A stretch of 64,000 nt of DNA, taken from positions 1 through 64,000 of the forward strand of contig CAZPQW010000008.1 in NCBI GenBank assembly GCA_964588985.1, written 5' to 3'. A program made the position numbers and the translations under genes. The notes under the pieces were generated by a model. That model saw only the letters and a list, made by a program, of their open reading frames with translations. It searched no databases and was not told the origin of the DNA. This document shows, in pieces, positions 1 through 64,000 of the stretch. This DNA comes from an uncultured Solirubrobacteraceae bacterium. GTDB taxonomy: Bacteria > Actinomycetota > Thermoleophilia > Solirubrobacterales > Solirubrobacteraceae. The first letter of the stretch is position 1; the number at the start of each line of letters is the position of its first letter.

Positions 1-35
1 CTGGCTGAACGCACGTAGTGCGTCAGCCGGGTAGG

Positions 36-73
36 ACAGGGGGCCCGTCGCGTTCACGCGGCGGGCCCCCTGT
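36..73 (+). terminator. GC-rich 17-bp stem-loop, probable terminator of an upstream transcript
   Basis: ACAGGGGGCCCGTCGCG-ttca-CGCGGCGGGCCCCCTGT; a second hairpin lies at 1-30; U-tract is weak. Confidence 0.5.
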
Positions 74-199
74 GCTCTTGAAGGAGTCACGCCGCTCCGC
101 CGGGGATAGAGACAATGTGTGAAATCGATTGAACACGCATGCCCCGCTGGATACAGTCGCCCGACGATTCAGTGGATAACGAGCGGAGGCTGTTCAAAG

Positions 200-760
200 A
201 TGAGACTGGGGTTGCGAAGGATGACCGGTGGACGACTGGCGCTGGGGGCGGTGGGGCTTGCCCTCGTGCTGTCCGGCTGCGGTGGCTCGAGCGTTGGGAC
301 GTCGACTCCAGGATCCACTCCCGCTGCCACGCTGCCCACGTTCGCGCTCGCGAGCCCGGTGCTGCCCAAGACGCATGTGCTTCCGAGCCATTACGCGTGC
401 AACCCGAAGATCGGCGTGCCTCCGCTGAAATGGGCAGCGTTGCCAGCCAACACAGCCGAACTGGCCCTCGTGGTCTTCTTCATACAGAGAGGGCAACCCG
501 AACCGCAGGCGGCACTGACTGGGTTGAAGCCGACACTCCGCGAACTGAAATCCGGCGTCATCCCGCATGGTGCGGTCATAGCCGCCAACAGCAAGGTGAT
601 CTGCCCCACGGCCGGAATTGTGGCGACCTACTTCATACGCGTGTACGCGCTCAAGGCTCCGGTCAAAGTGGCGCACGGGGCCAGCGTGGGCGCCGTCGTC
701 ACGGCGATCTCACCATTGGCCACCAGCGTCGGCTCGGTTGAAGTTCACTACAAGAGATAG
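200..760 (+). CDS. Lipoprotein, distant YbhB/YbcL (PEBP)-like
   Basis: Signal peptide with lipobox LSGC; LASP..LP..Y.C, PPLKW..LP..TAELALVV and Y.IRVYAL motifs; ATG at 200 preferred over the ORF-track start at 119. Confidence 0.6.
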   Translation: MRLGLRRMTGGRLALGAVGLALVLSGCGGSSVGTSTPGSTPAATLPTFALASPVLPKTHVLPSHYACNPKIGVPPLKWAALPANTAELALVVFFIQRGQPEPQAALTGLKPTLRELKSGVIPHGAVIAANSKVICPTAGIVATYFIRVYALKAPVKVAHGASVGAVVTAISPLATSVGSVEVHYKR

Positions 761-1843
761 TCAGCGCGTGGCGAGCTCGGCCGAGGGGTAGCTGGGGTCG
801 AGCACGTCGAAGACGGGGACGCCTGGGATCGCCTCCTGGATCAGGGACCTCAGCTGTGCGGAGTCGAAGCGGTGCGAGCCGGGTGCGACCGGGTTGACGG
901 TGACGGCCGCGAGCGCGATTCGATTGAGGACCTGGATACGCACCCCCTGGCGGCGGTACCAGGCCGGCCCTCGTTTGGCGAGGAACACCCTCGTGGGGTC
1001 GGCTACGACGACGTCGATCTCGCGACCGCGTCGAGCGGTGGCCTGCAGCAGGTCGCGCAGGAAGCGGTCGGGCAGCGCCCCCGAGACGATCAACGTATTC
1101 GCGGTTGGGTGGGCGTCGAGCCGTTCGGCTATCTCGCCGGCGTCCGCGCGAAGCGCGAATCGGGGCGGCAGCTCCACCGGCTCGCCGCGATCGCCCACGA
1201 GCAGGCTCAACGTCCCGTCGCGAGCGGCGGAGAGCTCTCGCAGGGATGGGCCGCTGTCGCGGCTCTCCTCGACGCTCGGCAGGCGGACGAGGTCGACGGC
1301 ATCCCGGGTCTGTAAGACGACGTCGTCGAGGTCCTCGCCGAGAACCGCGCCGGTCGATATCACCAGTTGGTCGGCGACCGCGGGCGAGGAGGCCGCGCGG
1401 CGGTCTATGGCTCCGTCGATCAGCACCTGCTCGGCGCCGAACGCGAGCATCGCGTCACAGACGGCGCGCACGTCCTCGGCGGCGCTCGGCCCAGCCACCT
1501 CGATCGCGCCGGGACCGCGCAGGCGCGCGATCAGCACCCGCCCGAGCGGCGTCCTGATCGCGGTCTCTTCGAGGAGCTCGTGCGGCAGTGCGCTCGCCCG
1601 CAGCAGGGAGTCCGTGGTCGCCACGAGGCTGCCGCCCGGCATCTCGATACGCGGCTTCTCGATGCGGAAGTCGATCACGTCGCGCTCCTCGCCGTCGCGC
1701 CCGACTGACGTGACTCCCACGTGACGGCCGTCGGCTTCGAGCTCTCGCAGCAGCGTGCCGAGCGCGACGGTCTTGCCGGTGTTCTTCGCGAGCCCGACCA
1801 GCGCGAGCCGTCGCGCCGAGGAGGTCAGCTCGGAGAGGAGCAC
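761..1843 (-). CDS. kamB: Lysine 5,6-aminomutase reactivase subunit KamB-like
   Basis: LALVGLAKNTGKT P-loop, GVTSVGRDGE..D....EKPRI, TPLGRV, LIDGAIDRRAASSP; GTG at 1843 overlaps the kamE 3' end. Confidence 0.8.
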   Translation of the reverse strand: MLLSELTSSARRLALVGLAKNTGKTVALGTLLRELEADGRHVGVTSVGRDGEERDVIDFRIEKPRIEMPGGSLVATTDSLLRASALPHELLEETAIRTPLGRVLIARLRGPGAIEVAGPSAAEDVRAVCDAMLAFGAEQVLIDGAIDRRAASSPAVADQLVISTGAVLGEDLDDVVLQTRDAVDLVRLPSVEESRDSGPSLRELSAARDGTLSLLVGDRGEPVELPPRFALRADAGEIAERLDAHPTANTLIVSGALPDRFLRDLLQATARRGREIDVVVADPTRVFLAKRGPAWYRRQGVRIQVLNRIALAAVTVNPVAPGSHRFDSAQLRSLIQEAIPGVPVFDVLDPSYPSAELATR

Positions 1844-2610
1844 TCGGACACCCGCGCAGCTGTGCTGACGCGGTCGGCGAGCTCTCGCACGAGGAACGTC
1901 GCCAGGTGGTTGGGATAGGTGCCTTTGGAGAAGCCCGCGTCGTAGCCGAGCTCCTTGGCCAGCTCGTTCGACACGCGCGGCCCTCCGCACGCGAGGATCA
2001 TCTGCCGTCGGCGCCCCTCCGCCTCGACCATCTCCACGAGCTCGGTGAGGTTGTGCACGTGCAGGTTCTGCTGGGTGACGGTCTGGGAGACGAGGATCGC
2101 GTCGGCCCCCACTTCGATCGCCTTCGCGACGAGCACGCTGTTGGGGACCTGGCTGCCGAGGTTGTAGGTCTCGAAGCACGGGTAGCCCTCGAGGCCGTGG
2201 CGGCTGTGGTAGCCCTTGAGGTTGAGCATCGCGTCGATCCCCACGCTGTGGGTGTCCGAGCCGGTGCTCGCGCCCACGACCACGATCTTGCGCCCCACGT
2301 GCTCCTCGGCGAAGCGCTCGACCTCGTCCTCGCTCATGTACTCGATGTCGAAGCCCTCGCCCTGCAGCGCGGTGAAGTCCACCGTCTGCGCGCAGCGCCC
2401 GTACATCACGAAGTACGTGTAGCCCTCGGTGAGGGACTCGTAGTGGACGACCTCCGGCTCCTCGAAGCCCATCTTGCCCGCGAGCTCGAGCGCCGCCTTG
2501 CGCGCCGCCAGCGAGTGGGGGACGGGCAGGGTGAAGCTCATCTGCACGAGGCCGTCGCCGAGATGGTCGGCGTACGGCTTCACGGTTGTGAGATCGATGG
2601 CCTTAGGCAT
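1825..2610 (-). CDS. kamE: Lysine 5,6-aminomutase beta subunit (B12- and PLP-binding)
   Basis: VKPYAD..GDG.VQMSFTLP dimerisation domain; B12 motif DTHSVG followed by the PLP lysine in NLKGY; ADAILVSQTVTQ; GGPR. Confidence 0.93.
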   Translation of the reverse strand: MPKAIDLTTVKPYADHLGDGLVQMSFTLPVPHSLAARKAALELAGKMGFEEPEVVHYESLTEGYTYFVMYGRCAQTVDFTALQGEGFDIEYMSEDEVERFAEEHVGRKIVVVGASTGSDTHSVGIDAMLNLKGYHSRHGLEGYPCFETYNLGSQVPNSVLVAKAIEVGADAILVSQTVTQQNLHVHNLTELVEMVEAEGRRRQMILACGGPRVSNELAKELGYDAGFSKGTYPNHLATFLVRELADRVSTAARVSECSSPS

Positions 2611-4189
2611 AGCTCGCCTCGTCCGCGACCGCTGGGCGCATCAGCTCCACGACCGGGTTGAAGTAGCCGGGCTCCACGGTGACGATCCCCTCAATCCCTC
2701 GACCCTCCTCGACGCCGCGGCTGACGTCGCCGAAGGTCGCGTCCTCGATCGCCTGGAACAGGCCTGTCTCGGCGATCCGCTCGAGCAACTCGCGCGCGCC
2801 GGCGAGCACCTCGTGGGCGCGCGTCTGGATGATGCCACCGCGCTTGAACTCGATCTCATCGCCGAGGTCGTGGGCGGCGTTGAACACGTACTCCACGTTC
2901 TGCAGGCCGAGCACGCGGTCGTGGATGTGGGGAGTGAAGATCCCCTCGGTGGGCACGCCGATCGTCTGGATGCCCTGCCCGGTTGCGATCGTCACGAGGT
3001 TGAACAGGGCGTCGGTGGCGTGCGTGCGGAACAGGTTGCCGTCCATGTGTCTGGTGGGGGGCATGTACTTCACTGGGCAGTCGGGGAACAGCTCGCGAGT
3101 GAGCTGCGCCTGCGCCCACTCGTACAGCAGCCCGTTGCGCACCGGGGTGTCGATCTCGAACGCGTCGCCGAGCCCGATCTGCGCGTCGGGCACTCCGGAG
3201 TCGCGCGCGAGCTCGTGGTTGATGAACTGCGACGCGGTCACCGACGGCGCCGCCTCGATCGCGTCGGCGGTGCGCAGGTAGTTGTCCTCGCCCGTGTTGA
3301 TCACCACGCCGAAGTAACCGTTGATCATGCGCGAGACGCGCTGGTCGATCAGGCCGCGGATGATGTTGATGTCGCGGTAGAGGATCCCGTAGAGGGCGTC
3401 GTTGACCATGTTGTCGAAGCCCTCCCACGCGCCCATCGCCGCGATCTCCGACATGCACAGTCCCGAGCAGAAGCTCGACAGGCGGATGTAGCGCCCGTGC
3501 TGCTCGGACCACTCGTCCATCGCCTCGCGCATGATGCGGAAGTTCGCCTGCGTGGCGAACGTGCCGCCGTAGCCCTCCGTGGTGGGGCCGTAGGGGACGT
3601 AGTCGAGCAGGCTCTGGGCGGTCGAGCGGATCACCGCGACGATGTCCCCGCCCGCCTGCGCCACCGCCTTCGCGTGCACCACGTCCTCGTACACGTCGCC
3701 CGTCGCGGTGAGCACGTAGCGCAGGGGAGCGTGACCGTCGCCGAGGCGCTCGCGCATCTCGCGACGGGTCTCGAAGCGGGCGGCGATCTCGCGCAGGCGC
3801 GCGCCGCACTCCTCGCTCACGCGCTCGTGGATCGCGGGCTCCTCTGCCATCTCCAGCGCACACAGGTCGAGCTCCGCCGCGCTTACCGCCTCCGCGATCT
3901 GCTGTGGGCCGCGGCCGGTTTGGATCATCGCGTTGCCCAGCCAGTGCGCGATCCCCTTGCCAAGCACGCCGCGGTCCTGGACGTGATCGACGAGCACGTT
4001 CGGCAGCGGCACGTCGAGATCGTTCGCGCCGTCCACGCCGAGCAGGCGTGTGACGCTGCGCTCGACCGACAGGGTCGTGCGCCCCTCCGTCCGCTCCGCG
4101 ACCTGCTCGGCGATCCGCGTGGCCGCCTGGCGGCAGGCCGCCACCACGCCGGGGTCGAGATCGAGCTTGGGGGCGCCCACCTGGCTCAC
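2603..4189 (-). CDS. kamD: Lysine 5,6-aminomutase alpha subunit
   Basis: TTLSVERSVTRLLGVDG, VAVIRSTAQSLLDYVPYG.TTEGYGGTFATQ.NFR, NDALYGILYRDIN, INTGEDNYL, KYMPPT; GTG at 4189 overlaps the upstream TGA (GTGA). Confidence 0.93.
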   Translation of the reverse strand: MSQVGAPKLDLDPGVVAACRQAATRIAEQVAERTEGRTTLSVERSVTRLLGVDGANDLDVPLPNVLVDHVQDRGVLGKGIAHWLGNAMIQTGRGPQQIAEAVSAAELDLCALEMAEEPAIHERVSEECGARLREIAARFETRREMRERLGDGHAPLRYVLTATGDVYEDVVHAKAVAQAGGDIVAVIRSTAQSLLDYVPYGPTTEGYGGTFATQANFRIMREAMDEWSEQHGRYIRLSSFCSGLCMSEIAAMGAWEGFDNMVNDALYGILYRDINIIRGLIDQRVSRMINGYFGVVINTGEDNYLRTADAIEAAPSVTASQFINHELARDSGVPDAQIGLGDAFEIDTPVRNGLLYEWAQAQLTRELFPDCPVKYMPPTRHMDGNLFRTHATDALFNLVTIATGQGIQTIGVPTEGIFTPHIHDRVLGLQNVEYVFNAAHDLGDEIEFKRGGIIQTRAHEVLAGARELLERIAETGLFQAIEDATFGDVSRGVEEGRGIEGIVTVEPGYFNPVVELMRPAVADEASYA

Positions 4190-5835
4190 TGCAGATCTCT
4201 CACGATCGGGAACGGGATCACCTCGCGCAGCGTGTCGCGTTCGGTGAGGATCATCACGAGACGGTCCACGCCCATGCCGCCGCCGGCGGTGGGCGAGTAG
4301 CCGTACTCGATCGCGCGCGCGTATTCCTCGTCGTTGGGGTGCGGCACGTCCGCGTCGTCGATCATGCGCCGCTTGCGCTGGTCGACGAACCGCTGCCACT
4401 GGTCGACGGGGTCGTTCAGCTCGGTGTCGCCGCTCACGAGCTCGATGCCGCCGATCACCGCATCGAAGTGCTCGCCCAGCTCGGGGTGGACCGCATGGCG
4501 CTTGGTGATCGGGAACGGCTCGAGCGGGAAGTCGAACACGTGCGTCGGCTGGTTGATCGTGCTCTCGATCTGCTCCGAGTAGATGTCCGCGACGACCTCC
4601 GCCCACGTGGCGGCGGGGTCCATCGGCTCGTCCAGCACCTCGGCGAGCTGCTCGCGTGTGGACTCCATGAAGTCGAGGCCGAAGCGCTCCAGGATCAGCT
4701 CGCGCATCGTGACCCTCCGCCAGGGCTTGGCGAGGTCGATCTCCTCGCCGTTTCGTTTGATCGTCGTGCGTCCGAGCGCCTTCTGTGCGACGTCGCGGAA
4801 CATCTCTTCGGTCACGGTCGCCACGTCGTTGTAGTCGGAGTACGCGCACATGAACTCGATGATCGTGAACTCGGGGCTGTGCTTGTGCGAGATCCCCTCG
4901 TTGCGGAACACCTTGCCCATGTCGTACACGTTCTCCATGCCGCCCACGATGCAGCGGTTGAGGAACAGCTCCACGGAGATGCGCAGGTAGAGGTCGCGGT
5001 CGAGCGCGTTGTGGTGCGTCGTGAACGGTCTCGACCCGGCGCCGCCCGCGAGCGACTGCAGAGCGGGCGTTTCGATCTCCACGAAGTTCCGCTCTGCGAG
5101 CCATTCGCGGATCGCCAGGATGATCTTGTTGCGAGTGACGAACAGCTCACGCGTGCTCTCGTTGGCCATCAGGTCCAGCTCGCGGTACCGGTATCGCGTC
5201 CCCGTGTCGCCGAGCCCGTGGTGCTTGTCCGGCGGCGGGCGCAGCGTCTTGGTCAGCAGCGTGCACTCGACCGCCTCCAGGGCGAGCTGGCCGCGCTGGG
5301 TCACGTACACGCAGCCGTCGACGCTCACGATGTCTCCGATGTCGAGGTTCAGGATCCGGTCGTAGGTCTCCTGCCCCAGCGAGTCGACGCGAAGCACGAT
5401 CTGGATCGAGCCCGACAGGTCGCGCAGGTCCAGGAACGCTGTCTTGCCGTGGCCGCGACGCGAGATCAACCGACCCGCGACGAGGTAGCGCATGTCGGCG
5501 TGGCTGCCGTGCTCCAGCGCGCTCGGGTCGTGCGCCGCGAGCACGTCGGCGATGCGCGTGCGTGTCGCCCACAGGCTGACAGCCGGGTAGGGCTCGATCC
5601 CTTCGGCGCGCAGCCGCTCCATCTTCGCACGACGTTCGTCGAATTCCCCCTCCGGGGACGATGCGACCGCGCCGCCGTCCGCGCCGTCGACAACGACCGC
5701 GTCGGCAGTCGACTCGTCGCCCTGCTCCATCTCCTCCTGATCCTGTACTGGCATATCGAAGACGATCCTCTCAGCTGGGACGTGCTTGTCAAGCGGTCGC
5801 GCGGCGGTTTCCACGGACACGTTAGCGTTGGCCAT
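4186..5835 (-). CDS. lysS: Class IIb lysyl-tRNA synthetase homologue, divergent and probably a paralogue
   Basis: OB anticodon domain (RGHGKTAFLDLRD.SG.IQ), EIETP, FRNEG..H.PEFT, ELNDP, G.G.DRL.M..T....REVI.FP; several canonical residues substituted; start could instead be 5754 or 5730. Confidence 0.85.
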   Translation of the reverse strand: MANANVSVETAARPLDKHVPAERIVFDMPVQDQEEMEQGDESTADAVVVDGADGGAVASSPEGEFDERRAKMERLRAEGIEPYPAVSLWATRTRIADVLAAHDPSALEHGSHADMRYLVAGRLISRRGHGKTAFLDLRDLSGSIQIVLRVDSLGQETYDRILNLDIGDIVSVDGCVYVTQRGQLALEAVECTLLTKTLRPPPDKHHGLGDTGTRYRYRELDLMANESTRELFVTRNKIILAIREWLAERNFVEIETPALQSLAGGAGSRPFTTHHNALDRDLYLRISVELFLNRCIVGGMENVYDMGKVFRNEGISHKHSPEFTIIEFMCAYSDYNDVATVTEEMFRDVAQKALGRTTIKRNGEEIDLAKPWRRVTMRELILERFGLDFMESTREQLAEVLDEPMDPAATWAEVVADIYSEQIESTINQPTHVFDFPLEPFPITKRHAVHPELGEHFDAVIGGIELVSGDTELNDPVDQWQRFVDQRKRRMIDDADVPHPNDEEYARAIEYGYSPTAGGGMGVDRLVMILTERDTLREVIPFPIVRDLQ

Positions 5836-5896
5836 GGGTCGCCCGACGTCACGATGCCGGGGCGAACGCGCGCGGGCACGGCGGAGCGGGCGAGCG

Positions 5897-6370
5897 TCAG
5901 TTGGGCCGACCGCAGTGCTGGAAGCCGTCGTGGGTGGCGATCGCGATCAGCTGCTTCTGGAGTTCGTGGCTCTTGGCGATCGTTTCTTCGCCTAGCTTCG
6001 CGTTCTTCGCTTTCGCCTCGACGGCCAGCTGCGCGGTGTAGTTGGCCAGCTGCTGCATGCCCGACAAGAGCGTCTGCCAGTCCTTCGACAGTGAGGAGGG
6101 CGCTTTCAACGCGCTCAGATCGGCGACGACCTGATGCTCGTACGTCGCGAGACCGAGCCCGGTTTGGGCAACCTTCTGCAGCGTGTGCGCACCGCGCAGA
6201 TTCGTCACGTGCCCGAGGGCCGCGTTGGCGGCCGCGACGCGCGCGTTCATCTGCTTGCAGATCGGGTCCGCCTGCGCGATCAGCTTGGCGTTTGGGCTGC
6301 TGCCGCTGCCGCCGCCGCAGCCGGCGAACAGCGCGGCAAGGATGACGAGATACGAGAGCCTGCGTGCCAT
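5897..6370 (-). CDS. Helical lipoprotein of unknown function
   Basis: Lipobox FAGC; AQADPIC and a C-terminal GFQHC Cys pair; GGAG upstream. Confidence 0.75.
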   Translation of the reverse strand: MARRLSYLVILAALFAGCGGGSGSSPNAKLIAQADPICKQMNARVAAANAALGHVTNLRGAHTLQKVAQTGLGLATYEHQVVADLSALKAPSSLSKDWQTLLSGMQQLANYTAQLAVEAKAKNAKLGEETIAKSHELQKQLIAIATHDGFQHCGRPN

Positions 6371-6496
6371 GAGGACCGACGATCTCCTGCTTCACGGGGA
6401 CGATTGACGGCGCGACCCTATTGCCTGGGTTTCTCCAAAGCCAGCGATTGAGCCGATTGTCTCGGACTCTTCGATCGTCTGATCGGGGCGTGCGGG

Positions 6497-7654
6497 TCAG
6501 GCCATCGGCAGCGACATGCCCACCGGCTTGCGGCTCTCGGCCGGCGCGGAGGGTGTCGGCGCAACCTCGACGAGGGGCAGCGTCGGCAGCTGCGGGGGCG
6601 CCATCGCGATCAGTCCTCTCGCGACCTGGCGAATCGCCTGCGAGGCAGGGTCGTCGGGGTCCTCGATCACGAGCGGCACGCCGTTGTCGGCCTGCTCGCG
6701 CAGCGGCATCGTCAGCGGCACCTTGCCGAGCAGCGGCACGTCGAGCTCGTCCGCCAGTTCTTGGCCGCCGCCCTCGCCGAAGATCGTGAAGCGCTCGCCC
6801 GCGGGTGTGGTGAAGCTGGACATGTTCTCGATCACGCCGCCGATCTCGAGTGAGACCTTGGCTGCCATCTGCGCCGAGCGGCGGGCGACTTTCTGCGCGG
6901 TCGCCTGGGGCGTCGTGACGATCATGAACTGGGCTTGCGGCAGCAGCTGCGCGAGCGTCATCGACACGTCGCCAGTGCCCGGAGGCAGGTCCACAAGGAG
7001 GTAGTCGAGGAAGCCCCAGTCGACGTCCTGCAGGAACTGCGTGAGCGCCTTGTGCAGCATCGGTCCGCGCCACACCACCGCCGCGTCCTCCTCCACGAAG
7101 AAGCCGATCGACATCACCTTCACGCCATGGGACTCGAGCGGGATGATCTTGCGCGCCGCCGACACGTCCGGGCGCGTCGCGCCGAGCCCGTACATGCGCG
7201 GGATCGAGTAGCCCCACACGTCCGCGTCGAGGATCCCCACGCGCTTGCCTTCGCCCGTGAGCGCCGCGGCGAGGTTGGCGGTCAGCGTGGACTTGCCCAC
7301 GCCGCCCTTGCCCGAGCCGATGCACAGCACGTTGGCCACCTGGGCCAGCGCGCCGGCGGGCAGGCTCGCGCGGCCGAGCTTCTGCTGCAGGGCGCTCTTC
7401 TGCTCGTCGCTGAGCACGTCGAAGTACACGTTCACGTGCGTCACGCCCTCCAGCGCGCCCACCGCGTCCGCCACGGACGTCTGGAAGTGGCCCTTGATCG
7501 GGCAGCCTGGCGTCGTCAGCGAGACGGTCACGTCGACCACCCCGTTGGGGCTCGGCTCGATCGAGCGGACCATGTCGAGCTCGACGATCGAGCGATGCAG
7601 CTCCGGGTCGATCACGACCTCGAGCGCTTTGAGAATCTCATCCTTGCCGACCAC
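6497..7654 (-). CDS. mrp: Mrp/NBP35 (ApbC) Fe-S cluster carrier ATPase with N-terminal DUF59 domain
   Basis: VIDPEL..SIVEL, LTTPGCP, GSGKGGVGKST, WRGPMLHKAL.QF, DLPPGTGD, ENMS. Confidence 0.92.
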   Translation of the reverse strand: MVGKDEILKALEVVIDPELHRSIVELDMVRSIEPSPNGVVDVTVSLTTPGCPIKGHFQTSVADAVGALEGVTHVNVYFDVLSDEQKSALQQKLGRASLPAGALAQVANVLCIGSGKGGVGKSTLTANLAAALTGEGKRVGILDADVWGYSIPRMYGLGATRPDVSAARKIIPLESHGVKVMSIGFFVEEDAAVVWRGPMLHKALTQFLQDVDWGFLDYLLVDLPPGTGDVSMTLAQLLPQAQFMIVTTPQATAQKVARRSAQMAAKVSLEIGGVIENMSSFTTPAGERFTIFGEGGGQELADELDVPLLGKVPLTMPLREQADNGVPLVIEDPDDPASQAIRQVARGLIAMAPPQLPTLPLVEVAPTPSAPAESRKPVGMSLPMA

Positions 7655-7836
7655 GAGGGCTCATTGTGACAAACGCTGGCGGGCAGCCCGTGGCGAGTGT
7701 CGTTAAAGCGATCCGCGGGCGGTGGGGGCCGCCCGCGGATCGAGGGAGGAGAGGGTGCTACTACTGCCGACGGGATATGAGGTCGGCAGACTTTCCGCTT
7801 CCGGCCTCTCCGAGCCGGGCGGGGAAGGTGGTCGGT

Positions 7837-8427
7837 CTAGACGAGGCTGAGGATGCGCTCCTGGACCTTGGTCGCGAGCTCGGGCACGCGACCCGCGTAC
7901 TCGGGAACCTTGTTCGCGAGCTCGCTGCTGTTCTTCGCGATCGCTTCGCGTCTGGCGTCGATGTCGCTGACCGCGCTCTCCACCACACGGCGACGCTGGC
8001 GCAGTTCGCGCTCGACGCGGACGCGGGCTTTGCGGACCTCGCGCTCGAGGCGGTTGCGGGCCGTCACGCCACGACGCTCGAAGCGACGCAGCTGCGCCTG
8101 GGCCTTCGTGCTGGAGGAGTACGTGGACACGGTGTCGCTGACGGTCTCGACCACCCGGTCGCGAGCGATCAGGGCCGCGCCGACGGGGATCAGCACGGCG
8201 CGCTCGGCGTAGTCGCCGACCACGCCGGCGGTCTCGCGTGTGGCGGTCTGCGTCTGGCGCAGAGCCGACTCGGCCTGGTGAGCCGCACGGGTGCGTGCGC
8301 CCTTGGCGTGGGTGGCTTTAGCCTTCGTGGTGCCGCTGGCTGCGCGGGCTTTGGCGACGGCGGGTTTGCTCGCTGCTTTTGCGCGAGGTTTGGCGGCTTT
8401 GGGGGAAGTTGCGGGGGCGGTGGGCAT
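7837..8427 (-). CDS. Hypothetical protein with Lys/Ala-rich N-terminus and helical (phasin/HBHA-like) body
   Basis: AGGAG RBS upstream; AERAVLIPVGAAL.ARD segment; GC-ending codon usage. Confidence 0.7.
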   Translation of the reverse strand: MPTAPATSPKAAKPRAKAASKPAVAKARAASGTTKAKATHAKGARTRAAHQAESALRQTQTATRETAGVVGDYAERAVLIPVGAALIARDRVVETVSDTVSTYSSSTKAQAQLRRFERRGVTARNRLEREVRKARVRVERELRQRRRVVESAVSDIDARREAIAKNSSELANKVPEYAGRVPELATKVQERILSLV

Positions 8428-8476
8428 CTGAAGCTCCTATCTCTGTCTCGCCGGGTGCGAGAACACGGGTAAGTGG

Positions 8477-8492
8477 TCGAACACCTGTTTGT
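8477..8492. promoter_or_regulatory. Possible LexA (SOS)-like box
   Basis: TCGAAC-acct-GTTTGT versus actinobacterial consensus TCGAAC-N4-GTTCGA (10/12), upstream of 7837..8427. Confidence 0.35.
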
Positions 8493-8569
8493 AACCCGTG
8501 TGGAGAAGATCGTTACAGCTTGATCGTAGCACCGCGTGAAAACCCTGTAACCAGGGGCTCTGCGCTCGG

Positions 8570-9730
8570 CTACTTTGTAACAGGAGGAACATGCGTTCGG
8601 GCGGTGCTTCCAGGCTCGTCGGCGTCTCGAGCGTCCATCCGCGCGATCCACAGGTCGGGCTGCTCGAGCTCGGCCGTGGTCGGCAGGGCGTGCGGTCCGC
8701 CCCACGCGCGCGCGAGGGATTGCGACCCGCCCGTCCGCACGACCTCGTCGCAGAAGCGCCGCCCGATCTCGTACTGGCGCATCTTCAGCTCCAGCCCGAG
8801 CAGCCGCTCGAGCACGCGCCAGGGCAGGGGGCGGTTCTCGCGCCGGCGGTTCATCGCGGCGCGCAGCTTCGGCAGCGAGGGGAGCATCTCCGCGCCGATA
8901 GCGTCCATCGTGTGCTCCGCGTGTCCCTCGATCAGCGACATCGCCGCCTGCATCCGCTCGACCAGCTGCCAACGATCCTCGCCGAGCGTCAGCCGCAGCA
9001 GCTGTCCACTCCGTGCGCGCTCGAGCATCTCGCGCAGCTCGGCCGGGTTCGGAACCTTCCCGCCCAGCCCGCCCAGCCCGTCGCGAAGATTCGACGCCCA
9101 TCCGCCGCGGCGCCCGTCCTTGAGCTCATCGCTCTCCTCGCCCGCGAGCGTCACCTGCAGCCCCTCGAGCAGCTCCGCGAGCATCCCTCCGAGGTGCTCG
9201 CGCAGCCACGGCGCTCCCGAGAACTGGACCGCGTGGGTGATCTCGTGGATCGTCACCCACAGCACGAGCTCGTCGCGGTCCACCGCGAGGTTACGCGCGG
9301 CCTGGGCGAGGTTGGGGGCGAGCAGCAGCAGGCGGGGGGCGACCGAAGCGTCGAGCAGCGCGAGGTCGTACTGGCCGAGCACGCGCTGGGAGAGCATCCC
9401 CGTCAGCGCGCCCACCTGCGCGCCGAGCAGCAGCCCCGAGGCGGAGCGCAGCGGGCCCGCGAGGAAGCCTTCCTCCTTTGCCATGCGCTCGGTCAACGGC
9501 GCGAGCATCGGGCGCATGCTCTCGAGGTTCGCCGCGATCCACTCGGAGCGATCGACCGCCTCCAGTGGCGGCAGGTGCGCGGGCAGCTCGAGGCCGCTGT
9601 AGGCGCTCACGCGCTCGGCGAAGTCGTGTGCGAGCGGCTCGACGGTCGCGGCACGCACCCCCCCGTGCGGAGGCGAGCCGGCGATCAGCTCTCCGATCCG
9701 CTGGGCGGTACGCCAGTCGATGAAGTCCAC
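8570..9730 (-). CDS. Zinc-dependent metalloprotease (zincin-like, DUF2342-type)
   Basis: SQRVLGQYD, HEITHAVQF (HExxH), MSLIEGHAE, LGLELKMRQY..GRRF, LPT..EL..PD.W. Confidence 0.88.
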   Translation of the reverse strand: MDFIDWRTAQRIGELIAGSPPHGGVRAATVEPLAHDFAERVSAYSGLELPAHLPPLEAVDRSEWIAANLESMRPMLAPLTERMAKEEGFLAGPLRSASGLLLGAQVGALTGMLSQRVLGQYDLALLDASVAPRLLLLAPNLAQAARNLAVDRDELVLWVTIHEITHAVQFSGAPWLREHLGGMLAELLEGLQVTLAGEESDELKDGRRGGWASNLRDGLGGLGGKVPNPAELREMLERARSGQLLRLTLGEDRWQLVERMQAAMSLIEGHAEHTMDAIGAEMLPSLPKLRAAMNRRRENRPLPWRVLERLLGLELKMRQYEIGRRFCDEVVRTGGSQSLARAWGGPHALPTTAELEQPDLWIARMDARDADEPGSTARTHVPPVTK

Positions 9731-9805
9731 CGCAAGAGCGTAGCCCGGCGGGCGCGCTGTTCCGCGCGTAACCTTCCAGTTGTGTCTGGCTCAAAGATCG
9801 CGCCC

Positions 9806-11506
9806 GTGCCGCCTCAGGCCAACTCGCGCGTGGAGCACGGCGGCGGTTTCCTCAAGCGGGCGGAGGTGCGCGACGTGCTCGCGTGGATGCGTCTGCTGGT
9901 CGATCCGCAGGACGCCGCAGCTGTCGTGCGCGCGCTGTCCAGGCCGCCGATCGAGCTGCGCCAGGTGGAGCTAGCGCGCGTGATCCAGGTAGCCCGCAGG
10001 CGCAAGCTGGACCTCGTGGTCGGCCTCGCCGCCGCGACCGAGTCCCCGCACGTTCCGCCGGAGGCGCGCGAACGCATCCAGCGCTTCGTGGAGCTCCACC
10101 GCGGCGCGGCCGGCGAGCTGGACGTGATCGCCCCGGACGTGTTCCTCGGAGGCCTGATCGAGCGCCTCGGTCTGCGCGGGCGCCCGCTGCTGGCGCCCGA
10201 GGACGCCGCCGTGCAGCGCGCGAGCCTCGAGCGGCTGCACGCGCTCGCGGTGGACTTCGTACGCGAGCGTCCGGAGTCGAGCACGCGCGACCTCGTACGC
10301 CACCTCGCCACGGTCGTGCCGGAGGCTCACACGGAAGCTCCGCCGGATCTCGCTTTCGCCGCGGCCGAGGCTGAGGCGAACGCAGATCAGCCCGCGTCCG
10401 CGGACGTGCTCTCCGAGCAGCTCGAGACGACGCTGCGGCTGCTGCGCGAGGAGGTCCTCGACAGCGTCGCGCGGATCGGCGGGCGGCTCGGCGAGCTGCG
10501 GCTGGACACCGACCTCGACATCTCCCACGGCGTGGTGCGCTACCTGGAGCTGCTGAAGCTCTCCGCACTGCTGCAACGGCCCGAGGGGCAGGACCTGGAG
10601 GATGCGCTCGCGGACGTCAACGCGCGCCTGCTCGCGGCCACCACCCCGCTCGAGCGCGAGATCTTCCAGACCTCGCCGCTCGACGACACGCTGCTGAGCG
10701 GCGGCGGCGACGATCGCGCCCGCGCGCAGGCGCTGCTGCCAAGGGAGGAGCACTCGCTCGGCCCGTTCCTGCCGCGCAGGGGGATCGGCCTCGGCCTGTC
10801 GGCGTCGGACATCCAGACATACCGCAGCTGTCCGCTGAAGTACAAGTTCGCGCGTGTGCTGCGCATCCCCGTCGAGCAGACGATCCACCAGCGCTTCGGC
10901 ATCGTCGTCCACCAGGTGCTCGAGCGCTACCACTCCGACGGGCACGCCACGCTCGCACAGATGCTCGACCTGCTTGACGCGGGCTGGCGCCGCGCGGGCT
11001 TCGGCCCCGGCGATCGGGATCGCGAGCTGTTCGAGAAGGCCCAGACCGCGCTCACCCGCTACCACGCGCGGCTGAGCGAGCACGACGCCGAGCCGGTGTG
11101 GTTCGAGCGCCAGTTCGACTTCCGCGTCGGGCCGCACCACCTGCGTGGCCGCGTCGATCGCGTCGACCGTGTCGCCGGCGCCGACGACGCCGAGTACGAG
11201 CTGATCGACTACAAGACCTCGCGGCCGAAGACCGTCGAGCAGCTGAAGGACGACGTGCAGCTGTCGCTGTATGCGCTCGCCGCGCGCGAAGCGTGGCAGC
11301 TGGAGTCCTCGCGCCAAGCTTACTACTACGTGCTCGACGACCTCAAGGTGCCCGTGCCGCGCGACCAGCGCGACGCGGAGGCGGTCAAGCAGATCGTGCT
11401 CGAGGTGGGAGAGGGCATCCTCGCGCAGGAGTTCGAGCCCACTCCCTCCCGTACCGCGTGCTCGATGTGCGACTACCGGATCGTGTGTCCGGCGGCCGAG
11501 GCGTAG
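9806..11506 (+). CDS. PD-(D/E)XK RecB/AddB-like nuclease with a UvrD 2B-like N-terminal fragment
   Basis: FLKRAEVRDVLAWMRLLVDPQD; LSASDIQTYRSCPLKY, GIVVHQVLE, LRGRVDRVD, LIDYKT, QLSLYALA, CSMCDYRIVC; start approximate. Confidence 0.82.
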   Translation: MPPQANSRVEHGGGFLKRAEVRDVLAWMRLLVDPQDAAAVVRALSRPPIELRQVELARVIQVARRRKLDLVVGLAAATESPHVPPEARERIQRFVELHRGAAGELDVIAPDVFLGGLIERLGLRGRPLLAPEDAAVQRASLERLHALAVDFVRERPESSTRDLVRHLATVVPEAHTEAPPDLAFAAAEAEANADQPASADVLSEQLETTLRLLREEVLDSVARIGGRLGELRLDTDLDISHGVVRYLELLKLSALLQRPEGQDLEDALADVNARLLAATTPLEREIFQTSPLDDTLLSGGGDDRARAQALLPREEHSLGPFLPRRGIGLGLSASDIQTYRSCPLKYKFARVLRIPVEQTIHQRFGIVVHQVLERYHSDGHATLAQMLDLLDAGWRRAGFGPGDRDRELFEKAQTALTRYHARLSEHDAEPVWFERQFDFRVGPHHLRGRVDRVDRVAGADDAEYELIDYKTSRPKTVEQLKDDVQLSLYALAAREAWQLESSRQAYYYVLDDLKVPVPRDQRDAEAVKQIVLEVGEGILAQEFEPTPSRTACSMCDYRIVCPAAEA

Positions 11507-11516
11507 GCCTCTCACG

Positions 11517-12389
11517 CTACTTACCCTCGCGCCCCCGTTGCCGCAGGAACCGCTGGAATTCCCGCGCGAGCGCGTCGCCCGACGGCACCTCATCGGGCGA
11601 GGTCTGATCCTCGCTGTCCGCAGCCTGCTCGAGCCGTTCCACGAACGCCTGGATGTCGGGGTCGCTCTGCACCGCGAGCCCCACCTGGCGCTCGTAGTCG
11701 GCCGCGGCGGACTCCAGCTCGGACACGTCCACCGACACGCCGATCAGCACTTCCACCCGCCGCAGAAGAGCGAGCGCCGCCTTCGGGTTGGCGGCCGCCG
11801 CCACGTAGTGGGGGACCGACGCCCACAGGCTCGCCGACGGTAGGCCCGCGTCCGCGCACGCGGTGTGCAGCACGCCCACGATCCCGGTCGGCCCCTCGTA
11901 GCTGGACGGCGTCAGCGCCAGACGCTCCAGCAGCGCCGCGTCGGAGGCGTGGCCGGTCATCGCGACGGGGCGTGTGTGCGGCATGTCGCCCAGCAGCGCT
12001 CCGAGCGAGACCACCATCTGCACCCCCAGCGCCTCCGCCAGGTCGACCACGTGTGCGCAGAACGCCCGCCAGCGCATCGACGGCTCCACGCCCTGAACGA
12101 GCACCAGGTCGCGTGGGGCGCGCGGCGCACCCGCTTCGAAGAACTCCACCGTCGGCCACGTGATCTCCCGCTTCTCGCTCTCCCCGAAGCGGATGCTCGG
12201 CCGGTTCGTCTGGAAGTCGAAGAACTCCTCCGAGTCGATGTGCGCGAAACGTCGCGCGTTCAAGGAGGAGGCGAGGAACGACACGGCGCTCGACGCCGCG
12301 TCGCCGGCATCGTTCCAGCCCTCGAAAGCGCACACCATGGCCGGGGCCCTGAGGCCATCCGGACGGCGGTCCCAGATGAGGGGCTGCAT
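11517..12389 (-). CDS. PAC2 family (proteasome assembly chaperone-like) protein
   Basis: AFEGWNDAGDAAS, FDFQ.NRP, GVEPSMRW, LGALL.D.PHTRP, YEGPTGIVG, LWASVPHY. Confidence 0.9.
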   Translation of the reverse strand: MQPLIWDRRPDGLRAPAMVCAFEGWNDAGDAASSAVSFLASSLNARRFAHIDSEEFFDFQTNRPSIRFGESEKREITWPTVEFFEAGAPRAPRDLVLVQGVEPSMRWRAFCAHVVDLAEALGVQMVVSLGALLGDMPHTRPVAMTGHASDAALLERLALTPSSYEGPTGIVGVLHTACADAGLPSASLWASVPHYVAAAANPKAALALLRRVEVLIGVSVDVSELESAAADYERQVGLAVQSDPDIQAFVERLEQAADSEDQTSPDEVPSGDALAREFQRFLRQRGREGK

Positions 12390-12414
12390 CCGAACCACCG
12401 TACATCATGAGTCC

Positions 12415-13365
12415 GTGTCCTCCGCCACGCGTCCAGCGCCAGAGCTCCCCAACACCGTCGCCACGTTGCGCGATCAGGAGGAGGTCGACGGGCTGTTCGC
12501 ATGCACTCGCAAGGAGCGCCAGATCTCCCGCGCCGGCACGCCCTACCTCACGGTCGAGCTGCGCGACAGCACCGGCACGATCCGCGGACGCGCCTTCCGC
12601 GAAGCGGACGTCCTCGCCGGTCGCTTCGAGCGCGGCGAGCTCGTGCGCGTGCGCGGTCGCGTCGAGCGCTTCCGCGACGAGCTGCAGATCGCGCTGCGGT
12701 CGATCTCACGCGCCGAGGGCGAGGAGGCCGACCCGACGGTGTTCCTGCCCACCGCCTACCGCGACCTCGACGAGCTGGAGGGTTTCTTCGAGCACCTCGC
12801 GCGCGAGGTCTACGACCCGGGGTGCAAGGCGCTGCTCGCCGCGATCCTCGCCGACGCCGCCCTGCGCGCGGAGATCCGTCGTGCGCCCTGCTCGATACCC
12901 GTGCACGCCGGCGCGCCCGCCGGCCGCGGCCCGTCCGGCCACCATGCCTACCTCGGCGGGCTGCTCGAGCACACCGTCGCCGTCGCCACGCTCGCGCTGG
13001 AGTGCTGTCAGCTGCACCCGCGTCTCGATCGAGACCTGCTGCTCACCGCCGCGCTCGTGCACGACCTCGGCAAGACGCGCGAGTTCACCTACGGCGCGGA
13101 CATCGAGCGCAGCGACGAGGGCCGCATGCTCGGCCACGTCGAGCTCGGGCTGCGGCTGATCTCACGCTATGCGCCCACCAAGCTCGAGGGCGAGCGGCGG
13201 CTGGCGCTCGATCACTGCGTGATGCTCCACCACGGGCCCGAGGCGGCCTCGGGGCAGCGGTTCGCCTCGGCCGAGGCGCTCGCGCTTCACCGGCTCAACG
13301 CGCTCGACGCGCAGGTCAAGGGGGCGTTGGAGCATGGGGGGTTTGGCGGGAAGCGGGTGGATTGA
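12415..13365 (+). CDS. yhaM: OB-fold + HD domain 3'-5' exoribonuclease, YhaM-like
   Basis: PYLTVELRDSTGTI OB fold; HHAYLGGLLEHT, LVHDLGK..E, LGHV, LHHG; start approximate. Confidence 0.8.
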   Translation: MSSATRPAPELPNTVATLRDQEEVDGLFACTRKERQISRAGTPYLTVELRDSTGTIRGRAFREADVLAGRFERGELVRVRGRVERFRDELQIALRSISRAEGEEADPTVFLPTAYRDLDELEGFFEHLAREVYDPGCKALLAAILADAALRAEIRRAPCSIPVHAGAPAGRGPSGHHAYLGGLLEHTVAVATLALECCQLHPRLDRDLLLTAALVHDLGKTREFTYGADIERSDEGRMLGHVELGLRLISRYAPTKLEGERRLALDHCVMLHHGPEAASGQRFASAEALALHRLNALDAQVKGALEHGGFGGKRVD

Positions 13366-13390
13366 CGGCTTGAGACTGGTGAGCGTCGGT

Positions 13391-13852
13391 CTATGTGAAG
13401 CTCCAGCCTTGATTGCGGATGAAGCTGAGCGCATTGACGCACGGCACTCGCAGGGCCGTGCATACCGAGGGTATCTTCGGCTTGGTGTCTGTCCCGCCTT
13501 TCTCCTCGGTGACGACGGTCAGGCTTCTGACCTGGGCAGTGGCAATGACGAACGGATCTGCTCCATTGCGGTTCTTTGTCGCCTTCATAAGAAGCGGGTG
13601 CTGGGCGAGGACTTCGCTCGTTGCGCGCTGAATAGCGTCGTCAAGCGGGACGAACAAATGCGGACGCGCGTTGATCCACTTGGCGAGGTCGTCCTCTTGC
13701 CTCTCCAGCTCGACGCGCACCTCGTCGGGACAGAGCACCTCCTGCTGAGTGATGAGTTCGTCCAGCTTGATCCAAAGGCCGGGAAAGACGTCGGGCGGAT
13801 ATGAGCGCGACCAGCACTCGATGAGCACACTCGTATCGAATCAGTAGGGCAT
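13391..13852 (-). pseudogene. DUF4411 family PIN-domain protein with an in-frame TGA at codon 4
   Basis: TAATG-coupled ATG at 13852 reads M-P-Y-[TGA]-F-D-T-S-V-L-I-E-C-W; YPPDVFPGLW, ADPFVIATA, VVTEE, KIP.VC..L.V.C. Confidence 0.75.
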
Positions 13853-15063
13853 TAGTCGCGGGCGCCGCCTGTGGACGCTAGCTTGGCTTCGAGCTTAGGT
13901 AGCCCGTTGAGCTTGATCTCGAGGTACTCAGACAGGTCTGATCCTGTGATGGCGCGCCGGTAGTAGGCATCGAGCGCCGACTCGATAAACCCTCGGCCGA
14001 GATCGCGGATCATCATCCTGTAGTAGCTCGGGCCTCCCGAACGCTCGTCTTCTTGCCGCTTACGCTTCTGCTCCTCACGGAACACCTCGTAGCCTGCCCG
14101 ATATTCGGCCTCCTTTTCCTGCAGAAAGCCCCAGTCTGCGAGGCCAACGGAGTACAGGCGGCGCACGACGGCTTCCCGACTGGTGGAGTACTTCTCGGAC
14201 AGGCTGCGAATGGTGTCCTCGCTCCAGCGCATGTCGGCAGGCGGATCTTGGAGCGTCGGCTCTGCGCGGAAGGCATCAAGAGGCATCAGCACGGCAGCAG
14301 CAACTTGGTTGCAGAAGATCTCGATCTCGTCTGTTGGTCCGCGGGGCTGCTGCCGTGGTAACGCATCGCAAACTCCGTCTGCGTGAAGCAGCACGTGCGC
14401 GAACTCATGGAGCAGGGTGAAGATCCGGCCGCGTGGGAAGTCGCCGCCGTTGAGTACCACGACCGGCAGGTGAGTCATAGAGATCGAAAAACCCCGCATC
14501 TCCTTAAGGGGGATCGACTGAGCCTGCAGGACGAGAACATCGAGCCTGGATACCGCGTCAAGCCATGCGTTGAGCGCACGCCTGGGATCGCGCCATGTCG
14601 CCTGTTGTGTGAGGGTCACCCCAAGAAGTGACCGAGTAGCGGCCCCATACAGCTCAGAGTCGGTCGTCGGCTCGTCGAGCATGGGCGCGGCACCTACCGG
14701 CTCGTCAGCGAGCTCGCGCAGCTCGATAGCTGCCTCGCGCACGGCATGAGCACGGCGGATAACAGCCAGCAGCCCAGGTGACAGCTGTCCAAGTTGGGTG
14801 TCTGGCAGGCGCCGATAGTCCCTGAGTGGCTGAAAGTCGAGCGGTGGCTCGGGAAGGTAGAAGATCGCCAGTGGGCGCTTATAGACCTTCGCTGCCATCC
14901 GAAGCTGCGCGATGGTTGGGCGAGTCGAGCCTGACTCCCAGGAGCGCAGGCGGTCCTCGCTCACCCGTAGCTTGGCGGCGGCAGCGTCGAGGCCGAAGCC
15001 CGCCGACTGGCGTACCCAGCTGAGCAGTTCGGGCTTGATGAGTGCGTCAGGAGTACGTGCCAT
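13852..15063 (-). CDS. XRE HTH + ImmA/IrrE family metallopeptidase
   Basis: N-terminal HTH (LLSWVRQSAG...WESG..RPTIAQL...Y.RPL..FY); GRIFTLLHEFAH; EIFCNQVAAAVLMP. Confidence 0.9.
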   Translation of the reverse strand: MARTPDALIKPELLSWVRQSAGFGLDAAAAKLRVSEDRLRSWESGSTRPTIAQLRMAAKVYKRPLAIFYLPEPPLDFQPLRDYRRLPDTQLGQLSPGLLAVIRRAHAVREAAIELRELADEPVGAAPMLDEPTTDSELYGAATRSLLGVTLTQQATWRDPRRALNAWLDAVSRLDVLVLQAQSIPLKEMRGFSISMTHLPVVVLNGGDFPRGRIFTLLHEFAHVLLHADGVCDALPRQQPRGPTDEIEIFCNQVAAAVLMPLDAFRAEPTLQDPPADMRWSEDTIRSLSEKYSTSREAVVRRLYSVGLADWGFLQEKEAEYRAGYEVFREEQKRKRQEDERSGGPSYYRMMIRDLGRGFIESALDAYYRRAITGSDLSEYLEIKLNGLPKLEAKLASTGGARD

Positions 15064-15148
15064 CTTGATGGTCTATCAGGAGCCTACGCACGTCTCCCGA
15101 TACTTGCGCTTCGCGGCATAGCTCGCCAGCTCAAGCCTGAGGAAGGCC

Positions 15149-15310
15149 TCATGTGTGGAGGTTGGTCCATGGATCGGCCGGGACCGGTCCGGCGCTATCG
15201 CGTACTGCTTCCATGTCCTCGGCAAACCCGGGGTCGGGAGGCGCAGGGTGCTCCAGTAGCCGTGTGAGCGCCTCTTTGAGGGGCCGGCCCCGACGGCGGG
15301 AGGCGCCCAT
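15149..15310 (-). CDS. Small protein resembling the C-terminus of actinobacterial type II antitoxins; possibly a remnant
   Basis: PDPGFAEDMEAVR....P...DPW pattern; 53 aa. Confidence 0.35.
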   Translation of the reverse strand: MGASRRRGRPLKEALTRLLEHPAPPDPGFAEDMEAVRDSAGPVPADPWTNLHT

Positions 15311-15322
15311 CTTCCACGTTAG

Positions 15323-15364
15323 GTACCGCGCAGTAGGTACAAATATGTACCGGCAAAGCGGTAC
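15323..15364. promoter_or_regulatory. 4xGTAC operator-like site, copy A
   Basis: GTAC at 15323, 15337, 15347, 15361 (spacing 14/10/14). Confidence 0.55.
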
Positions 15365-15384
15365 GATCCTGTCACGGCAGGATC

Positions 15385-16587
15385 TCATCTCGGCCTGTCC
15401 GCCAGCGGCGAAGCCCGCCGCAGCCACTCTCCGAAAAGCGGGTCGACGATGTACCAGGTGCGGTCGCGCAGATCGACCAACCCTCGCCCCTGCAGCCGCA
15501 CGAGCGCCGGGCGCACGCGCGAGTGGCTGGAGAACCCGTACCGGGCGGCGATCGGTCGACTATTGACGTGCTCGCCGCCGCGGTCCGCCAACAGTTGCAG
15601 CGCGCGAATCTCGTTCACCTCGCCCTCGTCTCCGTTCATCAGCACGTTGAGCACCGAAGCGAACTCCGACCGCTCGATCGTCTGCACGAGCCGATCGTGC
15701 GCGGCTGTCGCTGTTTCGAGCGTGACTCGGTCGCCGGCGGGCGTCGCCGTCCAGCACTCCCACGCAAGCTGCTGCGTGCTGCGGGGGTGGGCATGAGTGG
15801 CGTTGAGCAGATAGCTCAGCGCATCCTCGTCTGCCGGCTTGCCCGTCTCCTCGAACTGGAAGTCGAGGTACTCGAGGAAGTCCACGCGGCCGATCACAGG
15901 CAGCTGCATCTGCGCAGCCTCGCCAAAGATCGGCTGATGGGAGTCCTCGAGCATCATCTTCAGGGCGTTGCGGATCGACCCCGTGAACAGCAACGAGACG
16001 TGGTTGGAGCCAGAGCTCATGAGCGCCGAGCGGATAATCGCCAGCGGATCGCCGGGGCAGTGGCGCAGCCGCTGGAACTCGTCGAACACCACCACTAGGT
16101 GATCCGAGAGCGAGCGCAGCGCGAGCAGCTGCGCGTGCAGAGCCTCCGCATCCTGTGCCGGATTGGCCACCGCGCTCTTCACCGAGCCCTTGATCACCCT
16201 GATGTCGAAGCCGATCTCCTTCTCCAGCGCTCCGATCTGGCGCTGCGCGGCCCGTCGCATGCTCTTCGTCGGATGGCTGGTCATCGCATCGTGCACGCAC
16301 CCGATGAACCCCGGGATGCTCACCACTCGCTGGAGGTTGACTTTCACAACGTCGAACGGCGGCGCGTCGTTGCCGTGGCTCTTCGCGAGCTCGAGAGCGA
16401 GCTGGTTCACGAACGTGGTCTTGCCCGTGTCGCGCGGTCCGAACAGCGCCACGTTCGTCTGGCCCTTCAGCGTCAGCGCAACCTTGTTCGCGAAGGCCTC
16501 CATGCCCACGATCTTCGACGGGTCGTCGAGCGGACGATCCCAGATGAAGGGGTTCAGAACGGCGGGCACTTCAGTGGATTGTACCAT
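15385..16587 (-). CDS. AAA/archaeal-type ATPase with probable C-terminal winged helix
   Basis: N-terminal NPF; Walker A GPRDTGKTT; Walker B VVVFDEFQ; LFTGS; HP..TQQLA; C-terminal Y.VDPLF.EWL. Confidence 0.85.
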   Translation of the reverse strand: MVQSTEVPAVLNPFIWDRPLDDPSKIVGMEAFANKVALTLKGQTNVALFGPRDTGKTTFVNQLALELAKSHGNDAPPFDVVKVNLQRVVSIPGFIGCVHDAMTSHPTKSMRRAAQRQIGALEKEIGFDIRVIKGSVKSAVANPAQDAEALHAQLLALRSLSDHLVVVFDEFQRLRHCPGDPLAIIRSALMSSGSNHVSLLFTGSIRNALKMMLEDSHQPIFGEAAQMQLPVIGRVDFLEYLDFQFEETGKPADEDALSYLLNATHAHPRSTQQLAWECWTATPAGDRVTLETATAAHDRLVQTIERSEFASVLNVLMNGDEGEVNEIRALQLLADRGGEHVNSRPIAARYGFSSHSRVRPALVRLQGRGLVDLRDRTWYIVDPLFGEWLRRASPLADRPR

Positions 16588-16622
16588 CTAGGCGGTACCG
16601 AAATGTACCGGTATGCCGGTAC
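16581..16622. promoter_or_regulatory. 4xGTAC operator-like site, copy B, overlapping the ATPase start
   Basis: GTAC at 16581, 16595, 16605, 16619 (spacing 14/10/14). Confidence 0.55.
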
Positions 16623-16707
16623 GGAGCCAAAGGCATCCAGCGGCTGGGCAAAATCGCCCTCCAACCCCGGTCAAGGCGACCCCGGGCCCTGCCGATAGGA
16701 AACGGTG

Positions 16708-18501
16708 ATGGGCGACAGCGCCACGCCAACCCTCGCATCACGGAAGACCGCAGGCGCGGAGGAGGACCCGACCGAGCGCAGGGCGGCTCCGCGGGACCTC
16801 GACCGCGTGCCCAACGGCCTGCATCCGCCGCGCCATCCCGGCCGCTCCACGCGCATGATCGGCGAAGTGGTCGTCGACCTCGGCTTCTCCGATCGCGAGG
16901 CCGTCGAGGAGGCGGTGTCCGCCGCCCGCGCGCAGGGCCGTCCCACGGGCCTCGTGCTCGTCGAGCGCGGCATCCTGCGCCACGACCAGCTCGCCCGCGT
17001 CGTCGCCGAGCGCTTCGGCCTGGACTTCGTCGACCTGTCCGTCTTCGACCTCGACATGGGCGCCGCCAACCTGATCAGCTCGGAGACCGCCAAGCGCTAC
17101 CAGGCCCTGCCCGTCGGCTACGCCGACGACGGCGCGCTGCTCGTAGCGATGGCCAACCCCACGAACGTCCTCACGATCGACGACATCGGCATGATGACCG
17201 GCCGGCGGATCCGCCCCGCGGCCGCATCGGTGGAGGACCTCAACCTGCTGCTCACGCGACTCGTCCGCATGGACGACTCGATCGAGGACATCGCCGACGA
17301 GGAGCACGACGACTCCGAGAGCGACCTGCAGCTCGACGACGTCGACGCCGGCGCGCCCGTCATCAAGCTCGTGCACTCGATCGTCGCCCAGGCAGTCCAG
17401 CAGGGCGCCTCCGACATCCACGTCAACCCCGAGGAGGGCGACACGCGCGTGATGTTCCGCGTCGACGGCGTGCTCGCGCCCGCCGCCACCGTCAAGCGCA
17501 AGATGGCCGCCGCGGTGGTGTCGCGCATCAAGATCATGGCCGAGCTCGACATCTCCGAGAAACGCGTCCCGCAGGACGGCCGCTTCGCGCTCGGCGTCGA
17601 CGGGCGTCGCGTGAACATCCGCGTCGTCACGCTGCCGCTCGTCAACGGCGAGGGCGTCGTCATGCGCATCCTCGACTCCGGCGTGGTCGTCGACGACATC
17701 GACTCGCTCGGCATGCAGCCCGCCGACGCGAAGCGCTTCAACAGCGCCATCCACCGCCCCAACGGCGCCGTGCTCGTCACCGGCCCCACCGGCTCGGGCA
17801 AGTCCACCACCCTCTACACCGCGCTCAACGCGCTCAACGACGGCGAACGCTCGATCATCACGATCGAGGACCCCGTCGAGCAGCGCATCGCGGGCGTCAA
17901 GCAGATGCAGATCGCCCCCAAGGCCGGCGTCACCTTCGACGTCGGGCTGCGCTCGATGCTGCGCGCGGACCCCGACGTGATCATGGTCGGCGAGATCCGC
18001 GACCGCCAGACCGCGCACATCGCCATCGAGGCCGCGCTCACCGGGCACCTCGTGCTCTCGACGCTCCACACCCGCGACGCGCCCAGCGCGCTCGGCCGCC
18101 TGATCGACATGGGCATCGAGCCGTTCCTCGTCTCCTCCGCCGTCGACTGCATCGTCGCCCAGCGACTGGTGCGGATGCTCTGCGTCCACTGCAAGCGCCC
18201 GCAGACCCTGTCCGAGTCGGTGCTCGCCGACCACGGGCTCGCCGGCGCGGAGCCGTATGAGCCGGTCGGCTGCTCGCGCTGCGGCGGCTCCGGCTACCGC
18301 GGCCGGGTGGGCGTGTACGAGGTGATGTCCGTCAGCGAGCCGATCCGCACGATGATCCTCGAACGCTCCTCGGTGGACGACATGGTCGCCGTCGCCGTCG
18401 AGGAAGGCATGCTCCGCCTGCGAGAGGACGGCATGGCGAAGGTCCGCGCCGGGCTCACCTCGATCGCTGAGGTCGAGCGCATGACGAACAGCATGCTGTA
18501 G
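16708..18501 (+). CDS. pilB: GspE/PilB family type II secretion / type IV pilus assembly ATPase
   Basis: ASDIH, PQDGR, GPTGSGKSTTLY, TIEDPVE, LRADPDVIMVGEIRD, TGHLVLSTLH, Zn-binding CxxC pairs. Confidence 0.9.
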   Translation: MGDSATPTLASRKTAGAEEDPTERRAAPRDLDRVPNGLHPPRHPGRSTRMIGEVVVDLGFSDREAVEEAVSAARAQGRPTGLVLVERGILRHDQLARVVAERFGLDFVDLSVFDLDMGAANLISSETAKRYQALPVGYADDGALLVAMANPTNVLTIDDIGMMTGRRIRPAAASVEDLNLLLTRLVRMDDSIEDIADEEHDDSESDLQLDDVDAGAPVIKLVHSIVAQAVQQGASDIHVNPEEGDTRVMFRVDGVLAPAATVKRKMAAAVVSRIKIMAELDISEKRVPQDGRFALGVDGRRVNIRVVTLPLVNGEGVVMRILDSGVVVDDIDSLGMQPADAKRFNSAIHRPNGAVLVTGPTGSGKSTTLYTALNALNDGERSIITIEDPVEQRIAGVKQMQIAPKAGVTFDVGLRSMLRADPDVIMVGEIRDRQTAHIAIEAALTGHLVLSTLHTRDAPSALGRLIDMGIEPFLVSSAVDCIVAQRLVRMLCVHCKRPQTLSESVLADHGLAGAEPYEPVGCSRCGGSGYRGRVGVYEVMSVSEPIRTMILERSSVDDMVAVAVEEGMLRLREDGMAKVRAGLTSIAEVERMTNSML

Positions 18502-18550
18502 ACGAGCGCGTCGACGCCGACTCGTCTTCAGTAGGAGACAGGCGCCGCGG

Positions 18551-18580
18551 CGTGCCACGGCGTGCCACGGCGTGCCAAGG
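18551..18580. repeat. Short tandem repeat, (CGTGCCACGG)x3
   Basis: Two exact units and one variant (CGTGCCAAGG), intergenic. Confidence 0.7.
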
Positions 18581-18714
18581 CAGCGGCTAGGTCCCCCGGC
18601 ATGTCTGTCGCCGTGCGGCTTTTTACCGTCTCCGCGAGACTTGGGCGGCCGGAGCGCGGTGTCTTGCGCCGGCTGCGCACTAAATCGAACTTGTCCGCGA
18701 GTTGGACTCTTGCC

Positions 18715-19722
18715 ATGGTCTGGGCTGTGTCTGGGGAAAGGGTCTCGATATCGGTCGTGGTGAGCAACCTGAACGGTGAGCGCTATCTCCCGCGCCTGCT
18801 CGAGACCCTCGTGGAGCAGCGCGGTGTGGACACGGAGATCATCGTGGTCGATCGTCACAGCACGGATAGCTCGTCGGAGATCCTGGAGCGCTATCCGGCG
18901 GTCCGTGTCGTCCGAGAGCCGCCGGAGTCAGGGCTGGTGGCCGGCTACGCCGCCGGCGCGAAAGAGGCCTGCCACCCGCTGCTGTTCTTTTGCAACGAGG
19001 ATCTCTACCTCGACGAGCACTGCCTTGCGGAGCTCGCGTCGCGCATCGATGTGCAGAGCACGATCGCGGCAGCCGACCCCTGGCAGTGGACCTACGACGG
19101 CAAGCAGTGGATCCATGGTGGAACGCGGTTCCGCCGCAGCCCGTGGCACATCTACTCGCCCTTCCCGTTCAGGATGCACGAGTTCACCGTGCCCCTCCCA
19201 GATCGGTCGGTGATCCCGTTCGCCTGTGCGGGAGCGGTGATGATCGACGCGGCCGTCTACAGGGAGCTCGGCGGCTGGGACGACAGCTTCTTCCTCGACT
19301 ACGAGGACATCGACCTCTTCCTCAGGGCCTGGCAGCGCGGCTGGTCCTGCGTGACGGTCCCCGAGGCGCGCGTCTTCCACGCGGTTGGCTCCGCCAACGC
19401 GCAGATCGTCGGTGGCGAACGCGTGAGCCGGCGCCGTTACATCTCCCATCGCTCGAACGTCGTGGTCATCCCCTTCAAGTACTTCTCTCCCGCGTTCGTC
19501 GTCGTCGGGCCGCTGAACTGGCTGGCGACGGTGTGCGCCAACGCGCTGCGTCTTCGTTGGCGTTCGATCGGGCTCGACCTCGTGGTGCTGGGCGACGTCG
19601 CGCGCCGCCTGCCGGCGGTCCTCGCGTTTCGCCGGCGCAACCGCCCGTGGAACCGCCGCAGGCCGGGACAGAGGTTCTTCCTCGACTCCCAGTTCGGGCC
19701 CGAAGCCGACGCCGCTCGGTGA
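18715..19722 (+). CDS. Glycosyltransferase family 2
   Basis: ISVVVSNLNG..YL, EIIVVD..STD, FCNED, LGGWDDSFFLDYEDIDL.LRA; start uncertain (18715 or 18727). Confidence 0.85.
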   Translation: MVWAVSGERVSISVVVSNLNGERYLPRLLETLVEQRGVDTEIIVVDRHSTDSSSEILERYPAVRVVREPPESGLVAGYAAGAKEACHPLLFFCNEDLYLDEHCLAELASRIDVQSTIAAADPWQWTYDGKQWIHGGTRFRRSPWHIYSPFPFRMHEFTVPLPDRSVIPFACAGAVMIDAAVYRELGGWDDSFFLDYEDIDLFLRAWQRGWSCVTVPEARVFHAVGSANAQIVGGERVSRRRYISHRSNVVVIPFKYFSPAFVVVGPLNWLATVCANALRLRWRSIGLDLVVLGDVARRLPAVLAFRRRNRPWNRRRPGQRFFLDSQFGPEADAAR

Positions 19723-20735
19723 TGTCGGCCGCACCTCCCGCCAGAGCGCTCGTAACCGGCGCCGCCGGCTTCATCGGCTCGCACGTCGTCGACGGCTGTC
19801 TCGATCTCGGCATGGACGTCGTCGCGACGGACGATCTCTCGGGCGGCTATGTCGAGAACGTCTCGAGTCGAGCGGTGTTCGTCGCGGGAGATCTGCGCGA
19901 CGCGGCGTTCGTCGCCAGCCTGTGGAGCGACCACGCGTTCGACTACGTCTACCACCTCGGGGCGTATGCCGCGGAGGGTTTGTCGCACTTCGTTCGCGCT
20001 TTCAACTACCGCACCAATCTGGAGGCGAGCGTCAACCTGATCAATCAGGCGGTGATACACGAAGCGCGTCGCTTCGTGTTCACCTCGTCGATAGCCGTGT
20101 ACGGTCACGGGCAGGTCCCGATGACCGAGGACATGATCCCCGTGCCCGAGGATCCATACGGGATATCGAAGTACGCGGTCGAGCTGGACCTCGCGGCCGC
20201 GGCGAAGATGTTCGGGCTCGACTACACGATCTTCCGTCCGCACAACGTCTACGGCGAGCGCCAGAACATCGCCGACAAGTACCGGAACGTGATCGGCATC
20301 TTCATGAACGCGGTGCTCAGGGACGAACCGATGCGGATCTTCGGCGACGGTCGTCAGACGCGGGCCTTCTCGCACATCGCCGACGTCGCCCCCATCATCA
20401 GTCGCTCTCCGTTGGTCGAGCGGTCACGCAACGAGGTCTTCAACATCGGCGCCGACCAGCCCTACACGGTCCTCGAGCTCTCCGCCGAGGTCGCGGACGC
20501 GTTTGGCGTCGAGCGCCGCGTCGAGCACGAGCCGCCTCGCAACGAGGTCGTGCACGCGTACTCGGACCACACGAAGGTGAGACGGGCATTCGATCCCCCC
20601 GCGCCGATCCCGCTGGACGCGGGTATCCAGCGGATGAGCGCATGGGTGAGGGACCACGGCGCTCGCGAACCGGTCGAGTTCCCGGGGGCGATCGAGGTCG
20701 ATCGCAAGCTGCCGCCCAGTTGGCGGGCGAAGTAG
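19722..20735 (+). CDS. NAD-dependent epimerase/dehydratase
   Basis: VTGAAGFIGSH, FTSSIAVYG, PYGISK (YxxxK), RPHNVYG, GDGRQTRAF; TGATG coupling. Confidence 0.92.
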   Translation: MSAAPPARALVTGAAGFIGSHVVDGCLDLGMDVVATDDLSGGYVENVSSRAVFVAGDLRDAAFVASLWSDHAFDYVYHLGAYAAEGLSHFVRAFNYRTNLEASVNLINQAVIHEARRFVFTSSIAVYGHGQVPMTEDMIPVPEDPYGISKYAVELDLAAAAKMFGLDYTIFRPHNVYGERQNIADKYRNVIGIFMNAVLRDEPMRIFGDGRQTRAFSHIADVAPIISRSPLVERSRNEVFNIGADQPYTVLELSAEVADAFGVERRVEHEPPRNEVVHAYSDHTKVRRAFDPPAPIPLDAGIQRMSAWVRDHGAREPVEFPGAIEVDRKLPPSWRAK

Positions 20736-20794
20736 GTCTCACCAGTGAGTGGACGGCGTCGCGCGCACGCACGACGCCGTCCACGGCGAGGGTC

Positions 20795-21472
20795 CTATTT
20801 CTTCTTGGCCGTGCTCTTCTTGTGGCCCTTCTTCTTGCCTTTCTTGTGCGCCTTGATCAGCGGCTTCGGGTCCAGGCGGGTGCTGCCCGAGTACGCGTCC
20901 GGTTTGCAGCCGTTGGGCCGGCCGAGATCGAACGGGCCTGAGATCGCCTGGACGATCGCGCCTTTTTCCAGATACGCGTAGGTGACCGTCAGCAGCGGAT
21001 CCACGCGCGGCTCCACGCACAGCTTCGTGCCGATCGCGAACTGCCCGGTGATCTGCTCATAGCCGGCTTTCGCCGCGCCCACGCAGTTGAGCGCGTAGCC
21101 CGGAACTTCGCCCGAGCACGAGAACGTGTCGTTCAGCGGCGTCCCCGCTGGGATGCTCGTCAGCAGCGGCGGGCTCTGGACGCCCGTGACGGGGATCTGC
21201 GCCTGCAGCTGGTAGCCGGTGATCGGGCCGCTGCAGTGGAACGTGTACTTCACCTGCTGTTCTTCGCTGCCCGGTTCCGGCGTGCCGGCCGAGAGGCCGC
21301 CGAAGCAGTTGTAGTTGTTCGGGTTGTTTTCTTCGGCGTGGCTCAGGGTCGGTGTGGCGAGCAGCAGGCCGAGCGAGCCCACGATCGCGGCTAGCCACCA
21401 TGTGGCCTTGCGGTGGGCTGTCTGGAATGCGTGCAACGTGGGTCTCCGTTCGTTGGTTGATGGGTGCGTCAT
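20795..21472 (-). CDS. Secreted Cys-containing hypothetical protein with Lys-rich C-terminal tail
   Basis: Signal peptide ending SHA; six Cys; tail KAHKKGKKKGHKKSTAKKK. Confidence 0.75.
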   Translation of the reverse strand: MTHPSTNERRPTLHAFQTAHRKATWWLAAIVGSLGLLLATPTLSHAEENNPNNYNCFGGLSAGTPEPGSEEQQVKYTFHCSGPITGYQLQAQIPVTGVQSPPLLTSIPAGTPLNDTFSCSGEVPGYALNCVGAAKAGYEQITGQFAIGTKLCVEPRVDPLLTVTYAYLEKGAIVQAISGPFDLGRPNGCKPDAYSGSTRLDPKPLIKAHKKGKKKGHKKSTAKKK

Positions 21473-22398
21473 GAGTGCAGGAGCTTTTCCAGGCTCTGCG
21501 TTGGTGAAGCGGGGTTGAAGGGGGTGGAGGCGCTCGCTCCCGCGGTCACGAATGGCGAGATCAGCAGCGCGCCGACGGGAGGCTGGGAGGTGAGCGTCGC
21601 GCTCTGCGAGCCGGTCGGCAGGCCGCTCGCGCCACCGGCGGCGATCGCGCCGAACGTCACCACGATCAGGCCGCTCGAGCGGTAGGTCGCGCTGCTCGTG
21701 ATCGTCGGAAGGGTCGCCTTGAGGAATTCATCCGCCGCCGTCAGCGCCCCGGGCGTGCCGGCGGCGCACTGCGCGCCCGCCGCTCCTTCGGGGCACGGCG
21801 GCTGCACGATCGTGTCCACCACCTGGGGACCGCTCGTGGCCATCAGGGCCGCGTCGTTTGCGAACGCGCTCGCCTCGATCGCCGACCAGCCGCTCAGCAC
21901 CGTGCCCGTGGGCGCCGCCTGGGCGTTGATGTAGGGGGCTCCCGTCGGCGCTTCGAGGGCGCTCGCGAACGTCGAGCCCGACAGCTCGATCAGCCACACG
22001 TTCGTGACCGGCGGCAGTTTGACCGGGGCGGCTTTGGCTTTGCCTTTGCCCGCGGGCGTGGTCGAGTAAGGCGCTGAGCTTTCTTCCGAGGAGTTCGTGC
22101 CTGCCGACGGCTGCGCCGTCGAAGCGGCCTTCCGGGCGCGTCGTTTACGCGCGCGAGGGGTCGCCTGCGCGACCGTCGCGGGCGGCTGGACGGCGCTCGT
22201 GTGTCCGACTCCGGCGGCCGCGAGCAGCGAGGGCAGCAGCGGCAGGCGCGTCCCTACGGCCAGCGAGCTCGTCGGGGTGGGGCCGATCGCCGCGCCGACC
22301 GCGACACCCACCGCGAGCATCGCCGCGGCCAGCGCGGCGGTCATCCGCGGCGATGGGGCGCGAAAGGGAGACTTTTGGCTTTTCGGTGTGTTGTTCAT
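21469..22398 (-). CDS. Membrane-anchored protein with degenerate phosphoesterase-like domain
   Basis: N-terminal hydrophobic segment; NVWLIELS, AADEFLK...P.I..S..Y...GLIVVTF, VGALLISPFV; ATGA overlap with the next gene. Confidence 0.6.
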   Translation of the reverse strand: MNNTPKSQKSPFRAPSPRMTAALAAAMLAVGVAVGAAIGPTPTSSLAVGTRLPLLPSLLAAAGVGHTSAVQPPATVAQATPRARKRRARKAASTAQPSAGTNSSEESSAPYSTTPAGKGKAKAAPVKLPPVTNVWLIELSGSTFASALEAPTGAPYINAQAAPTGTVLSGWSAIEASAFANDAALMATSGPQVVDTIVQPPCPEGAAGAQCAAGTPGALTAADEFLKATLPTITSSATYRSSGLIVVTFGAIAAGGASGLPTGSQSATLTSQPPVGALLISPFVTAGASASTPFNPASPTQSLEKLLHS

Positions 22399-22529
22399 TG
22401 AGTAGAGCGAAATTCTTATAAACCAGCAACACGATCACGGCGGAATAGTTCTGGATGTTTTCGACCTTTTCTACAAAATACCTAATGTCGATCAGATCTA
22501 TGGGGATATGCTATGTTCGCCGCTCGACG

Positions 22530-22547
22530 TTGTCAACTCTTTGTCAA
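22530..22547 (+). promoter_or_regulatory. Pho-box-like 11-bp direct repeat upstream of pstS
   Basis: TTGTCAA-ctct-TTGTCAA, 27 nt before the pstS ATG. Confidence 0.55.
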
Positions 22548-22574
22548 ACCATCACGAAACGGAGCTTCTTCTCA

Positions 22575-23393
22575 ATGCATCGAATTCGCCGTCTCTCCGC
22601 CGCCTTCGCGGTGACTGGCGTGCTCGGGGTTGCGGCGCCTGCGGTCGCCAACGCAACGCACCTCGTCACGATCAGTGGCGCCACCGCGTCCTATCCGCTC
22701 GTCTCGCTGCTGGCCCAGAAGTACGTCAAGACCCACCCGCACAAGCTCAAGTTCAAGATCGCCCAGGGTGGAGCGCAGATCGGCATCAACGACGTGGCCG
22801 CCGGTCGCGTCACGATCGGCGACGTCTCGCGCGAACCGCAGACGAGCGACCCGTCGGGGCTGGTCTTCTACCCGATCGCCAAGTACGCGATCTGCGTGAT
22901 CACCAACAAAGCCAACCCGCTCAGCAACCTCACCTCCAGCCAGGTCGTGTCGATCTTCACCGGCAAGTTCCGCAACTGGAGCCAGGTCTCCGGCGCCACC
23001 GCCAGCGGCACGATCGACCTGATCAGCCGCACGTCGGTCGCCGGAGTGCTCACGAGCTTCCAGTCGCTGCTGCTCGAAGGCAAGAAAGTCTCGACGATCG
23101 CGACCGAAGAGGCCTCCGAGGGTTTGCTCAAGCAGCAGGTCGAGAACGACCCCAACTCGATCGGGTTCGTGTCCAACTACCAGGCCGATCTCGGCGGCGT
23201 CAACTCCGTCGGCTACAACGGCGTGGCCTGCAGCCTCGCGACCGCGAAATCGGGTCAGTACGCCGGCATCGCACGGTTCAACGAGGTGACCAAGGGCAAG
23301 GCCAAAGGCGCCGCGGCGGCCTTCATCGGCTGGATCCGCAGCTCCCCGGCGGCTCGCAAGATCATCGCCAGTCAGTGGATTCCCGTCGCCTAG
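22575..23393 (+). CDS. pstS: Phosphate ABC transporter substrate-binding protein
   Basis: Signal peptide; TISGATASYPL, GGAQIGI.DV..G...IGDVSRE, NKANPLSNLT; first gene of the pst operon. Confidence 0.85.
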   Translation: MHRIRRLSAAFAVTGVLGVAAPAVANATHLVTISGATASYPLVSLLAQKYVKTHPHKLKFKIAQGGAQIGINDVAAGRVTIGDVSREPQTSDPSGLVFYPIAKYAICVITNKANPLSNLTSSQVVSIFTGKFRNWSQVSGATASGTIDLISRTSVAGVLTSFQSLLLEGKKVSTIATEEASEGLLKQQVENDPNSIGFVSNYQADLGGVNSVGYNGVACSLATAKSGQYAGIARFNEVTKGKAKGAAAAFIGWIRSSPAARKIIASQWIPVA

Positions 23394-23400
23394 GACGCTG

Positions 23401-24384
23401 ATGCTGGAACGACTGCGCACACCCTGGCCAGATCGGCGCGCCGAGCTCAGCCTCGGCGGACTCTCGCTACTGGTCGGGGTGGGCGTGGTCGCGATGGTGG
23501 TATTCGTCGGGATCCGCGCCTGGCCGATCTTCGAACACAACGGGCTCAGCTGGCTCGGTCCCGGCGGGCACCTCGAAACCCAGTTCGCCAACATGCAGGC
23601 CACGGGGGCCAACGCGCCCGCCTCGGCCTTCCACCTGCGGGCGTGGCCGATCGTCTATGGCACGCTGCTGACGAGCGTGTTCGCGGTCGGCTTCGGCCTC
23701 GCGATCGCTGTGCTCGCCTCGATCTTCATCGTCGAGCTCGCGCCCGCGCGGCTGCGCGGGATCGCGATCCCCGTGATCCGGCTGCTGGCGTCGGTCCCGT
23801 CCGTCGTCTACGGCCTGATCGGAATCCTGGTGCTCGTGCCGTTCGTCGGCAACCACCTCATCACCGCCCACGAGAAGGCCTCCGTGCAGAACGTGGTCGA
23901 GCTGACCGGCGCCGGGCTCGGCGTGACCGTCGTGATCCTCACCGTGATGATCACGCCGATCATGATCGCGCTGATCTGCGAGGCGCTCATGGCGGCGCCC
24001 GTCTCATGGCGGGAGGGCGCGATCGCGCTCGGCCTGAACCCGCTGCGCGCGGTGCTCGCCGTCACGCTGCGCGCGATCCGCCCGGCGATCGTCGCGGCCG
24101 CGGTGCTCGCCAGCGCCCGCGCGCTCGGCGAGGCCGTGATGATCCAGATGGTCTCCGGCGGGCGCTTCTTCACGCCCAAGCCGATCGACGGCGTCATCTT
24201 CCCGTTCGAGCCGCTGCGCACGGCGGCGTCGACGATCGTCGACTACGTCGACGGCACCGGCGCGCCCGCGCTGCGCGCGACCCTCTACGCGCTCGCGCTG
24301 ATGCTGCTGTTCTCCGCCTTCGTTCTGTCGGTCGGCGGCTACATGATCAAGCTCCCGCTACGCAGGTACCAGACCCGCGGATGA
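23401..24384 (+). CDS. pstC: Phosphate ABC transporter permease
   Basis: IVYGTLLTS, LLASVPSVVYGL.G, REGAIALG, ARALGE. Confidence 0.88.
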   Translation: MLERLRTPWPDRRAELSLGGLSLLVGVGVVAMVVFVGIRAWPIFEHNGLSWLGPGGHLETQFANMQATGANAPASAFHLRAWPIVYGTLLTSVFAVGFGLAIAVLASIFIVELAPARLRGIAIPVIRLLASVPSVVYGLIGILVLVPFVGNHLITAHEKASVQNVVELTGAGLGVTVVILTVMITPIMIALICEALMAAPVSWREGAIALGLNPLRAVLAVTLRAIRPAIVAAAVLASARALGEAVMIQMVSGGRFFTPKPIDGVIFPFEPLRTAASTIVDYVDGTGAPALRATLYALALMLLFSAFVLSVGGYMIKLPLRRYQTRG

Positions 24385-25391
24385 GCGTCTACGCCCCCGA
24401 CGTATCCCGCGGAGGCTCGCCCGCGCAGACACCGAACGGTCGCGGCCGGCGCTCCTCGCCGTGGACGTGGCGCTGGGGTGATCGACTGGTGCTCGCTTGC
24501 GCGTGGACCGCGGGGGTCGGGCTGTGCCTGATCGCCGGAGCGATCGTCGTCTACATGGGCTACCGCGGCGTCGAGTACCTGCGCCCCAACCTGATCTTCA
24601 GCCGACCGCAGACCGGCACCAGCCAGGCCGGTTCGGGCGGCATCCTCGACCCGATCCTCGGGACGCTGCTGCTGACGGCCATCGGCATCGCGCTCGCCGT
24701 CCCGCTGGCCGTGGGCAGCGCCGTGTGGATCGCCGAGTACGGACGGCCGAGCTGGCTGGCGCGCGTCGTCGAGTCGAGCGTCGAGGTCGTCGCCGGGACG
24801 CCCGACATCGTGATCGCCCTCTTCGGCCTCGCGATCTTTCAGCTGAGCCTGTTCGCGCCGCTGTCGTTCACGGCCGAAGGCGGAGGGGTGTACGGCCGCT
24901 CGTTCCTCGCGGCCGGCGCGATGATGTCGCTGCTCGCGCTGCCGCCGGTGTTCGCCGCCACGCGGGACGGCATGCAGGCGGTCCCCGCGCACATGCGCGA
25001 GGCGGCCTTCGCGCTCGGCAAGACGCGCATCACCACGATCCGGCGCGTGCTGCTTCCGAGCGTGCGCTCGAACATCGCCACCGGCGTGACGCTCGGCGTC
25101 AGTCGCATCATCGGCGACACCGCGATCGTGCTCGTGCTGCTCGGCGGAACGCATCGCATCGAACCGCAGAACTCCGTCCCCGTGCTCGGCCTGCTGCGCG
25201 GCACCGGGACCGCGCTCACGAGCTTCGTGTACGAAAACTCGCCCGCCGGCGAAAGCGCCGCTCCGCAGAAGGCGTACGCGGCGGCGTTCGTGCTGCTGAT
25301 CTTCGTCCTCGGCCTGAACCTGATCGTCGGCCGCATCGGCCGCTCCCAGTCCGACACGCAGGGCCTCACCGCGGCGGGCGCGGTCATCTGA
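24381..25391 (+). CDS. pstA: Phosphate ABC transporter permease
   Basis: GGILDPILGTL, GTPDIVIALFGL, REAAFALG.TR..TIRRVLLP, SRIIGDTA; ATGA overlap. Confidence 0.88.
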   Translation: MSVYAPDVSRGGSPAQTPNGRGRRSSPWTWRWGDRLVLACAWTAGVGLCLIAGAIVVYMGYRGVEYLRPNLIFSRPQTGTSQAGSGGILDPILGTLLLTAIGIALAVPLAVGSAVWIAEYGRPSWLARVVESSVEVVAGTPDIVIALFGLAIFQLSLFAPLSFTAEGGGVYGRSFLAAGAMMSLLALPPVFAATRDGMQAVPAHMREAAFALGKTRITTIRRVLLPSVRSNIATGVTLGVSRIIGDTAIVLVLLGGTHRIEPQNSVPVLGLLRGTGTALTSFVYENSPAGESAAPQKAYAAAFVLLIFVLGLNLIVGRIGRSQSDTQGLTAAGAVI

Positions 25392-25490
25392 GACATGGGG
25401 ATATGGGGATGAACTTTTCACAAATCCGCAAAAAAGTCGCTAACCTCAGTGGTCTGATGGCCAAAGTCCACTCACTGGAGAACGATTCTC

Positions 25491-26432
25491 ATGAGTCCTG
25501 AGGAGATGGTCTTGGATCCCTGGAGCTTCGCCACGGACGGTCGCGAGGAGCAGGGCCGCGAGACCGCCGCTCCGCGCGCCGTGCCGCCCGTGCGCACGAT
25601 CGTGCTCGACCGCCAGCCCACGCCAGTGCGCCCGCCGCGCGAGCGCGAGGCCGTCAGGCCGCTGTCCTCCGCCGCCGGACCGGAGCGCCTGCGCCTGCGC
25701 GAGGTGAGCGTGTCCTTCGGCGAGAAACAGGCTGTCAAGTCGGTCTCCCTGTCCGTCCACCAGGGCGAGGTGCTCGCGCTGATCGGGCCCTCGGGCTGCG
25801 GCAAGACGACGCTGCTGCGCACGCTCAACCGCCTCACCGAGCTGACCCCGAGCGCGTCGCGCTCCGGCGAGGTGCTGCTCGACGGCGAGGACATCCACGA
25901 GCTCGTCGACACCAAGCTGCGCTCGCGCGTCGCGATGGTCTTCCAGCAGCCCAACCCCTTCCCGATGTCGATCTTCGACAACGTCGCGTTCGCGCTGCGC
26001 GAGCAGTCGCGCAAGCGCCCCGGCAGGCGCGAGCTCGAGCCGCTCGTGATCGACGCGCTGCGCAGGGCCGGCCTCTACGACGAGGTTCGCGACGACCTCG
26101 ACCGCCCCGCCCTGCGACTGTCCGGCGGCCAGCAGCAGCGCCTGTGCATCGCGCGCGCGATCGCCCCGCGCCCCGAGGTGCTGCTGATGGACGAGCCCTG
26201 CAGCGCCCTCGACCCGATCTCCACCGGCGTGATCGAGGAGCTGATCGGCGAGCTGCGCAGAGAGCTCGCGGTCGTGATCGTCACCCACAACCTCGCACAG
26301 GCCCACCGCGTCGCCGACAAGGTCGCGTTCATGTACCTGGGGGACCTCGTCGAGTACGGGACCGCCAGCCAGGTGTTCGAGGAGCCGCGCGCCACGCGCA
26401 CGCGCGACTACGTCAGCGGAGCGTTTGGATGA
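25491..26432 (+). CDS. pstB: Phosphate ABC transporter ATP-binding protein
   Basis: GPSGCGKTT, MVFQQPNPFPMSIFDNV, LSGGQQQRLCIARA, MDEPCSALDP, DYVSGAFG. Confidence 0.93.
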   Translation: MSPEEMVLDPWSFATDGREEQGRETAAPRAVPPVRTIVLDRQPTPVRPPREREAVRPLSSAAGPERLRLREVSVSFGEKQAVKSVSLSVHQGEVLALIGPSGCGKTTLLRTLNRLTELTPSASRSGEVLLDGEDIHELVDTKLRSRVAMVFQQPNPFPMSIFDNVAFALREQSRKRPGRRELEPLVIDALRRAGLYDEVRDDLDRPALRLSGGQQQRLCIARAIAPRPEVLLMDEPCSALDPISTGVIEELIGELRRELAVVIVTHNLAQAHRVADKVAFMYLGDLVEYGTASQVFEEPRATRTRDYVSGAFG

Positions 26433-26698
26433 GCCCCCGTCGTGAGCGCGCCGTGCCGTCACGCGGCGCGGCGCGGATGCGTCGCGCGCTCGCGATGGCC
26501 GGCTGCGGGGTCCTCGCCGTGAGCGTGTCCGCCTGCGAGAGCACCGAGCAGGAAAGCGCGAAGATCGCCCGCGAAGGCCAGCAGATCATCGCCGCCGAAG
26601 CCGCGCACGCACGCAAGCTCGCGCGCTCGCGCCACCAGCACCACCGTGGCCACTCGAGGACCAGCGCGGCGCACACCGCGAAAGTTGGTGCGGGATGA
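26429..26698 (+). CDS. Small lipoprotein
   Basis: ATGA overlap with pstB; lipobox VSAC. Confidence 0.6.
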   Translation: MSPRRERAVPSRGAARMRRALAMAGCGVLAVSVSACESTEQESAKIAREGQQIIAAEAAHARKLARSRHQHHRGHSRTSAAHTAKVGAG

Positions 26699-27339
26699 TG
26701 AGCCTCGCTCCCGTGCCGTCCGAGAGCGCCACGTGCGCGAACTGCTCCGCCCCGCTCGTCGCGGACCAGCGCTACTGCCTCTCCTGTGGGCACCCGTGCT
26801 CGCCCGTTCGGCTCGCGTTCCTCGACGTGCTCCAGTCGGAGGGACAGCAGCAGGTCGCCACTCGCCCGCTCGCCACCACGCCCGCGATGACTTACGCGCC
26901 CCTGCTCGAACCGGCAGGCCCGTCCGGCTGGCTGCGCCGCTACTCCCCGCTGTTCGGAGTGCTCACCGTGTTGCTGCTCGCGATGATCGCCGGGCTGCTC
27001 GTCGGCCACTGGGTGACACAGAACAAAGCGACCGCGTCCGTGCCGAGCCAGCAGACGATCAAGATCGAAGGACTCGGCGGCCTCGCCGCGGGGGCCAGCG
27101 CCACGCCCACCACCTCCACCACGCCCGCCGCGAGCGCCTCCAGCCAGCCGAGCGCCAAGGAAGAATCCGAAGAAGTCGTCAAAGAAGCGAAAGCCGAAAA
27201 AGCGCAGGCTCAGTCGATCGAAAAAACCAAACCCCGCAAAGCCGGCGCGAACACGCTGCAGAAACTGAACTCCACGACCGGCAAGAAGCACGCCGAAGAA
27301 CTCAACAAGCTTGGCGCCGAACCGATCGAAACGGGCTGA
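26695..27339 (+). CDS. Zinc-ribbon membrane protein
   Basis: CANC...QRYCLSCG, one TM helix, charged C-terminus; overlaps both neighbours. Confidence 0.75.
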   Translation: MMSLAPVPSESATCANCSAPLVADQRYCLSCGHPCSPVRLAFLDVLQSEGQQQVATRPLATTPAMTYAPLLEPAGPSGWLRRYSPLFGVLTVLLLAMIAGLLVGHWVTQNKATASVPSQQTIKIEGLGGLAAGASATPTTSTTPAASASSQPSAKEESEEVVKEAKAEKAQAQSIEKTKPRKAGANTLQKLNSTTGKKHAEELNKLGAEPIETG

Positions 27340-27767
27340 TGAGCGCGCACAACGGCAACGGTCGCCCCGAGCCGATCTCCAGCGCACCGGCGGGCGCGGT
27401 CGTGCCGGTCGGCGGCCTCGTGTCGACGAGCGGCTCGATGGCGGAGCTGCGCAGCCGCCGCCTCGAGCTGGCCGAGCGCGTCGCCGCGCTCACCTGGGAC
27501 CTCGGAGGCCTCGCGTACGAGATGGCGATCCGCGACCACTACCGCCTCGACGTGCTCGCGCGCAAAGCCGCCGAACTGCAGGAGGCCGACGCACAGCTCG
27601 GCGAGGTGCAGCGCCTGCTCGCCACGAGCGAGGCGGGCATCCACGGGCAGTGCCGCTCGTGCGGCGCGGTGCACAGCCGCGGCGCCGCCTACTGCTGGCA
27701 CTGCGGCGCGCCGCTCCTCGAGGAGGCGCGCCCGTCGGTGCTGCACGGCGAGTCGCCGGTGGCGTAG
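27339..27767 (+). CDS. Coiled-coil + zinc-ribbon protein
   Basis: WDLGGLAYEMAIRDH, CRSCG...YCWHCG; TGATG coupling. Confidence 0.75.
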   Translation: MSAHNGNGRPEPISSAPAGAVVPVGGLVSTSGSMAELRSRRLELAERVAALTWDLGGLAYEMAIRDHYRLDVLARKAAELQEADAQLGEVQRLLATSEAGIHGQCRSCGAVHSRGAAYCWHCGAPLLEEARPSVLHGESPVA

Positions 27768-27777
27768 CGTCTGAGGG

Positions 27778-28704
27778 GTGAAGCTCCTCGCCCTGACGCT
27801 CACGTTCGCGCTCGCCGGACCGCCAACCGTCTCGGCGGCCAGCACCTCCTCTCACCCCGCTCCTCGCGAAGGGGGCTGCCCGATCCTCCCCGCGAGCAAC
27901 TCCCTCAACCGGGACATCTCGCACGCGCCGGTCGACCCCAACTCCGCGCGCTACATCGCGAGCATCGGCCTCGGCGGACACCTGCACCCTGACTTCGGCA
28001 CCAACCCGAGCTACGGCATCCCCTATGCGGTCGTCGGTCCGCACCAGGCGAAGGCGCCGATCGCGTTTAGCGAATTCGGGGAAGAATCCAACCCCGGCCC
28101 CTACCCGATCCCCGCCAACGCGCCGATCGAGGGCGCTGGCGAAGAAGGCGACCGGCACGTGCTGGTGCTGCAGACGGGCAGCTGCAGGCTCTACGAGCTC
28201 TACAACGCCCAGCGTAAGGGAGCCGGCTGGGAAGCTGGCTCAGGGGCGATGTTCGACCTGCGCAGCAACGCCCTGCGCCCCGAAGGCTGGACGTCCGCGG
28301 ACGCCGCCGGGCTGCCGATCTTCCCGCTGCTCGTCCGTTACCCCGAGGTCCACGCCGGGCGGATCGACCATGCGCTGCGCGTGACCGTCGCACGCACCCA
28401 GCGCGGCTACATCCACCCGGCCACGCACTTCGCCTCCTCGAGCTCGGACACGAGCCTGCCGCCGATGGGCCTGCGGCTGCGGCTGAAGGCGAGCTACCCG
28501 ATCGCGGGCTTCCACGGCGAGTCGCTGATCGTCCTGCGCGCGCTCAAGCGCTACGGGCTGATCGTCGCCGACAACGGAACCTCCTGGTACATCACCGGCG
28601 CCCCCGACCCGCGCTGGAACGACGCCGACCTCGAACAGATCAAGCGCGTCCCCGGGGCGGCGTTCGAAGCGGTCCGAACCGGGTCGATCCGTCACCGCGG
28701 CTGA
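27778..28704 (+). CDS. Secreted hypothetical protein
   Basis: Signal peptide; LHPDFG, GDRHVLV, WTSADAAGLPI.P.L.RY.EV..G.IDHALR, LKRYGLIVADNG. Confidence 0.8.
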   Translation: MKLLALTLTFALAGPPTVSAASTSSHPAPREGGCPILPASNSLNRDISHAPVDPNSARYIASIGLGGHLHPDFGTNPSYGIPYAVVGPHQAKAPIAFSEFGEESNPGPYPIPANAPIEGAGEEGDRHVLVLQTGSCRLYELYNAQRKGAGWEAGSGAMFDLRSNALRPEGWTSADAAGLPIFPLLVRYPEVHAGRIDHALRVTVARTQRGYIHPATHFASSSSDTSLPPMGLRLRLKASYPIAGFHGESLIVLRALKRYGLIVADNGTSWYITGAPDPRWNDADLEQIKRVPGAAFEAVRTGSIRHRG

Positions 28705-28729
28705 GCTGAGCAGTGGAGTAGCGGCTGGG

Positions 28730-28987
28730 CTACGGCTGGTGAGTCGGCTCGACCACGGGAGTCGGCTGCTGCTCCGCCGGGACCGCGGGGGCCTGAGCGA
28801 CGGGCGCCGGCGGCTGCTGCGCGGTCTGGCTGATCGTCGGCTGCGAGGAGGATCCGCTGACCGAGTCCTTGAACTCGCGCATCCCACTGCCGAGTGAGCG
28901 GCCGATCTCCGGGAGCCGCTTGGCTCCGAAGATCAACAGCAGGATCACCACCAGGAAGGCGATGTGGAGTGGGTTATCGAGTCCCAT
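28730..28987 (-). CDS. tatA: Twin-arginine translocase TatA
   Basis: LLIFGAKRLPEIGRSLGSGMREFK. Confidence 0.93.
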   Translation of the reverse strand: MGLDNPLHIAFLVVILLLIFGAKRLPEIGRSLGSGMREFKDSVSGSSSQPTISQTAQQPPAPVAQAPAVPAEQQPTPVVEPTHQP

Positions 28988-29001
28988 CAGTCTCCATCAG
29001 T

Positions 29002-29358
29002 CTACCCAAGCAGAGCCCTCCTCACCAGTTGGGCCGCCACGACTACCATCAACGCGGCGAAAGCGTCGCGCAGCACCGCCCCCGAGAGAGCGTTCGCGAG
29101 CGCCACGCCCGCGGCCGCCCCGACGACCGAGAGCAGTCCGAGCAGCAGTGCGTCGCGCCGGTTGACGTTGCCGTAGCGGTCCTGGCGATACGTGCCCACG
29201 ATCGCCACGGGCACGATCGCGAGCAGCGAGGTGGCCTCCGCGTGGTGCTGGTCCAGCCCGAGGAAGATCACCAGGCCGGGCACGAACAGAACGCCGCCGC
29301 CCACGCCCAACAGGCCCGCCACGACCCCCGCGGCGAGGCCGATCGCGATCGCGCCCAT
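29002..29358 (-). CDS. TauE/SafE (TSUP) family half-size membrane protein
   Basis: GLLGVGGGVLFVP, AEATSL. Confidence 0.8.
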   Translation of the reverse strand: MGAIAIGLAAGVVAGLLGVGGGVLFVPGLVIFLGLDQHHAEATSLLAIVPVAIVGTYRQDRYGNVNRRDALLLGLLSVVGAAAGVALANALSGAVLRDAFAALMVVVAAQLVRRALLG

Positions 29359-29726
29359 CACCGCAGCACCAGCTCGACCGCGCTTGCCACCAGCACCGCC
29401 GCGAACAGCAGCGCGATCGAGCGCGCCCGCAGGCGCTGCTGCAGCCACGTCCCGATCAGCACGCCACCCACGGCGGGCACGCCCACGAGCGCCGCGTCGC
29501 GCAGATCGACGTTGCCGTAGAGCCCCTGTACTCCGGCGGCGAACGCCGCGATGAACACGATCGCCGCGAGCGACGTGGCGGTCGCGGTGCGCTCCTCGTA
29601 GCCGAGCCACAGGATCAGCAGCGGCACGATCACGCTTCCGCCGCCCACGCCGAACAGGCCGCTGAACACCCCCGCCGCGGTGCCAATCGCCATCAGCTTC
29701 AGCGAGCGGTCCCCGGTCCCAGACAC
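29358..29726 (-). CDS. TauE/SafE (TSUP) family half-size membrane protein
   Basis: SGLFGVGGGSVIVP, ATATSL; TGATG coupling to the next half; start approximate. Confidence 0.8.
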   Translation of the reverse strand: MSGTGDRSLKLMAIGTAAGVFSGLFGVGGGSVIVPLLILWLGYEERTATATSLAAIVFIAAFAAGVQGLYGNVDLRDAALVGVPAVGGVLIGTWLQQRLRARSIALLFAAVLVASAVELVLR

Positions 29727-29746
29727 TGCGCGCCATACTAGACCGC

Positions 29747-30547
29747 GTGTCCCCCGCCGCAACGCTCGTGGAGGCGCTCGAGCCGATCCGCTCGGATCCC
29801 GCGCACGCCGCCGTCCTGCTCGACATCGACGGCACCCTCGCGCCCATCGTCCGCCACGCGACCGACGCGCACGTCCCCGAGGCGACCCGCTCGGTGCTGA
29901 TCGAGGTCGCCAAGCGCTACACCACCGTCGGCTGCGTCAGCGGACGGCGCGCGAGCATCGCCCGCCAGATCGTCTCGATCGGGACGATCGCCTACGTCGG
30001 CAACCACGGCGGCGAGCTGCTGCGCCCGGGGAGCACCCAGCCGGAGATCGACCCGGAGCTCGCGGCATGGACCGCTCGCGTGCGCGAGTTCGCCGTGCGC
30101 GCCTACACCCCCGAGCACCAGCGGATGCGCGTGCGCGGCGAGGACAAGGACGCGATCGCGGCGTTCCACTGGCGCGGCGCGCCCGACGAGGACGCCGCCG
30201 AGCAGGCGGTGCGCGAGATCGCGAAGCTCGCCGAGACCGAGGGCTTCGCTGTGCACTGGGGGCGCAAGGTGCTCGAGGTCCGCCCCCCGGTGGCCTTCGA
30301 CAAGGGCATCGGCATCGCCGCGCTGCTGCGCGAGGGCCCCGCGACGGCCGCCCTCTACGTGGGCGACGACACGACCGACCTGGACGCGTTCCGCGGCCTG
30401 CGGGCGCTGGTGCAGGGCAACAAGCTCACGAGCGCGCTGTGCGTGGCCGTCAGCTCCGACGAAGCGCCCGCGGAGCTTGCGCAGGAGGCGGACCTCACGG
30501 TGGACGGCCCCGCCGGCGTGCGCGGGCTGCTCGAGGCGCTGCTCTAG
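29747..30547 (+). CDS. otsB: Trehalose-6-phosphate phosphatase
   Basis: HAD motifs LLDIDGTLAPI, VSGR, GNHG.E, GRKVLEVRP...DKG, YVGDDTTDLDAF. Confidence 0.9.
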   Translation: MSPAATLVEALEPIRSDPAHAAVLLDIDGTLAPIVRHATDAHVPEATRSVLIEVAKRYTTVGCVSGRRASIARQIVSIGTIAYVGNHGGELLRPGSTQPEIDPELAAWTARVREFAVRAYTPEHQRMRVRGEDKDAIAAFHWRGAPDEDAAEQAVREIAKLAETEGFAVHWGRKVLEVRPPVAFDKGIGIAALLREGPATAALYVGDDTTDLDAFRGLRALVQGNKLTSALCVAVSSDEAPAELAQEADLTVDGPAGVRGLLEALL

Positions 30548-30551
30548 CGAC

Positions 30552-31079
30552 GTGCGCTTCGTCGACTTCCTCAGAACCACCGTCTTGCTGAGCGCCGGCG
30601 CGGCCACCGCGCTCGCGACGCTCACCGTGTTCGCCGCCGCCGGCGCCCACAACGTGCTCGTCGCCGCGTCGATCGGCTGGTGGATCGTGGCGAGCGCGAT
30701 CGGGCTGCGCGCGGGCAGACGGGCGCAGACCAACCCGCCGATCGCACGCCTGCTCGCGAGCGCCAGCGCGAGCAAGACGCTGCCCGAGCACCGCCCCGGC
30801 GCGATCATGCTCAACCGCCTGTGGCCGCTGCTGCTGTTCACGCTGATCGCCGGAGGCTCCGCGTTCTTCGCCCCGCAGGTCCCCGGCATCGCGGCCGGCT
30901 TCGCGATCATCTGGGCGCTGTCGTGGCGCCGCCAGGACGCGGCGGTGGAGGCGATCGAGGAGCGCGACGGCGCGAGCTTCTACGTCCAGCGCACCTCGCC
31001 GATCAGGCCGATGTCGCTGCTGCGCACCCCCGGCTTCGCCGCCTCGCGCCCGGAGCGCGTCAACGGCGCCGTCACCTGA
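30552..31079 (+). CDS. Hypothetical membrane protein
   Basis: Four hydrophobic segments; operonic spacing. Confidence 0.7.
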   Translation: MRFVDFLRTTVLLSAGAATALATLTVFAAAGAHNVLVAASIGWWIVASAIGLRAGRRAQTNPPIARLLASASASKTLPEHRPGAIMLNRLWPLLLFTLIAGGSAFFAPQVPGIAAGFAIIWALSWRRQDAAVEAIEERDGASFYVQRTSPIRPMSLLRTPGFAASRPERVNGAVT

Positions 31080-31080
31080 G

Positions 31081-32127
31081 ATGGGAGCCGAGCGCCCGCT
31101 CGACGTCCTGATCGTCTCGCTCGGATCCACCGCGGGCCTGCGCGCGGCCGACGCGGAGCTGCGCGACTCGCTGGAGCGCATGGGAGCAAACGCGGTCATT
31201 GTCAGCGTCATCAAACCGCGCGAGGTGCGCACGCTGATGCTCACCGACCTCGCGTGGGCGCGCGCGGGACGTGTCGCGTGCAAGAAGGCGCTGGCCGAGC
31301 TGCAGGGCCATCGCCCGCCCGCGATCGTCTACTCGAGCACCACCGCCTCGCTCCTGTGGCCTCGCCCTGGGGCGATCCGGTTCGACGCCCCGTCCGCGGG
31401 CAACCGGCCGGGACGCCACGGGCTGTGGCAACGGCCGCTCGAGTCCCGCCGGCTGGCAACTGCGCCGCTGCTGCTGCCGTGGAGCGAGGGCGGGCTGGGC
31501 GAGGCGCCGGCTTCGGCGCGCAAGGAGGGGAGGGCGCTGGTGCTCCCCGTTGCGGTGGCGCCGTCGGGGCCGCCCGCGCAGGTCCGCGACATCGCCGCGA
31601 TCACCTACGCGGCCAATCCCAGCAAGAAGGGGATCGACCGTGTCCTCGCGGCCTGGCGTGCCGTGCGCGCCCAGTGGCCCGACGCCGCGGAGGAGCTCGT
31701 CGTGGCGGGAGCCTCGGTGCAGGAGCTGAGAGCCGCCGGGCTGGACGTGAAGGGGGAGGAGGGCGTGCGCGTCGTTGGCGCCCTGCCCGCCGCCGAGTAC
31801 CGCGCGCTGCTCAGGCGCGCGCGCGTGTTCGTGTGCGCGCCGCGGCGCGAGGATTTCGGCATCGCCCAGCTCGAGGCGCTCGCCGACGGCTGCGTGCTCG
31901 TCACCACCCCCGCGCCCGGGCCCTACGCGGCGCTTCCGATCGCGAGTTCGCTCGACCACCGGCTTGTGAGCGAGGATCTGGAGGGGGCGCTGCTGACCGC
32001 GCTGCAGGACCCGCGGCCGGACTACTCCTCGCGCGCGCTGGCGGCGCTTGCCCCGTTCACTCGCGCCGCGATCGACACGCAGGTGGCCGAGGAGCTGCTC
32101 CCCCGTCTCACCGAAATGCCCGTCTGA
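31081..32127 (+). CDS. Glycosyltransferase family 4 (GT-B)
   Basis: KKGID, EDFGIAQLEALADG. Confidence 0.82.
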   Translation: MGAERPLDVLIVSLGSTAGLRAADAELRDSLERMGANAVIVSVIKPREVRTLMLTDLAWARAGRVACKKALAELQGHRPPAIVYSSTTASLLWPRPGAIRFDAPSAGNRPGRHGLWQRPLESRRLATAPLLLPWSEGGLGEAPASARKEGRALVLPVAVAPSGPPAQVRDIAAITYAANPSKKGIDRVLAAWRAVRAQWPDAAEELVVAGASVQELRAAGLDVKGEEGVRVVGALPAAEYRALLRRARVFVCAPRREDFGIAQLEALADGCVLVTTPAPGPYAALPIASSLDHRLVSEDLEGALLTALQDPRPDYSSRALAALAPFTRAAIDTQVAEELLPRLTEMPV

Positions 32128-32187
32128 AGACGGAGACAATTGCCGTAATTGCTGGAATCGGCGACAGCCGTGACCTAGGCTCGACCG

Positions 32188-33846
32188 GTGTCGGCTTCCG
32201 ATCGCGTCAATCCTCCCGCGCGCCTCACCAGCACGAGCTCGTTCGAGGCGAAGGCACATCCGGTAAGCACCGCACGCACGGACCTGCTGCGCTGGAGCGG
32301 CTATGCGTGGGGCGCGATTGGAGCGACCGCGGCGTTCATCGGCATCACCTGCTGGTGGCTCACGCAGGACCGCAGCATCCCGATCTACGACGTCGGCACG
32401 CAGCTGCAGACGGTCTTCGAATACCACCGGATGCTGCAGGCGGGGGATCTGCTGGGGCCGTTCACCTTCGAAAACGTCTATCCGATCCTCGGCCACATCG
32501 TGGGCGCGGTCGCGGCGCTGATCGGCGGCGTGAGCGTCGCCGCCCCGGTGCTCGGAGAGAACCTCGTCTTCGTCCCGCTGCTCGCGCTCGGCTGCTACCA
32601 GACGGGCCGCCTCCTCTTCAGCCCTCTCGCGGGGATGCTCGCGGTGCTGGTGGTGTTCGGCTCGCCGCTGGTGATCGAGATGTTCCACGTGTTCCTGCTC
32701 GACGCGCCGGTCGCGGCGATGGTGGCGCTCGCGATGTGGCTGATCCTCGCGAGCGAGGACTTTCGCCGCGTCGGGGTCTCGGGGCTGGCGGGCCTCGCGG
32801 TGGGGTTGGGCATGAACGTGAAGGTGCAGTTCGCGCTGTTCGTCGTCGGCCTCACGGCCGTCGTCTTCCTCCATGGCGGGTGGCGCAACTGGCGCGGCTT
32901 CGCCACGTTCGTCGCGGTCGCGCTCCTGGTCGGGACGCCCTGGTACATCCAGCACTCCTCCGAACTGGGGCGGATGATCGAACTCTCGAGCTCCGGGCCG
33001 GGTACGCCGCCGGGCAACATCCCGCCGACGTTCTCAATGGAAAACCTGCAGTGGTACTTCTGGAGCATCCTCAACTCCCAGCTGCTCCTGCCGCTCTTCC
33101 TCCTCGCGGTCGGCGGAATCGTATGGATGGCCGTCACGACCGTTCGCAGTCGGGGGAAGAACGCACTCAGACTGGAGTTCCTCCTCGGCGGCTTCCTGGC
33201 CTGGTTCGTCATCACGTTCCCGGACGCCCACCACGACATTCGCTATGGCCTGCCGATGATCGGCTTTCTCGCGGTCGTCGCAACGGGATGGATAGTGCAT
33301 CTTCCCCGGGCCGCCCGAAGCGCGGCCATCGCCGTGGTCGTCCTCGGAGTCAGCGCCAACACCCTGGGCATCACGTTCGGTGTCGGCGGCAACGCGGAAG
33401 CGAAGCTGACCAGCAACCCTCCGCCCACCGAGGCGTTCCCCGACCAAGTCAAGTTCTTTACCACGGCGGGTTTCCTGGTCGCTGCCCCTAGTCGTGACGG
33501 CGATGTCCCGGGGCTGCTCAAAGCGCTACGCCGCGAAGGGGTGACCACCATCTCCTGGAGCGCTTCCCAAAGCGTGGACCCCGAATTCTCCCTGGAAGGC
33601 CTCAGGCCGCTCGCGCAGATCGCCGGTCTCGCCCCTGCAATAACCGAACAGCCTCAGTATGCGCCACAGGCGAGCGTCGCGACGCTCCTCCGCGAACCGG
33701 TCACCGCACACACCCAGCCGCCGTGCACGCGTCTGCGGGATCACACGGGCGTGTGGGTCGTGCGCTACGAACCCGTGGCGGCGAAGCTGGCTATGTACTG
33801 CCCGACGCGCAGGCCGCGGTATTACGCCGCCGGATCGGTGCACTAA
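32188..33846 (+). CDS. ArnT/PMT-like (GT-C) polytopic glycosyltransferase
   Basis: Many TM helices; PIYD, LLDAP, GLGM.VK, PWY, DIRY.LP motifs. Confidence 0.78.
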   Translation: MSASDRVNPPARLTSTSSFEAKAHPVSTARTDLLRWSGYAWGAIGATAAFIGITCWWLTQDRSIPIYDVGTQLQTVFEYHRMLQAGDLLGPFTFENVYPILGHIVGAVAALIGGVSVAAPVLGENLVFVPLLALGCYQTGRLLFSPLAGMLAVLVVFGSPLVIEMFHVFLLDAPVAAMVALAMWLILASEDFRRVGVSGLAGLAVGLGMNVKVQFALFVVGLTAVVFLHGGWRNWRGFATFVAVALLVGTPWYIQHSSELGRMIELSSSGPGTPPGNIPPTFSMENLQWYFWSILNSQLLLPLFLLAVGGIVWMAVTTVRSRGKNALRLEFLLGGFLAWFVITFPDAHHDIRYGLPMIGFLAVVATGWIVHLPRAARSAAIAVVVLGVSANTLGITFGVGGNAEAKLTSNPPPTEAFPDQVKFFTTAGFLVAAPSRDGDVPGLLKALRREGVTTISWSASQSVDPEFSLEGLRPLAQIAGLAPAITEQPQYAPQASVATLLREPVTAHTQPPCTRLRDHTGVWVVRYEPVAAKLAMYCPTRRPRYYAAGSVH

Positions 33847-33870
33847 AGGCTGGTCCGAGTCCAAAAGTCA

Positions 33871-33909
33871 GAAACTACACTTGCGGGAAGCTGGTAGCGA
33901 GCGTACGGT
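33871..33909 (+). promoter_or_regulatory. Sigma70-type promoter with upstream GAAACT element
   Basis: GAAACTACAC-TTGCGG-N17-TACGGT; same layout occurs five times in the window. Confidence 0.7.
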
Positions 33910-33957
33910 AGACGCTACGGAGTCACGTGTAATGGCTCCTTAGGGATGTCTAGGCTG

Positions 33958-33990
33958 ATGTTTGACGCTACTCCGGGTGGGCGCTTATAA
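33958..33990 (+). other. Leader ORF MFDATPGGR[TTA]* overlapping an anti-SD sequence
   Basis: ATG TTT GAC GCT ACT CCG GGT GGG CGC TTA TAA; CTACTCC is complementary to the downstream GGAGTAG. Confidence 0.45.
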
Positions 33991-34014
33991 GTCCAATCGT
34001 AAAGGAGTAGTTAG

Positions 34015-34638
34015 ATGAGGCGTACAACAACGACGGCAGTGGGGCTGGTGGCCCTTGTGGTGATGTTGGTGCTCGGCGTGTTCTCCGCCGGGTCAGCGTC
34101 AGCGCATTTATTCTTATACACGGGACCCTTACCCTCATTACTCTTAATATTAAGCGAGGGTCCGCAGATCTTCAACGTTACACCAGAAGGCTTCCAAATC
34201 AATTGTCCGCATTTCTTAGGTCATATTCAGGTCTCTAATGGTGTGATGTGGGGCTTAACGGCCAAAGTCACCGGTGACTATCCCGGCAAATGCACCGTGA
34301 CCGGTGGCTCCAAAGGGACGATCTCCCCGGTGGAATACGAAATCAGTGCTGACGGCACGATCTCTATTCTCAAAACCATTACAATCACGGCCGGGAGTCC
34401 GGCCAACTGCAGTCTCTTAGTCGAACCGACCGCAGAAAACCAGAACCTCTCAAGCCTCTTATTCTTAAAAGATCCCCTCAACTCTGGAGCGATATTAGGG
34501 CATGCCGCAGTTGGTGGCATCCACTCGAAAGGCACCAGCGGGGTCTGTTCTGAAAAGGAAGAAAATAACTACACTAAAGGTAGCTATTTCGGCTTATTCT
34601 TAGTGTGGGTGCATGGGGGTACTGTTGCTTGGGAGTAG
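34015..34638 (+). CDS. TTA-rich secreted beta-rich protein, paralogue 1
   Basis: AAGGAG RBS; signal peptide ending ASA; 4 Cys; C-terminal GG.V.WE; 14 TTA codons. Confidence 0.9.
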   Translation: MRRTTTTAVGLVALVVMLVLGVFSAGSASAHLFLYTGPLPSLLLILSEGPQIFNVTPEGFQINCPHFLGHIQVSNGVMWGLTAKVTGDYPGKCTVTGGSKGTISPVEYEISADGTISILKTITITAGSPANCSLLVEPTAENQNLSSLLFLKDPLNSGAILGHAAVGGIHSKGTSGVCSEKEENNYTKGSYFGLFLVWVHGGTVAWE

Positions 34639-34698
34639 TTTAGATATGGCAGTTTCACGCTGTGTTACAGGAGGTTATGAAGGCTAGTTAGCTGGCTT

Positions 34699-34733
34699 GG
34701 GTGGGGGTTGGGTTTGGTGTCTGGCTCCCACCC
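34699..34733 (+). terminator. Conserved hairpin downstream of the TTA-rich gene
   Basis: GGGTGGGGGTT...GGCTCCCACCC; homologous hairpins at 45750, 54750 and 58883. Confidence 0.6.
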
Positions 34734-34816
34734 GGTTTTGTTGCGTGAGGGGAGTTGGTGTGGGTTTGTGTGGTTGTGATGGTGGTGGGGTTGGGTGTCT
34801 AGGAGGGGGTTGGGCT

Positions 34817-37483
34817 GTGGCTGGACCGGCGTTTAGGCGTGTTTGTTTGGTGGTGCTTGTTGTGGTGCTCTCTGGGTGTGTGGTGTGGGTGTCTGTGGCG
34901 GGTGCTGTGGTGTTGCCGGATGGTCGTGGCTATGAGCTGGTTTCGCCGGTGGCGAAGAATGGTTTGAGCCCGTATGCGGCGGTCCCTTCTACCACCGGTG
35001 GGGCGGTGGATTTTCAGGCGCGTGGGGCGTTTGCCGGCGCGACGTCTGGGGCTCTGAACCTGTATCAGGCGACGCGTACGGCTGGTGGCTGGCAGACAGC
35101 GCCGTTGACGCCGGCCCCGTCTACCCCGTTGGGGGCTTTGGAAGAGCAGGCGCCGGTATGGCTGTCGGCGGACTTGTCTGAGGCGATCTTCACGACCCCT
35201 GAGTCCTATGCTCCTGGCGATCAAGACGGCGGCGCGCTGAGCCTGTACGCAGAGGCTGTGGGTGGCGGGTTGAGCTGGCTATCGCAGGGATCTCAGGGAG
35301 GCACGGAATCGAGCGAGACGACGTTCGATGGAGCCTCACCAGACGGGAACCATGTCGTGTTCAGCAGCCACGCATCGCTGATCCCGCCCGCAACAGGGCT
35401 TGGGAGCGATGCAGCCCCAGAAGCGGAGTACCTCTACGAACGCAACGCTCCTGAAGCCCAAACACACCTGCTCAACGTAAACAATGCCGGGCAGATCATC
35501 GGCAGCCTCGAAACCACGCTTCCCAAAGGATACACACCAGGCCCAACGGCAAACTTTATCGCGGTCGCCCTTATCGAAGGAGAGGGCTTTTTCCCGGGGC
35601 AGTTCATCACGGTAGGCGAAGGTGAAAGCGAACTGACCACACAGATCACCCAGGTCTTCAAGATAAGCAGTACAACAGAGAGCTTGGGAGTGGGAAACAA
35701 CGCTGGATTGCCGATAGCGTATCCTGTGGGTACGCGTGTGGCGCATTTGTCGGAAGGCGCGATTTTGGGTGATGGTGGTGATTTGGCGTCGGGTGTGGCG
35801 CCTGCGAGTGAATATTTGCCGGCGGATGCTGGTAGTGGCTCCACGACCCATGCGGTGTCGAGTGATGGCTCGAAGGTGTTCTTCGAGAGCCCGAACCCCG
35901 CGGTTGGCGAGCCGGTGGGCCTATATGTGCGTATAGGTAATGCCACGACTGTAAAGATTGCTGGAGCGAGCGCTGATGGCACCAGACTCAGCGGGCTCCT
36001 CGAATCGGAGGCGGTCATATTCGGTTCGGCGCGGTTTGAGGGTGCGGCGGCGGACGGGTCGCTGGTGTTCTTCACTTCAGGTGAAGGGCTTGCTGGTGCG
36101 ACGAGTGGTGGGGAGGTGTATGAGTTCAACACGACCGGCCATGAAATCGGAGGGGTCAGCCCGTTGTCCGTCGGTGCCGTATCAGCCGGGCTGGGAGGCG
36201 ACAGAACCCCGGCAAGCACCCTCACCGCCACCGCGGCGGGGCGCAAACCGGGCGTAACCATCAGGGTCGCGAGCACGGCGGGGTTCCATGCCGGGGAAGA
36301 GATCATGTTCGCGCCGTTCGAAACAGAAGGAGAATTCGGAATGAGCTCGGGTGTGACGTCGAGGGTCGCGTCGGTGGACAGTGCGACCGAACTCACTCTC
36401 AGCGAAGGCCTGATCGGGGTAGGGTTCGGTGTTCCGGCTGGTACGGAAGTGCATGGTGTTCATCCGGCGTCTGTGGTTGCGGTCGCGGATGATGGTTCGC
36501 GTGTGTATTTCGTCTCGGATGGTGTGTTGGCGGAAAACACGAACGCTCAGGGTGCGAGCGCGGTCCCGGTGCAGCCGAACCTGTACGTGTTCGATACAGC
36601 GACCCAGGAAACCGCGTTTATCGGGACGTTGGCGTCGAGTGATGTGAGGGATGCGGGGGGTAACCCGTCGGGTTTGGTGGGCGAGCCGGATATCTCTCGG
36701 CCTGCTGTGCCGAGCCCTGACGGTGGTGTTCTGGTGTTCGCGTCTGCGGCTGATTTGACGGGCCAGAACCCGTGGCAGCAATACACCGAGATCTACCGGT
36801 ACTCGGTCGCGGGCAACTCGCTGGTGTGCGTGTCGTGCACCGCCCCGGGAGTGAAGCCCGCGGGGAACGCGTCGTTCGGGGAAACCGCCGGCGGCACTTA
36901 TGATCCGCCGGGCTTGACATCCCCGATGAGCGCAGATGGCGCTCGCGTGTTCTTCCAGACCCCAGACTCGCTTGTCGCGGAAGACACGAACGGGAGTGCT
37001 CCTGTGAGCCCGAAGTTCGGGACCCCAACCTCCACGGATGTGTATGAGTGGGAGGAAGGGCACGTGTCACTGATCTCCAGCGGCTCGGCGTCCACCCCGG
37101 CCGTTTTGATGGGCGCCACGCCCAGCGGAAACGATGCGCTGTTCACAACAACAGCGCAACTGGTACCCAGCGAGACTGACGGGGGCTATGAAAACGTGTT
37201 CGACGCACGCGTCGACGGGGGATTCCCCGCCGCAGCGAAAGCCGGCCCCTCATGCTCCGGCTCGGGGTGCACTGCAGCGTTCGGTCTCGCCCCCACGCTC
37301 CAAGCGCCCGCCAGCGCGTCACTACGCGGCCCCGGGAACACGCCCGCCAAGACAACCCCGAAACCAAAGCCAAAGCACATGGCCTGCGGGAAGCGACACG
37401 TACGACGACACGTGAAAGGCCGAACAGTATGCGCCCGACGAGCCAAGAACACCCAGAAAGCAGGCAGCACACATGCACACTAA
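34817..37483 (+). CDS. Large secreted beta-propeller (TolB/WD40-like) surface protein, copy 1
   Basis: AGGAGG RBS before GTG 34817; signal peptide; LPDGRGYELVSP; repeated S.DG..VFF; basic Cys-containing tail. Confidence 0.85.
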   Translation: MAGPAFRRVCLVVLVVVLSGCVVWVSVAGAVVLPDGRGYELVSPVAKNGLSPYAAVPSTTGGAVDFQARGAFAGATSGALNLYQATRTAGGWQTAPLTPAPSTPLGALEEQAPVWLSADLSEAIFTTPESYAPGDQDGGALSLYAEAVGGGLSWLSQGSQGGTESSETTFDGASPDGNHVVFSSHASLIPPATGLGSDAAPEAEYLYERNAPEAQTHLLNVNNAGQIIGSLETTLPKGYTPGPTANFIAVALIEGEGFFPGQFITVGEGESELTTQITQVFKISSTTESLGVGNNAGLPIAYPVGTRVAHLSEGAILGDGGDLASGVAPASEYLPADAGSGSTTHAVSSDGSKVFFESPNPAVGEPVGLYVRIGNATTVKIAGASADGTRLSGLLESEAVIFGSARFEGAAADGSLVFFTSGEGLAGATSGGEVYEFNTTGHEIGGVSPLSVGAVSAGLGGDRTPASTLTATAAGRKPGVTIRVASTAGFHAGEEIMFAPFETEGEFGMSSGVTSRVASVDSATELTLSEGLIGVGFGVPAGTEVHGVHPASVVAVADDGSRVYFVSDGVLAENTNAQGASAVPVQPNLYVFDTATQETAFIGTLASSDVRDAGGNPSGLVGEPDISRPAVPSPDGGVLVFASAADLTGQNPWQQYTEIYRYSVAGNSLVCVSCTAPGVKPAGNASFGETAGGTYDPPGLTSPMSADGARVFFQTPDSLVAEDTNGSAPVSPKFGTPTSTDVYEWEEGHVSLISSGSASTPAVLMGATPSGNDALFTTTAQLVPSETDGGYENVFDARVDGGFPAAAKAGPSCSGSGCTAAFGLAPTLQAPASASLRGPGNTPAKTTPKPKPKHMACGKRHVRRHVKGRTVCARRAKNTQKAGSTHAH

Positions 37484-37739
37484 GACGAAGGGGAAGCGAA
37501 AGCTTGGGCCGTTGATGGCGAGGCATCGAGGCGTTGTGCAGGAGGCGACCGAGGGCGCCGGGACCAGCAGTGCCGGCGACGACCTTTATTAGAGGTGGTC
37601 TCGATCGAGTCGCGTGTAGCGATCCTTGTGCTCGATGAGCCGTAGGCCTCGCAACTCGGTGAGGCGTTTGTGGTTGAGCTCGGGCTGGAGTGTCGCGTCG
37701 AACTGTGGAGAAGTCCAGCGCGCACGATCCCTGGTAGCG

Positions 37740-38246
37740 AGTGAGCCACCGCACTGACCACGGTCAACGGAGCCCCCGACGTCAATCGCAAAATCGGAGG
37801 GAGGTGGGGCCACTTCGAGCGTCAAGAGCGTTGGTCCTTTTGCGAGCGCCCATTATGGATTCGGGCTGTGGCGGGGTCCCAGCTAGCTTCTCGAGGGTGC
37901 TGGTGAGGACGCTGCCACGGAACTCGTTGCCGTTGTCCGAGAGCATCCGTTCCAAGCGCCAGCCCGCGATCTTCAGTGCCCGTGCAACACGTCCGGCGAG
38001 CGCGATTGGGCTGCCTTGCTTGCAGATCACGAGCTCCGCCCAGGCGCAGGAGGACGCGATGTCGATCGCAATGAGCTGTCAGATCGGCGCCCGGTGCCCT
38101 TCTGTCGTCCGGCGTAGAAGCAGGGTGCTGCGTGGCCTGCGATCAGCGCGGGGCACTTGGCGCGGGTGTTCAGCCCGTGGCGGCGAAGAACCTTCCACGC
38201 CCCCGTTCGGCGAGACGATGATCTCGCCCCACTTCTTCAGGCACAA
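37740..38246 (-). pseudogene. Degraded IS481-family transposase remnant
   Basis: Fragments KWGEIIVSPNG, RRHGLNTRAK and GWRLERMLSDNGNEFRG in different frames; boundaries approximate. Confidence 0.6.
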
Positions 38247-38486
38247 GGATCTACCCCTGGTTTGTTGGAGTCGCGTGTTTAGAGTCCTGGCATCGGCTAG
38301 GAGGCAGAATGCCCGCGAGGTATCCATCAGCAGTGCGTCGTCAGGTCGTTGAGCTTGCTCGTGCGGGGACGCGTGTCGCGCAGCTGGCTGAGACGTTCGG
38401 GATGATGACGGGGTCCCTGTGATGTGAGCCAGGTGCTGTGCGTGTTTGTCATGTCCCGTTGGTGGGATGAGAGGATGGACACGATC

Positions 38487-38765
38487 ATGAAGCGACGTAG
38501 GCACACGCCGGAGCAGGCCGTTCGGAAGATCCGTGAGGGCGAACGACTGTTGAACGAGGGGCAGGATCTCGCCGAGGTGCTGAGGCATCTCGAGATCACC
38601 GAGTCGACGTTCAACCGGTGGCGCGCGCAATACGGCGGGCTGAAGGCCGATGAGGCCAAGCGGCTGAAGACGCTCGATGCCGAGAACCAGCGGCTGAAGA
38701 AGCTCGTGGCTGAGCAGGCGCTGGACATCGACATGCTCAAGGAGCTGGCGGAGGGAAACTTTTGA
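38487..38765 (+). CDS. IS407-group transposase OrfA
   Basis: MKRRRHTPEQAVRKIREG...WRAQYGG....AKRLK.L..EN.RLKKLVAEQALD...LKE. Confidence 0.9.
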   Translation: MKRRRHTPEQAVRKIREGERLLNEGQDLAEVLRHLEITESTFNRWRAQYGGLKADEAKRLKTLDAENQRLKKLVAEQALDIDMLKELAEGNF

Positions 38766-39609
38766 CCCCGGAACGTAGGCGCAGAGCTGTCGGTCGGCTC
38801 GAAGAGCGTTTCGGGGTTTCACAGCGCCGTGCGTGCCGGGTAGCTGGGCAGCATCGCTCGACGCAGCGCAAACCCCCGCCGGCGCCACGTCCGGCGGATG
38901 AGCGGCTCGCTGCCCGGTTGCGGGAGATCGCGGGTGAGCATCCGCGGTGGGGGTGGAAGACCGCCCATGAGACCCTGCTCAGGGAGGGCTGGGCACTGAA
39001 CCGCAAGCGAACACGCCGCATCTGGCGCCAGGAGGGCCTGCGGCGGCCCGTGAAGACACGGAAGCGTCGTCGGCTGCCCAGCGGGCAGAAACAGCGTCTG
39101 CGGGCGAGCAGGCCGAACGATGTACGGGCTGTTGATTTCCAGTTCGATGAGATCTCCGACCGGCGCAGGATCAAGCTGTGCAACATCGTGGATGAGTACA
39201 CCCGCGAGGCGCTCGCGATCCGCGTCGCCCGGTCCTGCACCGCCGACGACGTCGTTGAGGTCCTTGCCGGCCTGGTCGCTGAGCGGGGCGCACCCGCCTT
39301 TCTGCGCTCGGATAACGGCCCGGAGTTCATCGCGTGGCACTGCGGGACTACTGCCGAATGACGCTTATGGCCACAAGCTACATCGAGCCGGGATCGCCGT
39401 GGGAGAACCCGTTCGTTGAGTCCTTCAACGGCCGGCTCCGCGACGAGCTGCTGAACATCGAGGAGTTCGGCTCAATCACCGAGGCCAGGGTCGTGATCGA
39501 GGACTGGCGCCACGAGTACAACACCTACCGGCCCCACTCAGCCCTCGGAGGCCGCTGTCCAAGCGAGTACGCCACAATCACAACAACAAACAATCAAGAA
39601 CACACATAG
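38762..39609 (+). pseudogene. IS407-group OrfB integrase with an extra frameshift near 39335
   Basis: DFQFD, NIVDEYTRE, RSDNGPEF in one frame; YIEPGSPWENPFVESFN in another. Confidence 0.82.
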
Positions 39610-39838
39610 CCACTGGACTCCTCACTGGGGCCCCGTCAATGACCGAGACGACGATCTATAACTGGATCAATCAGGAGAAGATCGATCGTGGCGAGATCGT
39701 CGGGCAGACGACGGACCAGGCGTTGGAACTCGCCGCGGCGAAGCGCCGTATCCGAGAGCTCGAGACAGAGCTCGCGGTCTCGCGGAAGGTCAATGAGATC
39801 TTTCTCGATCAGGATCTCGCCCCAAAAGCCTCTTCCCG

Positions 39839-40702
39839 GTGATCGAGTCTCTGACCGGGCAGGGAATCAACGTCAGACACGCCTGCCGGGTCCTCGGCGT
39901 ATCCGAGTCCGGCTACTACGACTGGAAGGACAGGCCGCCGTCAGCGACGGCGCTCAGGCGCCTATGGCTCGCTGGCGAGATCACGGACGTGCACCGGGCC
40001 TCTGGCGGCATCTACGGCGCTGAACGCGTGACAGCCGAGCTGCGCTACGGCCGCGACATCCTCGTGAGCCACAACGCGGTATCGGACATCATGCGACGTC
40101 TCGGGCTCAAGGGCGTCCCGAATCGTCGGCTCCCGCGAGGGGCGCGGGCAGGCGCGTATCGCTCGCTTGACTTGGTTCGCCGCGACTTCTCGCGGCGTGC
40201 CCCGAACGAGCTATGGATGACCGACATCACCGAGCACCCCACGAGGGAGGGCAAGGTCTACTGCTGTGTCGTGCTCGATGCGTTCTCACGCATGGTCGTC
40301 GGCTGGGCCATCGATAGCACCCAGACGACCGCACTCGTCACGACAGCGCTCGGTATGGCGACCAGCACCCGCAACCCCGACAGCGGCCTGGTGCTGCATA
40401 GCGATCGCGGGGTTCAATTCACCTCTTGGGCCTTCAGCCGCAAGCTCCAAGACGCCGGGCTCGCACCATCGATGGGAGCCGTCGGGGCACCCGGAGACAA
40501 TGCCATGGTCGAGTCGTTCTGGGGACGCATGCAGGTCGAGCTACTCAACCGCAAACGATGGAAGACAAGGATCGAGCTCGCGACTGCGATCCACGACTAC
40601 ATCGAGACCTTCCGCAACACCACAAGACGCCACAGCGCGCTGAACATGCTCACACCAACCGAATACGAGAACCACTACCAATCAACCACCGCTACCGCCT
40701 GA
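39839..40702 (+). CDS. Element B OrfB (DDE integrase)
   Basis: WMTDITEHPTREGK, LDAFSR, HSDRGVQF, DNAMVESFW. Confidence 0.9.
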   Translation: MIESLTGQGINVRHACRVLGVSESGYYDWKDRPPSATALRRLWLAGEITDVHRASGGIYGAERVTAELRYGRDILVSHNAVSDIMRRLGLKGVPNRRLPRGARAGAYRSLDLVRRDFSRRAPNELWMTDITEHPTREGKVYCCVVLDAFSRMVVGWAIDSTQTTALVTTALGMATSTRNPDSGLVLHSDRGVQFTSWAFSRKLQDAGLAPSMGAVGAPGDNAMVESFWGRMQVELLNRKRWKTRIELATAIHDYIETFRNTTRRHSALNMLTPTEYENHYQSTTATA

Positions 40703-40805
40703 CCCCAAACCCACGACTCCGCAAAAATAGGGGTAGTGAGCCAGGCCGGTTTTGACGGGGGCCGTATTCCGTGGATATGTCCGCGGGAGGGGAGAGCCTT
40801 CTGGC

Positions 40806-41108
40806 ATGTCGAGACCGTCGAAGTACCCACCGGAGTTGATCGAGCGCGGGGTTCGTCTGGCGCTTGAGGGCGAGCGGCCGATTGCTCATGTCGCTGATGA
40901 TTTGGGCATCCACCGCGAGACGTTGCGCAAACACGTCAGGCAGGCCGAGGCTGATAGCGGCAAGCGAGGCGACCTGCTCTCGAGCGAGGAGCGGGAGGAG
41001 ATCAAGAAGCTGCGCCGCGAGAACTTCGAGTTGCGCAGGGCGAACGAGATCCTGAAGTCAGCGAGCGTGTTTTTCGCCAAGGAGCTCGACCCAGACCGAA
41101 CGAAGTGA
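40806..41108 (+). CDS. Element C OrfA
   Basis: MSRPSKYPPEL.ER.VR...ELRRANEILKSAS.FFA.ELD. Confidence 0.9.
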   Translation: MSRPSKYPPELIERGVRLALEGERPIAHVADDLGIHRETLRKHVRQAEADSGKRGDLLSSEEREEIKKLRRENFELRRANEILKSASVFFAKELDPDRTK

Positions 41109-41701
41109 GCGCCTACGTGCAGGAGCACCGGGAGCGCTTCGGGGTCGAGCCGATCTGCAGCACTTTGGGCGTGTCGGCGTCCGCCTTCTACCAGCGCGCC
41201 ACCGGCCAACGATCGGCGAGGGCCGTGGAGGATGAGCGGCTGCTCGCCAGGATTCGTGAGGTGCATGAGGCGAACTACTGCGCCTATGGCTACCGCAGGA
41301 CCTGGAAGGCTCTCACGCGTGCGGGTGAGCGGGCGCCACGGTGTCGGGTGCAGCGGCTGATGCGGGCTCACGGGATCCAGGGAGCGAAGCGTCGAGGCAA
41401 GCCGTGGCGGACCACGACCCCCGATCCTGAAGCTCCCCGGCGGCCGGACTTGGTGAACCGTGATTTCACCGCCTCGGCGCCGAACGAGCTGTGGGTCGCG
41501 GACTTCAGCTATCTGCGTTGCTGGGAGGGGCTGGTGTTCTTCAGCTTCGTGATCGATGTCTACAGCCGCAAGGTCGTGGGCTGGCAGTTCGCCAGGCACA
41601 TGCGCACCACCTTGGTCCTCGACGCGCTACGGATGGCACTCTCGACAAGGCAACGGGTCGAGGAGGTCCGGCTCATTCACCACTCCGACAGGGGGTCGCA
41701 A

Positions 41702-43149
41702 GGCGGGCTCAACTGGTCGTCGCAACACGTTGATCGTGGAGGTGCTGATGGGCAGGCCAGCTGGGTGGATGACGGAGATAACGGGCAGGGCACCGATGAA
41801 GTCGCCTGGGAAGCCATCGCTTCGCCGAGATGTGGAGCGGTTGTTCTGGCGTGAGATCGCCAAGGGCCTGAGCAGTGAGGACGCTGCGTTGTCCGTCGGC
41901 GCCTCTTCGGCGGCAGGCAGCCGATGGTTCAGGGAACGTGGTGGCATGCCAACATTCATGCTTGCCTCGCTCTCGGGTCGCTATCTGTCATTCGAGGAGC
42001 GAGAGGAGATCTCGATTTGCAGGGCTCAGGGCGCCGGGGTTCGGGAGATCGCACAGCGGCTGGGGCGTTCCCCGTCGACGATCTCCAGGGAGCTGCACCG
42101 CAACGCTGCCACTCGCGGCGGGCAGTTCGACTATCGCGCATCGGTCGCGCAGTGGAAGGCGGAGCTGGTGGCACGCCGCCCAAAGACCGCGAAGCTCGCA
42201 GCCAACCCGCGGCTGAGCGAGTACGTGCACGAGCGGCTCTCCGGGGGAGTTCGCCGGCCGGACGGGACCGCGGTGCCGGGCCCAGCTACGGCGCCTTGGA
42301 AGGGCCGCAACAAGCCGATGCGCCAGGACCGCAAGTGGGCCAGAGCGTGGAGCCCGGAACAGATATCCAACCGCTTGAGGATCGACTTCCCCGATGATGA
42401 GGCGATGCGGATATCGCACGAGGCGATCTACCAGGCGCTCTACGTGCAGGGCCGCGGCGCGCTCCGGCGTGAGCTCACCGCGTGCTTGCGCAGCGGCAGG
42501 GCTCTGCGAGTTCCCAGAGCCCGCGTGCGCAGACGTGGCAAGAGCTACGTCACCGAGCAAATCATGATCAGTGAGCGTCCCGCCGAGGCCGAGGACCGCG
42601 CTGTGCCAGGGCACTGGGAGGGCGATCTCATCCTCGGTGCCGACCAGACAGCGATCGGGACGCTCGTCGAGCGCAGCACTCGGTTCACCATGCTGCTTCA
42701 CCTACCACCGATGCCCGGCCACGGCGGCACAAGAGTGAAGAACGGGCCACCGCTCGCCGGACGGGGAGCCGAGGCAGTGCGCGATGCCATCACCGCTCAG
42801 ATCACCACGTTGCCAGAGCAGCTACGCCGCTCCCTCACCTGGGACCAAGGAGCGGAGATGACACAACACGCACAGATCACAATCGACAGCGGGCTGAAGG
42901 TCTATTTCTGTGACCCTCAGAGCCCGTGGCAGCGAGGCACGAACGAGAACACCAACGGCCTGCTCCGCCAATACTTCCCCAAAGGCACCAACCTCGCCAG
43001 ACACACCGCCGAGGAGCTCGAGGCGGTCGCTGCAACGCTCAACAGCAGGCCACGCAAGACACTCGGCTGGCGCACACCCGCCGAAACACTCGACGAGCAT
43101 CTACGATCCCTCCCAACGCAAACCGTTGCGTCCACCAGTTGAATCCGCC
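41702..43149 (+). mobile_element. IS30-family element
   Basis: GGCGGGCTCAACTGGTCGTCGCAAC and GTTGCGTCCACCAGTTGAATCCGCC IRs; duplication CAA. Confidence 0.88.
41748..43142 (+). CDS. IS30-family transposase
   Basis: LSFEEREEI, GRSPSTISREL, WSPEQI, GHWEGDLI, LTWDQG.EM, PWQRGTNENTNGLLRQYFPKG. Confidence 0.93.
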   Translation: MGRPAGWMTEITGRAPMKSPGKPSLRRDVERLFWREIAKGLSSEDAALSVGASSAAGSRWFRERGGMPTFMLASLSGRYLSFEEREEISICRAQGAGVREIAQRLGRSPSTISRELHRNAATRGGQFDYRASVAQWKAELVARRPKTAKLAANPRLSEYVHERLSGGVRRPDGTAVPGPATAPWKGRNKPMRQDRKWARAWSPEQISNRLRIDFPDDEAMRISHEAIYQALYVQGRGALRRELTACLRSGRALRVPRARVRRRGKSYVTEQIMISERPAEAEDRAVPGHWEGDLILGADQTAIGTLVERSTRFTMLLHLPPMPGHGGTRVKNGPPLAGRGAEAVRDAITAQITTLPEQLRRSLTWDQGAEMTQHAQITIDSGLKVYFCDPQSPWQRGTNENTNGLLRQYFPKGTNLARHTAEELEAVAATLNSRPRKTLGWRTPAETLDEHLRSLPTQTVASTS

Positions 43150-43685
43150 CAATATGTGTCGGGGGACTACACGCAGACCCTCGCCGACAACGACGTGCTC
43201 GCGTCAGTCGGGAGCACCGGCGATGCCTACGACAACAGCATGGCTGAGAGCTTCGTCGACAGCTTCAAGACAGAGCTCGTCGCCGACCGCGTCTGGCAAA
43301 CACGAAGCCAGCTCGAGCTCGCGATCGTGGAGTACATCAGCTGGTTCAACGACAGCCGCCTCCACGAAAACCTCGACGACCGGCCACCACGAGAGATCGA
43401 AGAACTCTACGCTGCAAAAGCAGGGACACCCATCACCACATCATGAAAGACAAAAGCTACTAATCCAGTCCCCGTCAAAACCGGTCCGGCTCATAGATCC
43501 CAACCTCTCTTCACTTGGCGATGAAGGAGGCAGCCTGAGCCGAGGCACGGACGGGCACCCCGATCGAAGAGCCCGTCCAACCCTCAATGACCCTCACGGA
43601 CCTGCCCAACCATGTCAGGCGACACGCTGTAGCGGCTGCCCTCGAAGAGGCGACCATCGGCCCTTGCGACCGACCTGCCGCGTGC

Positions 43686-44630
43686 CTATTCTCCGGTCCA
43701 GCCGCCAGCTTCGATGAGTTCTTGGACCTCGAGCTCCTCGCCGTTAGCGTCGATCGCCATCATGTTTTGACCTGCTTTGGAGGGGAGGCCAAGCTTACGG
43801 TCGATTGACGCATCCACCAGACCGCCACCTGAGGTGCCACAACCATTGGCTACGGGGACCGAGAACGAATTGCTCACCAATGTCGTGCCGAGGAGTTGTA
43901 CGGCGCCAGAGCGCTTTACGATGCGTTCGTACGCTTTGCCGTGGATCGGCTTCGCTGGCGGGGGCGGTTCGGTCATGCCGGCCGTCAGTGGAATGACGAG
44001 CGGTGTTGCGGCTGAGCCGATGTAGCAGTTAGCACCCAGGAACGGGCTCATGAGGTGGATCTTTACGCTCAGCGTCAGAGCGGTACCTGTTCGGGCATTC
44101 AGGAGCTTGCAGAGGTCAAATGTCGGCAGCGGATTTGTGCCGCAGGGGGTCAGAAGCCCGAACGCGGTGTCGGTCGCGACCGGCGTCGCCCATTCAACCA
44201 TGGCTGTGACTCCGGTAAGCTGGACATTTCCGATGGTTCCGAGCAGTCCACCGGGCACTGGCTGGGCTGGTCCGTGGATGATCCCATGAGGAGGCGAGAT
44301 CACGCATTCGGTGAAGCCCAGTGGAAAGCAGATCGCGGATACTTCTTCTTCTTCTGTGAGGCCTGCGTCAAAGGTGTCGCCCGGCACCGAGATCGGCACG
44401 CTCGAATGCCCGATCTGCACCACGCCGCCAGTCGTATACGAATGCACGCATTTGCCAGAGATCCCGATCACGCTCGCCTTGGGGCAATTCGCGAAGTCCG
44501 CAGTGGTCCCAGTGATCCCCGGCTCGGTGAAGGCTGGCGCGGCGGCCGCGAAGACCGAGAGCGCGACTAGACCGAGAACGCCTGCCGCGAAAAAGATTCG
44601 GCGTATTCCCCTACCGGCAGAAACAATCAC
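43686..44630 (-). CDS. Secreted Cys-rich hypothetical protein
   Basis: Signal peptide ending APA; FANCP, VKIHL..PFLG.NCYIGS, NSFSVP.ANGCG, LGLPS.AGQN. Confidence 0.8.
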   Translation of the reverse strand: MIVSAGRGIRRIFFAAGVLGLVALSVFAAAAPAFTEPGITGTTADFANCPKASVIGISGKCVHSYTTGGVVQIGHSSVPISVPGDTFDAGLTEEEEVSAICFPLGFTECVISPPHGIIHGPAQPVPGGLLGTIGNVQLTGVTAMVEWATPVATDTAFGLLTPCGTNPLPTFDLCKLLNARTGTALTLSVKIHLMSPFLGANCYIGSAATPLVIPLTAGMTEPPPPAKPIHGKAYERIVKRSGAVQLLGTTLVSNSFSVPVANGCGTSGGGLVDASIDRKLGLPSKAGQNMMAIDANGEELEVQELIEAGGWTGE

Positions 44631-44718
44631 GACACTCGATCTCCCCTCTTAGATTCAAAACCACAGACGCAGGTCGGTGGCGCAGAAGTCCAAATAGCCG
44701 CACAAATCCGGACTCCTT

Positions 44719-44763
44719 ACCCTACGCTCGCCACCAGTCTTATGCAAGTCTAGTTTCTGACTT
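44719..44763 (-). promoter_or_regulatory. Same promoter motif on the minus strand, upstream of 43686..44630
   Basis: Reverse complement AAGTCAGAAACTAGAC-TTGCAT-N17-TAGGGT. Confidence 0.7.
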
Positions 44764-44921
44764 TCGACCCTCTCGTCTATCGCGGCTCGTGGCTTTGCCC
44801 GAACCCCGTCCATGGATCCACCGGGCCGCAGGCGGACGGGGGCGTATTGTCGCCCGCCGCACTTCGCAATATTCGCCAGCGGGTCGTTGCCTTGATCGGT
44901 TCGGCGCGGGTAAAGAAGTCA

Positions 44922-44960
44922 GAAACTACACTTGCGGAGCGCTAGTAGTCAGCGTACAGT
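44922..44960 (+). promoter_or_regulatory. Sigma70-type promoter with GAAACT element
   Basis: GAAACTACAC-TTGCGG-N17-TACAGT. Confidence 0.7.
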
Positions 44961-45065
44961 AGAAGCTACGGTGTCACGTGTAATGGCTCCTTAGGGATGT
45001 CTAGGCTGATGTTTGACGCTACTCCGGGTGGGCGCTTATAAGTCCAATCGTAAAGGAGTAGTTAG

Positions 45066-45689
45066 ATGAGGCGTACAACAACGACGGCAGTGGGGCTGGT
45101 GGCCCTTGTGGTGATGTTGGTGCTCGGCGTGTTCTCCGCCGGGTCAGCGTCAGCGCATTTATTCTTATACACGGGACCCTTACCCTCATTACTCTTAATA
45201 TTAAGCGAGGGTCCGCAGATCTTCAACGTTACACCAGAAGGCTTCCAAATCAATTGTCCGCATTTCTTAGGTCATATTCAGGTCTCTAATGGTGTGATGT
45301 GGGGCTTAACGGCCAAAGTCACCGGTGACTATCCCGGCAAATGCACCGTGACCGGTGGCTCCAAAGGGACGATCTCCCCGGTGGAATACGAAATCAGTGC
45401 TGACGGCACGATCTCTATTCTCAAAACCATTACAATCACGGCCGGGAGTCCGGCCAACTGCAGTCTCTTAGTCGAACCGACCGCAGAAAACCAGAACCTC
45501 TCAAGCCTCTTATTCTTAAAAGATCCCCTCAACTCTGGAGCGATATTAGGGCATGCCGCAGTTGGTGGCATCCACTCGAAAGGCACCAGCGGGGTCTGTT
45601 CTGAAAAGGAAGAAAATAACTACACTAAAGGTAGCTATTTCGGCTTATTCTTAGTGTGGGTGCATGGGGGTACTGTTGCTTGGGAGTAG
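45066..45689 (+). CDS. TTA-rich secreted protein, paralogue 2 (same protein as paralogue 1)
   Basis: Same 207-aa sequence, 14 TTA codons; leader ORF at 45009-45041. Confidence 0.9.
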   Translation: MRRTTTTAVGLVALVVMLVLGVFSAGSASAHLFLYTGPLPSLLLILSEGPQIFNVTPEGFQINCPHFLGHIQVSNGVMWGLTAKVTGDYPGKCTVTGGSKGTISPVEYEISADGTISILKTITITAGSPANCSLLVEPTAENQNLSSLLFLKDPLNSGAILGHAAVGGIHSKGTSGVCSEKEENNYTKGSYFGLFLVWVHGGTVAWE

Positions 45690-45867
45690 TTTAGATATGG
45701 CAGTTTCACGCTGTGTTACAGGAGGTTATGAAGGCTAGTTAGCTGGCTTGGGTGGGGGTTGGGTTTGGTGTCTGGCTCCCACCCGGTTTTGTTGCGTGAG
45801 GGGAGTTGGTGTGGGTTTGTGTGGTTGTGATGGTGGTGGGGTTGGGTGTCTAGGAGGGGGTTGGGCT

Positions 45868-48534
45868 GTGGCTGGACCGGCGTTTAGGCGTGTTTGTTTG
45901 GTGGTGCTTGTTGTGGTGCTCTCTGGGTGTGTGGTGTGGGTGTCTGTGGCGGGTGCTGTGGTGTTGCCGGATGGTCGTGGCTATGAGCTGGTTTCGCCGG
46001 TGGCGAAGAATGGTTTGAGCCCGTATGCGGCGGTCCCTTCTACCACCGGTGGGGCGGTGGATTTTCAGGCGCGTGGGGCGTTTGCCGGCGCGACGTCTGG
46101 GGCTCTGAACCTGTATCAGGCGACGCGTACGGCTGGTGGCTGGCAGACAGCGCCGTTGACGCCGGCCCCGTCTACCCCGTTGGGGGCTTTGGAAGAGCAG
46201 GCGCCGGTATGGCTGTCGGCGGACTTGTCTGAGGCGATCTTCACGACCCCTGAGTCCTATGCTCCTGGCGATCAAGACGGCGGCGCGCTGAGCCTGTACG
46301 CAGAGGCTGTGGGTGGCGGGTTGAGCTGGCTATCGCAGGGATCTCAGGGAGGCACGGAATCGAGCGAGACGACGTTCGATGGAGCCTCACCAGACGGGAA
46401 CCATGTCGTGTTCAGCAGCCACGCATCGCTGATCCCGCCCGCAACAGGGCTTGGGAGCGATGCAGCCCCAGAAGCGGAGTACCTCTACGAACGCAACGCT
46501 CCTGAAGCCCAAACACACCTGCTCAACGTAAACAATGCCGGGCAGATCATCGGCAGCCTCGAAACCACGCTTCCCAAAGGATACACACCAGGCCCAACGG
46601 CAAACTTTATCGCGGTCGCCCTTATCGAAGGAGAGGGCTTTTTCCCGGGGCAGTTCATCACGGTAGGCGAAGGTGAAAGCGAACTGACCACACAGATCAC
46701 CCAGGTCTTCAAGATAAGCAGTACAACAGAGAGCTTGGGAGTGGGAAACAACGCTGGATTGCCGATAGCGTATCCTGTGGGTACGCGTGTGGCGCATTTG
46801 TCGGAAGGCGCGATTTTGGGTGATGGTGGTGATTTGGCGTCGGGTGTGGCGCCTGCGAGTGAATATTTGCCGGCGGATGCTGGTAGTGGCTCCACGACCC
46901 ATGCGGTGTCGAGTGATGGCTCGAAGGTGTTCTTCGAGAGCCCGAACCCCGCGGTTGGCGAGCCGGTGGGCCTATATGTGCGTATAGGTAATGCCACGAC
47001 TGTAAAGATTGCTGGAGCGAGCGCTGATGGCACCAGACTCAGCGGGCTCCTCGAATCGGAGGCGGTCATATTCGGTTCGGCGCGGTTTGAGGGTGCGGCG
47101 GCGGACGGGTCGCTGGTGTTCTTCACTTCAGGTGAAGGGCTTGCTGGTGCGACGAGTGGTGGGGAGGTGTATGAGTTCAACACGACCGGCCATGAAATCG
47201 GAGGGGTCAGCCCGTTGTCCGTCGGTGCCGTATCAGCCGGGCTGGGAGGCGACAGAACCCCGGCAAGCACCCTCACCGCCACCGCGGCGGGGCGCAAACC
47301 GGGCGTAACCATCAGGGTCGCGAGCACGGCGGGGTTCCATGCCGGGGAAGAGATCATGTTCGCGCCGTTCGAAACAGAAGGAGAATTCGGAATGAGCTCG
47401 GGTGTGACGTCGAGGGTCGCGTCGGTGGACAGTGCGACCGAACTCACTCTCAGCGAAGGCCTGATCGGGGTAGGGTTCGGTGTTCCGGCTGGTACGGAAG
47501 TGCATGGTGTTCATCCGGCGTCTGTGGTTGCGGTCGCGGATGATGGTTCGCGTGTGTATTTCGTCTCGGATGGTGTGTTGGCGGAAAACACGAACGCTCA
47601 GGGTGCGAGCGCGGTCCCGGTGCAGCCGAACCTGTACGTGTTCGATACAGCGACCCAGGAAACCGCGTTTATCGGGACGTTGGCGTCGAGTGATGTGAGG
47701 GATGCGGGGGGTAACCCGTCGGGTTTGGTGGGCGAGCCGGATATCTCTCGGCCTGCTGTGCCGAGCCCTGACGGTGGTGTTCTGGTGTTCGCGTCTGCGG
47801 CTGATTTGACGGGCCAGAACCCGTGGCAGCAATACACCGAGATCTACCGGTACTCGGTCGCGGGCAACTCGCTGGTGTGCGTGTCGTGCACCGCCCCGGG
47901 AGTGAAGCCCGCGGGGAACGCGTCGTTCGGGGAAACCGCCGGCGGCACTTATGATCCGCCGGGCTTGACATCCCCGATGAGCGCAGATGGCGCTCGCGTG
48001 TTCTTCCAGACCCCAGACTCGCTTGTCGCGGAAGACACGAACGGGAGTGCTCCTGTGAGCCCGAAGTTCGGGACCCCAACCTCCACGGATGTGTATGAGT
48101 GGGAGGAAGGGCACGTGTCACTGATCTCCAGCGGCTCGGCGTCCACCCCGGCCGTTTTGATGGGCGCCACGCCCAGCGGAAACGATGCGCTGTTCACAAC
48201 AACAGCGCAACTGGTACCCAGCGAGACTGACGGGGGCTATGAAAACGTGTTCGACGCCCGCGTCAACGGGGGATTCCCCGCCGCAGCGAAAGCCGGCCCC
48301 TCATGCTCCGGCTCCGGGTGCACTGCAGCGTTCGGTCTCGCCCCCACGCTCCAAGCGCCCGCCAGCGCATCACTACACGGCCCCGGAAACACGCCCGCCA
48401 AGACAACCCCGAAACCAAAGCCAAAGCGAATGGCCTGCGGAAAGCGACACGTACGACGACACGTGAAAGGCCGAACAATCTGCGCCCGACGAGCCAAGAA
48501 CACCCAGAAGACAGGCAGCACACATGCACACTAA
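45868..48534 (+). CDS. Large secreted beta-propeller surface protein, copy 2
   Basis: Differs from copy 1 by five residues, all near the C-terminus. Confidence 0.85.
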   Translation: MAGPAFRRVCLVVLVVVLSGCVVWVSVAGAVVLPDGRGYELVSPVAKNGLSPYAAVPSTTGGAVDFQARGAFAGATSGALNLYQATRTAGGWQTAPLTPAPSTPLGALEEQAPVWLSADLSEAIFTTPESYAPGDQDGGALSLYAEAVGGGLSWLSQGSQGGTESSETTFDGASPDGNHVVFSSHASLIPPATGLGSDAAPEAEYLYERNAPEAQTHLLNVNNAGQIIGSLETTLPKGYTPGPTANFIAVALIEGEGFFPGQFITVGEGESELTTQITQVFKISSTTESLGVGNNAGLPIAYPVGTRVAHLSEGAILGDGGDLASGVAPASEYLPADAGSGSTTHAVSSDGSKVFFESPNPAVGEPVGLYVRIGNATTVKIAGASADGTRLSGLLESEAVIFGSARFEGAAADGSLVFFTSGEGLAGATSGGEVYEFNTTGHEIGGVSPLSVGAVSAGLGGDRTPASTLTATAAGRKPGVTIRVASTAGFHAGEEIMFAPFETEGEFGMSSGVTSRVASVDSATELTLSEGLIGVGFGVPAGTEVHGVHPASVVAVADDGSRVYFVSDGVLAENTNAQGASAVPVQPNLYVFDTATQETAFIGTLASSDVRDAGGNPSGLVGEPDISRPAVPSPDGGVLVFASAADLTGQNPWQQYTEIYRYSVAGNSLVCVSCTAPGVKPAGNASFGETAGGTYDPPGLTSPMSADGARVFFQTPDSLVAEDTNGSAPVSPKFGTPTSTDVYEWEEGHVSLISSGSASTPAVLMGATPSGNDALFTTTAQLVPSETDGGYENVFDARVNGGFPAAAKAGPSCSGSGCTAAFGLAPTLQAPASASLHGPGNTPAKTTPKPKPKRMACGKRHVRRHVKGRTICARRAKNTQKTGSTHAH

Positions 48535-48556
48535 GACGAAGGAAACAGAGGGAGCG

Positions 48557-51445
48557 ATGATGAGTGTTGTGACTGACAACGGGTTTGCTCACGGCGGCGT
48601 TGGGGCTCGTGTGCGTTTCGCTCTCTTGATGGCGGTAGCGCTGGTGTTGGTCGCCGGCTCGAGTGTTGCGGGCGCGTCTGAAGGGTTTGGTGTGTCCTCC
48701 TTCTCGACGGGCGTGTCGTCGCTGCAGGCTGGTGGGCATGCGGATTTCACGACGGAATTCTCGGTGGGCCGGGAAGCGTTGGGTGGTCCGTTGGGGCAGG
48801 TCAAGAATTTGACGGAGACGCTGCCGGTGGGGTTGGTGGGTGATCCGCAGGACATTCCGCGGTGCACGCCGGCGCAGCTCACGGAATTCGATTGTCAGCC
48901 GTCTTCCCAGGTCGGTGTGTTGATTTCGCGGTTCTCGTTTCCGGCGACTGAAGAAGGCGAAGAACCGTTGGAAGTCGAAGAACGGAGTGGCGTCTACAAC
49001 ATGGTGCCCTCGCCTGGTCATCCGGCGACGTTCGCGACGCAGGTGGCGTTCGCGACGGTGTTGATCCAGGCTGATGTAAAGCGTGATGGTTCGTCGCGCT
49101 TGGTGGCTAGCGTGAGGGAACTTTCGACGCTGGAGCCGTTGGTGTCGACGTCGTTGACGATGTGGGGTGTGCCGGCGGATCCGTCGCATGATGCGTTGCG
49201 GTTTCTCGCGCCTCCGGGCGAAGGGGCGGGTGTCGGTGCTGGTGTTGCGCCGACGCCGTTCATGATCAACTCGAGTGACTGCACGGATGGGCCTTTGGAA
49301 AGCCGGCTCGAACTTCAATCGTGGTCGGGCGAAGAAGCGAGCGCGACAGCGGAAATGCCTGCCCCGACGGGGTGTGGCTCGCTGAGCGCGTCCCCGACGA
49401 TCTCGGTGGTCCCGGAAACGTCTCAGGCGGGGGCGCCGTCTGGGTATGAAGTTGATTTGAAGGTGCCGCAGGAACTAGCGCCTTATGCGTCCTCGACCCC
49501 GGATTTGCGTGACGCGGTCGTGACCTTGCCTGCTGGGACTGTGGCGTCGCCGTCGGCGGCGAATGGGCTTGAAGCTTGTAGCGAGTCCGAGTTTGGGTGG
49601 GAAGGGGTGACCCCGACCTCGGTGGGGCACGCGAACGAAAGCCCCGTGGCGTGCCCGGCCGGCTCGGAAATCGGGACGGTCGAAGTGCTGACGCCGCTGC
49701 TCGGGAGCCCGGTTAAGGGTTCGGTGTTCTTGGCGGCGCAGGACGCGAACCCGTTCAAGTCGTTGCTCGCGGTCTACATGGTGCTGGAAGGCGAAGGTGT
49801 GCAGGTCAAGCTCGCGGGGCGTGTGAGCCCGAATCCCGCGACGGGGCAGTTGACGACGAGCTTCACGGCGATTCCGCAGGTCCCGTTCAGCGAGTTGCGG
49901 TTGCATGTGCGTGGCGGACCGGCCGCTTCTCTGTCGAACCCGACCGTGTGTGGCCCGGCTAGGAGTGTGGCGGCGTTGACGTTCTACAGCAGCCCCGTCC
50001 CGGTGGAACCCTCGAGCGTGTTCGACGTGACGGGCTGTGGGGCGCCGAGGTTCGCGCCGTCGTTCACGGCCGGCACCACGACCCCTGTGGCGGGTGCGTT
50101 CAGCCCGATGAGCGTCCTGATCGCAAGGACCGACGCCGACCAGGACATCGAAGGGGTCCAGGCCACGACCCCGCCTGGGCTGCTTGGCGTGCTGGCGAGT
50201 GTCCCGCTCTGCGGAGAACCGGCCGCTTCGAAAGGCGAATGCCCTGCAGCATCGGAAATCGGGCATGTCGTCGTCGGAGCGGGCCCGGGCCCGGAACCGG
50301 TCTACATCCCCGAGACGGGTCACCCACAGAGCCCCGTTTTCCTCACGACCGGGTATAAGGGCGCCCCATTCGGGTTGAGCATCGTGGTGCCCGCTGTCGC
50401 GGGCCCGTTCAACCTGGGGACCGTGATCATGAGAGCCCGCGTGGATGTGGATCCCCATACCTCGCAGGCTGTGATCACGAGCGACCCTCTGCCCCAGATC
50501 CTGAAGGGCATACCCGTCCAGGGTCGCACCATCAACGTCGTCGTGGACCGCAAAGAATTTATGTTCAACCCGACAAGCTGCGAACCCCTCGCGGCTACAG
50601 GGGTGATCACCTCCGCGCAGGGTATGGTCGCGAACGTGAGCAGTCCGTTCCAGACGGGAGGCTGTCAGAAACTGTCGTTCAAACCGTCGTTCGCGGCCTC
50701 GGTGCAGGGGAATGGCACGTTCAAAGGGCACGGGGCATCCCTCACGGTCAGGGTCTCCACACACCAGGGGCCAACCGTCTCGGGTGGTGGGGAATCGAAC
50801 CTCGCTAAAGCCGATGTCCAGCTCCCGGTGGAGCTCCCATCCAGGGATGCGACCCTGCAGAAAGCTTGCACCGCGCAGGTGTTCGCGGCGAACCCCGCCG
50901 GGTGCCCGACAGCGTCGAGGGTCGGGACGGCGGTCGTGCACACTCCGCTGCTCGCTTCACCGCTGGAAGGTCCGGCAATCATCGTGAGCCATGCGGGGGC
51001 GGCGTTCCCCGACCTCGACTTGGTGCTGCAGGGCGATGGGGTCACGTTCGACCTGGTCGGAAACACTCAGATCAAGCACGGGATCACCTACAGCCACTTC
51101 GATACCGCCCCAGATGCTCCGTTCTCAAGCTTCGAACTGAAGCTCCCCGAGGGCCCCAACAGCATCCTCGCCGCTTTCCTGCCGCACGGCAGCACCCTCT
51201 GTACAACAACGATCGTGAAGAGCGTGAAGATCAAATCCCACGGGCGGACAAGACGCGTCAAACGCAACGTCCCAGCGCCGTTGCTGATGCCGACGACGCT
51301 GACCGCCCAAGACGGAGCAGTCATCAAACAGACCACGAAGATCGCGGTCACGGGGTGCCCGGCCCCAGCGAAAGCCCACAAGGCCAAGGCCCGGAAGGCC
51401 AGAAGAGCGCGAACCGCGCGCACGAACAGGAAGGCGGCCCACTGA
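48557..51445 (+). CDS. Large secreted beta-sandwich-rich surface protein
   Basis: GGAG RBS; signal peptide; QAGGHADFTT, LPVGLVGDP..IPRC, two similar C..L...P / CPA.S.IG.V modules; basic tail. Confidence 0.85.
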   Translation: MMSVVTDNGFAHGGVGARVRFALLMAVALVLVAGSSVAGASEGFGVSSFSTGVSSLQAGGHADFTTEFSVGREALGGPLGQVKNLTETLPVGLVGDPQDIPRCTPAQLTEFDCQPSSQVGVLISRFSFPATEEGEEPLEVEERSGVYNMVPSPGHPATFATQVAFATVLIQADVKRDGSSRLVASVRELSTLEPLVSTSLTMWGVPADPSHDALRFLAPPGEGAGVGAGVAPTPFMINSSDCTDGPLESRLELQSWSGEEASATAEMPAPTGCGSLSASPTISVVPETSQAGAPSGYEVDLKVPQELAPYASSTPDLRDAVVTLPAGTVASPSAANGLEACSESEFGWEGVTPTSVGHANESPVACPAGSEIGTVEVLTPLLGSPVKGSVFLAAQDANPFKSLLAVYMVLEGEGVQVKLAGRVSPNPATGQLTTSFTAIPQVPFSELRLHVRGGPAASLSNPTVCGPARSVAALTFYSSPVPVEPSSVFDVTGCGAPRFAPSFTAGTTTPVAGAFSPMSVLIARTDADQDIEGVQATTPPGLLGVLASVPLCGEPAASKGECPAASEIGHVVVGAGPGPEPVYIPETGHPQSPVFLTTGYKGAPFGLSIVVPAVAGPFNLGTVIMRARVDVDPHTSQAVITSDPLPQILKGIPVQGRTINVVVDRKEFMFNPTSCEPLAATGVITSAQGMVANVSSPFQTGGCQKLSFKPSFAASVQGNGTFKGHGASLTVRVSTHQGPTVSGGGESNLAKADVQLPVELPSRDATLQKACTAQVFAANPAGCPTASRVGTAVVHTPLLASPLEGPAIIVSHAGAAFPDLDLVLQGDGVTFDLVGNTQIKHGITYSHFDTAPDAPFSSFELKLPEGPNSILAAFLPHGSTLCTTTIVKSVKIKSHGRTRRVKRNVPAPLLMPTTLTAQDGAVIKQTTKIAVTGCPAPAKAHKAKARKARRARTARTNRKAAH

Positions 51446-53928
51446 TGATGCGCAAACGCACACGCTCGCTCCCACGTCGTGCGCTCAAGGGAGCCCTGCT
51501 TGGCCTGGTCGTCCTTGCTGTGCTGCCGTCGGTGGCGTTCGCGGAAGCGCCGGAAGCGCCGGCGATGGAACCCGCGACGGCGATCACGGGCACGTCGGCG
51601 ACGTTGAACGGGGAACTGAACCCCGGGGCGAGCGTGGAAAAGGTGTCCTACCGGTTCTTCTATAGCCCTGGCGGGGAATGCACGAGCTTCCTCGCGGTGC
51701 CCGCCGAACCGCCGTTCCCGGAAGCCGAAGGCAGCCATCAGAAAGTCTCTGCGCCCGTGACTGGTTTGGAGGCGCTGACGACATATCAGGTGTGTCTGCT
51801 TGCGTCGAACCCGGCCAATGAAGCCGAAGCGACGTTCAGCCTCGCCCCGGACGTATTCGAAACGGCCGCGTCGAAGCCGGTCGTGATCTCTGAGACGGCG
51901 GCTGGCGTCACGCCGTTCGCAGCGAGCCTGCAGGCGGAAGTGAACCCGGAGAACCAGCCTACGACGAGCTGCGTGTTCGAATACGGCAAAGCGGCCCTCG
52001 GGGAAAACAAACTTCCCTGCGAACAGCTCGAATTCACGGGGGGCGCCCCTGGCACGGCGACCCGCACGCTGGCGGGCCTCTCACCGCACACGAAATACAA
52101 GTTCCGGGTGGTCGTGAAGAACGCCACCGGGGAAACGAAAGGCACAGAACAATCCTTCGAAACGCTCGCGGTGGAAACCCCGTCCGTTACGAGCGAGAGC
52201 GTCAGCAGCATTCAGCCTTTCCAGGCGCGCCTCGAAGGGATCCTGAACCCGAACTTCCAGCCCACAAAATGCAAGTTCTCCTACGGTCTGGCCGTGGGGG
52301 AACACGAAACGCCGTGCGAACCGGAACTCTTCGAAGGATTCGGGGAACAGGGGTTCGGGGCGAACGTCACCGGCCTTGAAGCCGGCACGACCTACCACTA
52401 CGAGGTCCTCGCCCGCAACGCCGCCGGAGAAACCACCGGCAGCGAACAGGAATTCACGACCCCGGCTCTCGAAGCACCCGTGTTTGGGGCCGAGAGCTCT
52501 TCGGGGATCACTTCCACGGACGCCCAGCTCGAAGCCAGGATCAACCCGGATGCGCAGGAAACGAGCGTGACGTTCGAATACTCAACCGAACAATCCGCTG
52601 TCGAAGAAGGCAAAGGCACGCCGGTGTCCGCCGCGGCCCTGCCGGCGGCCTTCGAAGAAGTCACAGCCGGCCCAGTCGACCTCGGCGGGAACCTCGCCCC
52701 CGGAACCACCTACTTCTACCGTGTCATCGCGACGAACCCGAAGGGGGAAACCGCGGGGCCCGTGGAACAGTTCACGACCAGCCCGGCGGAACCCCCGATC
52801 ATTCTCGGCGAGAGCGCGAGCAACGTCACCGAAACCGGGGCGGACCTGGAAGCCACGATCAACCCGAACAGCCACGAAGCGACCTACAGCTTCGAATACT
52901 CAACCGAAGAATCCGCCGTCCAGAAAGGCGAAGGCACGACCGTCAAAGGCAAAACCCCGCTCCCTGCCGTCAACGAAGAACTCCCCGCCGGCCCGATCCA
53001 CCTCGCCGGCCTGCAGGCAGCGACCGTCTACTACTACCGGATCATCGCGGTCAACCCCGTCATGGGCACCGTCGATGGGGCCGTCCAGAGCTTCCACACG
53101 CTCGGGAAGCCCGCGATCACGACCGAACCAGAAGCAACGACACGCACCACCGCGACGATCAACGCCACGATCAACCCAAACGGGTCCCCGACGCTCTACA
53201 GCATCCTCTACATCGCGGAATGCACCGAAGAAAGCACCCTGTGCCCTGAAGAAGAAAGCATCGGCATCCGCACCATCCCCACGAGCAGCTACACCCCCCA
53301 GCCAGCGGGCCCCGTGACCCTCCAGGAACTCAAACCGGGCACCACCTACTTCTACATCGTGATCGCGACCAACCAAGCCGGCACCACGATCAGCGAAGAA
53401 CAAGAATTCACAACCAGCCCCCGAACCCCACCCACCGCCACACTCAACCCCGCAACCAGCATCACCCCGACCACCGCGACCATCACCGCGACCATCGACA
53501 CCCGCGGGCTACCGACCACCATCAGCCTTCAGGTCGGCACCGAACCCGCCAACACCACCCCGATCAACGCCACCACCACACAAGAAAACAACACCATCCA
53601 CGCCACCGCCATCCTCCAAGGCCTACAACCCAACACCACCTACACCATCACCCTGACCGCCACCAACCCGGACGGCACAACCACACCCACCACAACCACC
53701 TTCACCACACCCCCCAACCCGGCCCTACTCACCACCCCGCCCACTTCGCCCACCCTCACCTACACGCCCATAACCACCATCACGACCCAACAAAACAAAG
53801 AAGACAAGCAAAACATTCAGCGAGAACTCCTCAACAAAGCACTGAAGACCTGCAGGCACAAGCCCAAGCACCAACGCAAGCACTGCGAACGGCAAGCACG
53901 CAAGAGATACGGCAAGAGAACGAGCTAG
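51445..53928 (+). CDS. Secreted fibronectin type III-like repeat protein
   Basis: Seven repeats of A.L.(G/A).(I/V)NP...L.P.TTY.Y.V.A.N..G....F.T; TGATG coupling; C-terminal KALKTCRHK...HCERQARKRYG. Confidence 0.85.
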   Translation: MMRKRTRSLPRRALKGALLGLVVLAVLPSVAFAEAPEAPAMEPATAITGTSATLNGELNPGASVEKVSYRFFYSPGGECTSFLAVPAEPPFPEAEGSHQKVSAPVTGLEALTTYQVCLLASNPANEAEATFSLAPDVFETAASKPVVISETAAGVTPFAASLQAEVNPENQPTTSCVFEYGKAALGENKLPCEQLEFTGGAPGTATRTLAGLSPHTKYKFRVVVKNATGETKGTEQSFETLAVETPSVTSESVSSIQPFQARLEGILNPNFQPTKCKFSYGLAVGEHETPCEPELFEGFGEQGFGANVTGLEAGTTYHYEVLARNAAGETTGSEQEFTTPALEAPVFGAESSSGITSTDAQLEARINPDAQETSVTFEYSTEQSAVEEGKGTPVSAAALPAAFEEVTAGPVDLGGNLAPGTTYFYRVIATNPKGETAGPVEQFTTSPAEPPIILGESASNVTETGADLEATINPNSHEATYSFEYSTEESAVQKGEGTTVKGKTPLPAVNEELPAGPIHLAGLQAATVYYYRIIAVNPVMGTVDGAVQSFHTLGKPAITTEPEATTRTTATINATINPNGSPTLYSILYIAECTEESTLCPEEESIGIRTIPTSSYTPQPAGPVTLQELKPGTTYFYIVIATNQAGTTISEEQEFTTSPRTPPTATLNPATSITPTTATITATIDTRGLPTTISLQVGTEPANTTPINATTTQENNTIHATAILQGLQPNTTYTITLTATNPDGTTTPTTTTFTTPPNPALLTTPPTSPTLTYTPITTITTQQNKEDKQNIQRELLNKALKTCRHKPKHQRKHCERQARKRYGKRTS

Positions 53929-53959
53929 CTCGGTGACCAGCAGCACAGCGCCGGAGTAA

Positions 53960-53998
53960 GAAACTGCGCTTGCATAATGCTGACAGTTCCCTTATTAT
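53960..53998 (+). promoter_or_regulatory. Sigma70-type promoter with GAAACT element
   Basis: GAAACTGCGC-TTGCAT-N17-TATTAT. Confidence 0.7.
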
Positions 53999-54055
53999 TC
54001 AGAATAAGGGAACTACTGGAAGATGCGGTTCCTGGAGGGATGTCCCCGAGCCTTC

Positions 54056-54100
54056 ATGATTGACGCTACTCCGAGTGGGCGCTTACAAGTCCAATCGTAA
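54056..54100 (+). other. Leader ORF MIDATPSGR[TTA]QVQS*
   Basis: In-frame TTA at 54083; TAA abuts the AGGAG RBS. Confidence 0.45.
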
Positions 54101-54117
54101 AGGAGTGGTTGAGGCAT

Positions 54118-54735
54118 ATGAGGCGTGTAACAACGACAGCCATGGGGCTGGTGGCCCTTGTGGCGGTGCTGCTGCTCGGCGTGTTCTTCGCCGGGTCGGC
54201 ATCGGCGCACTTATTCTTATACACAGGACCCTTACCGACCTTACTGTTACTCTTAAGTGATAGCGCGCAGATCTTCAGCTTTGTGCCAGAAGGCCTGCAA
54301 ATAAGTTGTCCGCATTTCTTAGGTCACATCCTGTTCTCTGGCGGGACGATGTGGGGATTAACGACCAAAGTCACTGGTGACTATCCCGGCAAATGCACGA
54401 TGACCGGTGGCTCCAAACTGACTTTCTCACCGGTGGAATATGAACTCAATGCCGACGGAACGATATCGATTCTCAAAACTATCACGATTACGGCCGGTAG
54501 TCCGGCCAGCTGCAGTTTCTTAATCGAACCGACCGCAGCGAATCAGAACCTCTCAAGCCTCTTATTCTTAAAAGATCCTCTGAACTCTTCGGCACTGTTA
54601 GCGCACGTCGCTGTTGGAGGCATCCACTCAAAAGGAACCAATGGGCTATGCGCCGAAGGCGGGGAACACACGAACACAACATATTTCGGCTTAATCTTAG
54701 TGCGGGTCGATGGAGGTAACGTTACATGGGAGTAG
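54118..54735 (+). CDS. TTA-rich secreted protein, paralogue 3
   Basis: Homologous to 34015..34638; 14 TTA at the same aligned positions. Confidence 0.9.
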   Translation: MRRVTTTAMGLVALVAVLLLGVFFAGSASAHLFLYTGPLPTLLLLLSDSAQIFSFVPEGLQISCPHFLGHILFSGGTMWGLTTKVTGDYPGKCTMTGGSKLTFSPVEYELNADGTISILKTITITAGSPASCSFLIEPTAANQNLSSLLFLKDPLNSSALLAHVAVGGIHSKGTNGLCAEGGEHTNTTYFGLILVRVDGGNVTWE

Positions 54736-54749
54736 CTCGTTAGCCGCCA

Positions 54750-54781
54750 GGTGGGAGCCGGGCTGATGTCCGGCTCCCACC
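54750..54781. terminator. Hairpin between paralogue 3 and convergent polX
   Basis: GGTGGGAGCCGGGC-tgat-GTCCGGCTCCCACC. Confidence 0.7.
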
Positions 54782-54810
54782 CGCGGTCATACCGGTCGTG
54801 GGTGAATGAC

Positions 54811-56559
54811 TCACGTGGATCGTCTACACAGGAGCCTGAATTTCGGCCAGGGCAGCGCGTTCGCCACTGCATCGGTGTTCAACCACGCCCGTCGCGCCGT
54901 AGCGACCCCCCAGCGCATGTTCGTCAGCGTAGCCGTCCGGTGCGCATCGGAGTCGATCACGATTCGAACGCCGGCCCGATGAGCGGCCTGAGCATGCACA
55001 TCGGACAAATCGCGCCGATCCGGATTCCCATTGATCTCTAGCGTCGTCCCAGTCCGCGCGGCCGCAGCAAACATAGTCTCAAGATCAACTGCGTAAGGCG
55101 CGCGCCGCCCGATCAGTCTCCCAGTCGGATGCCCGATCGTATCGACAAGCGGATGCTCAATCGCGGCTACTATCCGCTCAGTCATGGCCTGCTCACCCAT
55201 CCCGAATGACGTATGCACACTGGCGATGACCCAGTCGAGCTGCGCGAGCAGCTCATCCTCATAATCGAGCGACCCGTCGGGCAGGATGTTAACCTCGCTC
55301 CCCGCCAGCAGCTCGATCCCCGCGATCCGCTCGTTCGCCTCGCGCACCAACTCGATCTGCCGCCGCAACTGCTCAGGCGAGACGTCGTTGCCGAACCCGT
55401 GGCTGGCCGAGTGGTCGGTGATGGCGAGGTACTCGTATCCTCGCTCTCGAGCAGCAAGCGCCATCTCCTCGATCGTGTTGTGCCCATCGGAGGCGATGGT
55501 GTGGCAGTGCAGATCTCCGCGGATGTCCCCGAGCTCGATCAGTCTCGGCAGTCCGTTCGGCGACGAGGCCGCCTCCAGCTCGCCCCGGTTCTCCCGCAGC
55601 TCCGGCGGGATGTAGGCAAGCCCGAGCCGCGCATAGACCTCCGCCTCGCTCGTGTACGCGCCGGAGACCCCGGTGGCATCGTCGAGAACGCCGTACTCGG
55701 ACACATGCAGCCCACGCCTCACCGCCGCCTCCCGCAGCGCGGCGTTGTGCGCCCCCGAGCCGGTGAAGTGCTGCAGCAGGTTGCCGAGCTGTGCCGGCTT
55801 GGCGATCCGCAGGTCGATCCCGACCCCCGAGTGCGTGCGTGCCTTGGCCCCTGCCTTGCCGGCGGAGCTGACGCTCTCGATCTCCTCCAGCTTCGCCAGA
55901 CTCTTGGCGAGCGCCGTGGGACGCGTGGTCGCGGCGACGAGGTCGATGTCCTTGACGCTGTCGGCCTGCCGGCGCGCGGAGCCGGCGAGCTGCACGTACG
56001 TGCCCTCCCCGCCCAGCTCCAGCAGCCCCGCAACAAGCGCCTCGCCGATCTCGATCGCCCGCGGCAAGAGGATCCGCTGAGCTCCGGCGCCCGCCGGCCG
56101 TGCGTCCATCTCCGCGAGCGCGGCGAGGACCCCTTCCTCGAACTTGGCGCCCAGCCCGCGAACGGTCCGCAGCCGCTGCGCCAGGGCGGCCTCGCGCAGC
56201 GCCTGCGGCGAGTCGATCCCCAGCTCGGCGTGCAGCAGCCGGGCTCGCTTGGGGCCGAGCCCCGGCAGCCTGGTGATCGCGACGAGGCCGGCGGGGAACT
56301 TGGCGCGCAGCCGCTCGGCCGAGGGGATGGCGCCGGTCTGCGCGAGCGTGAGGATCTTCTCCTGCAGGGTCTTGCCGATGCCAGGCAGCTCGGTGGCTCG
56401 CCCCGCACGCGCGAGCGCGGCGACCGACACCGAGGCCTCACGCACGGCTTTGGCGGCGGTCCGGTACGCCACGACGCGGTGGACGATGGCGCCGTCGAGC
56501 TCGTAGAGATCGCCCAGCTCTTCGAAGGCATCCGCGATGACGGCGTTCGACGGGTCCAC
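54811..56559 (-). CDS. polX: DNA polymerase/3'-5' exonuclease PolX with PHP domain
   Basis: LPGIGK, PGLGPKR, AGSARR....KDID, HFTGSGAHN, GDLHCHT..SDG, AITDHS, GHPTGR, DSDAH. Confidence 0.92.
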   Translation of the reverse strand: MDPSNAVIADAFEELGDLYELDGAIVHRVVAYRTAAKAVREASVSVAALARAGRATELPGIGKTLQEKILTLAQTGAIPSAERLRAKFPAGLVAITRLPGLGPKRARLLHAELGIDSPQALREAALAQRLRTVRGLGAKFEEGVLAALAEMDARPAGAGAQRILLPRAIEIGEALVAGLLELGGEGTYVQLAGSARRQADSVKDIDLVAATTRPTALAKSLAKLEEIESVSSAGKAGAKARTHSGVGIDLRIAKPAQLGNLLQHFTGSGAHNAALREAAVRRGLHVSEYGVLDDATGVSGAYTSEAEVYARLGLAYIPPELRENRGELEAASSPNGLPRLIELGDIRGDLHCHTIASDGHNTIEEMALAARERGYEYLAITDHSASHGFGNDVSPEQLRRQIELVREANERIAGIELLAGSEVNILPDGSLDYEDELLAQLDWVIASVHTSFGMGEQAMTERIVAAIEHPLVDTIGHPTGRLIGRRAPYAVDLETMFAAAARTGTTLEINGNPDRRDLSDVHAQAAHRAGVRIVIDSDAHRTATLTNMRWGVATARRAWLNTDAVANALPWPKFRLLCRRST

Positions 56560-56580
56560 TCCTCTAGGGTACGCGGACGA

Positions 56581-57300
56581 ATGTCTGGGGCGCCCTGGCT
56601 GATACTGCCCACCTACAACGAGGCTGAGAACGTGAAGGCGATCCTCGCCGCCGCCGGCGAGGTGCTCGCGAGCGCGGCTCCGGACGGCTTTCGCGTGCTG
56701 GTGGTCGACGACGGCTCGCCTGACGGCACGGGTCGGCTGGCGGATGAGATGGCGGCGGAGCACGAGTGGGTTCAGGTGCTCCACCGCACGGAGAAGAACG
56801 GCATCGGCCCCGCCTACCTGGCGGGCTTCCGTCACGCGCTCGACCAGGGCGCCGGCTACGTGATGGAGATGGACTCGGACTTCTCCCACGACCCGGCCGA
56901 CCTGGCGCGGCTGCTTGAGGCGGTCCGCGACGGCGCCGACCTGGCGCTCGGCTCGCGCTACGTCCCGGGCGGAGGGGTGACCGACTGGGGGCTCTTGCGA
57001 CGCTTCATCAGCGAGGGCGGCTCCACCTACGCGCGGCTCGTGCTCGGCCTGAAGGTGCGCGACCTGACGGGCGGCTTCAAGTGCTTCCGCCGCGAGGTAT
57101 TGGAGGCCATCCACTTCGACGGCGTGCGCTCGCAGGGCTACGCGTTCCAGGTCGAGCTGACCTATCGCGCGGTCCAGGCCGGCTTCAAGGTCGTCGAGGT
57201 GCCGATCGTGTTTCGCGACCGCCAGCAGGGGACAAGCAAGATGTCCTGGCGCATCGCCGCCGAGGCGATGTGGCTGGTTCCGCTTCTGCGCTTCAGGTAG
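56581..57300 (+). CDS. ppm1: Polyprenol monophosphomannose synthase (GT2)
   Basis: LPTYNEAEN, VDDGSPDGTG, EMDSDFSHDP, GSRYVPGG, DLTGGFKCFR, GYAFQVE. Confidence 0.88.
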   Translation: MSGAPWLILPTYNEAENVKAILAAAGEVLASAAPDGFRVLVVDDGSPDGTGRLADEMAAEHEWVQVLHRTEKNGIGPAYLAGFRHALDQGAGYVMEMDSDFSHDPADLARLLEAVRDGADLALGSRYVPGGGVTDWGLLRRFISEGGSTYARLVLGLKVRDLTGGFKCFRREVLEAIHFDGVRSQGYAFQVELTYRAVQAGFKVVEVPIVFRDRQQGTSKMSWRIAAEAMWLVPLLRFR

Positions 57301-57326
57301 CCGCGCAGCAGGCCGATGTCGAACAC

Positions 57327-58076
57327 ATGGATGCGTCCGCATACGCGTTCGCCCACGGCGTGCGGCATACGCGCGCGACGCTCCGTGCGTGGCAGGAGCA
57401 GCCCGGCCGGGTGGTCGGTCGCTGGGTGGCGGGCTCGGCCGCTGCGTCCGCAGGCCTGCTCGTCGCGGTGCTCGTCATCGCCTCGCTCGATCACGGCTAC
57501 CAGCAGATCGTCAGTCTGCAGCCGCCGTTCGGTCAGGGCGACGTCGGAGACGTGCTGCACGTGCTGCGCAGCAACATGCTCGTGCTGGCCCTGCACGCGA
57601 TGGCGTGCGTGGCGGGGTTCATCGCCGGCAGCTCGCTGCCTCTGCAGGCCGAGCGCCACAGCGGCGTATCGCGCTGGGTCCACGAACACGGCGGGCGGAT
57701 CGCGATCGCGTTCGTCGCCTGCGCGACGACGTTCTCGCTGAGCGCGCAGGCGTATCTCATCGGGCACTCGCTCGCGGGAGTGTCGGGCTTCCTCGAAGTC
57801 TCGCCGGGGCTACTCCTGCTGGGCGTGCTGCCGCACGCGATCCCCGAGCTGATCGCGCTGTTCCTGCCGCTGGCGGCGTGGATCATCGCGAGCCGTCGCG
57901 GGGAGTGGGAGCAGCTGCTGGCGGCGACGGTCGTGACGGTGGCGCTGGCCGTGCCTGTGCTCGTCGTGGCCGCATTCGTAGAGGTCTACGTCTCGCCGCA
58001 CCTCTTCGCGGCTCTGACCCACATCCACCCGCCGATCGTGCGCCAATCCGAAGGGTGGACCGTCATCGTGCGCTAG
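57327..58076 (+). CDS. SpoIIM (DUF95)-like membrane protein
   Basis: N.LV, LPHAIPEL.A and AAFVE.YVSP motifs; multiple TM segments. Confidence 0.75.
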   Translation: MDASAYAFAHGVRHTRATLRAWQEQPGRVVGRWVAGSAAASAGLLVAVLVIASLDHGYQQIVSLQPPFGQGDVGDVLHVLRSNMLVLALHAMACVAGFIAGSSLPLQAERHSGVSRWVHEHGGRIAIAFVACATTFSLSAQAYLIGHSLAGVSGFLEVSPGLLLLGVLPHAIPELIALFLPLAAWIIASRRGEWEQLLAATVVTVALAVPVLVVAAFVEVYVSPHLFAALTHIHPPIVRQSEGWTVIVR

Positions 58077-58093
58077 GTCGCAAACGCTGGTAG

Positions 58094-58132
58094 GAAACTG
58101 CGCTTGCACGATACCGTCCGCGAGCATATAAT
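58094..58132 (+). promoter_or_regulatory. Sigma70-type promoter with GAAACT element
   Basis: GAAACTGCGC-TTGCAC-N17-TATAAT. Confidence 0.75.
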
Positions 58133-58186
58133 TCTAGCTAAGGAGTCGTTTCGCATAGTTGGTTCCCTAAGGGGTGTCCTGGCCTG

Positions 58187-58231
58187 ATGATCGACGCTAC
58201 TCCGAGTGGGCGCTTACAAGTCCAATCGTAA
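58187..58231 (+). other. Leader ORF MIDATPSGR[TTA]QVQS*
   Basis: In-frame TTA at 58214; TAA abuts the RBS. Confidence 0.45.
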
Positions 58232-58248
58232 AGGAGTGGTTGAGGCAC

Positions 58249-58875
58249 ATGAGACATGTAACAACGACAGCCACGGGTCTGATGGCCCTTGTGATGATGC
58301 TGGTGCTCGGGGTGTTCTCCGCCGGGTCGGCGTCGGCGCACTTATTTTTATACACAGGACCATTACCGGTCTTACTTTTACTCTTAAGTGACAATGCGCA
58401 GATCTTCAACCCTGCAGAGGGTAATGAAGGTACTAGCATTAGCTGCCCGCATTTCCGTGGCCACATACTATTCGCTGGTGGCACGATGTGGGGGTTAACG
58501 GCCAAAGTAACTGGCGAATATCCTGGAAAGTGCAAAGGATTCATCGGCGCCAAAGCAACCGTCTCACCGGTTGAATACGAAATCAATGCCGATGGCACGA
58601 TATCGGTTCTCAAAACCATTACGATCACGATCGGTAGTCCGTGGATCTGCAGTCTCTTAGTCGATCCGGTCGCCGCGAATCAGAATCTCTCGGGCCTCTT
58701 ATTCTTAAAAGATCCTCTGGCCCCGAGCTTAGCCCTATTAGTGCACGCTGCGGTTGGAGGCATCCACTCATTAGGCACAAACGGGGAATGTGCTGAAGCA
58801 GGAGAACATCCTGCAGGTACCTATTTCGGCTTAATCTTAGTATGGGCTCATGGGGGCACCGTTTCATGGGAGTAG
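58249..58875 (+). CDS. TTA-rich secreted protein, paralogue 4
   Basis: Homologous to paralogues 1-3; 15 TTA codons. Confidence 0.9.
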   Translation: MRHVTTTATGLMALVMMLVLGVFSAGSASAHLFLYTGPLPVLLLLLSDNAQIFNPAEGNEGTSISCPHFRGHILFAGGTMWGLTAKVTGEYPGKCKGFIGAKATVSPVEYEINADGTISVLKTITITIGSPWICSLLVDPVAANQNLSGLLFLKDPLAPSLALLVHAAVGGIHSLGTNGECAEAGEHPAGTYFGLILVWAHGGTVSWE

Positions 58876-58882
58876 TGGCGCA

Positions 58883-58915
58883 GGGTGGGAGTTGGCTGGT
58901 GTCTGGCTCCCGCCC
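58883..58915 (+). terminator. Conserved hairpin downstream of paralogue 4
   Basis: GGGTGGGAGTTGG...CTGGCTCCCGCCC. Confidence 0.6.
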
Positions 58916-59049
58916 ACCGTCCCGTCGCCCTCGCCACCCCGACCACGCGCGAGCCCAGCCTTCTGGGTAGCGCCACCCTGGACCGTCCTGGCCACCCCAG
59001 ACCGCCCCTTTACTTTGTATAGTGGATGGCAAGCAACCAAGGAGACCCC

Positions 59050-59382
59050 ATGGCAGGCACCCTGACGCAAGTCACCGACACCAACTTCGACGCGGAGGTC
59101 ATCGAGGCCGAGGGCCCCGTGCTCGTCGACTTCTGGGCGCCGTGGTGCGGCCCGTGCCGCGTCGTGGCCCCCGTGCTCGAGGAGATCGCTTCCGAGCGCC
59201 CCGAGCTGCGGATCGTGAAGCTCGACATCGACGAGAACCCGCAGACCGCCGCCCGCTTCCAGGTGCTCTCGATCCCGACGATGATCCTCTTCAAGGGCGG
59301 CCAGCCCGTCAAGACCGTGATCGGCGCCTACCCCAAGAAGAAGCTCGAGCAGGAGCTGGAGCCCTCACTAGCCGCGGCGTAG
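59050..59382 (+). CDS. trxA: Thioredoxin
   Basis: VLVDFWAPWCGPCR, SIPT; AGGAG RBS. Confidence 0.95.
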   Translation: MAGTLTQVTDTNFDAEVIEAEGPVLVDFWAPWCGPCRVVAPVLEEIASERPELRIVKLDIDENPQTAARFQVLSIPTMILFKGGQPVKTVIGAYPKKKLEQELEPSLAAA

Positions 59383-62300
59383 GCCGATGCTCAGGGGCAG
59401 GCCGTCGATCTCGGCTTGCCCCGTGAGGCTCTCGGCGCCGGCGTCCCCGTCCCCAAAGCTGAGCTCGACCGCGAGCGTCTCGCCCATCAGGTAGTCGCGG
59501 TGCGCTCGCGCCGCCTCCAGCAGCTCTTCGGCTCCGCCCAGCGTCAGCTCGATCCGATCCTCCACCTGCAGGCCCGCCGTCTTACGCGCGTTCTGCACCG
59601 CATGCACGATCTCGCGCGCGAGACCCTCGCGTCGCAGCTCCTCGTCGATCGCGAGATCGAGCGCGACCGCGTGGGCGCCTTCGCGCTCGACGCTGTAGCC
59701 GTCGGGGGCGCGCATCGTGAGCAGCAGGTCCTCGGCTGAGAGGGTGTGCTCGCGGCCATTCACCGAGATCCCCACCTCCTCGCCCGCGCGGATCGCCGCC
59801 GCAACGTGCGCGGGATCGAGCGCCGCGATCGCCTCCGCCGCTAGCGGCATGTCCTTCCCGAACAGCGGCCCCAAAGTGCGGTAGTTGGCCTTCACCTCGT
59901 AGCTGCCCAGCTCCTCCGCGCCGGCCACGAAGCGAACGCGCCTCACGTTCAGCTCCTCGCGCACCACGTCCGCCAGCCGCTCGATCGCCGCGCGCTCTCG
60001 CCCCTCCGCCACCACCGCGGCCTCGCCCAGCGGCTGGCGCACCTTGATCTTCGCCTTCCCGCGCGCGCCCAGGCCGAGGCGCACCGTCTCGCGCGCGAGC
60101 GCCATCGCCTGCTCCAGCTCCTCGTCGCGCTCACCCACGTCCGCAGCGCTGGGGAAGTCGCACAGGTGGACGCTCGCGAGCGTGCCGTCGAGGTTGTCGT
60201 AGATCTCATCCGCCACGAACGGGCAGAAGGGGGCGAGCATCTTCGAGATCGCCAGCAGACACGCGCGCAGCGTCGCGAACGCCGCCGGGTCGCCGTCCCA
60301 GAAGCGCCGCCGCGAGCGGCGCACGTACCAGTTGGAGAGATCGTCCACCAGGGCCGCGATCGCGCGGCCCGCGGTCGTCGCGTCATACGCGTCCAGGCGC
60401 TCGGCCACCAGCTCCGCGGTGCTCGCCGTGCGCGACAGCGCCCAGCGGTCGAGGTCGCCCTCCGGCGGCGTGTCCGCCAGTGCCTGCGCGAGCTCTTCGC
60501 CCGACGCGTTGGCGTAGAGGACGTAGAAGTAGTACGTCGACCACAGCTGCTTGAGGAACAGGCGCACGCCCTCGCCGATGGTCTCCGCCGAGAAGCGGTA
60601 GCCGTCCCACGGCTGCTTGGAGGTGAAGAAGTACCAGCGCAGCGCGTCCGCGCCGTAGGCGTCGAGCACCTGCCACGGCTCGACCGTGTTGCCTTTCGAC
60701 TTCGACATCTTCTGCCCGTCCTCGTCCAGGATCAAGCCGAGGCACACGACGTTCCTGTAGGGAGCCGGCTTCTCCAGGAGCGTCGCCACCGCCAGCAGCG
60801 AGTAGAACCAGCCGCGCGTCTGGTCCTGCGCCTCGCAGATGAAGTCCGCCGGGAAGCGAGACTCGAACACGTCCTGGTTCTCGAACGGGAAGTGGTGCTG
60901 GGCAAACGGCATCGCGCCCGAGTCGAACCACACGTCGATCACCTCCGGCACGCGCCTCATCGCCGCCCCGCACGCCGACCCATCCTCATCAAAATTCGGA
61001 CACGGGAATGAGACCTCGTCCACATACGGGCGGTGGTGGTCATCCAGCGGCGTCCCCGAGCGCTCGGCCAGCTCCTCGAACGAGCCGACCACGTGCACGT
61101 GCCCGCTCTCGCAGCGCCACACCGGCAGCGGCGTGCCCCAGTAGCGCTCGCGCGAGAGCGCCCAGTCGACGTTGTTCTTCAGCCAGTCCCCGAAGCGGCC
61201 GTGCTTGACGTGCGGCGGGTGCCAGCCCACCGTCTCGTTCGCCGCGAGCAGCTCGTCGCGCAGCTTCGACGTCGCGATGTACCAAGACGGTTTGGCGTAG
61301 TACAGCAGCGGCGTGCCGCAGCGCCAGCAGTGCGGGTAGGAGTGCTCGTACTCCTGCACCCGCAGCAGCAGCCCGCGGGCGTCCAGGTCCGCGATCAGCT
61401 CCTTCGTCAGAGCTGGGTCCTTGACGAAGTGGCCCTCGTAGGGCTCCCCGTCGCGGCTCAGCACACGCGCGTCATACGTACCGTCGGGGCGCACCGGGTT
61501 ATAGAGAGAGTCGGCCTGCGTCGGGTCGAACCCCACCCGCGGCGAGGCAGCCGACACGCGGTAGTCGTCCTCGCCGAAGGCCGGCGCCAGGTGCACGATG
61601 CCCGTGCCGTCCTGCGTCGTCACGAAGTCGTCAGCCAGGATCGGGAGGGGGCCGGGCGCACGGTCCTCGGCCGCGAAGATCGGGCCCTCGTAGGAGCCGT
61701 AGCGCTCCACCAGCTCCGTCCCCGAGAAGGACTCGAGCGCCTCCGTCGCCTCGCCCAGCACCGCCTCCATCCGCGCCTCCGCGAGCACGAACACCTCATC
61801 GCCCACGCGCACGCGTGTATAGGTGGCCGTCGGCGAGACCGCCACCGCCACGTTCCCCGGAAGCGTCCACGGCGTGGTCGTCCACACCAGCAGCCTCTCC
61901 GCGGGGGCTCCTGTAATCGGCAGCTTCAGGAACACGCTCGGGTCGACCACGTCCTTGTAACCAAGCGCCACCTCGTGCGAGGACAGAGTCGTCTCACAAC
62001 GCGGGCAGTAAGGCACGACCTTGTGTCCCTCGTACAGCAGCCCCCGCCGCTCGATCCGCGCGAGCGCCCACCACACCGACTCGATGTAGGTCTCATCCAG
62101 CGTCCGGTATGCGTTCTCCAGGTCGAGCCAGAAGCCGATCCGCTCCGTCAGCCGGTCCCACTCCTCAAGGAACGTGAACACCGACTCGCGGCACTTCGCG
62201 TTGAAGCGCTCGATGCCGTACTCCTCGATCTCCGACTTGGACGCGATCCCCAGCTCCTTTTCCACCGCGATCTCAACCGGCAGGCCGTGGCAGTCCCAGC

Positions 62301-62592
62301 CGCCCTTGCGCTCCACGCGCAGGCCGCGCATCGTCTGGAAGCGCGGGTAGATGTCCTTGAACACGCGCGAGAGCACGTGGTGGGAGCCCGGCGGCCCGTT
62401 CGCCGTGGGCGGGCCCTCGTAGAAGACCCACTGCTTCGCCTGCGCGCGCAACCGCAGCGACTCCGCGAACACGTCGCGCTCGCGCCAGCGCTCCAGCACC
62501 TCGAGCTCGAGGGCCGGAAAGGCCTGCGCGGGGTCGATCGCGCGAGCGGGGATCAGGGAGCGTTGTGGAGTGTCTGCCACGAGGCGGCTCAT
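59368..62592 (-). CDS. ileS: Isoleucyl-tRNA synthetase (type 2-like)
   Basis: FYEGPPTANG, GWDCHGLPVE, WTTTPWTLP, DWALSRERYWGTP, DQTRGWFY, KMSKS; start 62592 or 62580. Confidence 0.95.
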   Translation of the reverse strand: MSRLVADTPQRSLIPARAIDPAQAFPALELEVLERWRERDVFAESLRLRAQAKQWVFYEGPPTANGPPGSHHVLSRVFKDIYPRFQTMRGLRVERKGGWDCHGLPVEIAVEKELGIASKSEIEEYGIERFNAKCRESVFTFLEEWDRLTERIGFWLDLENAYRTLDETYIESVWWALARIERRGLLYEGHKVVPYCPRCETTLSSHEVALGYKDVVDPSVFLKLPITGAPAERLLVWTTTPWTLPGNVAVAVSPTATYTRVRVGDEVFVLAEARMEAVLGEATEALESFSGTELVERYGSYEGPIFAAEDRAPGPLPILADDFVTTQDGTGIVHLAPAFGEDDYRVSAASPRVGFDPTQADSLYNPVRPDGTYDARVLSRDGEPYEGHFVKDPALTKELIADLDARGLLLRVQEYEHSYPHCWRCGTPLLYYAKPSWYIATSKLRDELLAANETVGWHPPHVKHGRFGDWLKNNVDWALSRERYWGTPLPVWRCESGHVHVVGSFEELAERSGTPLDDHHRPYVDEVSFPCPNFDEDGSACGAAMRRVPEVIDVWFDSGAMPFAQHHFPFENQDVFESRFPADFICEAQDQTRGWFYSLLAVATLLEKPAPYRNVVCLGLILDEDGQKMSKSKGNTVEPWQVLDAYGADALRWYFFTSKQPWDGYRFSAETIGEGVRLFLKQLWSTYYFYVLYANASGEELAQALADTPPEGDLDRWALSRTASTAELVAERLDAYDATTAGRAIAALVDDLSNWYVRRSRRRFWDGDPAAFATLRACLLAISKMLAPFCPFVADEIYDNLDGTLASVHLCDFPSAADVGERDEELEQAMALARETVRLGLGARGKAKIKVRQPLGEAAVVAEGRERAAIERLADVVREELNVRRVRFVAGAEELGSYEVKANYRTLGPLFGKDMPLAAEAIAALDPAHVAAAIRAGEEVGISVNGREHTLSAEDLLLTMRAPDGYSVEREGAHAVALDLAIDEELRREGLAREIVHAVQNARKTAGLQVEDRIELTLGGAEELLEAARAHRDYLMGETLAVELSFGDGDAGAESLTGQAEIDGLPLSIGLRRG

Positions 62593-62762
62593 TCTCGCAG
62601 GCAGGCGCCGCGGGCGGCCATCGTCATGCGATCCGCCGCTGCAGTCGTCGGCGTATTTGGAGACACTCGCACGCGTGTAGGGGCAGGTGAGGCAAGCCTT
62701 CCGCAATTCAAGTCAGTGACTCAAAACGCGTTGTGTATCGTCGCTTCGATGGCAGGCACACG

Positions 62763-63635
62763 ATGCTAGACCGCGTCTCCATGCTGGTTAAGCCGTCGGC
62801 GCTCGCGGGCTTGGCGCGCCTCGACGACCCGTTCCTGAGCTACGTCCCGGACACGTTCGAGGTCAACTGGTCGGAGGGCCTGGAGCAGCTGCACGAGGAG
62901 AGCAGCCGCACGCACTTCATCGAGGTCTGGACCAGGCGCGCGATGCTCACGCGTCTCGGACCCCTTCGCGACGCTCCGACGGTGATCGACGTCGGCTGCT
63001 CCACCGGGCACCTGCTCGCGGATCTGAGCGTGCGCTTGCCCGACGCGACCCTGCTCGGGGTCGATCTCGTGGCCGCCGGCCTGCGCAAGGCGCACCGGCA
63101 GGTTCCCGACGCCCTGCTCCTGCAGGCGGATGTCTGCGCGCTGCCCCTGGAAGACGAATGCGTCGACGTCGCGCTGAGCGCGAACCTGCTCGAGCACGTG
63201 CCCGACGACCAGCGCGCGCTCGCGGAGATCGCGCGCATCCTCCGCCCCGGAGGTCGCGCGGTGATCGTCGTCCCGGTCAACCCCGGAAGCTACGACTGCT
63301 ACGACCGCCTGCTCGGCCACGAGCGTCGCTACGCGCGCGGCGAGCTCGCGCGCAAGGCCAGCGGGGCGGGGTTCGAGGTTCTGCAGGACATCCACCTCGG
63401 CGCCCCCCTGTTCCCCGCGTTCTGGGTGGTCAAGCAGCGCAATCGCATGCGCCACGAAGACCTGCGCGGTGACGCCCTCGAAGACAAGGTCAAGAGCGAC
63501 ATCGAGCGCACCGGCAACTCCGCGCTCGGCCATCTCGCCTGCAACCTCGAGGAGCTCCTGCTGCGATATGGAGTGAGGCTCCCGTTCGGGATCCGCGGGC
63601 TGACGGTGCTCGAACGCCCGCGAGGGGCGCCATGA
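62763..63635 (+). CDS. Class I SAM-dependent methyltransferase
   Basis: VIDVGCSTG, ADVCALP, NLLEHVPDD, RILRPGG, D..LGH.RRY. Confidence 0.85.
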   Translation: MLDRVSMLVKPSALAGLARLDDPFLSYVPDTFEVNWSEGLEQLHEESSRTHFIEVWTRRAMLTRLGPLRDAPTVIDVGCSTGHLLADLSVRLPDATLLGVDLVAAGLRKAHRQVPDALLLQADVCALPLEDECVDVALSANLLEHVPDDQRALAEIARILRPGGRAVIVVPVNPGSYDCYDRLLGHERRYARGELARKASGAGFEVLQDIHLGAPLFPAFWVVKQRNRMRHEDLRGDALEDKVKSDIERTGNSALGHLACNLEELLLRYGVRLPFGIRGLTVLERPRGAP

Positions 63636-64000
63636 GCCCGGTCGATCGCACCACGAGCGCGACGGGAGGCCCGGTGGGCCTCGTGGGACAGCGGTCGCGT
63701 CGCGCCGACTCGGGGCGTCCCCGCGACCCCGCGGCTGTCGGCTCGACGCCCTGGGCGGTGGACGCGCCCGAGAGACCCACGCGACGGCTGCTGAGCATCG
63801 TGATCCCCGCGTACAACGAGCAGGACAACATCCAGCGCGTCTACGACCGCCTCGGCGCGGCCCTCGACGGGCTCGATCTCGAGTGGGAGCTGATCTTCAG
63901 CGTCGACCCGTGCACCGACAGCACCGAAGAGCTGATCCTGCGTCTGTGCGCTCAGGACGCACGGGTGAAGATGCTCCGCTTCTCGCGCCGGTTCGGCCAG
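63632..64000 (+). CDS. Glycosyltransferase family 2 (runs off the window)
   Basis: ATGA overlap; LLSIVIPAYNEQDNI...ELIFSVDPCTDST...RFSRRFGQ; no stop before 64000. Confidence 0.85.
   Translation, partial: MSPVDRTTSATGGPVGLVGQRSRRADSGRPRDPAAVGSTPWAVDAPERPTRRLLSIVIPAYNEQDNIQRVYDRLGAALDGLDLEWELIFSVDPCTDSTEELILRLCAQDARVKMLRFSRRFGQ

Follow-up and report, generated by a model that had tools for sequence, protein, structure and literature searches.

A short-arm tRNA(UAA) and a divergent arginyl-tRNA synthetase linked to chorismate genes: a candidate system for non-leucine reading of UUA in secreted-protein genes of Solirubrobacterales

Background

The pyrrolysine system, pylT-pylS-pylBCD, groups a dedicated tRNA with its synthetase and the biosynthetic genes of the amino acid, and its codon is UAG. 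In Streptomyces, TTA stands for leucine and is served by bldA, a canonical tRNA-Leu(UAA) with a long arm. PapABC is the p-aminophenylalanine pathway of chloramphenicol and pristinamycin biosynthesis, and was reportedly used in an engineered '21-amino-acid bacterium'. Streptomyces and their relatives carry ProRSx/tRNAProX, a co-encoded aminoacyl-tRNA synthetase isoform and a tRNA whose anticodon falls in the codon box of another amino acid (PMC11415595).

In this study, we report the analysis of a 64,000-nucleotide stretch (the window) from an uncultured soil bacterium of the Solirubrobacteraceae, in which several secreted-protein genes are rich in TTA. A preliminary description had attributed these codons to a lysine-derived residue supplied by an operon of the window. 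We describe a second tRNA(UAA), tRNAx, encoded with a divergent arginyl-tRNA synthetase (ArgRSx) and chorismate-linked genes, which may be a natural genetic-code expansion.

Results

TTA accounted for 78 of the 950,820 codons in 2,886 called genes of the genome, about 0.08 per 1000. Four window genes of about 207 codons, all with predicted secreted products, contained 14, 14, 14 and 15 of them, and about ten more signal-peptide ORFs of about 200-250 codons with 5-11 TTA were found. The features of this region are as follows.

33946..33990, plus strand: upstream ORF MSRLMFDATPGGR-TTA-stop, preceding the gene at 34015
34015..34638, plus strand: TTA-rich gene for a secreted protein, 207 codons of which 14 are TTA, with a signal peptide and the Shine-Dalgarno sequence AAGGAG
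34697..37483, plus strand: secreted/membrane-anchored protein of 928 aa encoded downstream of the gene at 34015, with a weak match to PD40 beta-propeller repeats and 0 TTA
38424..43446, plus strand: IS-type transposase ORFs between the duplication copies, named by eye from sequence
44997..45041, plus strand: upstream ORF, same as at 33946, preceding the gene at 45066
45066..45689, plus strand: copy of the gene at 34015, identical protein, inside a 3.6-kb duplication
45739-48534: second copy of the 928-aa protein gene, within the duplication
54056..54100, plus strand: upstream ORF MIDATPSGR-TTA-QVQS-stop, preceding the gene at 54118, with its stop directly against the Shine-Dalgarno sequence
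54118..54735, plus strand: TTA-rich paralogue, 77% identical, 205 codons, 14 TTA in the same columns
58187..58231, plus strand: upstream ORF, same as at 54056, preceding the gene at 58249
58249..58875, plus strand: TTA-rich paralogue, 73% identical, 208 codons, 15 TTA, with TTA/CGT and AAA/TTA exchanges

The two copies of the 3.6-kb duplication (33865-37491 and 44916-48542) were 99.4% identical. Comparison of the three distinct TTA-rich paralogues (dN/dS 0.25-0.29 at dS 0.55-0.78) revealed TTA throughout in 13 of 16 TTA columns, the remaining three showing TTA/CGT (Arg), TTA/AAA (Lys) and one insertion. Nine columns were leucine in all three paralogues; synonymous CTN/TTG changes occurred in three of these, and exchange of TTA with another leucine codon in none of the nine.

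As the preliminary description had stated, TTA-containing leader ORFs are present before all four genes. Each is a 14-codon ORF of the form M..DATP[G/S]GR-TTA, ending at or just before the Shine-Dalgarno sequence. The motif was found nowhere else in the genome, and the other TTA-rich genes of the genome lack such a leader; its conservation may therefore merely reflect recent paralogy.

The residues opposite TTA were scored in two families. Family 1 (116 TTA codons in 44 columns, HMM built from 13 TTA-free homologues) gave log-odds of K +59.0, T +43.4, E +23.8, R -11.2 and L -90.3, and family 2 (114 TTA codons in 50 columns) gave T +40.5, E +39.1, K -16.3, L -104.1 and R -177.0. The best residue thus differs between the families, as expected if no canonical residue fits. 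Aromatic residues scored F -113 and -153, and Y -74 and -194. Leave-one-out controls within the family 2 scoring recovered L, K, T and E correctly, and true arginine columns gave K +0.43 and R +0.26 per site. TTA aligned with K/T/E/R/Q columns of the TTA-free homologues: G-K-T-K-S-K of TTA-free family 1 members lies opposite X-L-X-I-X of the window genes (X being TTA), and M-x-R of their signal peptides opposite M-R-X. About 7 of 94 TTA columns had a leucine majority, some others held V, I or F, and several single TTA codons of family members aligned with CTC or CTG. Taken by themselves, the log-odds would be compatible with leucine at tolerant surface sites; the codon data support the view that these genes do not use TTA as ordinary leucine, and the proposed behaviour of TTA as a non-leucine codon that exchanges with Lys and Arg codons was borne out far beyond chance.

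The window contains no tRNA gene, as had been noted. The check proposed in the preliminary description, examination of tRNA(UAA) for leucine features, proved decisive: two tRNA(UAA) genes are present in this genome (G000), one for a canonical tRNA-Leu(UAA) of 87 nt with a long arm, on contig C1, and one for a short-arm tRNA beside ArgRSx.

G000 contig C5, complement 104171-104243: tRNAx, short-variable-arm tRNA(UAA), 73 nt, 4-nt variable loop
C5, complement 102467-104140: ArgRSx, divergent ArgRS paralogue, 30 nt downstream of tRNAx

tRNAx reached 65.2 bits with the Rfam tRNA model, whose gathering score is 29. Its 78 copies represent 35 unique sequences, in which anticodon UAA and A73 are invariant and compensatory changes occur in 5 of 21 stem pairs; the invariant anticodon could merely be an identity element used by ArgRSx. 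G000 and 7 of 9 other ArgRSx-positive genomes tested had a canonical tRNA-Leu(UAA) besides tRNAx (three of the 7 confirmed by ARAGORN, four by full-length BLAST match alone), and UUA would therefore be ambiguous unless the two tRNAs are split by expression or modification.

ArgRSx is homologous to ArgRS over its full length (hhalign probability 97.8%, 27% identity, 474 columns), scores 83.9 bits against TIGR00456 (cut-off 261.65) and retains the HIGH motif as HVGH. The acidic residue before S-x-N, E/D in 6/6 canonical ArgRS seen, is Q114 in ArgRSx, and canonical WGADH is CGxEW; both pocket changes (E/D to Q, D..H to E..W) are invariant in ArgRSx. A fused aminodeoxychorismate (ADC) synthase, PabAB, follows on the same strand at 114 of 115 ArgRSx loci, which argues for a functional tie. 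Next come genes for a GNAT acetyltransferase, an HDAC-like deacetylase and a type II chorismate-mutase-like enzyme. A P450 gene lies upstream of ArgRSx in 82/115 loci, and P450 and flavin N-monooxygenase-like (FMO) genes adjoin the cassette. The same gene set occurs in G000, G079, G045 and G017; a further gene behind the mutase, encoding 203 aa, matches no family and is missing from the cassettes of G017 and G045. Among the cassette genes, none was recognised as a PapC-type dehydrogenase or aminotransferase. The flank of ArgRSx includes a tRNA(UAA) at 73 of 115 loci, and for the remaining loci one lies about 4 kb away in 5/5 genomes tested; every tRNAx locus seen is linked to ArgRSx and not to LysRS2.

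ArgRSx orthologues are patchily distributed over 61 of 100 genomes of one Solirubrobacterales genus and were found in none of 16 genomes that represent the order's other families. With the same query, tRNAx was found in 5/5 ArgRSx-positive and 0/5 ArgRSx-negative genomes. The median density of TTANNNTTA was 10.9 per Mb in 62 ArgRSx-positive against 4.7 per Mb in 34 ArgRSx-negative genomes (Mann-Whitney p 2e-5, not corrected for phylogeny, genomes of one genus not being independent samples). Family 2 genes had at least 3 TTA at 15 of 23 loci in ArgRSx-positive genomes and at 0 of 7 in ArgRSx-negative or paralogue-only genomes. A whole-stretch comparison of ORFs with at least 4 in-frame TTA, comprising two negative and two informative positive genomes, gave 24 in 3.41 Mb (G000) and 13 in 0.8 Mb (G096) against 1 in 0.8 Mb (G091) and 0 in 0.4 Mb (G077); G079, also ArgRSx-positive, had none in 100 kb, a sample too small to count. 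The co-distribution is imperfect: some ArgRSx-positive genomes had few TTANNNTTA matches (G106, 7; G058, 9) and some ArgRSx-negative genomes many (G055, 109; G068, 55), five such genomes being without tRNAx.

The operon to which the TTA codons had been attributed is real and translationally coupled, as claimed, with family matches above the cut-offs and the GTG start of KamD overlapping the LysRS2 stop codon.

761..1843, minus strand: KamB reactivase subunit, NF052386 305.5, cut-off 210
1825..2610, minus strand: KamE, lysine 5,6-aminomutase beta (B12-binding) subunit, NF052385 353.6, cut-off 280
2603..4189, minus strand: KamD, lysine 5,6-aminomutase alpha subunit, NF052384 780.3, cut-off 600
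4186..5835, minus strand: LysRS2, full-length class II LysRS paralogue, TIGR00499 474.4 bits, cut-off 427.6

LysRS2 is a second copy beside the housekeeping LysRS1 on C11 (538 bits). Its lysine pocket is altered, as the preliminary description held: Y280M, N424S and F426D (E. coli LysU numbering), with Y/N/F at these positions in LysRS1, LysU and 9jkl, are found in 29-30 of 30 orthologues (M in 30/30, S..D in 29/29). In the cited part of one source, Y280 and F426 are described as controlling discrimination of lysine analogues by E. coli LysRS (PMC12546413, citing Ataide 2007). The anticodon domain, also held to be altered, is unchanged in its OB-fold motif (AGR...GK.aF.dL.D..G.IQ), a U35-type anticodon motif identical in LysRS1, LysRS2 and LysU. 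No tRNA gene accompanies the operon in the window or at two paralogous operons. KamB contains one TTA, at codon 176, a variable polar position that is TTA in 6/18 ArgRSx-positive and 0/12 ArgRSx-negative genomes.

In the 100 genus genomes, the presence of KamD showed no association with that of the ArgRSx cassette (45/16/32/7, Fisher p 0.47), and the operon was intact in 12 ArgRSx-negative genomes. The density of TTANNNTTA was lower in KamD-positive (7.7 per Mb) than in KamD-negative genomes (13.2 per Mb), and the TTA-rich proxy was lowest in KamD-positive ArgRSx-negative genomes (3.5 per Mb) and highest in KamD-negative ArgRSx-positive ones (17.1 per Mb). KamD was not found in G050 (75% complete), which has one family gene with 16 TTA, or in G049 (71% complete), with family genes of 4 and 2 TTA. 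The operon and the TTA-rich genes are thus distributed independently, an outcome that the preliminary description had itself named as counting against its proposal.

Discussion

The explanation that we consider probable from the sequence data is that UUA in these genes is read by tRNAx and ArgRSx as a non-leucine residue, possibly a non-canonical amino acid derived from chorismate. In a set of small secreted-protein genes that includes the four of the window, UUA would specify this residue, the dedicated short-arm tRNAx would decode it and ArgRSx would charge tRNAx. From the observed codon statistics, tRNAx, gene linkage and co-distribution we infer this charging, the use of tRNAx on the ribosome and the identity of the amino acid. 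Since ArgRSx heads a conserved PabAB/chorismate-mutase-like cassette, the residue is most likely not arginine but one derived from 4-amino-4-deoxychorismate and supplied by the cassette enzymes, our leading guess being of the p-aminophenylalanine type; the non-aromatic TTA columns would sit poorly with such a residue.

We think it doubtful that TTA remains leucine and that its clusters throttle a secreted-protein regulon in the manner of bldA, through a rare codon, with the cassette serving tRNA-dependent secondary metabolism rather than the ribosome. The canonical tRNA-Leu(UAA), the rarity of TTA, the single-TTA leader before each of the four genes, the minority of leucine or hydrophobic columns and the likeness of the cassette to a small biosynthetic cluster (P450, FMO, GNAT) would suit a throttle. 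However, it predicts leucine-compatible columns and CTN exchange, and strongly negative leucine scores and no such exchange among paralogues were found instead; K, R and E sites conserved in 11-12 of 13 TTA-free members would become leucine, and K-T-K-S-K would turn into L-L-L-I-L. Fourteen positionally conserved TTA per gene also exceed the needs of a throttle, and the TTA-rich genes follow the cassette and not the canonical tRNA.

Somewhat less likely again is that ArgRSx charges tRNAx with canonical arginine or lysine, as a reassignment or mistranslation pair of the ProRSx/tRNAProX kind to which the chorismate genes are unrelated. The ArgRS ancestry with its retained HIGH motif, the TTA/CGT and TTA/AAA exchanges, the lead of K in family 1 and the filling of the signal-peptide R column by TTA agree with this; the arginine scores in both families, set beside those of the true arginine columns, the invariant pocket changes, the PabAB adjacency and the lack of one best residue do not.

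That KamDE makes a diaminohexanoate which LysRS2 loads on tRNA(UAA) for insertion at TTA is very improbable: the coupled operon, the altered pocket at residues tied to analogue discrimination and the K-rich columns of family 1 speak for it, but it is already contradicted by the genome distribution. What has stood of the preliminary interpretation is a TTA that is not ordinary leucine, with a dedicated synthetase and a biosynthetic operon; the lysS2/kamDE machinery and the lysine-derived residue are unsupported, because tRNAx is coupled to ArgRSx and chorismate genes on another contig, KamD is not associated with the ArgRSx cassette, genomes negative for ArgRSx and tRNAx retain the complete operon, and LysRS2 retains the ordinary LysRS anticodon-binding motif. 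We judge lysS2-kamDEB to be a separate lysine-metabolism unit outside the TTA system. Most likely LysRS2 still serves tRNA-Lys, whether as an enzyme that is co-expressed with the aminomutase and tells lysine from its analogues, or as a lysine-isomer ligase.

Comparison with known systems

LysRS2 resembles EpmA/EpmB in that a LysRS-family protein is encoded with a lysine aminomutase. Unlike EpmA, it is full-length, has an anticodon-binding domain and lies above the lysS equivalog cut-off (169 bits against the EpmA model, cut-off 286.9); the EpmB mutase is of the radical-SAM 2,3-type, whereas KamDE of the window is of the B12-dependent 5,6-type.

As with ProRSx/tRNAProX, the host of ArgRSx/tRNAx keeps its canonical synthetase and tRNAs (PMC11415595). 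ProRSx loads canonical proline and has no known target genes; ArgRSx, in contrast, is linked to a biosynthetic cassette, its substrate pocket has diverged, and a set of genes is enriched in the codon. The setting resembles that of bldA, a high-GC actinobacterium with very rare TTA concentrated in non-housekeeping genes, but differs in the non-leucine TTA columns and in the presence, besides the canonical tRNA, of a short-arm tRNA(UAA) that has a synthetase of its own. Like PapABC, the cassette pairs a fused ADC synthase with a chorismate-mutase-like enzyme; unlike PapABC, it has no recognised PapC-type dehydrogenase and adds GNAT, HDAC-like and P450 genes besides the tRNA and synthetase.

As in the pyrrolysine system, tRNAx, ArgRSx and putative amino-acid genes are encoded together, are patchily distributed and are associated with a rare codon. 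The codon of the proposed tRNAx/ArgRSx system is, however, a nearly vacated sense codon, UUA, rather than UAG, and a canonical tRNA for it persists. ArgRSx, unlike PylRS, is a class I ArgRS derivative, and whereas the pyrrolysine enzymes start from lysine, those linked to ArgRSx (ADC synthase, mutase-like) would start from chorismate.

Sequence analysis

Genes of the draft genome (G000; 3.41 Mb, 68% GC, 48 contigs, with the window as the first 64 kb of contig C8) were predicted using our own codon-log-odds gene caller, which returned 2,886 genes comprising 950,820 codons. For the family of the TTA-rich window genes (family 1), a hidden Markov model was built from 13 TTA-free homologues, and the TTA-bearing members, from G000, from the sampled relatives G049, G096 and G023, and one single-TTA sequence from G097, were aligned to it with TTA masked. 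This alignment includes the gene at C2:79250; locus L025, which matches only in part, and the gene at 45066, a duplicate, were omitted. For the log-odds of a second family (family 2), a pseudogene of G116 was left out and the sequences were trimmed to 270 residues. The tallies of 100 sampled genus genomes include the unpublished G057; its locus L060 is among the 115 loci compiled for the divergent ArgRS paralogue ArgRSx (of which the genus sample contributed 35 and named MAGs 80), and no claim depends solely on this genome.

TTA-rich genes for secreted proteins

In the ordinary called genes of G000, TTA accounts for 78 of the 950,820 codons, spread over 65 genes. Four genes of the window have 205-208 codons with 14 or 15 TTA each, and were missed by the gene caller because of their composition (GC 0.51). 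Each encodes a signal peptide and is preceded by an AAGGAG Shine-Dalgarno sequence. The preliminary description had singled out their use of TTA, an observation that proved both real and striking.

TTA-rich genes of the window and their leader ORFs
34015: secreted-protein gene with 14 TTA
45066: secreted-protein gene with 14 TTA, encoding the same protein as 34015
54118: secreted-protein gene with 14 TTA
58249: secreted-protein gene with 15 TTA
5' of each of the four genes: leader ORF of 14 codons, ending R-TTA(-QVQS), with its stop at or beside the Shine-Dalgarno sequence

A 3.6-kb duplication (33865-37491 and 44916-48542, 99.4% identical) carries a TTA-rich gene and a gene for a 928-aa protein, and its copies are separated by transposase ORFs at 38.4-43.4 kb. 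dN/dS among the three distinct paralogues is 0.25-0.29 (dS 0.55-0.78), and their reading frames are therefore under purifying selection. TTA is found throughout in 13 of their 16 TTA columns, the exceptions being TTA/CGT, AAA/TTA and one insertion, and none of the 16 shows an exchange between TTA and CTN. Three of the nine all-Leu columns vary among CTC, CTG, CTT and TTG, without involving TTA. About ten further signal-peptide ORFs of 200-250 codons, with 5-11 TTA each, were located elsewhere in G000. Between the TTA-rich copies lies a gene without TTA (51355-53928, plus strand), whose 857-aa secreted product carries domains of the fibronectin type III and PhoD_N/purple-acid-phosphatase N-terminal types.

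The stretch 33900-37500 was contained in 22 rhizosphere DNA runs (2019), 19 of them with half or more of the sampled words; no RNA run is listed among the runs containing it. An assembly artefact was rejected on the grounds that many runs contain the stretch and that TTA-bearing homologues occur in other MAGs. A low-GC horizontal origin of the TTA richness was also rejected, given a GC3 of 0.5-0.6, remaining Leu codons of the CTC/CTG type, and TTA columns that are not Leu.

Residues aligned with TTA

Homologues of family 1 were detected in 16 of the 100 other genus genomes at about 30% identity. The 116 TTA codons of this family fall in 44 columns, mostly of K, T, E, R and Q, and the summed log-odds at TTA were K +59.0, T +43.4, E +23.8, R -11.2 and L -90.3. 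X-L-X-I-X of the window genes aligns with G-K-T-K-S-K of the TTA-free members, the conserved E of an H-E-F motif (12 of 13 TTA-free members) is replaced by TTA in three lineages, and three G000 members have TTA in place of the conserved signal-peptide n-region R (11 of 13). Family 2 (C5:41411-42154 and relatives), which is unrelated to family 1 and present in 26 of 100 genomes, has 114 TTA codons over 50 columns, with log-odds of T +40.5, E +39.1, K -16.3, L -104.1 and R -177.0. Leave-one-out controls in this family recovered L, K, T and E, and true R sites gave K/R. About 7 of the 94 TTA columns are Leu-majority, with a few more of V, I or F, and some single TTA codons of family members align with CTC or CTG.

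TTA usage of the bldA type, in which the codon stands at Leu positions and is synonymous with CTN or TTG, is not what these data show, the Leu log-odds being strongly negative in both families and the paralogues giving 0 of 16 exchanges. Judged by the alignments, no canonical residue suits TTA in both families. Neither family has a match in Pfam, nor family 1 in NCBIfam. Pfam-based code-inference screens would probably miss UUA recoding here, because TTA is nearly absent from ordinary genes and the TTA-rich families lack a Pfam match.

A short-arm tRNA(UAA) and a divergent ArgRS paralogue

ARAGORN identified 48 tRNA genes in G000. The preliminary description had called for a search for the tRNA(UAA) of the genome and its Leu features, and this returned two genes, a long-arm tRNA-Leu on C1 and a short-arm tRNA on C5, here named tRNAx, which is followed by the gene for ArgRSx. 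This C5 locus is outside the window and is central to the present interpretation.

tRNA(UAA) genes and the C5 cassette of G000
C1: canonical long-arm tRNA-Leu(UAA), 87 nt (ARAGORN)
C5 complement 104171-104243 (L001 9972-10044, minus strand): tRNAx, 73 nt with a 4-nt variable loop (ARAGORN)
C5 complement 102467-104140 (L001 8268-9941, minus strand): ArgRSx (P0001, 557 aa), starting 30 nt downstream of tRNAx on the same strand
Cassette order: P450 (divergent), tRNAx, ArgRSx, fused aminodeoxychorismate synthase (PabAB), GNAT acetyltransferase, histone-deacetylase-family protein
Next genes: type II chorismate-mutase-like (96 aa), 203-aa protein, murL, murD

tRNAx scores 65.2 bits on the Rfam tRNA model. 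Among the other short tRNAs of G000 the best match is tRNA-Arg(CCU), with 51 of 73 positions shared; against the long-arm Ser and Leu tRNAs, 52-53 matches were obtained only by gapping the alignment. The long variable arm of tRNA-Leu is missing in all 73 ARAGORN calls (72-76 nt), and all 35 unique sequences have A73, which is a tRNA-Leu feature too. These 35 represent 78 copies, in which the UAA anticodon, acceptor arm and T arm do not vary; compensatory changes are seen at 5 of 21 pairs. An ARAGORN call in G000 of a 97-nt 'tRNA-???' with the four-base anticodon ggag (C27 complement 31243-31339) may be spurious or may represent an unusual tRNA.

A canonical tRNA-Leu(UAA) occurs alongside tRNAx in G000, was confirmed by ARAGORN in G042, G049 and G023, and is indicated by full-length BLAST matches in G079, G045, G096 and G102, all with ArgRSx. 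With both tRNAs present, the reading of UUA would be ambiguous unless expression or modification keeps them apart. In G088 and G064, which also carry ArgRSx, the BLAST query that had been successful in seven others detected no canonical long-arm tRNA-Leu(UAA), and this may reflect either full codon capture or an assembly gap. The leader ORFs could serve as sensors of charged tRNAx; their motif is restricted to the four window paralogues and is absent at other TTA-rich genes.

The canonical ArgRS of G000 is a separate gene (C4:100574-102310). ArgRSx scores 83.9 bits against a cut-off of 261.65 for the argS equivalog TIGR00456 and matches PF00750 with an E value of 1.5e-6. A profile of 97 distinct ArgRSx orthologues aligned with the ArgRS of the genome with an hhalign probability of 97.8% (27% identity over 474 columns), and the homology spans ArgRSx residues 1-557, including the C-terminal helical domain. 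The class I HIGH motif is an invariant HVGH. The acidic residue before S-x-N is E or D in six of six canonical ArgRS and Q114 in 18 of 18 ArgRSx sequences, and the canonical WGADH motif has become CGxEW. These canonical positions (yeast Glu148 and Asp351) hold the guanidinium group. Amino-acid activation by enzymes of the ArgRS type depends on the presence of tRNA. In G044 (C10:86664-88306; L085) the ArgRSx matches are split in three pieces, and the gene may be disrupted.

Gene content of the cassette

The fused aminodeoxychorismate synthase of G000 scores 339.3 bits on TIGR00553 (cut-off 328.4), and a lysine/ornithine N-monooxygenase-like flavoprotein gene (FMO-like) adjoins the P450 gene. 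Across the 115 ArgRSx loci, a same-strand PabAB gene follows ArgRSx in 114 and a P450 gene lies upstream in 82, with FMO-like and GNAT genes in 52 and 41, both of these counts being limited by flank length. A 72-76-nt tRNA(UAA) was detected in the flank of 73 loci; for the remainder, tRNAx was nearby in five of five genomes tested. G079, G045 and G017 have the gene set of G000 minus the 203-aa gene, with tRNAx at the far end of the cassette, about 4 kb off. The 203-aa protein had no Pfam or NCBIfam match and no meaningful PDB sequence match; motif likeness tentatively suggests a prephenate-dehydratase/BacA-like enzyme. A dedicated tRNA, a synthetase and biosynthesis genes stand together in the manner of the Pyl system, and the cassette-linked genes would make the amino acid charged on tRNAx.

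The last sense codon of PabAB (L001 6091-8271, minus strand; index 725, counted from 0) is TTA, with CTG in one aligned orthologue. In G000 alone, the cassette is immediately followed by L001 992-3689 (minus strand), encoding MurD (TIGR01087, 312.9 bits, above the cut-off of 211.95) and a MurL-like epimerase (424.7 bits, below the cut-off of 700), which are probably unrelated housekeeping genes.

Distribution across genomes

Of the 100 sampled genus genomes, 61 have an ArgRSx orthologue; the 16 genomes representing the order's other families have none. Five genomes (G002, G047, G066, G087 and G099) have only a paralogue 35-44% identical to ArgRSx and were treated as a separate class in the comparison that follows. 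As a proxy for TTA-rich genes we used TTANNNTTA, which has 46 matches in G000, about 34 of them within 1-kb bins of TTA-rich ORFs. Its median frequency is 10.9/Mb in 62 genomes with ArgRSx (the 61 and G000) vs 4.7/Mb in 34 without, and its ratio to a reversed-pattern control is 0.33 vs 0.21 (Mann-Whitney p 2e-5, uncorrected for relatedness). Family-2 members with at least three TTA occur at 15 of 23 loci of ArgRSx-positive genomes and at 0 of 7 loci of the others, and all 16 genomes with family-1 homologues are ArgRSx-positive.

G000 (3.41 Mb) has 24 ORFs with at least four in-frame TTA, and 0.8 Mb of G096 has 13, four of which have 12-24 TTA, with signal peptides encoded by at least three of the four. 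One such ORF, of 81 codons, occurs in 0.8 Mb of G091 and none in 0.4 Mb of G077; the 100 kb of G079, with none, is too small a sample to count. Exceptions run in both directions. Searches of G055, G068, G090, G083 and G070, which are rich in TTANNNTTA, detected no ArgRSx and no tRNAx, and G106, G058 and G015 have the cassette and few matches. G068 has 55 TTANNNTTA matches vs 87 control matches, and G090 has a family-2 gene with two TTA.

The lysine operon of the window

The window begins with a cluster on the minus strand that the preliminary description had made the centre of its model, in which a diaminohexanoate produced by KamDE is loaded by the LysRS paralogue onto tRNA(UAA) and inserted at TTA.

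Lysine operon of the window
4186-5835, minus strand: lysS2, class II LysRS paralogue (LysRS2), 549 aa (TIGR00499, 474.4 bits)
5835-761, minus strand: four-gene unit of LysRS2, KamD, KamE and the reactivase subunit KamB (NCBIfam equivalog scores)

LysRS2 passes the lysS_bact equivalog TIGR00499 (cut-off 427.6) and NF001756 (537.7 vs 468 bits), and is regarded as a paralogue because a second, better-scoring LysRS (LysRS1, 538 bits) is encoded on C11. KamD (780.3/600), KamE (353.6/280) and KamB (305.5/210) all pass their NCBIfam cut-offs, and the LysRS2 stop codon overlaps the KamD start. The gene order was kept in 30 of 30 KamD loci examined, 12 ArgRSx-negative genomes among them. Rfam gave no match at gathering thresholds in the whole window, so that this operon showed neither a riboswitch nor a T-box; a PF02310 search of the genome added nothing further.

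The canonical lysine-pocket residues Y280, N424 and F426 (LysU numbering) are Y/N/F in LysRS1, LysU and 9jkl and M/S/D in LysRS2. The changes are kept in 29-30 of 30 orthologues, bearing out the altered lysine pocket that had been reported for this synthetase. The ATP and alpha-amino contacts E240, R262, H270, F274, E278 and E428 are retained. The N-terminal OB-fold anticodon-binding domain is present (PF01336, 44.3 bits), and its anticodon-binding R/F/Q motif has the same pattern as in LysRS1 and LysU; an altered anticodon domain, also proposed earlier, is not borne out. In E. coli LysRS, Y280F and F426W are reported to alter discrimination of the analogue thialysine (PMC12546413, citing Ataide 2007).

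KamD is present in 77 of 100 genomes and shows no association with ArgRSx (classes 45, 16, 32 and 7; Fisher p 0.47). Median TTANNNTTA frequencies per Mb are 17.1 with ArgRSx and without KamD, 9.5 with both, 9.4 with neither and 3.5 with KamD only. Codon 176 of KamB itself is TTA in 6 of 18 ArgRSx-positive genomes vs 0 of 12 negative ones, and is otherwise A, Q, T, S, R or a single TTG, the last in G044, where ArgRSx lies in three pieces.

A second operon, kamD'-kamE'-kamB'-lysS', occurs in G102 (L191, C1:375000-394000) and G046 (L192, C1:138000-156000), divergent from genes for a 473-aa ArgRS-like protein, a methyltransferase, and Orn/DAP-decarboxylase-like (lysA-like) and DapD-like proteins. 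The dapD- and lysA-like labels come from Pfam matches, and dapC- and dapE-like labels among its neighbours from reading the sequence by eye. ARAGORN found no tRNA gene near this operon in L191 or L192.

We read LysRS2 as belonging to lysine metabolism, where it would be either a lysine-specific enzyme that rejects aminomutase products or a ligase that puts a lysine isomer on tRNA-Lys. The combination of a B12 lysine aminomutase with a conserved LysRS paralogue whose pocket is remodelled has not previously been described and is of enzymological interest.

Interpretation and comparison with known systems

The general idea of the preliminary description, that a special residue has taken over a rare sense codon, survives as the best reading of the data. 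Distribution and linkage both contradict the lysine machinery that it named. Better supported is a system of tRNAx(UAA), ArgRSx and a pathway derived from chorismate. The analysis shows the sequence statistics, the linkage and the co-distribution; anything further is inferred. UUA is probably read as a residue other than Leu by the tRNAx/ArgRSx pair; that this residue is non-canonical falls somewhat short of an even chance, and the full proposal of a 23rd genetically encoded amino acid, chorismate-derived and placed by an ArgRS-derived synthetase and a private tRNA(UAA) at UUA of small secreted proteins, is given similar or slightly lower odds. Under this proposal, uncultured soil Solirubrobacterales would make a p-aminophenylalanine-type residue from 4-amino-4-deoxychorismate, the ArgRS-derived synthetase would load it on the private tRNA(UAA), and small secreted-protein families would receive it at 5-24 defined UUA positions in each protein.

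In the literature searched, no tRNA(UAA)/ArgRS-like pair, UUA recoding in Solirubrobacterales, or link between LysRS and KamDE was found described, and UUA, TTA and Solirubrobacter do not occur in bioRxiv preprint 10.64898/2026.05.03.722492. If the proposal is true, a portable cassette of tRNA, synthetase and biosynthesis genes would capture, for use in a defined group of secreted proteins, a sense codon that had almost fallen out of use, providing an extant case of code expansion through codon capture and a ready-made orthogonal pair for synthetic biology; database proteins of these abundant soil bacteria would then be mistranslated. To our knowledge, the only natural additions to the 20-amino-acid code are selenocysteine and pyrrolysine, both at stop codons, and the bacterial sense-codon changes known to us swap one canonical residue for another. 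The present system would, if true, be the first natural code expansion to combine a sense codon with a dedicated biosynthetic cassette.

Follow-up and report, generated by a model that had tools for sequence, protein, structure and literature searches.

The lysine 5,6-aminomutase genes of this uncultured Solirubrobacteraceae bacterium are best read as part of lysS-kamD-kamE-kamB, a conserved and co-inherited module of Solirubrobacterales, and not as a stray fragment of a lysine fermentation pathway. All four genes are identified in the window, i.e. the whole analysed stretch of 64,000 nucleotides, and the cofactor motifs of the aminomutase are intact. The linkage recurs in relatives, where the module has also been duplicated together with its class II lysyl-tRNA synthetase (LysRS); the synthetase carries a constant signature in its lysine pocket, and KamD splits off into a clade of its own. 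The pairing points to a link between lysine isomerisation and tRNA charging that has not been described, and a literature search found no publications on lysS-kamDE linkage. To our knowledge, lysine 5,6-aminomutase has been described solely from anaerobic lysine fermentation, in which it catalyses one step. The order-wide, core-genome pairing with a synthetase of rebuilt pocket gives the enzyme a second physiological setting.

Gene content and cofactor sites of the module

The features of the region are as follows.

119-760, plus strand: putative lipoprotein ORF, convergent, closing the unit (weak PEBP-like match to PF01161, E 3e-4, below cut-off)
761-1843, minus strand: kamB, 5,6-aminomutase reactivase subunit KamB, 360 aa (NCBIfam; no Pfam family)
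1825-2610, minus strand: kamE, lysine 5,6-aminomutase beta subunit, 261 aa (Pfam, NCBIfam)
2603-4189, minus strand: kamD, lysine 5,6-aminomutase alpha subunit with TIM barrel and PLP site, 528 aa (Pfam, NCBIfam, tree)
4186-5835, minus strand: lysS, divergent class II lysyl-tRNA synthetase, 549 aa (Pfam, NCBIfam, alignment to E. coli LysU 1e1o)
5897-6370, minus strand: 157-aa ORF of no family, upstream neighbour in the type A arrangement (synteny context, outside the claimed module)
6497-7654, minus strand: mrp/apbC Fe-S carrier, upstream neighbour in the type A arrangement (synteny context, outside the claimed module)

As an earlier note on this DNA had described, the three kam genes overlap one another and the synthetase gene. 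In the sequence the lysS stop TGA (4188-4186) shares bases with the kamD start GTG (4189-4187), giving GTGA at 4186-4189, and the kamD stop TAA (2605-2603) is overlapped by the kamE start ATG (2610-2608). The kamE stop (1827-1825) lies 19 nt within kamB, for which a GTG start at 1843 was assigned in the present analysis. The unit closes, again as noted earlier, where the kamB stop (763-761) abuts the 3' end (760) of the convergent ORF 119-760. This ORF is not conserved next to the module in relatives, having a single weak match, in L018, among the best 80 of at least 600 kamD stretches. Rfam at gathering thresholds gave no matches in the whole window, and so no sign of an L-box, T-box or B12 riboswitch, and a tRNA scan of the window found no tRNA genes.

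The products of kamD (NF052384, 780 bits, cut-off 600), kamE (NF052385, 354 bits, cut-off 280) and kamB (NF052386, 305 bits, cut-off 210) all exceed their curated cut-offs. KamD matches PF09043 with 730 bits, spanning 1-508 of 508, and KamE combines PF16554 (OAM_dimer) with the B12-binding domain PF02310. Matches to solved lysine 5,6-aminomutase (5,6-LAM) are full-length (KamD E 4e-185 with 8t0v, KamE 6e-92). The B12 motif DTHSVG (KamE residues 119-124, at 2256-2239) and the PLP lysine K132 in NLKGY (2217-2215), which aligns with the NMKGY lysine of 9q1a and 8t0v, had been called intact before, and alignment to the solved beta subunits bears this out. KamB possesses the P-loop GLAKNTGKT at 1795-1769. 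Among the PLP-site residues given in the available part of PMC3958899, KamD keeps R184, S189, S238, Y263, R268 and N299 (C. sticklandii numbering), the departures being Phe at Y236 and Ala at G187. Fixed changes near the PLP/substrate site comprise Y236F, T302R, H338D, T379D and H414F (same numbering). KamDE is thus predicted to be an intact adenosylcobalamin/PLP lysine 5,6-aminomutase with KamB as reactivase subunit. The substrate-binding residues Y160, S162 and Y187 of ornithine aminomutase map cleanly onto KamD; the review also names His225, but the alignment shows a His at position 222 of the chain, and this residue is left out of the comparison.

Genes of lysine fermentation are missing alongside. 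The earlier finding that the window lacks kamA, kamC, kdd, kce and kal was reproduced with NCBIfam on the 50 window ORFs, and with tblastn using KamA, KamC, Kdd, Kce and Kal references drawn from loci L027, L030, L037 and L046 (0 window matches at E<=1e-6). For comparison, genome contigs were scanned for kamD and the best 80 of at least 600 stretches were kept, a sample that covers part of the species and consists of 26 actinobacterial loci (L001-L026, 24 of them lysS-linked) and 54 loci outside Actinomycetota. In this sample none of the five genes occurs within about 10 kb of kamD at the 26 actinobacterial loci, whereas 44 of the 54 others contain at least one of them, and 38 of the 54 contain KamC. 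KamC, the MutS-like ATPase partner of KamB, has no match in the window or in L001-L026, and the KamB-KamC reactivase pair is incomplete in the window, with KamB present and KamC not found. The kam genes therefore stand outside a fermentation context, as had been proposed, in the window and at all 26 actinobacterial loci of the sample.

Linkage to LysRS and phylogeny of KamD

The linkage of kam genes and synthetase, on whose conservation in relatives the earlier note had staked its reading, held throughout: among the best 80 of at least 600 stretches, kamD-kamE adjoin a class II LysRS at 24/24 Solirubrobacterales loci, and LysRS is found at none of the other 56 kamD loci. Twenty of the 24 share the order of the window, lysS-kamD-kamE-kamB, and four have kamD-kamE-lysS. 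A further order, kamD-kamE-kamB-lysS, is present in the second cluster of L015, a locus with two complete copies of the module, both including a LysRS. All-against-all clustering of the same 24 loci left only LysRS, KamD and KamE common to all. Their other neighbours are housekeeping genes: 18 of the 24 have Mrp upstream of lysS, type A modules sit in a region with mrp, DUF2342, ferredoxin, citrate synthase and GroEL, and type B modules adjoin lysA, dapD, dapC, dapE and an argS-like gene. At the sister loci that have kamDEB but no lysS, different genes are the partners: L025 has an NRPS and L026 an aminotransferase. The 24 lysS-linked loci of this sample have no tRNA gene near the module. Across L001-L026 two tRNA genes were found, one for tRNA-Ala, far from the module in L024, and one for tRNA-Arg, directly upstream of kamD in L026, which has no lysS. 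Since the linkage counts come from a single order, they represent only few independent events, namely two paralogous module types, one tandem pair and one fusion.

The fusion joins KamE and LysRS in frame in one metagenome protein (P0352). In L021 the reading frames of kamE and lysS differ, so a one-base indel could have produced it. Long KamD representatives contain parts of KamB, GNAT or KamE, never LysRS, and a search for LysRS-KamD fusions among proteins of at least 962 aa found none, the top matches being LysX at about 41% identity, which is weak evidence. The lysS reading frames are split in L001, L014, L015 and L017; decay was considered for these, but assembly indels are more likely, because the loci belong to one MAG series and have short LysRS branches.

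A KamD phylogeny with gene neighbourhoods, as the earlier note had suggested, resolved a separate actinobacterial clade in which the lysS-linked members stand together. These form one clade (26/26, SH-aLRT 96, from the best 80 of at least 600 stretches), and a branch of 0.52 divides the actinobacterial from the fermentation clade. The KamD and LysRS trees both split the same main A and B groups, with the exception of L018, whose LysRS and gene order are of type B but whose KamD falls, with weak support (SH-aLRT 83), among those of type A. The stem branch of LysRS is long (1.15).

KamDE of the fermenters Clostridium/Acetoanaerobium sticklandii (1XRS, 8T0V, 9Q1A) is the same two-subunit enzyme, likewise accompanied by KamB, and shares the His-on B12 motif DxHxxG, the PLP lysine of the beta subunit and the six kept PLP-site residues listed above. 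It differs from the enzyme described here, which forms a separate long-branch clade, lacks adjoining kamA, kdd, kamC, kce and kal, always lies beside LysRS and carries the fixed substrate-site changes.

Lysine pocket of the synthetase

The lysS product exceeds the curated cut-offs for LysRS (TIGR00499, 474 bits, cut-off 427.6; NF001756, 538 bits, cut-off 468). Its first 60 aa or so are variable and acidic; then follow the anticodon-binding OB-fold (PF01336) and the class II core (PF00152). An assignment to EpmA/PoxA was rejected (TIGR00462, 169 bits, below the cut-off of 286.9; OB-fold present). Look-alikes in the ESM Atlas are generic LysRS clusters only, and public annotation files this subfamily as ordinary.

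The lysine pocket of class II LysRS is regarded as fixed, with Y280 and F/Y426 presumably lining the lysine side chain, judging from LysU structures. Aligned with LysU of E. coli (1e1o), the present enzyme has M329 (4851-4849) in the place of Y280, S468 (4434-4432) in that of N424 and D470 (4428-4426) in that of F426, so that Tyr280 is exchanged for Met, Phe/Tyr426 for Asp and Asn/Thr424 for Ser. The Met/Ser/Asp signature is present in 26/26 kam-linked LysRS from the best 80 of at least 600 stretches and in 120/120 database relatives, Met and Asp at 280/426 thus in all 146. Y280 and F/Y426 occur in 12/12 canonical bacterial LysRS, which include four Actinomycetes and one Coriobacteriia (Collinsella), and in 118/120 LysX-type proteins. 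The catalytic and alpha-group residues G216, E240, R262, E264, H270, E278, E428 and R480 are kept in 26/26 kam-linked LysRS of the same sample, and of 104 positions invariant among canonical LysRS, 78 are unchanged. Met280 with a nearby Asp is also found in Dojkabacteria-type LysRS, a lineage with no known kam link, so that a functional LysRS can have a pocket of this kind and no new substrate is required. In E. coli LysRS, mutations of Y280 and F426 alter the discrimination of thialysine, according to the available part of PMC12546413, which cites Ataide 2007.

Possible roles of the pairing and related systems

As a tentative explanation we propose a co-inherited module in which KamDE may act on alpha-lysine and a lysine-specific LysRS may be tuned to distinguish the 5-amino isomer. 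KamDE would most likely take free alpha-lysine, not beta-lysine, because its separate clade lacks kamA, kdd, kce and kal alongside, and would interconvert it with 2,5-diaminohexanoate (5-methylornithine). Such a substrate is plausible given the absence of a nearby kamA, the substrate-site changes and the turnover of L-lysine by 5,6-LAM in vitro reported in the available part of PMC12429584. We infer further that the divergent class II LysRS would remain the lysine-tRNA ligase of the cell, and that its rebuilt pocket would let it tell lysine from the isomer made by an enzyme of the same mRNA. From a single lysine pool the module would serve both translation and formation of the 5-amino isomer. 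If so, it offers a natural experiment on how an aminoacyl-tRNA synthetase (aaRS) deals with a compound isomeric with its substrate. None of the module genes accounts for the fate of 2,5-diaminohexanoate. The earlier note had read KamDE as biosynthetic, supplying the synthetase and possibly acting directly on alpha-lysine. Of this reading the fermentation-free context and the link to LysRS stand, and alpha-lysine remains a plausible substrate; supply to the synthetase does not follow, since the pocket would fit rejection of the isomer by LysRS just as well as use of the KamDE product.

A more far-reaching, rather doubtful alternative is that the variant LysRS loads 2,5-diaminohexanoate on tRNA, or that KamDE isomerises a lysyl group held by LysRS or tRNA, with Lys-tRNA provided by another LysRS. 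Among the best 80 of at least 600 stretches no 'next enzyme' other than LysRS is conserved in the cluster, the genes are translationally coupled, duplicated modules each retain their own LysRS, and the P0352 fusion fits a hand-over of product better than mere discrimination, although it is a single metagenome protein and could be the product of an indel. The retained anticodon-binding domain and the long LysRS stem also agree with charging, and the pocket, having gained an Asp and lost the Tyr hydroxyl, would suit a C5 amine and a terminal methyl. KamDE tolerates varied alpha-ends (D-Lys, L-Lys, beta-Lys), as stated in the accessible portion of PMC12429584. Against this, a further LysRS would be required elsewhere in the genome, the window and the 24 lysS-linked loci of the sample carry no tRNA gene by the cluster, the Met-Asp pocket recurs in the Dojkabacteria-type lineage, and no LysRS-KamD fusion was encountered, weak as that last point is. 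A pyrrolysine-like, non-canonical aminoacyl-tRNA in Solirubrobacterales, formed in either of these ways, is considered unlikely. If charging were true the aminoacyl-tRNA would be new, and an isomer on tRNA might serve translation or a tRNA-dependent cell-envelope or small-molecule pathway; Solirubrobacterales, an abundant soil order, would then make a lysine isomer with a B12 radical enzyme.

The pairing could also lack any biochemical coupling, a housekeeping lysS with a lineage-specific pocket sharing its operon with a catabolic or overflow enzyme KamDEB. We consider this somewhat improbable. The synthetase scores above its cut-offs with all catalytic residues kept, type A modules lie in a conserved housekeeping region, the lysine genes beside type B modules indicate that a general lysine-gene neighbourhood exists, and all linkage data stem from one order. 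But the linkage outlasts three gene orders, a module duplication and a fusion, only lysS, kamD and kamE are constant across the 24 loci of the sample, the lysS-free sister loci pair with other enzymes, and the aromatic pair of canonical and LysX-type proteins is replaced throughout the kam-linked or related LysRS. An ordinary but dispersed beta-lysine pathway, whose genes kamA, kdd, kce and kal would lie at other places in the genome and whose KamDE would act on beta-lysine as in fermenters, appears very improbable: KamD, KamE and KamB do match the equivalog models that also recognise the proteins of fermenters, and the gene searches covered the 64-kb window of the source genome, yet the five genes are missing at every actinobacterial locus of the sample, and the KamD clade is separate with its own substrate-site changes. 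Solirubrobacterales are aerobic soil bacteria, and the aerobic lifestyle of their cultured members also speaks against such a pathway.

The proposed discrimination module has counterparts in several known systems. EpmA/EpmB (PoxA/YjeK) combine a LysRS paralogue with a lysine 2,3-aminomutase and beta-lysylate EF-P, so that there, too, a lysine aminomutase has a class II LysRS-type partner, EpmA, which uses the isomer; EpmA lacks the anticodon-binding domain present in the LysRS described here, and EpmB is a radical-SAM mutase of the 2,3 type, whereas KamDE is B12-dependent and of the 5,6 type. In the pyrrolysine system the radical lysine mutase PylB, which makes 3-methylornithine, is encoded with the dedicated class II PylRS; the module differs in having LysRS instead of PylRS, no PylC/PylD, no dedicated tRNA gene nearby and no sign of recoding. 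The transamidosome, SepRS/SepCysS and SelA are complexes of tRNA-dependent amino-acid conversion in which an aaRS is coupled, through gene linkage or physically, to an amino-acid-remodelling, often PLP-dependent enzyme; the coupling seen in the module is genetic. Synthetase genes also occur in amino-acid operons (argS-lysA in Corynebacterium) and, for self-resistance, beside antimetabolite genes (the mupirocin IleRS). Common to these and the present module is that an aaRS gene shares its transcript with enzymes for the amino acid that it charges. A further common point is that pocket changes fall at positions that tune the discrimination of analogues, according to the available part of PMC12546413. 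The pairing described here differs in being order-wide and part of the core genome, duplicated as a unit and once fused.

The lysS-kam unit of the window

The unit comprises four successively overlapping genes, read from the window sequence, all of them on the minus strand.

Genes of the lysS-kam unit (coordinates, strand, product; NCBIfam model and score, curated cut-off in brackets)
4186-5835, minus: lysS, class II lysyl-tRNA synthetase (LysRS); TIGR00499, 474 (427.6)
2603-4189, minus: kamD, lysine 5,6-aminomutase alpha subunit; NF052384, 780 (600)
1825-2610, minus: kamE, lysine 5,6-aminomutase beta subunit; NF052385, 354 (280)
761-1843, minus: kamB, reactivase subunit; NF052386, 305 (210)
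119-760: convergent ORF, bounding the end of the unit

The GTG start of kamD lies over the lysS stop (GTGA at 4186-4189), the kamD stop shares bases with the kamE ATG, and the kamB GTG is located 19 nt within kamE. All four genes exceed the curated NCBIfam cut-offs, with concordant Pfam matches, so that the overlapping kamD-kamE-kamB and synthetase genes, ending against a convergent gene at 760, are as the earlier note had described them. Over their full lengths, KamD and KamE match lysine 5,6-aminomutases of known structure (E 4e-185 and 6e-92, respectively). The residues named as PLP-binding in the C. sticklandii enzyme are conserved in KamD, and in KamE the His-on B12 motif DTHSVG and the PLP lysine of NLKGY are both intact, as previously claimed. 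The absence of the fermentation genes kamA, kamC, kdd, kce and kal from the window is likewise confirmed, both by NCBIfam searches of 50 of its ORFs and by a tblastn search using the corresponding proteins of fermenter loci as queries.

The window has a G+C content of 68% and carries the core genes ileS, trxA, pstSCAB, polX, pilB and mrp. The nearest KamD proteins (84-94% identity), where named, derive from Solirubrobacterales or Solirubrobacteraceae MAGs. Cultured Solirubrobacterales are aerobic soil bacteria. Table 1 of PMC6544083 lists a B12-dependent ribonucleotide reductase for all members of Thermoleophilia; by that table, the class uses cobalamin elsewhere too. Lysine 5,6-aminomutase is reported (PMC12429584) to act on L-, D- and beta-lysine. 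Given this reported turnover of L-lysine and the lack of kamA nearby, alpha-lysine appears to be the likeliest substrate of KamDE.

KamD loci and their gene neighbourhoods

A KamD alignment, run against 185,579 species genomes, yielded at least 600 stretches, of which the best 80 were taken as loci; all locus counts, tree results and fixed positions below rest on these best 80 of at least 600. They comprise 24 loci of Solirubrobacterales, one of Micromonospora, one of Thermoleophilaceae and 54 from Bacillota, Bacteroidota, Thermotogota, Promethearchaeota and other groups. The LysRS gene directly adjoins kamD-kamE in 24/24 Solirubrobacterales loci and in none of the 56 remaining ones; the linkage counts derive throughout from a single order. 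There are three gene orders: mrp-(small ORF)-lysS-kamD-kamE-kamB (type A, 20 loci and the window), kamD-kamE-lysS (type B, four loci: L018, L021-L023; no kamB within 10 kb) and the order of a second module in L015. LysRS proteins of the two types share approximately 60% identity. The Solirubrobacterales locus L015 possesses, besides its type A module, a second complete module (kamD-kamE-kamB-lysS) convergent to the first. All-against-all gene clustering finds only LysRS, KamD and KamE in 24/24 loci; the other genes that recur nearby have housekeeping roles (mrp, DUF2342, ferredoxin, citrate synthase, GroEL). Type B modules adjoin lysA, dapD, dapC, dapE and a divergent argS-like gene. Types A and B often seem to share one genome, because two database type B LysRS proteins lie on contigs (1,315,311 and 304,572 bases) equal in size to contigs bearing type A KamD. 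The literature searched, in the parts available, contains no paper linking kamDE with lysS.

The two modules of L015 are placed tail to tail in one genome (L015:8544-18437). In the type A copy the reading frames of lysS, kamE and kamB are split, probably by assembly indels, gene decay being the other possibility. The divergent ArgRS-like gene adjoins kamD in type B loci (L021:8289-9722, L015:18782-20185, also in L022 and L023) and likewise in L026, the locus from Thermoleophilaceae; its sole Pfam match is to the class I R catalytic domain (37-45 bits), and it scores far under the argS cut-off.

Among 82 KamD sequences placed in a maximum-likelihood tree (LG+G4, quick search), the lysS-linked ones (n = 26) form a single clade (SH-aLRT 96). 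Its sister comprises the two actinobacterial loci without lysS, L025 and L026, each with other partners, and a branch of 0.52 lies between the actinobacterial clade and the 54 others. The actinobacterial and the other group differ by 39 fixed KamD positions, among them Y236F, T302R, H338D, T379D and H414F. Y236 aligns with Tyr160 of ornithine aminomutase, which hydrogen-bonds the substrate carboxylate (PMC3958899).

In L025 (10001-18601, Micromonospora sp. NPDC005710), the genes kamD-kamE-kamB, which belong to the actinobacterial clade, are embedded in an NRPS/cytochrome P450/FkbM-methyltransferase cluster, a setting that suggests diaminohexanoate as a building block of a non-ribosomal peptide. 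The partner of the kam genes in L026 is a class I/II aminotransferase; here (8199-14578) an ArgRS-like gene is followed by tRNA-Arg(TCT), kamDEB and a GntC/VioD-like PLP aminotransferase gene.

Among the 54 non-actinobacterial loci, kamA and kamC are each present in 38, kdd in 37, kce in 24 and kal in 19; 44 loci carry one or more of these five genes. The ten loci with none have an upstream flank below 3 kb in five cases and of about 4.5 kb in a sixth (L042). The classical arrangement, kdd-kamA-kamB-(kamC)-kamD-kamE together with kce, kal and CoA-transferase genes, is seen in four reference loci (L027, L030, L037 and L046). Four Promethearchaeota (Asgard-archaeal) MAG contigs (L041, L046, L072 and L074) carry kce-kdd-kamA-kamB-kamD-kamE without the KamC ATPase; KamB without KamC is therefore not peculiar to the actinobacterial clade.

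The LysRS pocket and the readings of the linkage

The kam-linked LysRS combines an OB-fold anticodon-binding domain with a class II core (Pfam), and retains E240, R262, E264, H270, E278, E428 and R480 (E. coli numbering, also below). Its pocket carries Met at 280, Ser at 424 and Asp at 426 in 26/26 kam-linked sequences of both types, and in 120/120 relatives retrieved from databases with a type B query. Canonical LysRS (12/12, from E. coli and plasmid collections, five of Actinomycetota) and 118/120 LysX-type proteins have Tyr280, Phe/Tyr426 and Asn/Thr424. Of 104 near-invariant canonical positions, 78 are kept and 26 altered in the kam-linked LysRS, which form one clade with a stem of 1.15 substitutions per site. 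From LysU structures, we take Y280 and F426 to line the lysine side chain. Mutation of these residues alters thialysine discrimination in E. coli LysRS (PMC12546413).

Linkage that outlasts rearrangement and duplication, LysRS as the sole constant partner and an invariant pocket signature, taken together, speak for a functional connection of LysRS with lysine 5,6-isomerisation. We tentatively favour the reading that this is a genuine LysRS, with a pocket adapted to keep lysine apart from the isomer of its operon partner: KamDE would make 2,5-diaminohexanoate (5-methylornithine), and the tuned pocket would tell lysine apart from it. From work on ornithine editing, canonical LysRS would be expected to mis-activate such a methylornithine. 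That the isomer itself ends up on a tRNA, a bolder alternative, is rather unlikely; it would require another LysRS in the genome. A purely regulatory lysS-kam operon, which would leave both enzymes functionally independent, is about equally unlikely, and a dispersed fermentation pathway is very improbable: kamA, kdd, kamC, kce and kal are found in 0/26 actinobacterial loci.

The two exceptions among the 120 LysX-type or long proteins are Dojkabacteria-type LysRS (P0484 and P0510) with Met280, Asp424 and Trp426, fused to B3_4 and HD domains. Their pocket is a second departure from the canonical Tyr/Asn/Phe pocket and calls for caution: Met with a nearby Asp may be another workable means of binding the lysine epsilon-amine. 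A Streptomyces sp. NBC_00045 plasmid (L093:5860-7506) encodes a LysRS-like 'amino acid--tRNA ligase-related protein' with Gln424 and Cys426, alongside a fatty-acid CoA ligase, a PIG-L deacetylase and sugar enzymes; it resembles an aaRS paralogue of a small-molecule cluster.

Fusion proteins and further features of the window

One metagenome protein (P0352, 758 aa) joins KamE in frame to a type B LysRS via a Pro/Glu-rich linker. It is represented by one sequence, the only member of its cluster, from a 45.8-kb contig, and in the type B locus L021 kamE and lysS occupy different reading frames, so that a one-base indel could create the fusion; for both reasons it is weak evidence of physical KamE-LysRS coupling. 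Other database fusions are GNAT acetyltransferase-KamD (P0125, 727 aa), a partial KamB-KamD (P0124) and KamD-KamE (P0127).

Elsewhere, the window contains a 3.6-kb direct duplication (33894-37493 and 44945-48544, 99.5% identical) with a third partial copy near 54118. The repeat, of lower G+C content (about 57%), encodes ORFs of 207 and 928 aa, neither with a clear family, and its copies flank IS3-/IS30-family transposase genes (39839-40702, 41556-43142); large fibronectin-III/PhoD-like repeat proteins are encoded downstream. At 13852-16569, likewise lower in G+C (64%), an HTH and IrrE/M78 peptidase-like gene adjoins an AAA ATPase gene, possibly a mobile or defence islet.

Follow-up and report, generated by a model that had tools for sequence, protein, structure and literature searches.

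What does a second, full-length lysyl-tRNA synthetase (LysRS) do in a bacterium that already has an ordinary one, when its amino-acid pocket is altered and its gene overlaps that of a lysine 5,6-aminomutase? The question is raised by a locus in the metagenome-assembled genome (MAG) of a soil actinobacterium of the Solirubrobacteraceae, of which a stretch of 64,000 nucleotides (the window) was analyzed. The synthetase homolog, here called LysRS2, is encoded in an open frame of 586 amino acids, and its start may be located further in than the one listed in Table 1, for instance at Met28 (position 5754). The protein has the architecture of a class II LysRS, with an N-terminal OB domain (tRNA_anti-codon, PF01336) and a class II catalytic core (tRNA-synt_2, PF00152; 2.3e-77), and it exceeds the cut-offs of the LysRS profiles NF001756 (537.7 bits, cut-off 468) and TIGR00499 (474.4, cut-off 427.6). 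The AF2 model had a pLDDT of 88.4 and its best Foldseek matches were LysRS structures (TMt 0.92-0.93). The mean conservation among 78 orthologs was 0.94 for the catalytic domain, 0.85 for the OB domain and 0.17 for residues 1-62; the pLDDT was below 50 over residues 1-58.

Table 1. Features of the LysRS2 locus, with coordinates in the window.
Feature	Coordinates	Strand	Product or extent	Evidence and remarks
kamB	761..1843	-	aminomutase reactivase subunit, 360 aa	NF052386 305.4 bits (cut-off 210)
kamE	1825..2610	-	lysine 5,6-aminomutase beta subunit, B12-binding, 261 aa	NF052385 353.6 bits (cut-off 280)
kamD	2603..4189	-	lysine 5,6-aminomutase alpha subunit, 528 aa	NF052384 780.3 bits (cut-off 600); PF09043 1.2e-219
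LysRS2	4186..5835	-	LysRS paralog, 549 aa from ATG 5835	class II LysRS homolog
Class II catalytic core	4204..5202	-	residues 212-544	lysine pocket altered, ATP/Mg residues intact
OB-fold anticodon-binding domain	5236..5499	-	residues 113-200	PF01336 at residues 118-193
N-terminal acidic extension	5662..5835	-	residues 1-58	predicted disordered, not conserved
Putative lipoprotein	5897..6370	-	157 aa	upstream; signal peptide and lipobox visible in sequence
Mrp/ApbC Fe-S carrier ATPase	6497..7654	-		Pfam ParA/NUBPL 1.8e-91; upstream synteny neighbor

The LysRS2 stop codon (TGA, 4186-4188) overlaps the GTG start of kamD at 4189 (GTGA), the start of kamE overlaps the end of kamD, and the GTG start of kamB at 1843 in turn overlaps the end of kamE. 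KamD, KamE and KamB each scored above the equivalog cut-off for lysine 5,6-aminomutase, and kamE encodes an OAM_dimer and a B12-binding domain. To judge from the overlaps, LysRS2 is translationally coupled to kamD, kamE and kamB in one operon. The putative lipoprotein encoded upstream matched no family, was present in only 8 of the 80 related loci described below and is probably not part of the system; the Mrp/ApbC ATPase was found in 79 of these loci. A promoter and terminator scan of positions 1-8600 yielded nothing beyond the shuffled expectation, and a search for structured RNA gave no gathering-level Rfam match in the window and two chance-level matches at E<=5 in positions 1-9000. Contigs from two soil metatranscriptome runs (120-455 nt, 90-99% alike) map to LysRS2 and kamD. 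Since these stem from relatives, may reflect DNA carry-over and in neither run bridged the LysRS2/kamD junction, they are not counted as proof of expression.

Among 80 related loci (79-94% identity), kamD was located directly downstream of LysRS2 in every case. The kamE gene was present in 76 and kamB in 75 of them; for both genes four misses coincided with contig ends, and kamB was not found in one further locus (L063) despite 3.9 kb of following sequence. In an order-level sample of 301 genomes, kamD was adjacent and on the same strand in all 12 sampled congeners that had an ortholog of at least 77% identity. The dependence is one-sided, as KamD-bearing actinobacteria outside the lineage are without the paralog: in 30 other KamD-bearing genomes from a phylum sample, the LysRS-like matches to LysRS2 reached only 37-43% identity, and none was found near kamD. 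Because the link is seen within one genus-level lineage, part of it represents inherited synteny and not independent evidence.

An earlier note on this DNA, made from the sequence alone, had advised a search for a second, canonical LysRS. Such a gene was found on a separate contig of the same genome (G000 C11:33666-35090), where it adjoins clpC; its product has the canonical motifs and is 48% identical to LysRS2, which thus is not the sole LysRS. The phylogeny that was likewise called for placed all divergent paralogs in a single clade (SH-aLRT 100), apart from the 73 canonical LysRS rows. A second LysRS match was also kept in 14/14 sampled congeners bearing a paralog, which argues against redundancy. 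In two congeners (G507 and G627) a sister paralog was found that is 60-62% identical to LysRS2, has the same S-G-D-x-E motif and is not accompanied by kamD. Directly downstream of it (overlapping in G627) lies the gene for a class III aminotransferase of the diaminobutyrate--2-oxoglutarate transaminase family, which scored 405.0 bits on TIGR00709 in G627 (cut-off 401.6) and 395.8 bits, just under the cut-off, in G507; the Mrp/ApbC ATPase occurs beside this paralog as well. With kamD in one clade and the aminotransferase in its sister, two different basic-diamino-acid enzymes thus occupy the same slot.

The surrounding paralog clade contains several further pocket types, among them those of the type B and type C paralogs, and the S-G-D-x-E motif recurs independently in the paralogs P0130, P0132, P0136 and P0164. 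A metagenome scan with a more distant paralog (P0136) returned almost exclusively canonical LysRS, via a shared motif; the exceptions, with divergent motif-2 signatures, were L143 and L159 (type B-like) and L199 (sister-type). No close relative of P0136 was found in 19 two-copy genomes, in which the second copies were LysX-like long frames. LysX-like frames of around 1100-1350 amino acids occur in other Solirubrobacterales.

The residues of LysRS2 were mapped by a HMMER alignment to LysU of E. coli (PDB 1e1o), the numbering of which is used for the pocket. The motifs that the earlier note had compared by eye with the class II LysRS consensus were all recovered in the translation (LRISVELFLNRC, HSPEFTIIEFMCAY, HFDAVIGGIELVSGDTELNDP, GYSPTAGGGMG, IQIV, TQRGQL, FRNE and DRL). 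Retained are Glu240 (E289 in LysRS2), Arg262 (R311), Glu278 (E327), Glu428 (E472) and Arg480 (R525). The changes in the pocket are Asn271 to S320, Tyr280 to M329, Asn424 to S468 and Phe426 to D470, and other changes are Lys244 to N293, Arg412 to H456 and Glu414 to D458, so that the calls made by eye at positions 280, 424, 426 and 428 agree with the alignment. The canonical lysine side-chain pocket is therefore half preserved: three of its six residues (Glu240, Glu278 and Glu428) are kept and three are replaced (Tyr280 by Met, Asn424 by Ser and Phe426 by Asp). The three replacements were invariant in 78/78 close orthologs. In a census of 152 aligned rows (150 cluster representatives, LysRS2 and the genome's canonical LysRS), Tyr occupied position 280 in 127 rows, against 11 with Met; at position 424 Asn (121 rows) outnumbered Ser (13), and at position 426 Phe or Tyr (130) outnumbered Asp (10). 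Considering that the changes are rare in these rows, absent from the other LysRS of the same genome, which has the canonical pocket residues, and invariant among the close orthologs, they are neither due to chance nor typical of the lineage; the objection that they might be ordinary substitutions there is thereby removed. The ATP/Mg residues of motifs 2 and 3 (R311, E313, H319, E465 and R525, corresponding to LysU Arg262, Glu264, His270, Glu421 and Arg480) were invariant in an alignment of 79 sequences, and the ATP-binding arginines are thus intact, as had been noted. Glu428 has been described as a lysine-binding residue (PMC8251883), and the discrimination of thialysine was reported to be altered by Y280F and F426W (PMC12546413). 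By alignment, the substitutions in LysRS2 fall at positions that bind lysine or set analog discrimination. LysRS2 may still bind lysine, since it has kept Glu428, with which the epsilon-amine classically pairs.

The anticodon-binding domain had been described in the earlier note as remodelled too, and this part of the description was not confirmed. A position was counted as clade-specific if the LysRS2 clade was fixed for a residue other than the one shared by at least 80% of 112 canonical representatives. Of the 14 positions that qualified, every one lies in the catalytic domain (residues 212-536), and the OB domain contributes none. The same note was right that the domain, unlike in EpmA, has been kept, as it is found by Pfam, and that the conserved Arg, Phe and Gln are in place (R126/R127, F134 and Q145). 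Across the 79-sequence alignment F134 never varies, and conservation reaches at least 90% at R127 and Q145. We take these residues to be the ones that read U35 in class IIb enzymes. The level of conservation indicates purifying selection on the OB domain.

The best reading of these data is that LysRS2 represents a neofunctionalised class II lysyl-tRNA synthetase paralog that would be co-translated with KamDE and KamB. More explicitly, we give an even chance to the proposal that it activates what the aminomutase produces, probably 2,5-diaminohexanoate, and charges tRNA(Lys) with it. KamDE would shift the amine at the end of the lysine side chain from C6 to C5, giving 2,5-diaminohexanoate, or would yield 3,5-diaminohexanoate if the substrate is beta-lysine. 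LysRS2 would then adenylate the diaminohexanoate isomer instead of lysine, in a pocket that has Asp for the aromatic wall residue Phe/Tyr426 and Met for the epsilon-amine partner Tyr280, and would transfer it to tRNA(Lys), still read via the unaltered OB domain. The charged tRNA could be used in translation at Lys codons or for transfer outside the ribosome; unless prevented, tRNA(Lys) carrying a lysine isomer would enter translation at Lys codons. The substrate is assigned solely on basis of pocket residues and gene neighbors, and we likewise infer the tRNA acceptor and the use of the charged tRNA. The retention of Glu428 and the profile scores above the LysRS cut-offs count against the proposal. 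The idea that the pocket suits an amine moved from C6 to C5, already put forward before, receives strong circumstantial support from the coupling to kamD/kamE/kamB, seen across the 80 loci.

Two further aspects bear on this proposal, namely the outlets for the charged tRNA and the substrate of the mutase. No dedicated outlet was found: neither the MprF C-domain (PF09924) nor FemAB was detected in the genome, the completeness of which is 95.9%; a search for the LanB N-domain gave no match in the genome and none in the controls either. Lysine 5,6-aminomutase is best known to act on D-lysine and L-beta-lysine, the products of which may be unsuited to a class II synthetase in stereochemistry or backbone. 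The genome contains a KamA-family match below the cut-off (167.2 vs 199.2), located beside NRPS-like genes and not efp, a second, weak one (24.5 bits) and one BKACE gene on another contig. These KamA-family and BKACE matches do not settle which substrate KamDE uses.

The alternative that survives best, though in our view unlikely, is that LysRS2 has remained specific for lysine and serves self-protection, its pocket being rebuilt to exclude analogs made by the neighboring enzyme (2,5- or 3,5-diaminohexanoate, or diaminobutyrate in the sister clade) and the synthesis of Lys-tRNA(Lys) being sustained in this way. Co-expression with an analog-producing enzyme would fit in both clades, the pocket glutamates and the anticodon domain are unaltered, LysRS2 scores as a LysRS on the profiles, and changes of Tyr280 and Phe426 in E. 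coli LysRS were reported to raise analog discrimination (PMC12546413). However, replacements of Phe by Asp, Tyr by Met and Asn by Ser are far more drastic than the resistance changes Y280F and F426W, and they introduce charge at the pocket wall. In addition, the 30 other KamD-bearing genomes do without such a copy, and a second enzyme could not prevent the remaining canonical LysRS from mischarging an analog that it accepts.

A more doubtful possibility is that the adenylate made by LysRS2 serves to acylate a carrier, a small molecule or a protein (EF-P in the case of EpmA), and that the OB domain has been kept for binding of another kind. The pairing of a LysRS paralog with a lysine aminomutase has its precedent in EpmA/EpmB (PMC9437257), the window is without a tRNA gene, and the search of the genome for known aminoacyl-tRNA-dependent transferases, as given above for the MprF C-domain and FemAB, was negative. 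The conservation of the OB domain, including the Arg, Phe and Gln positions, speaks against this possibility, and EpmA lacks this domain. Furthermore, LysRS2 stayed well under the cut-offs of the EpmA models (TIGR00462, 169 vs 286.9; NF006828, 148.8 vs 264), and the sole KamA-family match considered does not adjoin efp.

The genome also encodes an orphan 73-nt class I tRNA with anticodon UAA (G000 C5:104171-104243). That LysRS2 charges this dedicated tRNA and, together with KamDEB, brings about a pyrrolysine-like insertion of a lysine isomer at UUA seems very improbable to us. The orphan has A73 as discriminator base and coexists with a normal 87-nt tRNA-Leu(UAA); a UAA homolog was found in 10 of the 14 sampled paralog-bearing congeners as well as in G000, and in 0/12 non-congeneric family genomes, and in four genomes it lies around 15-24 kb from the LysRS2 gene. 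In line with such a role UUA is very rare, TTA accounting for 44 of the 516,106 codons counted in 1,287 confident ORFs. Yet no homolog was found in G453, G585, G597 and G678, all of which have LysRS2 and kamD and two of which are single-contig assemblies, and in G000 the tRNA is on a different contig from LysRS2. Moreover, the co-occurrence is inseparable from shared ancestry inside one genus, and LysRS2 keeps the residues that presumably read U35, whereas the orphan has A35. ARAGORN predicted no tRNA in the window; its low-threshold matches there were all inside coding regions and were rejected. The link to a UAA anticodon raised in the earlier note is thus not borne out, considering that the window contains no tRNA and that the orphan is missing from four operon-bearing genomes. 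For the most far-reaching version we see a slim chance: LysRS2, KamDEB and the orphan tRNA(UAA) would constitute a natural code expansion like that for pyrrolysine, with 2,5-diaminohexanoate made on demand for UUA, in this high-GC lineage the rarest sense codon. In a milder form of this reading, tRNA(Lys) would bring the isomer into proteins or the envelope of the cell, as an addition to the amino acids that tRNA carries in nature.

Finally, although duplication of LysRS is frequent (class II paralogs were reported for 218 genomes; PMC5388404), it is scarcely credible that LysRS2 is a redundant or decaying one without special function, in view of its open frame, the high-confidence predicted fold, the conserved catalytic domain (0.94) with its invariant pocket and catalytic residues, and the tightly overlapping operon.

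What is new is the operon coupling of LysRS2 with kamD, kamE and kamB. The passages of a 2022 review drawn on here name LysU, EpmA/PoxA and LysX as the only kinds of LysRS paralogs (PMC9437257), and a literature search found no paper linking LysRS or lysyl-tRNA to 5,6-aminomutase. The pairing suggests an enzyme for rearranged lysine rather than for lysine. If true, LysRS2 would be a natural example of a full-length aminoacyl-tRNA synthetase evolving toward a non-canonical diamino acid and a possible source of orthogonal enzymes for genetic code expansion, and a physiological role would be found for 5,6-aminomutase in soil actinobacteria that live aerobically and without lysine fermentation. 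The further pocket types in the surrounding clade would provide a set of related specificities for comparison.

Among known systems, EpmA (PoxA/GenX) with EpmB comes close, being a class II LysRS paralog with an altered amino-acid pocket, kept beside a canonical LysRS and paired with a lysine aminomutase the product of which it activates. However, EpmA has no OB domain and acylates EF-P, and EpmB is a radical-SAM lysine 2,3-aminomutase, whereas LysRS2 has the OB domain and is partnered by the B12/PLP-dependent 5,6-aminomutase KamDE and its reactivase. The pyrrolysine system (PylS/PylT with the lysine mutase PylB) is alike by logic only, in that a class II synthetase is encoded together with a lysine-rearranging enzyme; LysRS2 is not homologous to PylS beyond the class II core and has no linked dedicated tRNA or analogs of PylC and PylD. 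The stress isozyme LysU, too, is an additional class II LysRS of full length, and its domains have the same order and fold as those of LysRS2, but it has Tyr280, Asn424 and Phe426, where LysRS2 has Met, Ser and Asp and in addition the aminomutase operon. LysX, the MprF-LysRS fusion for lysyl-lipid synthesis, is likewise an extra actinobacterial LysRS, for non-ribosomal use of aminoacyl-tRNA; LysRS2 differs in that the MprF domain is absent from its frame of 586 codons and from the genome (PF09924 not found), and it scored 428.8 on NF002821 (cut-off 742). The mupirocin-resistant IleRS2 and the albomycin-resistant SerRS2, finally, are second synthetases encoded beside the makers of a substrate-like compound; these have kept their cognate amino-acid specificity, whereas in LysRS2 the residues that line the side chain have been replaced.

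In Pfam the 549-residue LysRS paralogue (LysRS2) matched the class II D/K/N catalytic core (2.3e-77) and, at 1.7e-11, the OB domain for anticodon binding. It passed the NCBIfam cut-offs for lysine--tRNA ligase (NF001756, 537.7 vs 468; TIGR00499, 474.4 vs 427.6) and stayed below those for EpmA (169 vs 286.9) and LysX (428.8 vs 742). The AlphaFold2 model, made from a 79-sequence alignment, had a mean pLDDT of 88.4 with residues 1-58 disordered, and the closest PDB folds were LysRS structures (Foldseek, TMt 0.92-0.93). The window spans C8:1-64000 of the source genome (3.41 Mb, 48 contigs, 95.9% complete), which encodes a second LysRS on contig C11, of 500 residues, with canonical motifs, adjoining clpC and 48% identical to LysRS2; the possibility raised by the earlier note, that LysRS2 might be the only LysRS of the genome, is thereby removed.

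Locations of the genes and elements discussed
Feature	Location	Strand	Description
LysRS2	window 4186-5835	minus	549 aa
kamD	window 2603-4189	minus	NF052384, 780 bits
kamE	window 1825-2610	minus	NF052385, 354 bits
kamB	window 761-1843	minus	NF052386, 305 bits
Nuclease-domain protein	window 8591-11506		971 aa
PAC2-family gene	window 11517-12398		
OB/HD protein	window 12160-13365	plus	401 aa
Direct repeat, copy 1	window 33865-37491		3.6 kb
Direct repeat, copy 2	window 44916-48542		3.6 kb
Direct repeat, partial copy	window 54056-54640		83%
Orphan tRNA(UAA)	source genome C5:104171-104243	minus	73 nt, discriminator A73
KamA-family homologue	source genome C1:134865-135938		167 bits, below cut-off 199.2
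tRNA-Arg(UCU)	L096 (G676), C1:866557-866625	opposite to kamD	
kamD of L096	L096 (G676), C1:866703-868232		
Paralogue with another pocket	L088:8021-9550		

The motif strings quoted in the earlier note were all present in the LysRS2 translation. Aligning LysRS2 with LysU of E. coli (1e1o) in HMMER shows that Glu240 (E289), Arg262 (R311), Glu278 (E327), Glu428 (E472) and Arg480 (R525) are retained, and that Asn271, Tyr280, Asn424 and Phe426 are replaced by S320, M329, S468 and D470, respectively, and Lys244, Arg412 and Glu414 by N293, H456 and D458. The rings of Tyr280 and Phe426 presumably pack on the lysine side chain in LysU. According to a passage in PMC8251883, Glu428 binds lysine and Arg480 the gamma-phosphate of ATP. 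Three of these positions were compared in 152 sequences, made up of LysRS2, the canonical copy of the genome and 150 representatives of clusters at 50% identity. Position 280 carried Tyr in 127 of them against Met in 11, and position 424 carried Asn in 121 against Ser in 13; at position 426 there were 130 with Phe or Tyr and 10 with Asp. Within 78 close orthologues of LysRS2, M329, S468, D470, T471, E472, S320, N293, H456 and D458 were invariant. The earlier note had described both the pocket and the anticodon-binding domain as remodelled. Only the former description held. At 14 positions, a residue shared by at least 80% of 112 canonical representatives has given way to a different one that is fixed in the LysRS2 clade, and every one of these positions belongs to the catalytic domain (residues 212-536). 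The OB domain has no such position and retains R126/R127, F134 and Q145, which read U35 in class IIb enzymes. Purifying selection acts on the catalytic machinery as well as on the domain that binds tRNA. The pocket for the side chain was remade and has since stayed fixed.

LysRS2 is co-translated with lysine 5,6-aminomutase. Its TGA stop is overlapped by the GTG start of kamD (GTGA), followed by overlapping junctions between kamD and kamE (alpha and beta subunits) and between kamE and kamB (reactivase); the contig begins 760 bases past kamB. In the 80 related loci most similar among species-representative genomes, all labelled as Solirubrobacteraceae or Solirubrobacterales MAGs, kamD followed LysRS2 in every case, kamE was present in 76 (the four absences being contig ends) and kamB in 75 (four contig ends, plus L063, where it was not found in 3.9 kb of following sequence); in L021 and L083 kamB lies ~2 kb further downstream. 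Judged by gene-family order, L029 may have, downstream of its operon, a further incomplete set of these genes in inverted orientation (LysRS2-like, kamB-like, kamE-like), which could be an assembly artefact. An upstream gene for a putative 157-aa lipoprotein, found in 8 of the 80 loci, is probably unrelated to the operon. Elsewhere in the window, the 401-aa protein carries an HD phosphohydrolase domain together with an OB fold of the tRNA_anti-codon type. Nearby are the PAC2-family gene and the 971-aa protein, which has a nuclease domain of the PD-(D/E)XK kind and weakly matches the UvrD_C helicase family. The direct repeat (copies 99.4% identical, spaced 11,051 bases) has a GC content of ~57%, below its surroundings, and codes for two proteins, one of 207 aa lacking a family match and one of 928 aa that weakly matches the PD40 beta-propeller.

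The order sample of 301 genomes included 15 other genomes of the genus, 14 of which had two LysRS matches. Twelve contained a LysRS2 orthologue of at least 77% identity, each with kamD adjacent on the same strand; G663 had neither gene. A sister paralogue, found in G507 and G627, is 60-62% identical to LysRS2, has the motifs EWLQSY and VSGDSE, and shares the synteny (Mrp upstream). These two genomes lack kamD; a class III aminotransferase, overlapping the stop of the paralogue in G627, lies directly downstream. This enzyme falls in the family of diaminobutyrate--2-oxoglutarate transaminases (TIGR00709, cut-off 401.6; 405.0 bits in G627 and, slightly under, 395.8 in G507). Beyond the genus, the order sample had KamD in G650 and G676, and a 401-genome phylum sample had it in 30 others (29 over cut-off, one truncated). 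In none of them was kamD close to a LysRS-like gene, and the LysRS-like matches in those from the phylum sample were only 37-43% identical to LysRS2. The counts include genomes flagged as unpublished (G001, G018, G048, G239 and G391 in the phylum sample; G422, G442, G610 and G645 in the order sample). The tRNA-Arg(UCU) gene 78 bases from kamD in G676, a member of another family, is probably coincidental.

A quick unrooted tree (IQ-TREE, LG+C20, SH-aLRT support only) was made from 96 sequences, namely 23 divergent paralogues, the canonical copy of the genome and 72 representatives of 470-535 aa, leaving out fragments and longer fused forms. The divergent paralogues formed a single clade separate from the canonical enzymes (support 100), within which the KamD-linked type was monophyletic (99) and joined the aminotransferase-linked type and two unplaced metagenomic sequences (99). 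Other Solirubrobacterales genera (L086-L095) have members of this clade whose pockets differ. Type B (EWFVSGA and GGGTD), from two-copy genera in a different family of the order, neighbours a gene resembling a PrmC/HemK-type methyltransferase by eye and a short-chain dehydrogenase; the pocket of type C reads ASGSSD. Both types also exceed the NCBIfam LysRS cut-offs. The clade further holds, again with a different pocket, a Baekduia/Conexibacter cluster named 'amino acid--tRNA ligase-related protein' by NCBI.

Lysine 5,6-aminomutase moves the terminal amine of lysine from C6 to C5. In canonical LysRS the pocket wall stacks on C4-C6 and a Tyr pairs with the epsilon-amine. An acidic residue on this wall, together with Met for the Tyr, would suit a substrate that ends in a methyl group and bears an amine on C5; this would be 2,5-diaminohexanoate. 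We give an even chance to the reading that LysRS2 activates the aminomutase product, probably 2,5-diaminohexanoate, and charges tRNA(Lys) with it. LysRS2 could instead be a lysine enzyme whose pocket excludes analogues, for self-protection; a passage in PMC12546413, citing Ataide 2007, states that Y280F and F426W alter thialysine discrimination. This appears unlikely, since a new specificity is favoured over a redundant or merely analogue-resistant enzyme by the drastic nature of the substitutions, by the canonical LysRS kept in every sampled paralogue-bearing genome, by the one-sided dependence (the paralogue is always partnered, and KamDE occurs elsewhere without it) and by the coupling of the sister clade to a diaminobutyrate-type transaminase. 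Acylation of a non-tRNA acceptor seems more doubtful still, as the OB domain is kept. A search of the 95.9% complete genome for outlets of a charged tRNA found neither an MprF nor a FemAB homologue. The KamA-family radical-SAM aminomutase homologue on C1 has an NRPS-like gene of 1420 aa and a fragment of an adenylation domain beside it, and may supply a beta-amino acid for a natural product.

The window contains no tRNA genes. The genome has 48, including tRNA-Lys CUU and UUU, a normal 87-nt tRNA-Leu(UAA) on C1 and an orphan class I tRNA with anticodon UAA. Homologues of the latter with the same anticodon were found in 10 of 15 other congeners searched (L097-L106) and in none of 12 non-congeneric genomes of the family; its closest matches beyond the genus are tRNA-Thr(UGU) genes. 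Pyrrolysine-like code expansion, with LysRS2 charging this tRNA, is very improbable considering that four genomes with LysRS2 and kamD, two of them single-contig assemblies, lack it. Of the codons examined, none is rarer than TTA (44 of 516,106, 0.09 per thousand). We regard the orphan tRNA as a curiosity in its own right.

In the library searched, no paper mentioned a 5,6-aminomutase together with lysyl-tRNA, and the '5-diaminohexanoate' papers among the matches listed concerned fermentation or metabolomics. Counts of aaRS paralogues are given in a passage of PMC5388404, and the LysRS paralogues named in the relevant passages of PMC9437257 are only LysU, PoxA and LysX. Judged from sequence, the association of LysRS2 with the kam genes is genuine and conserved, an unreported variation on the theme of 'synthetase paralogue plus aminomutase', with a predicted activity.
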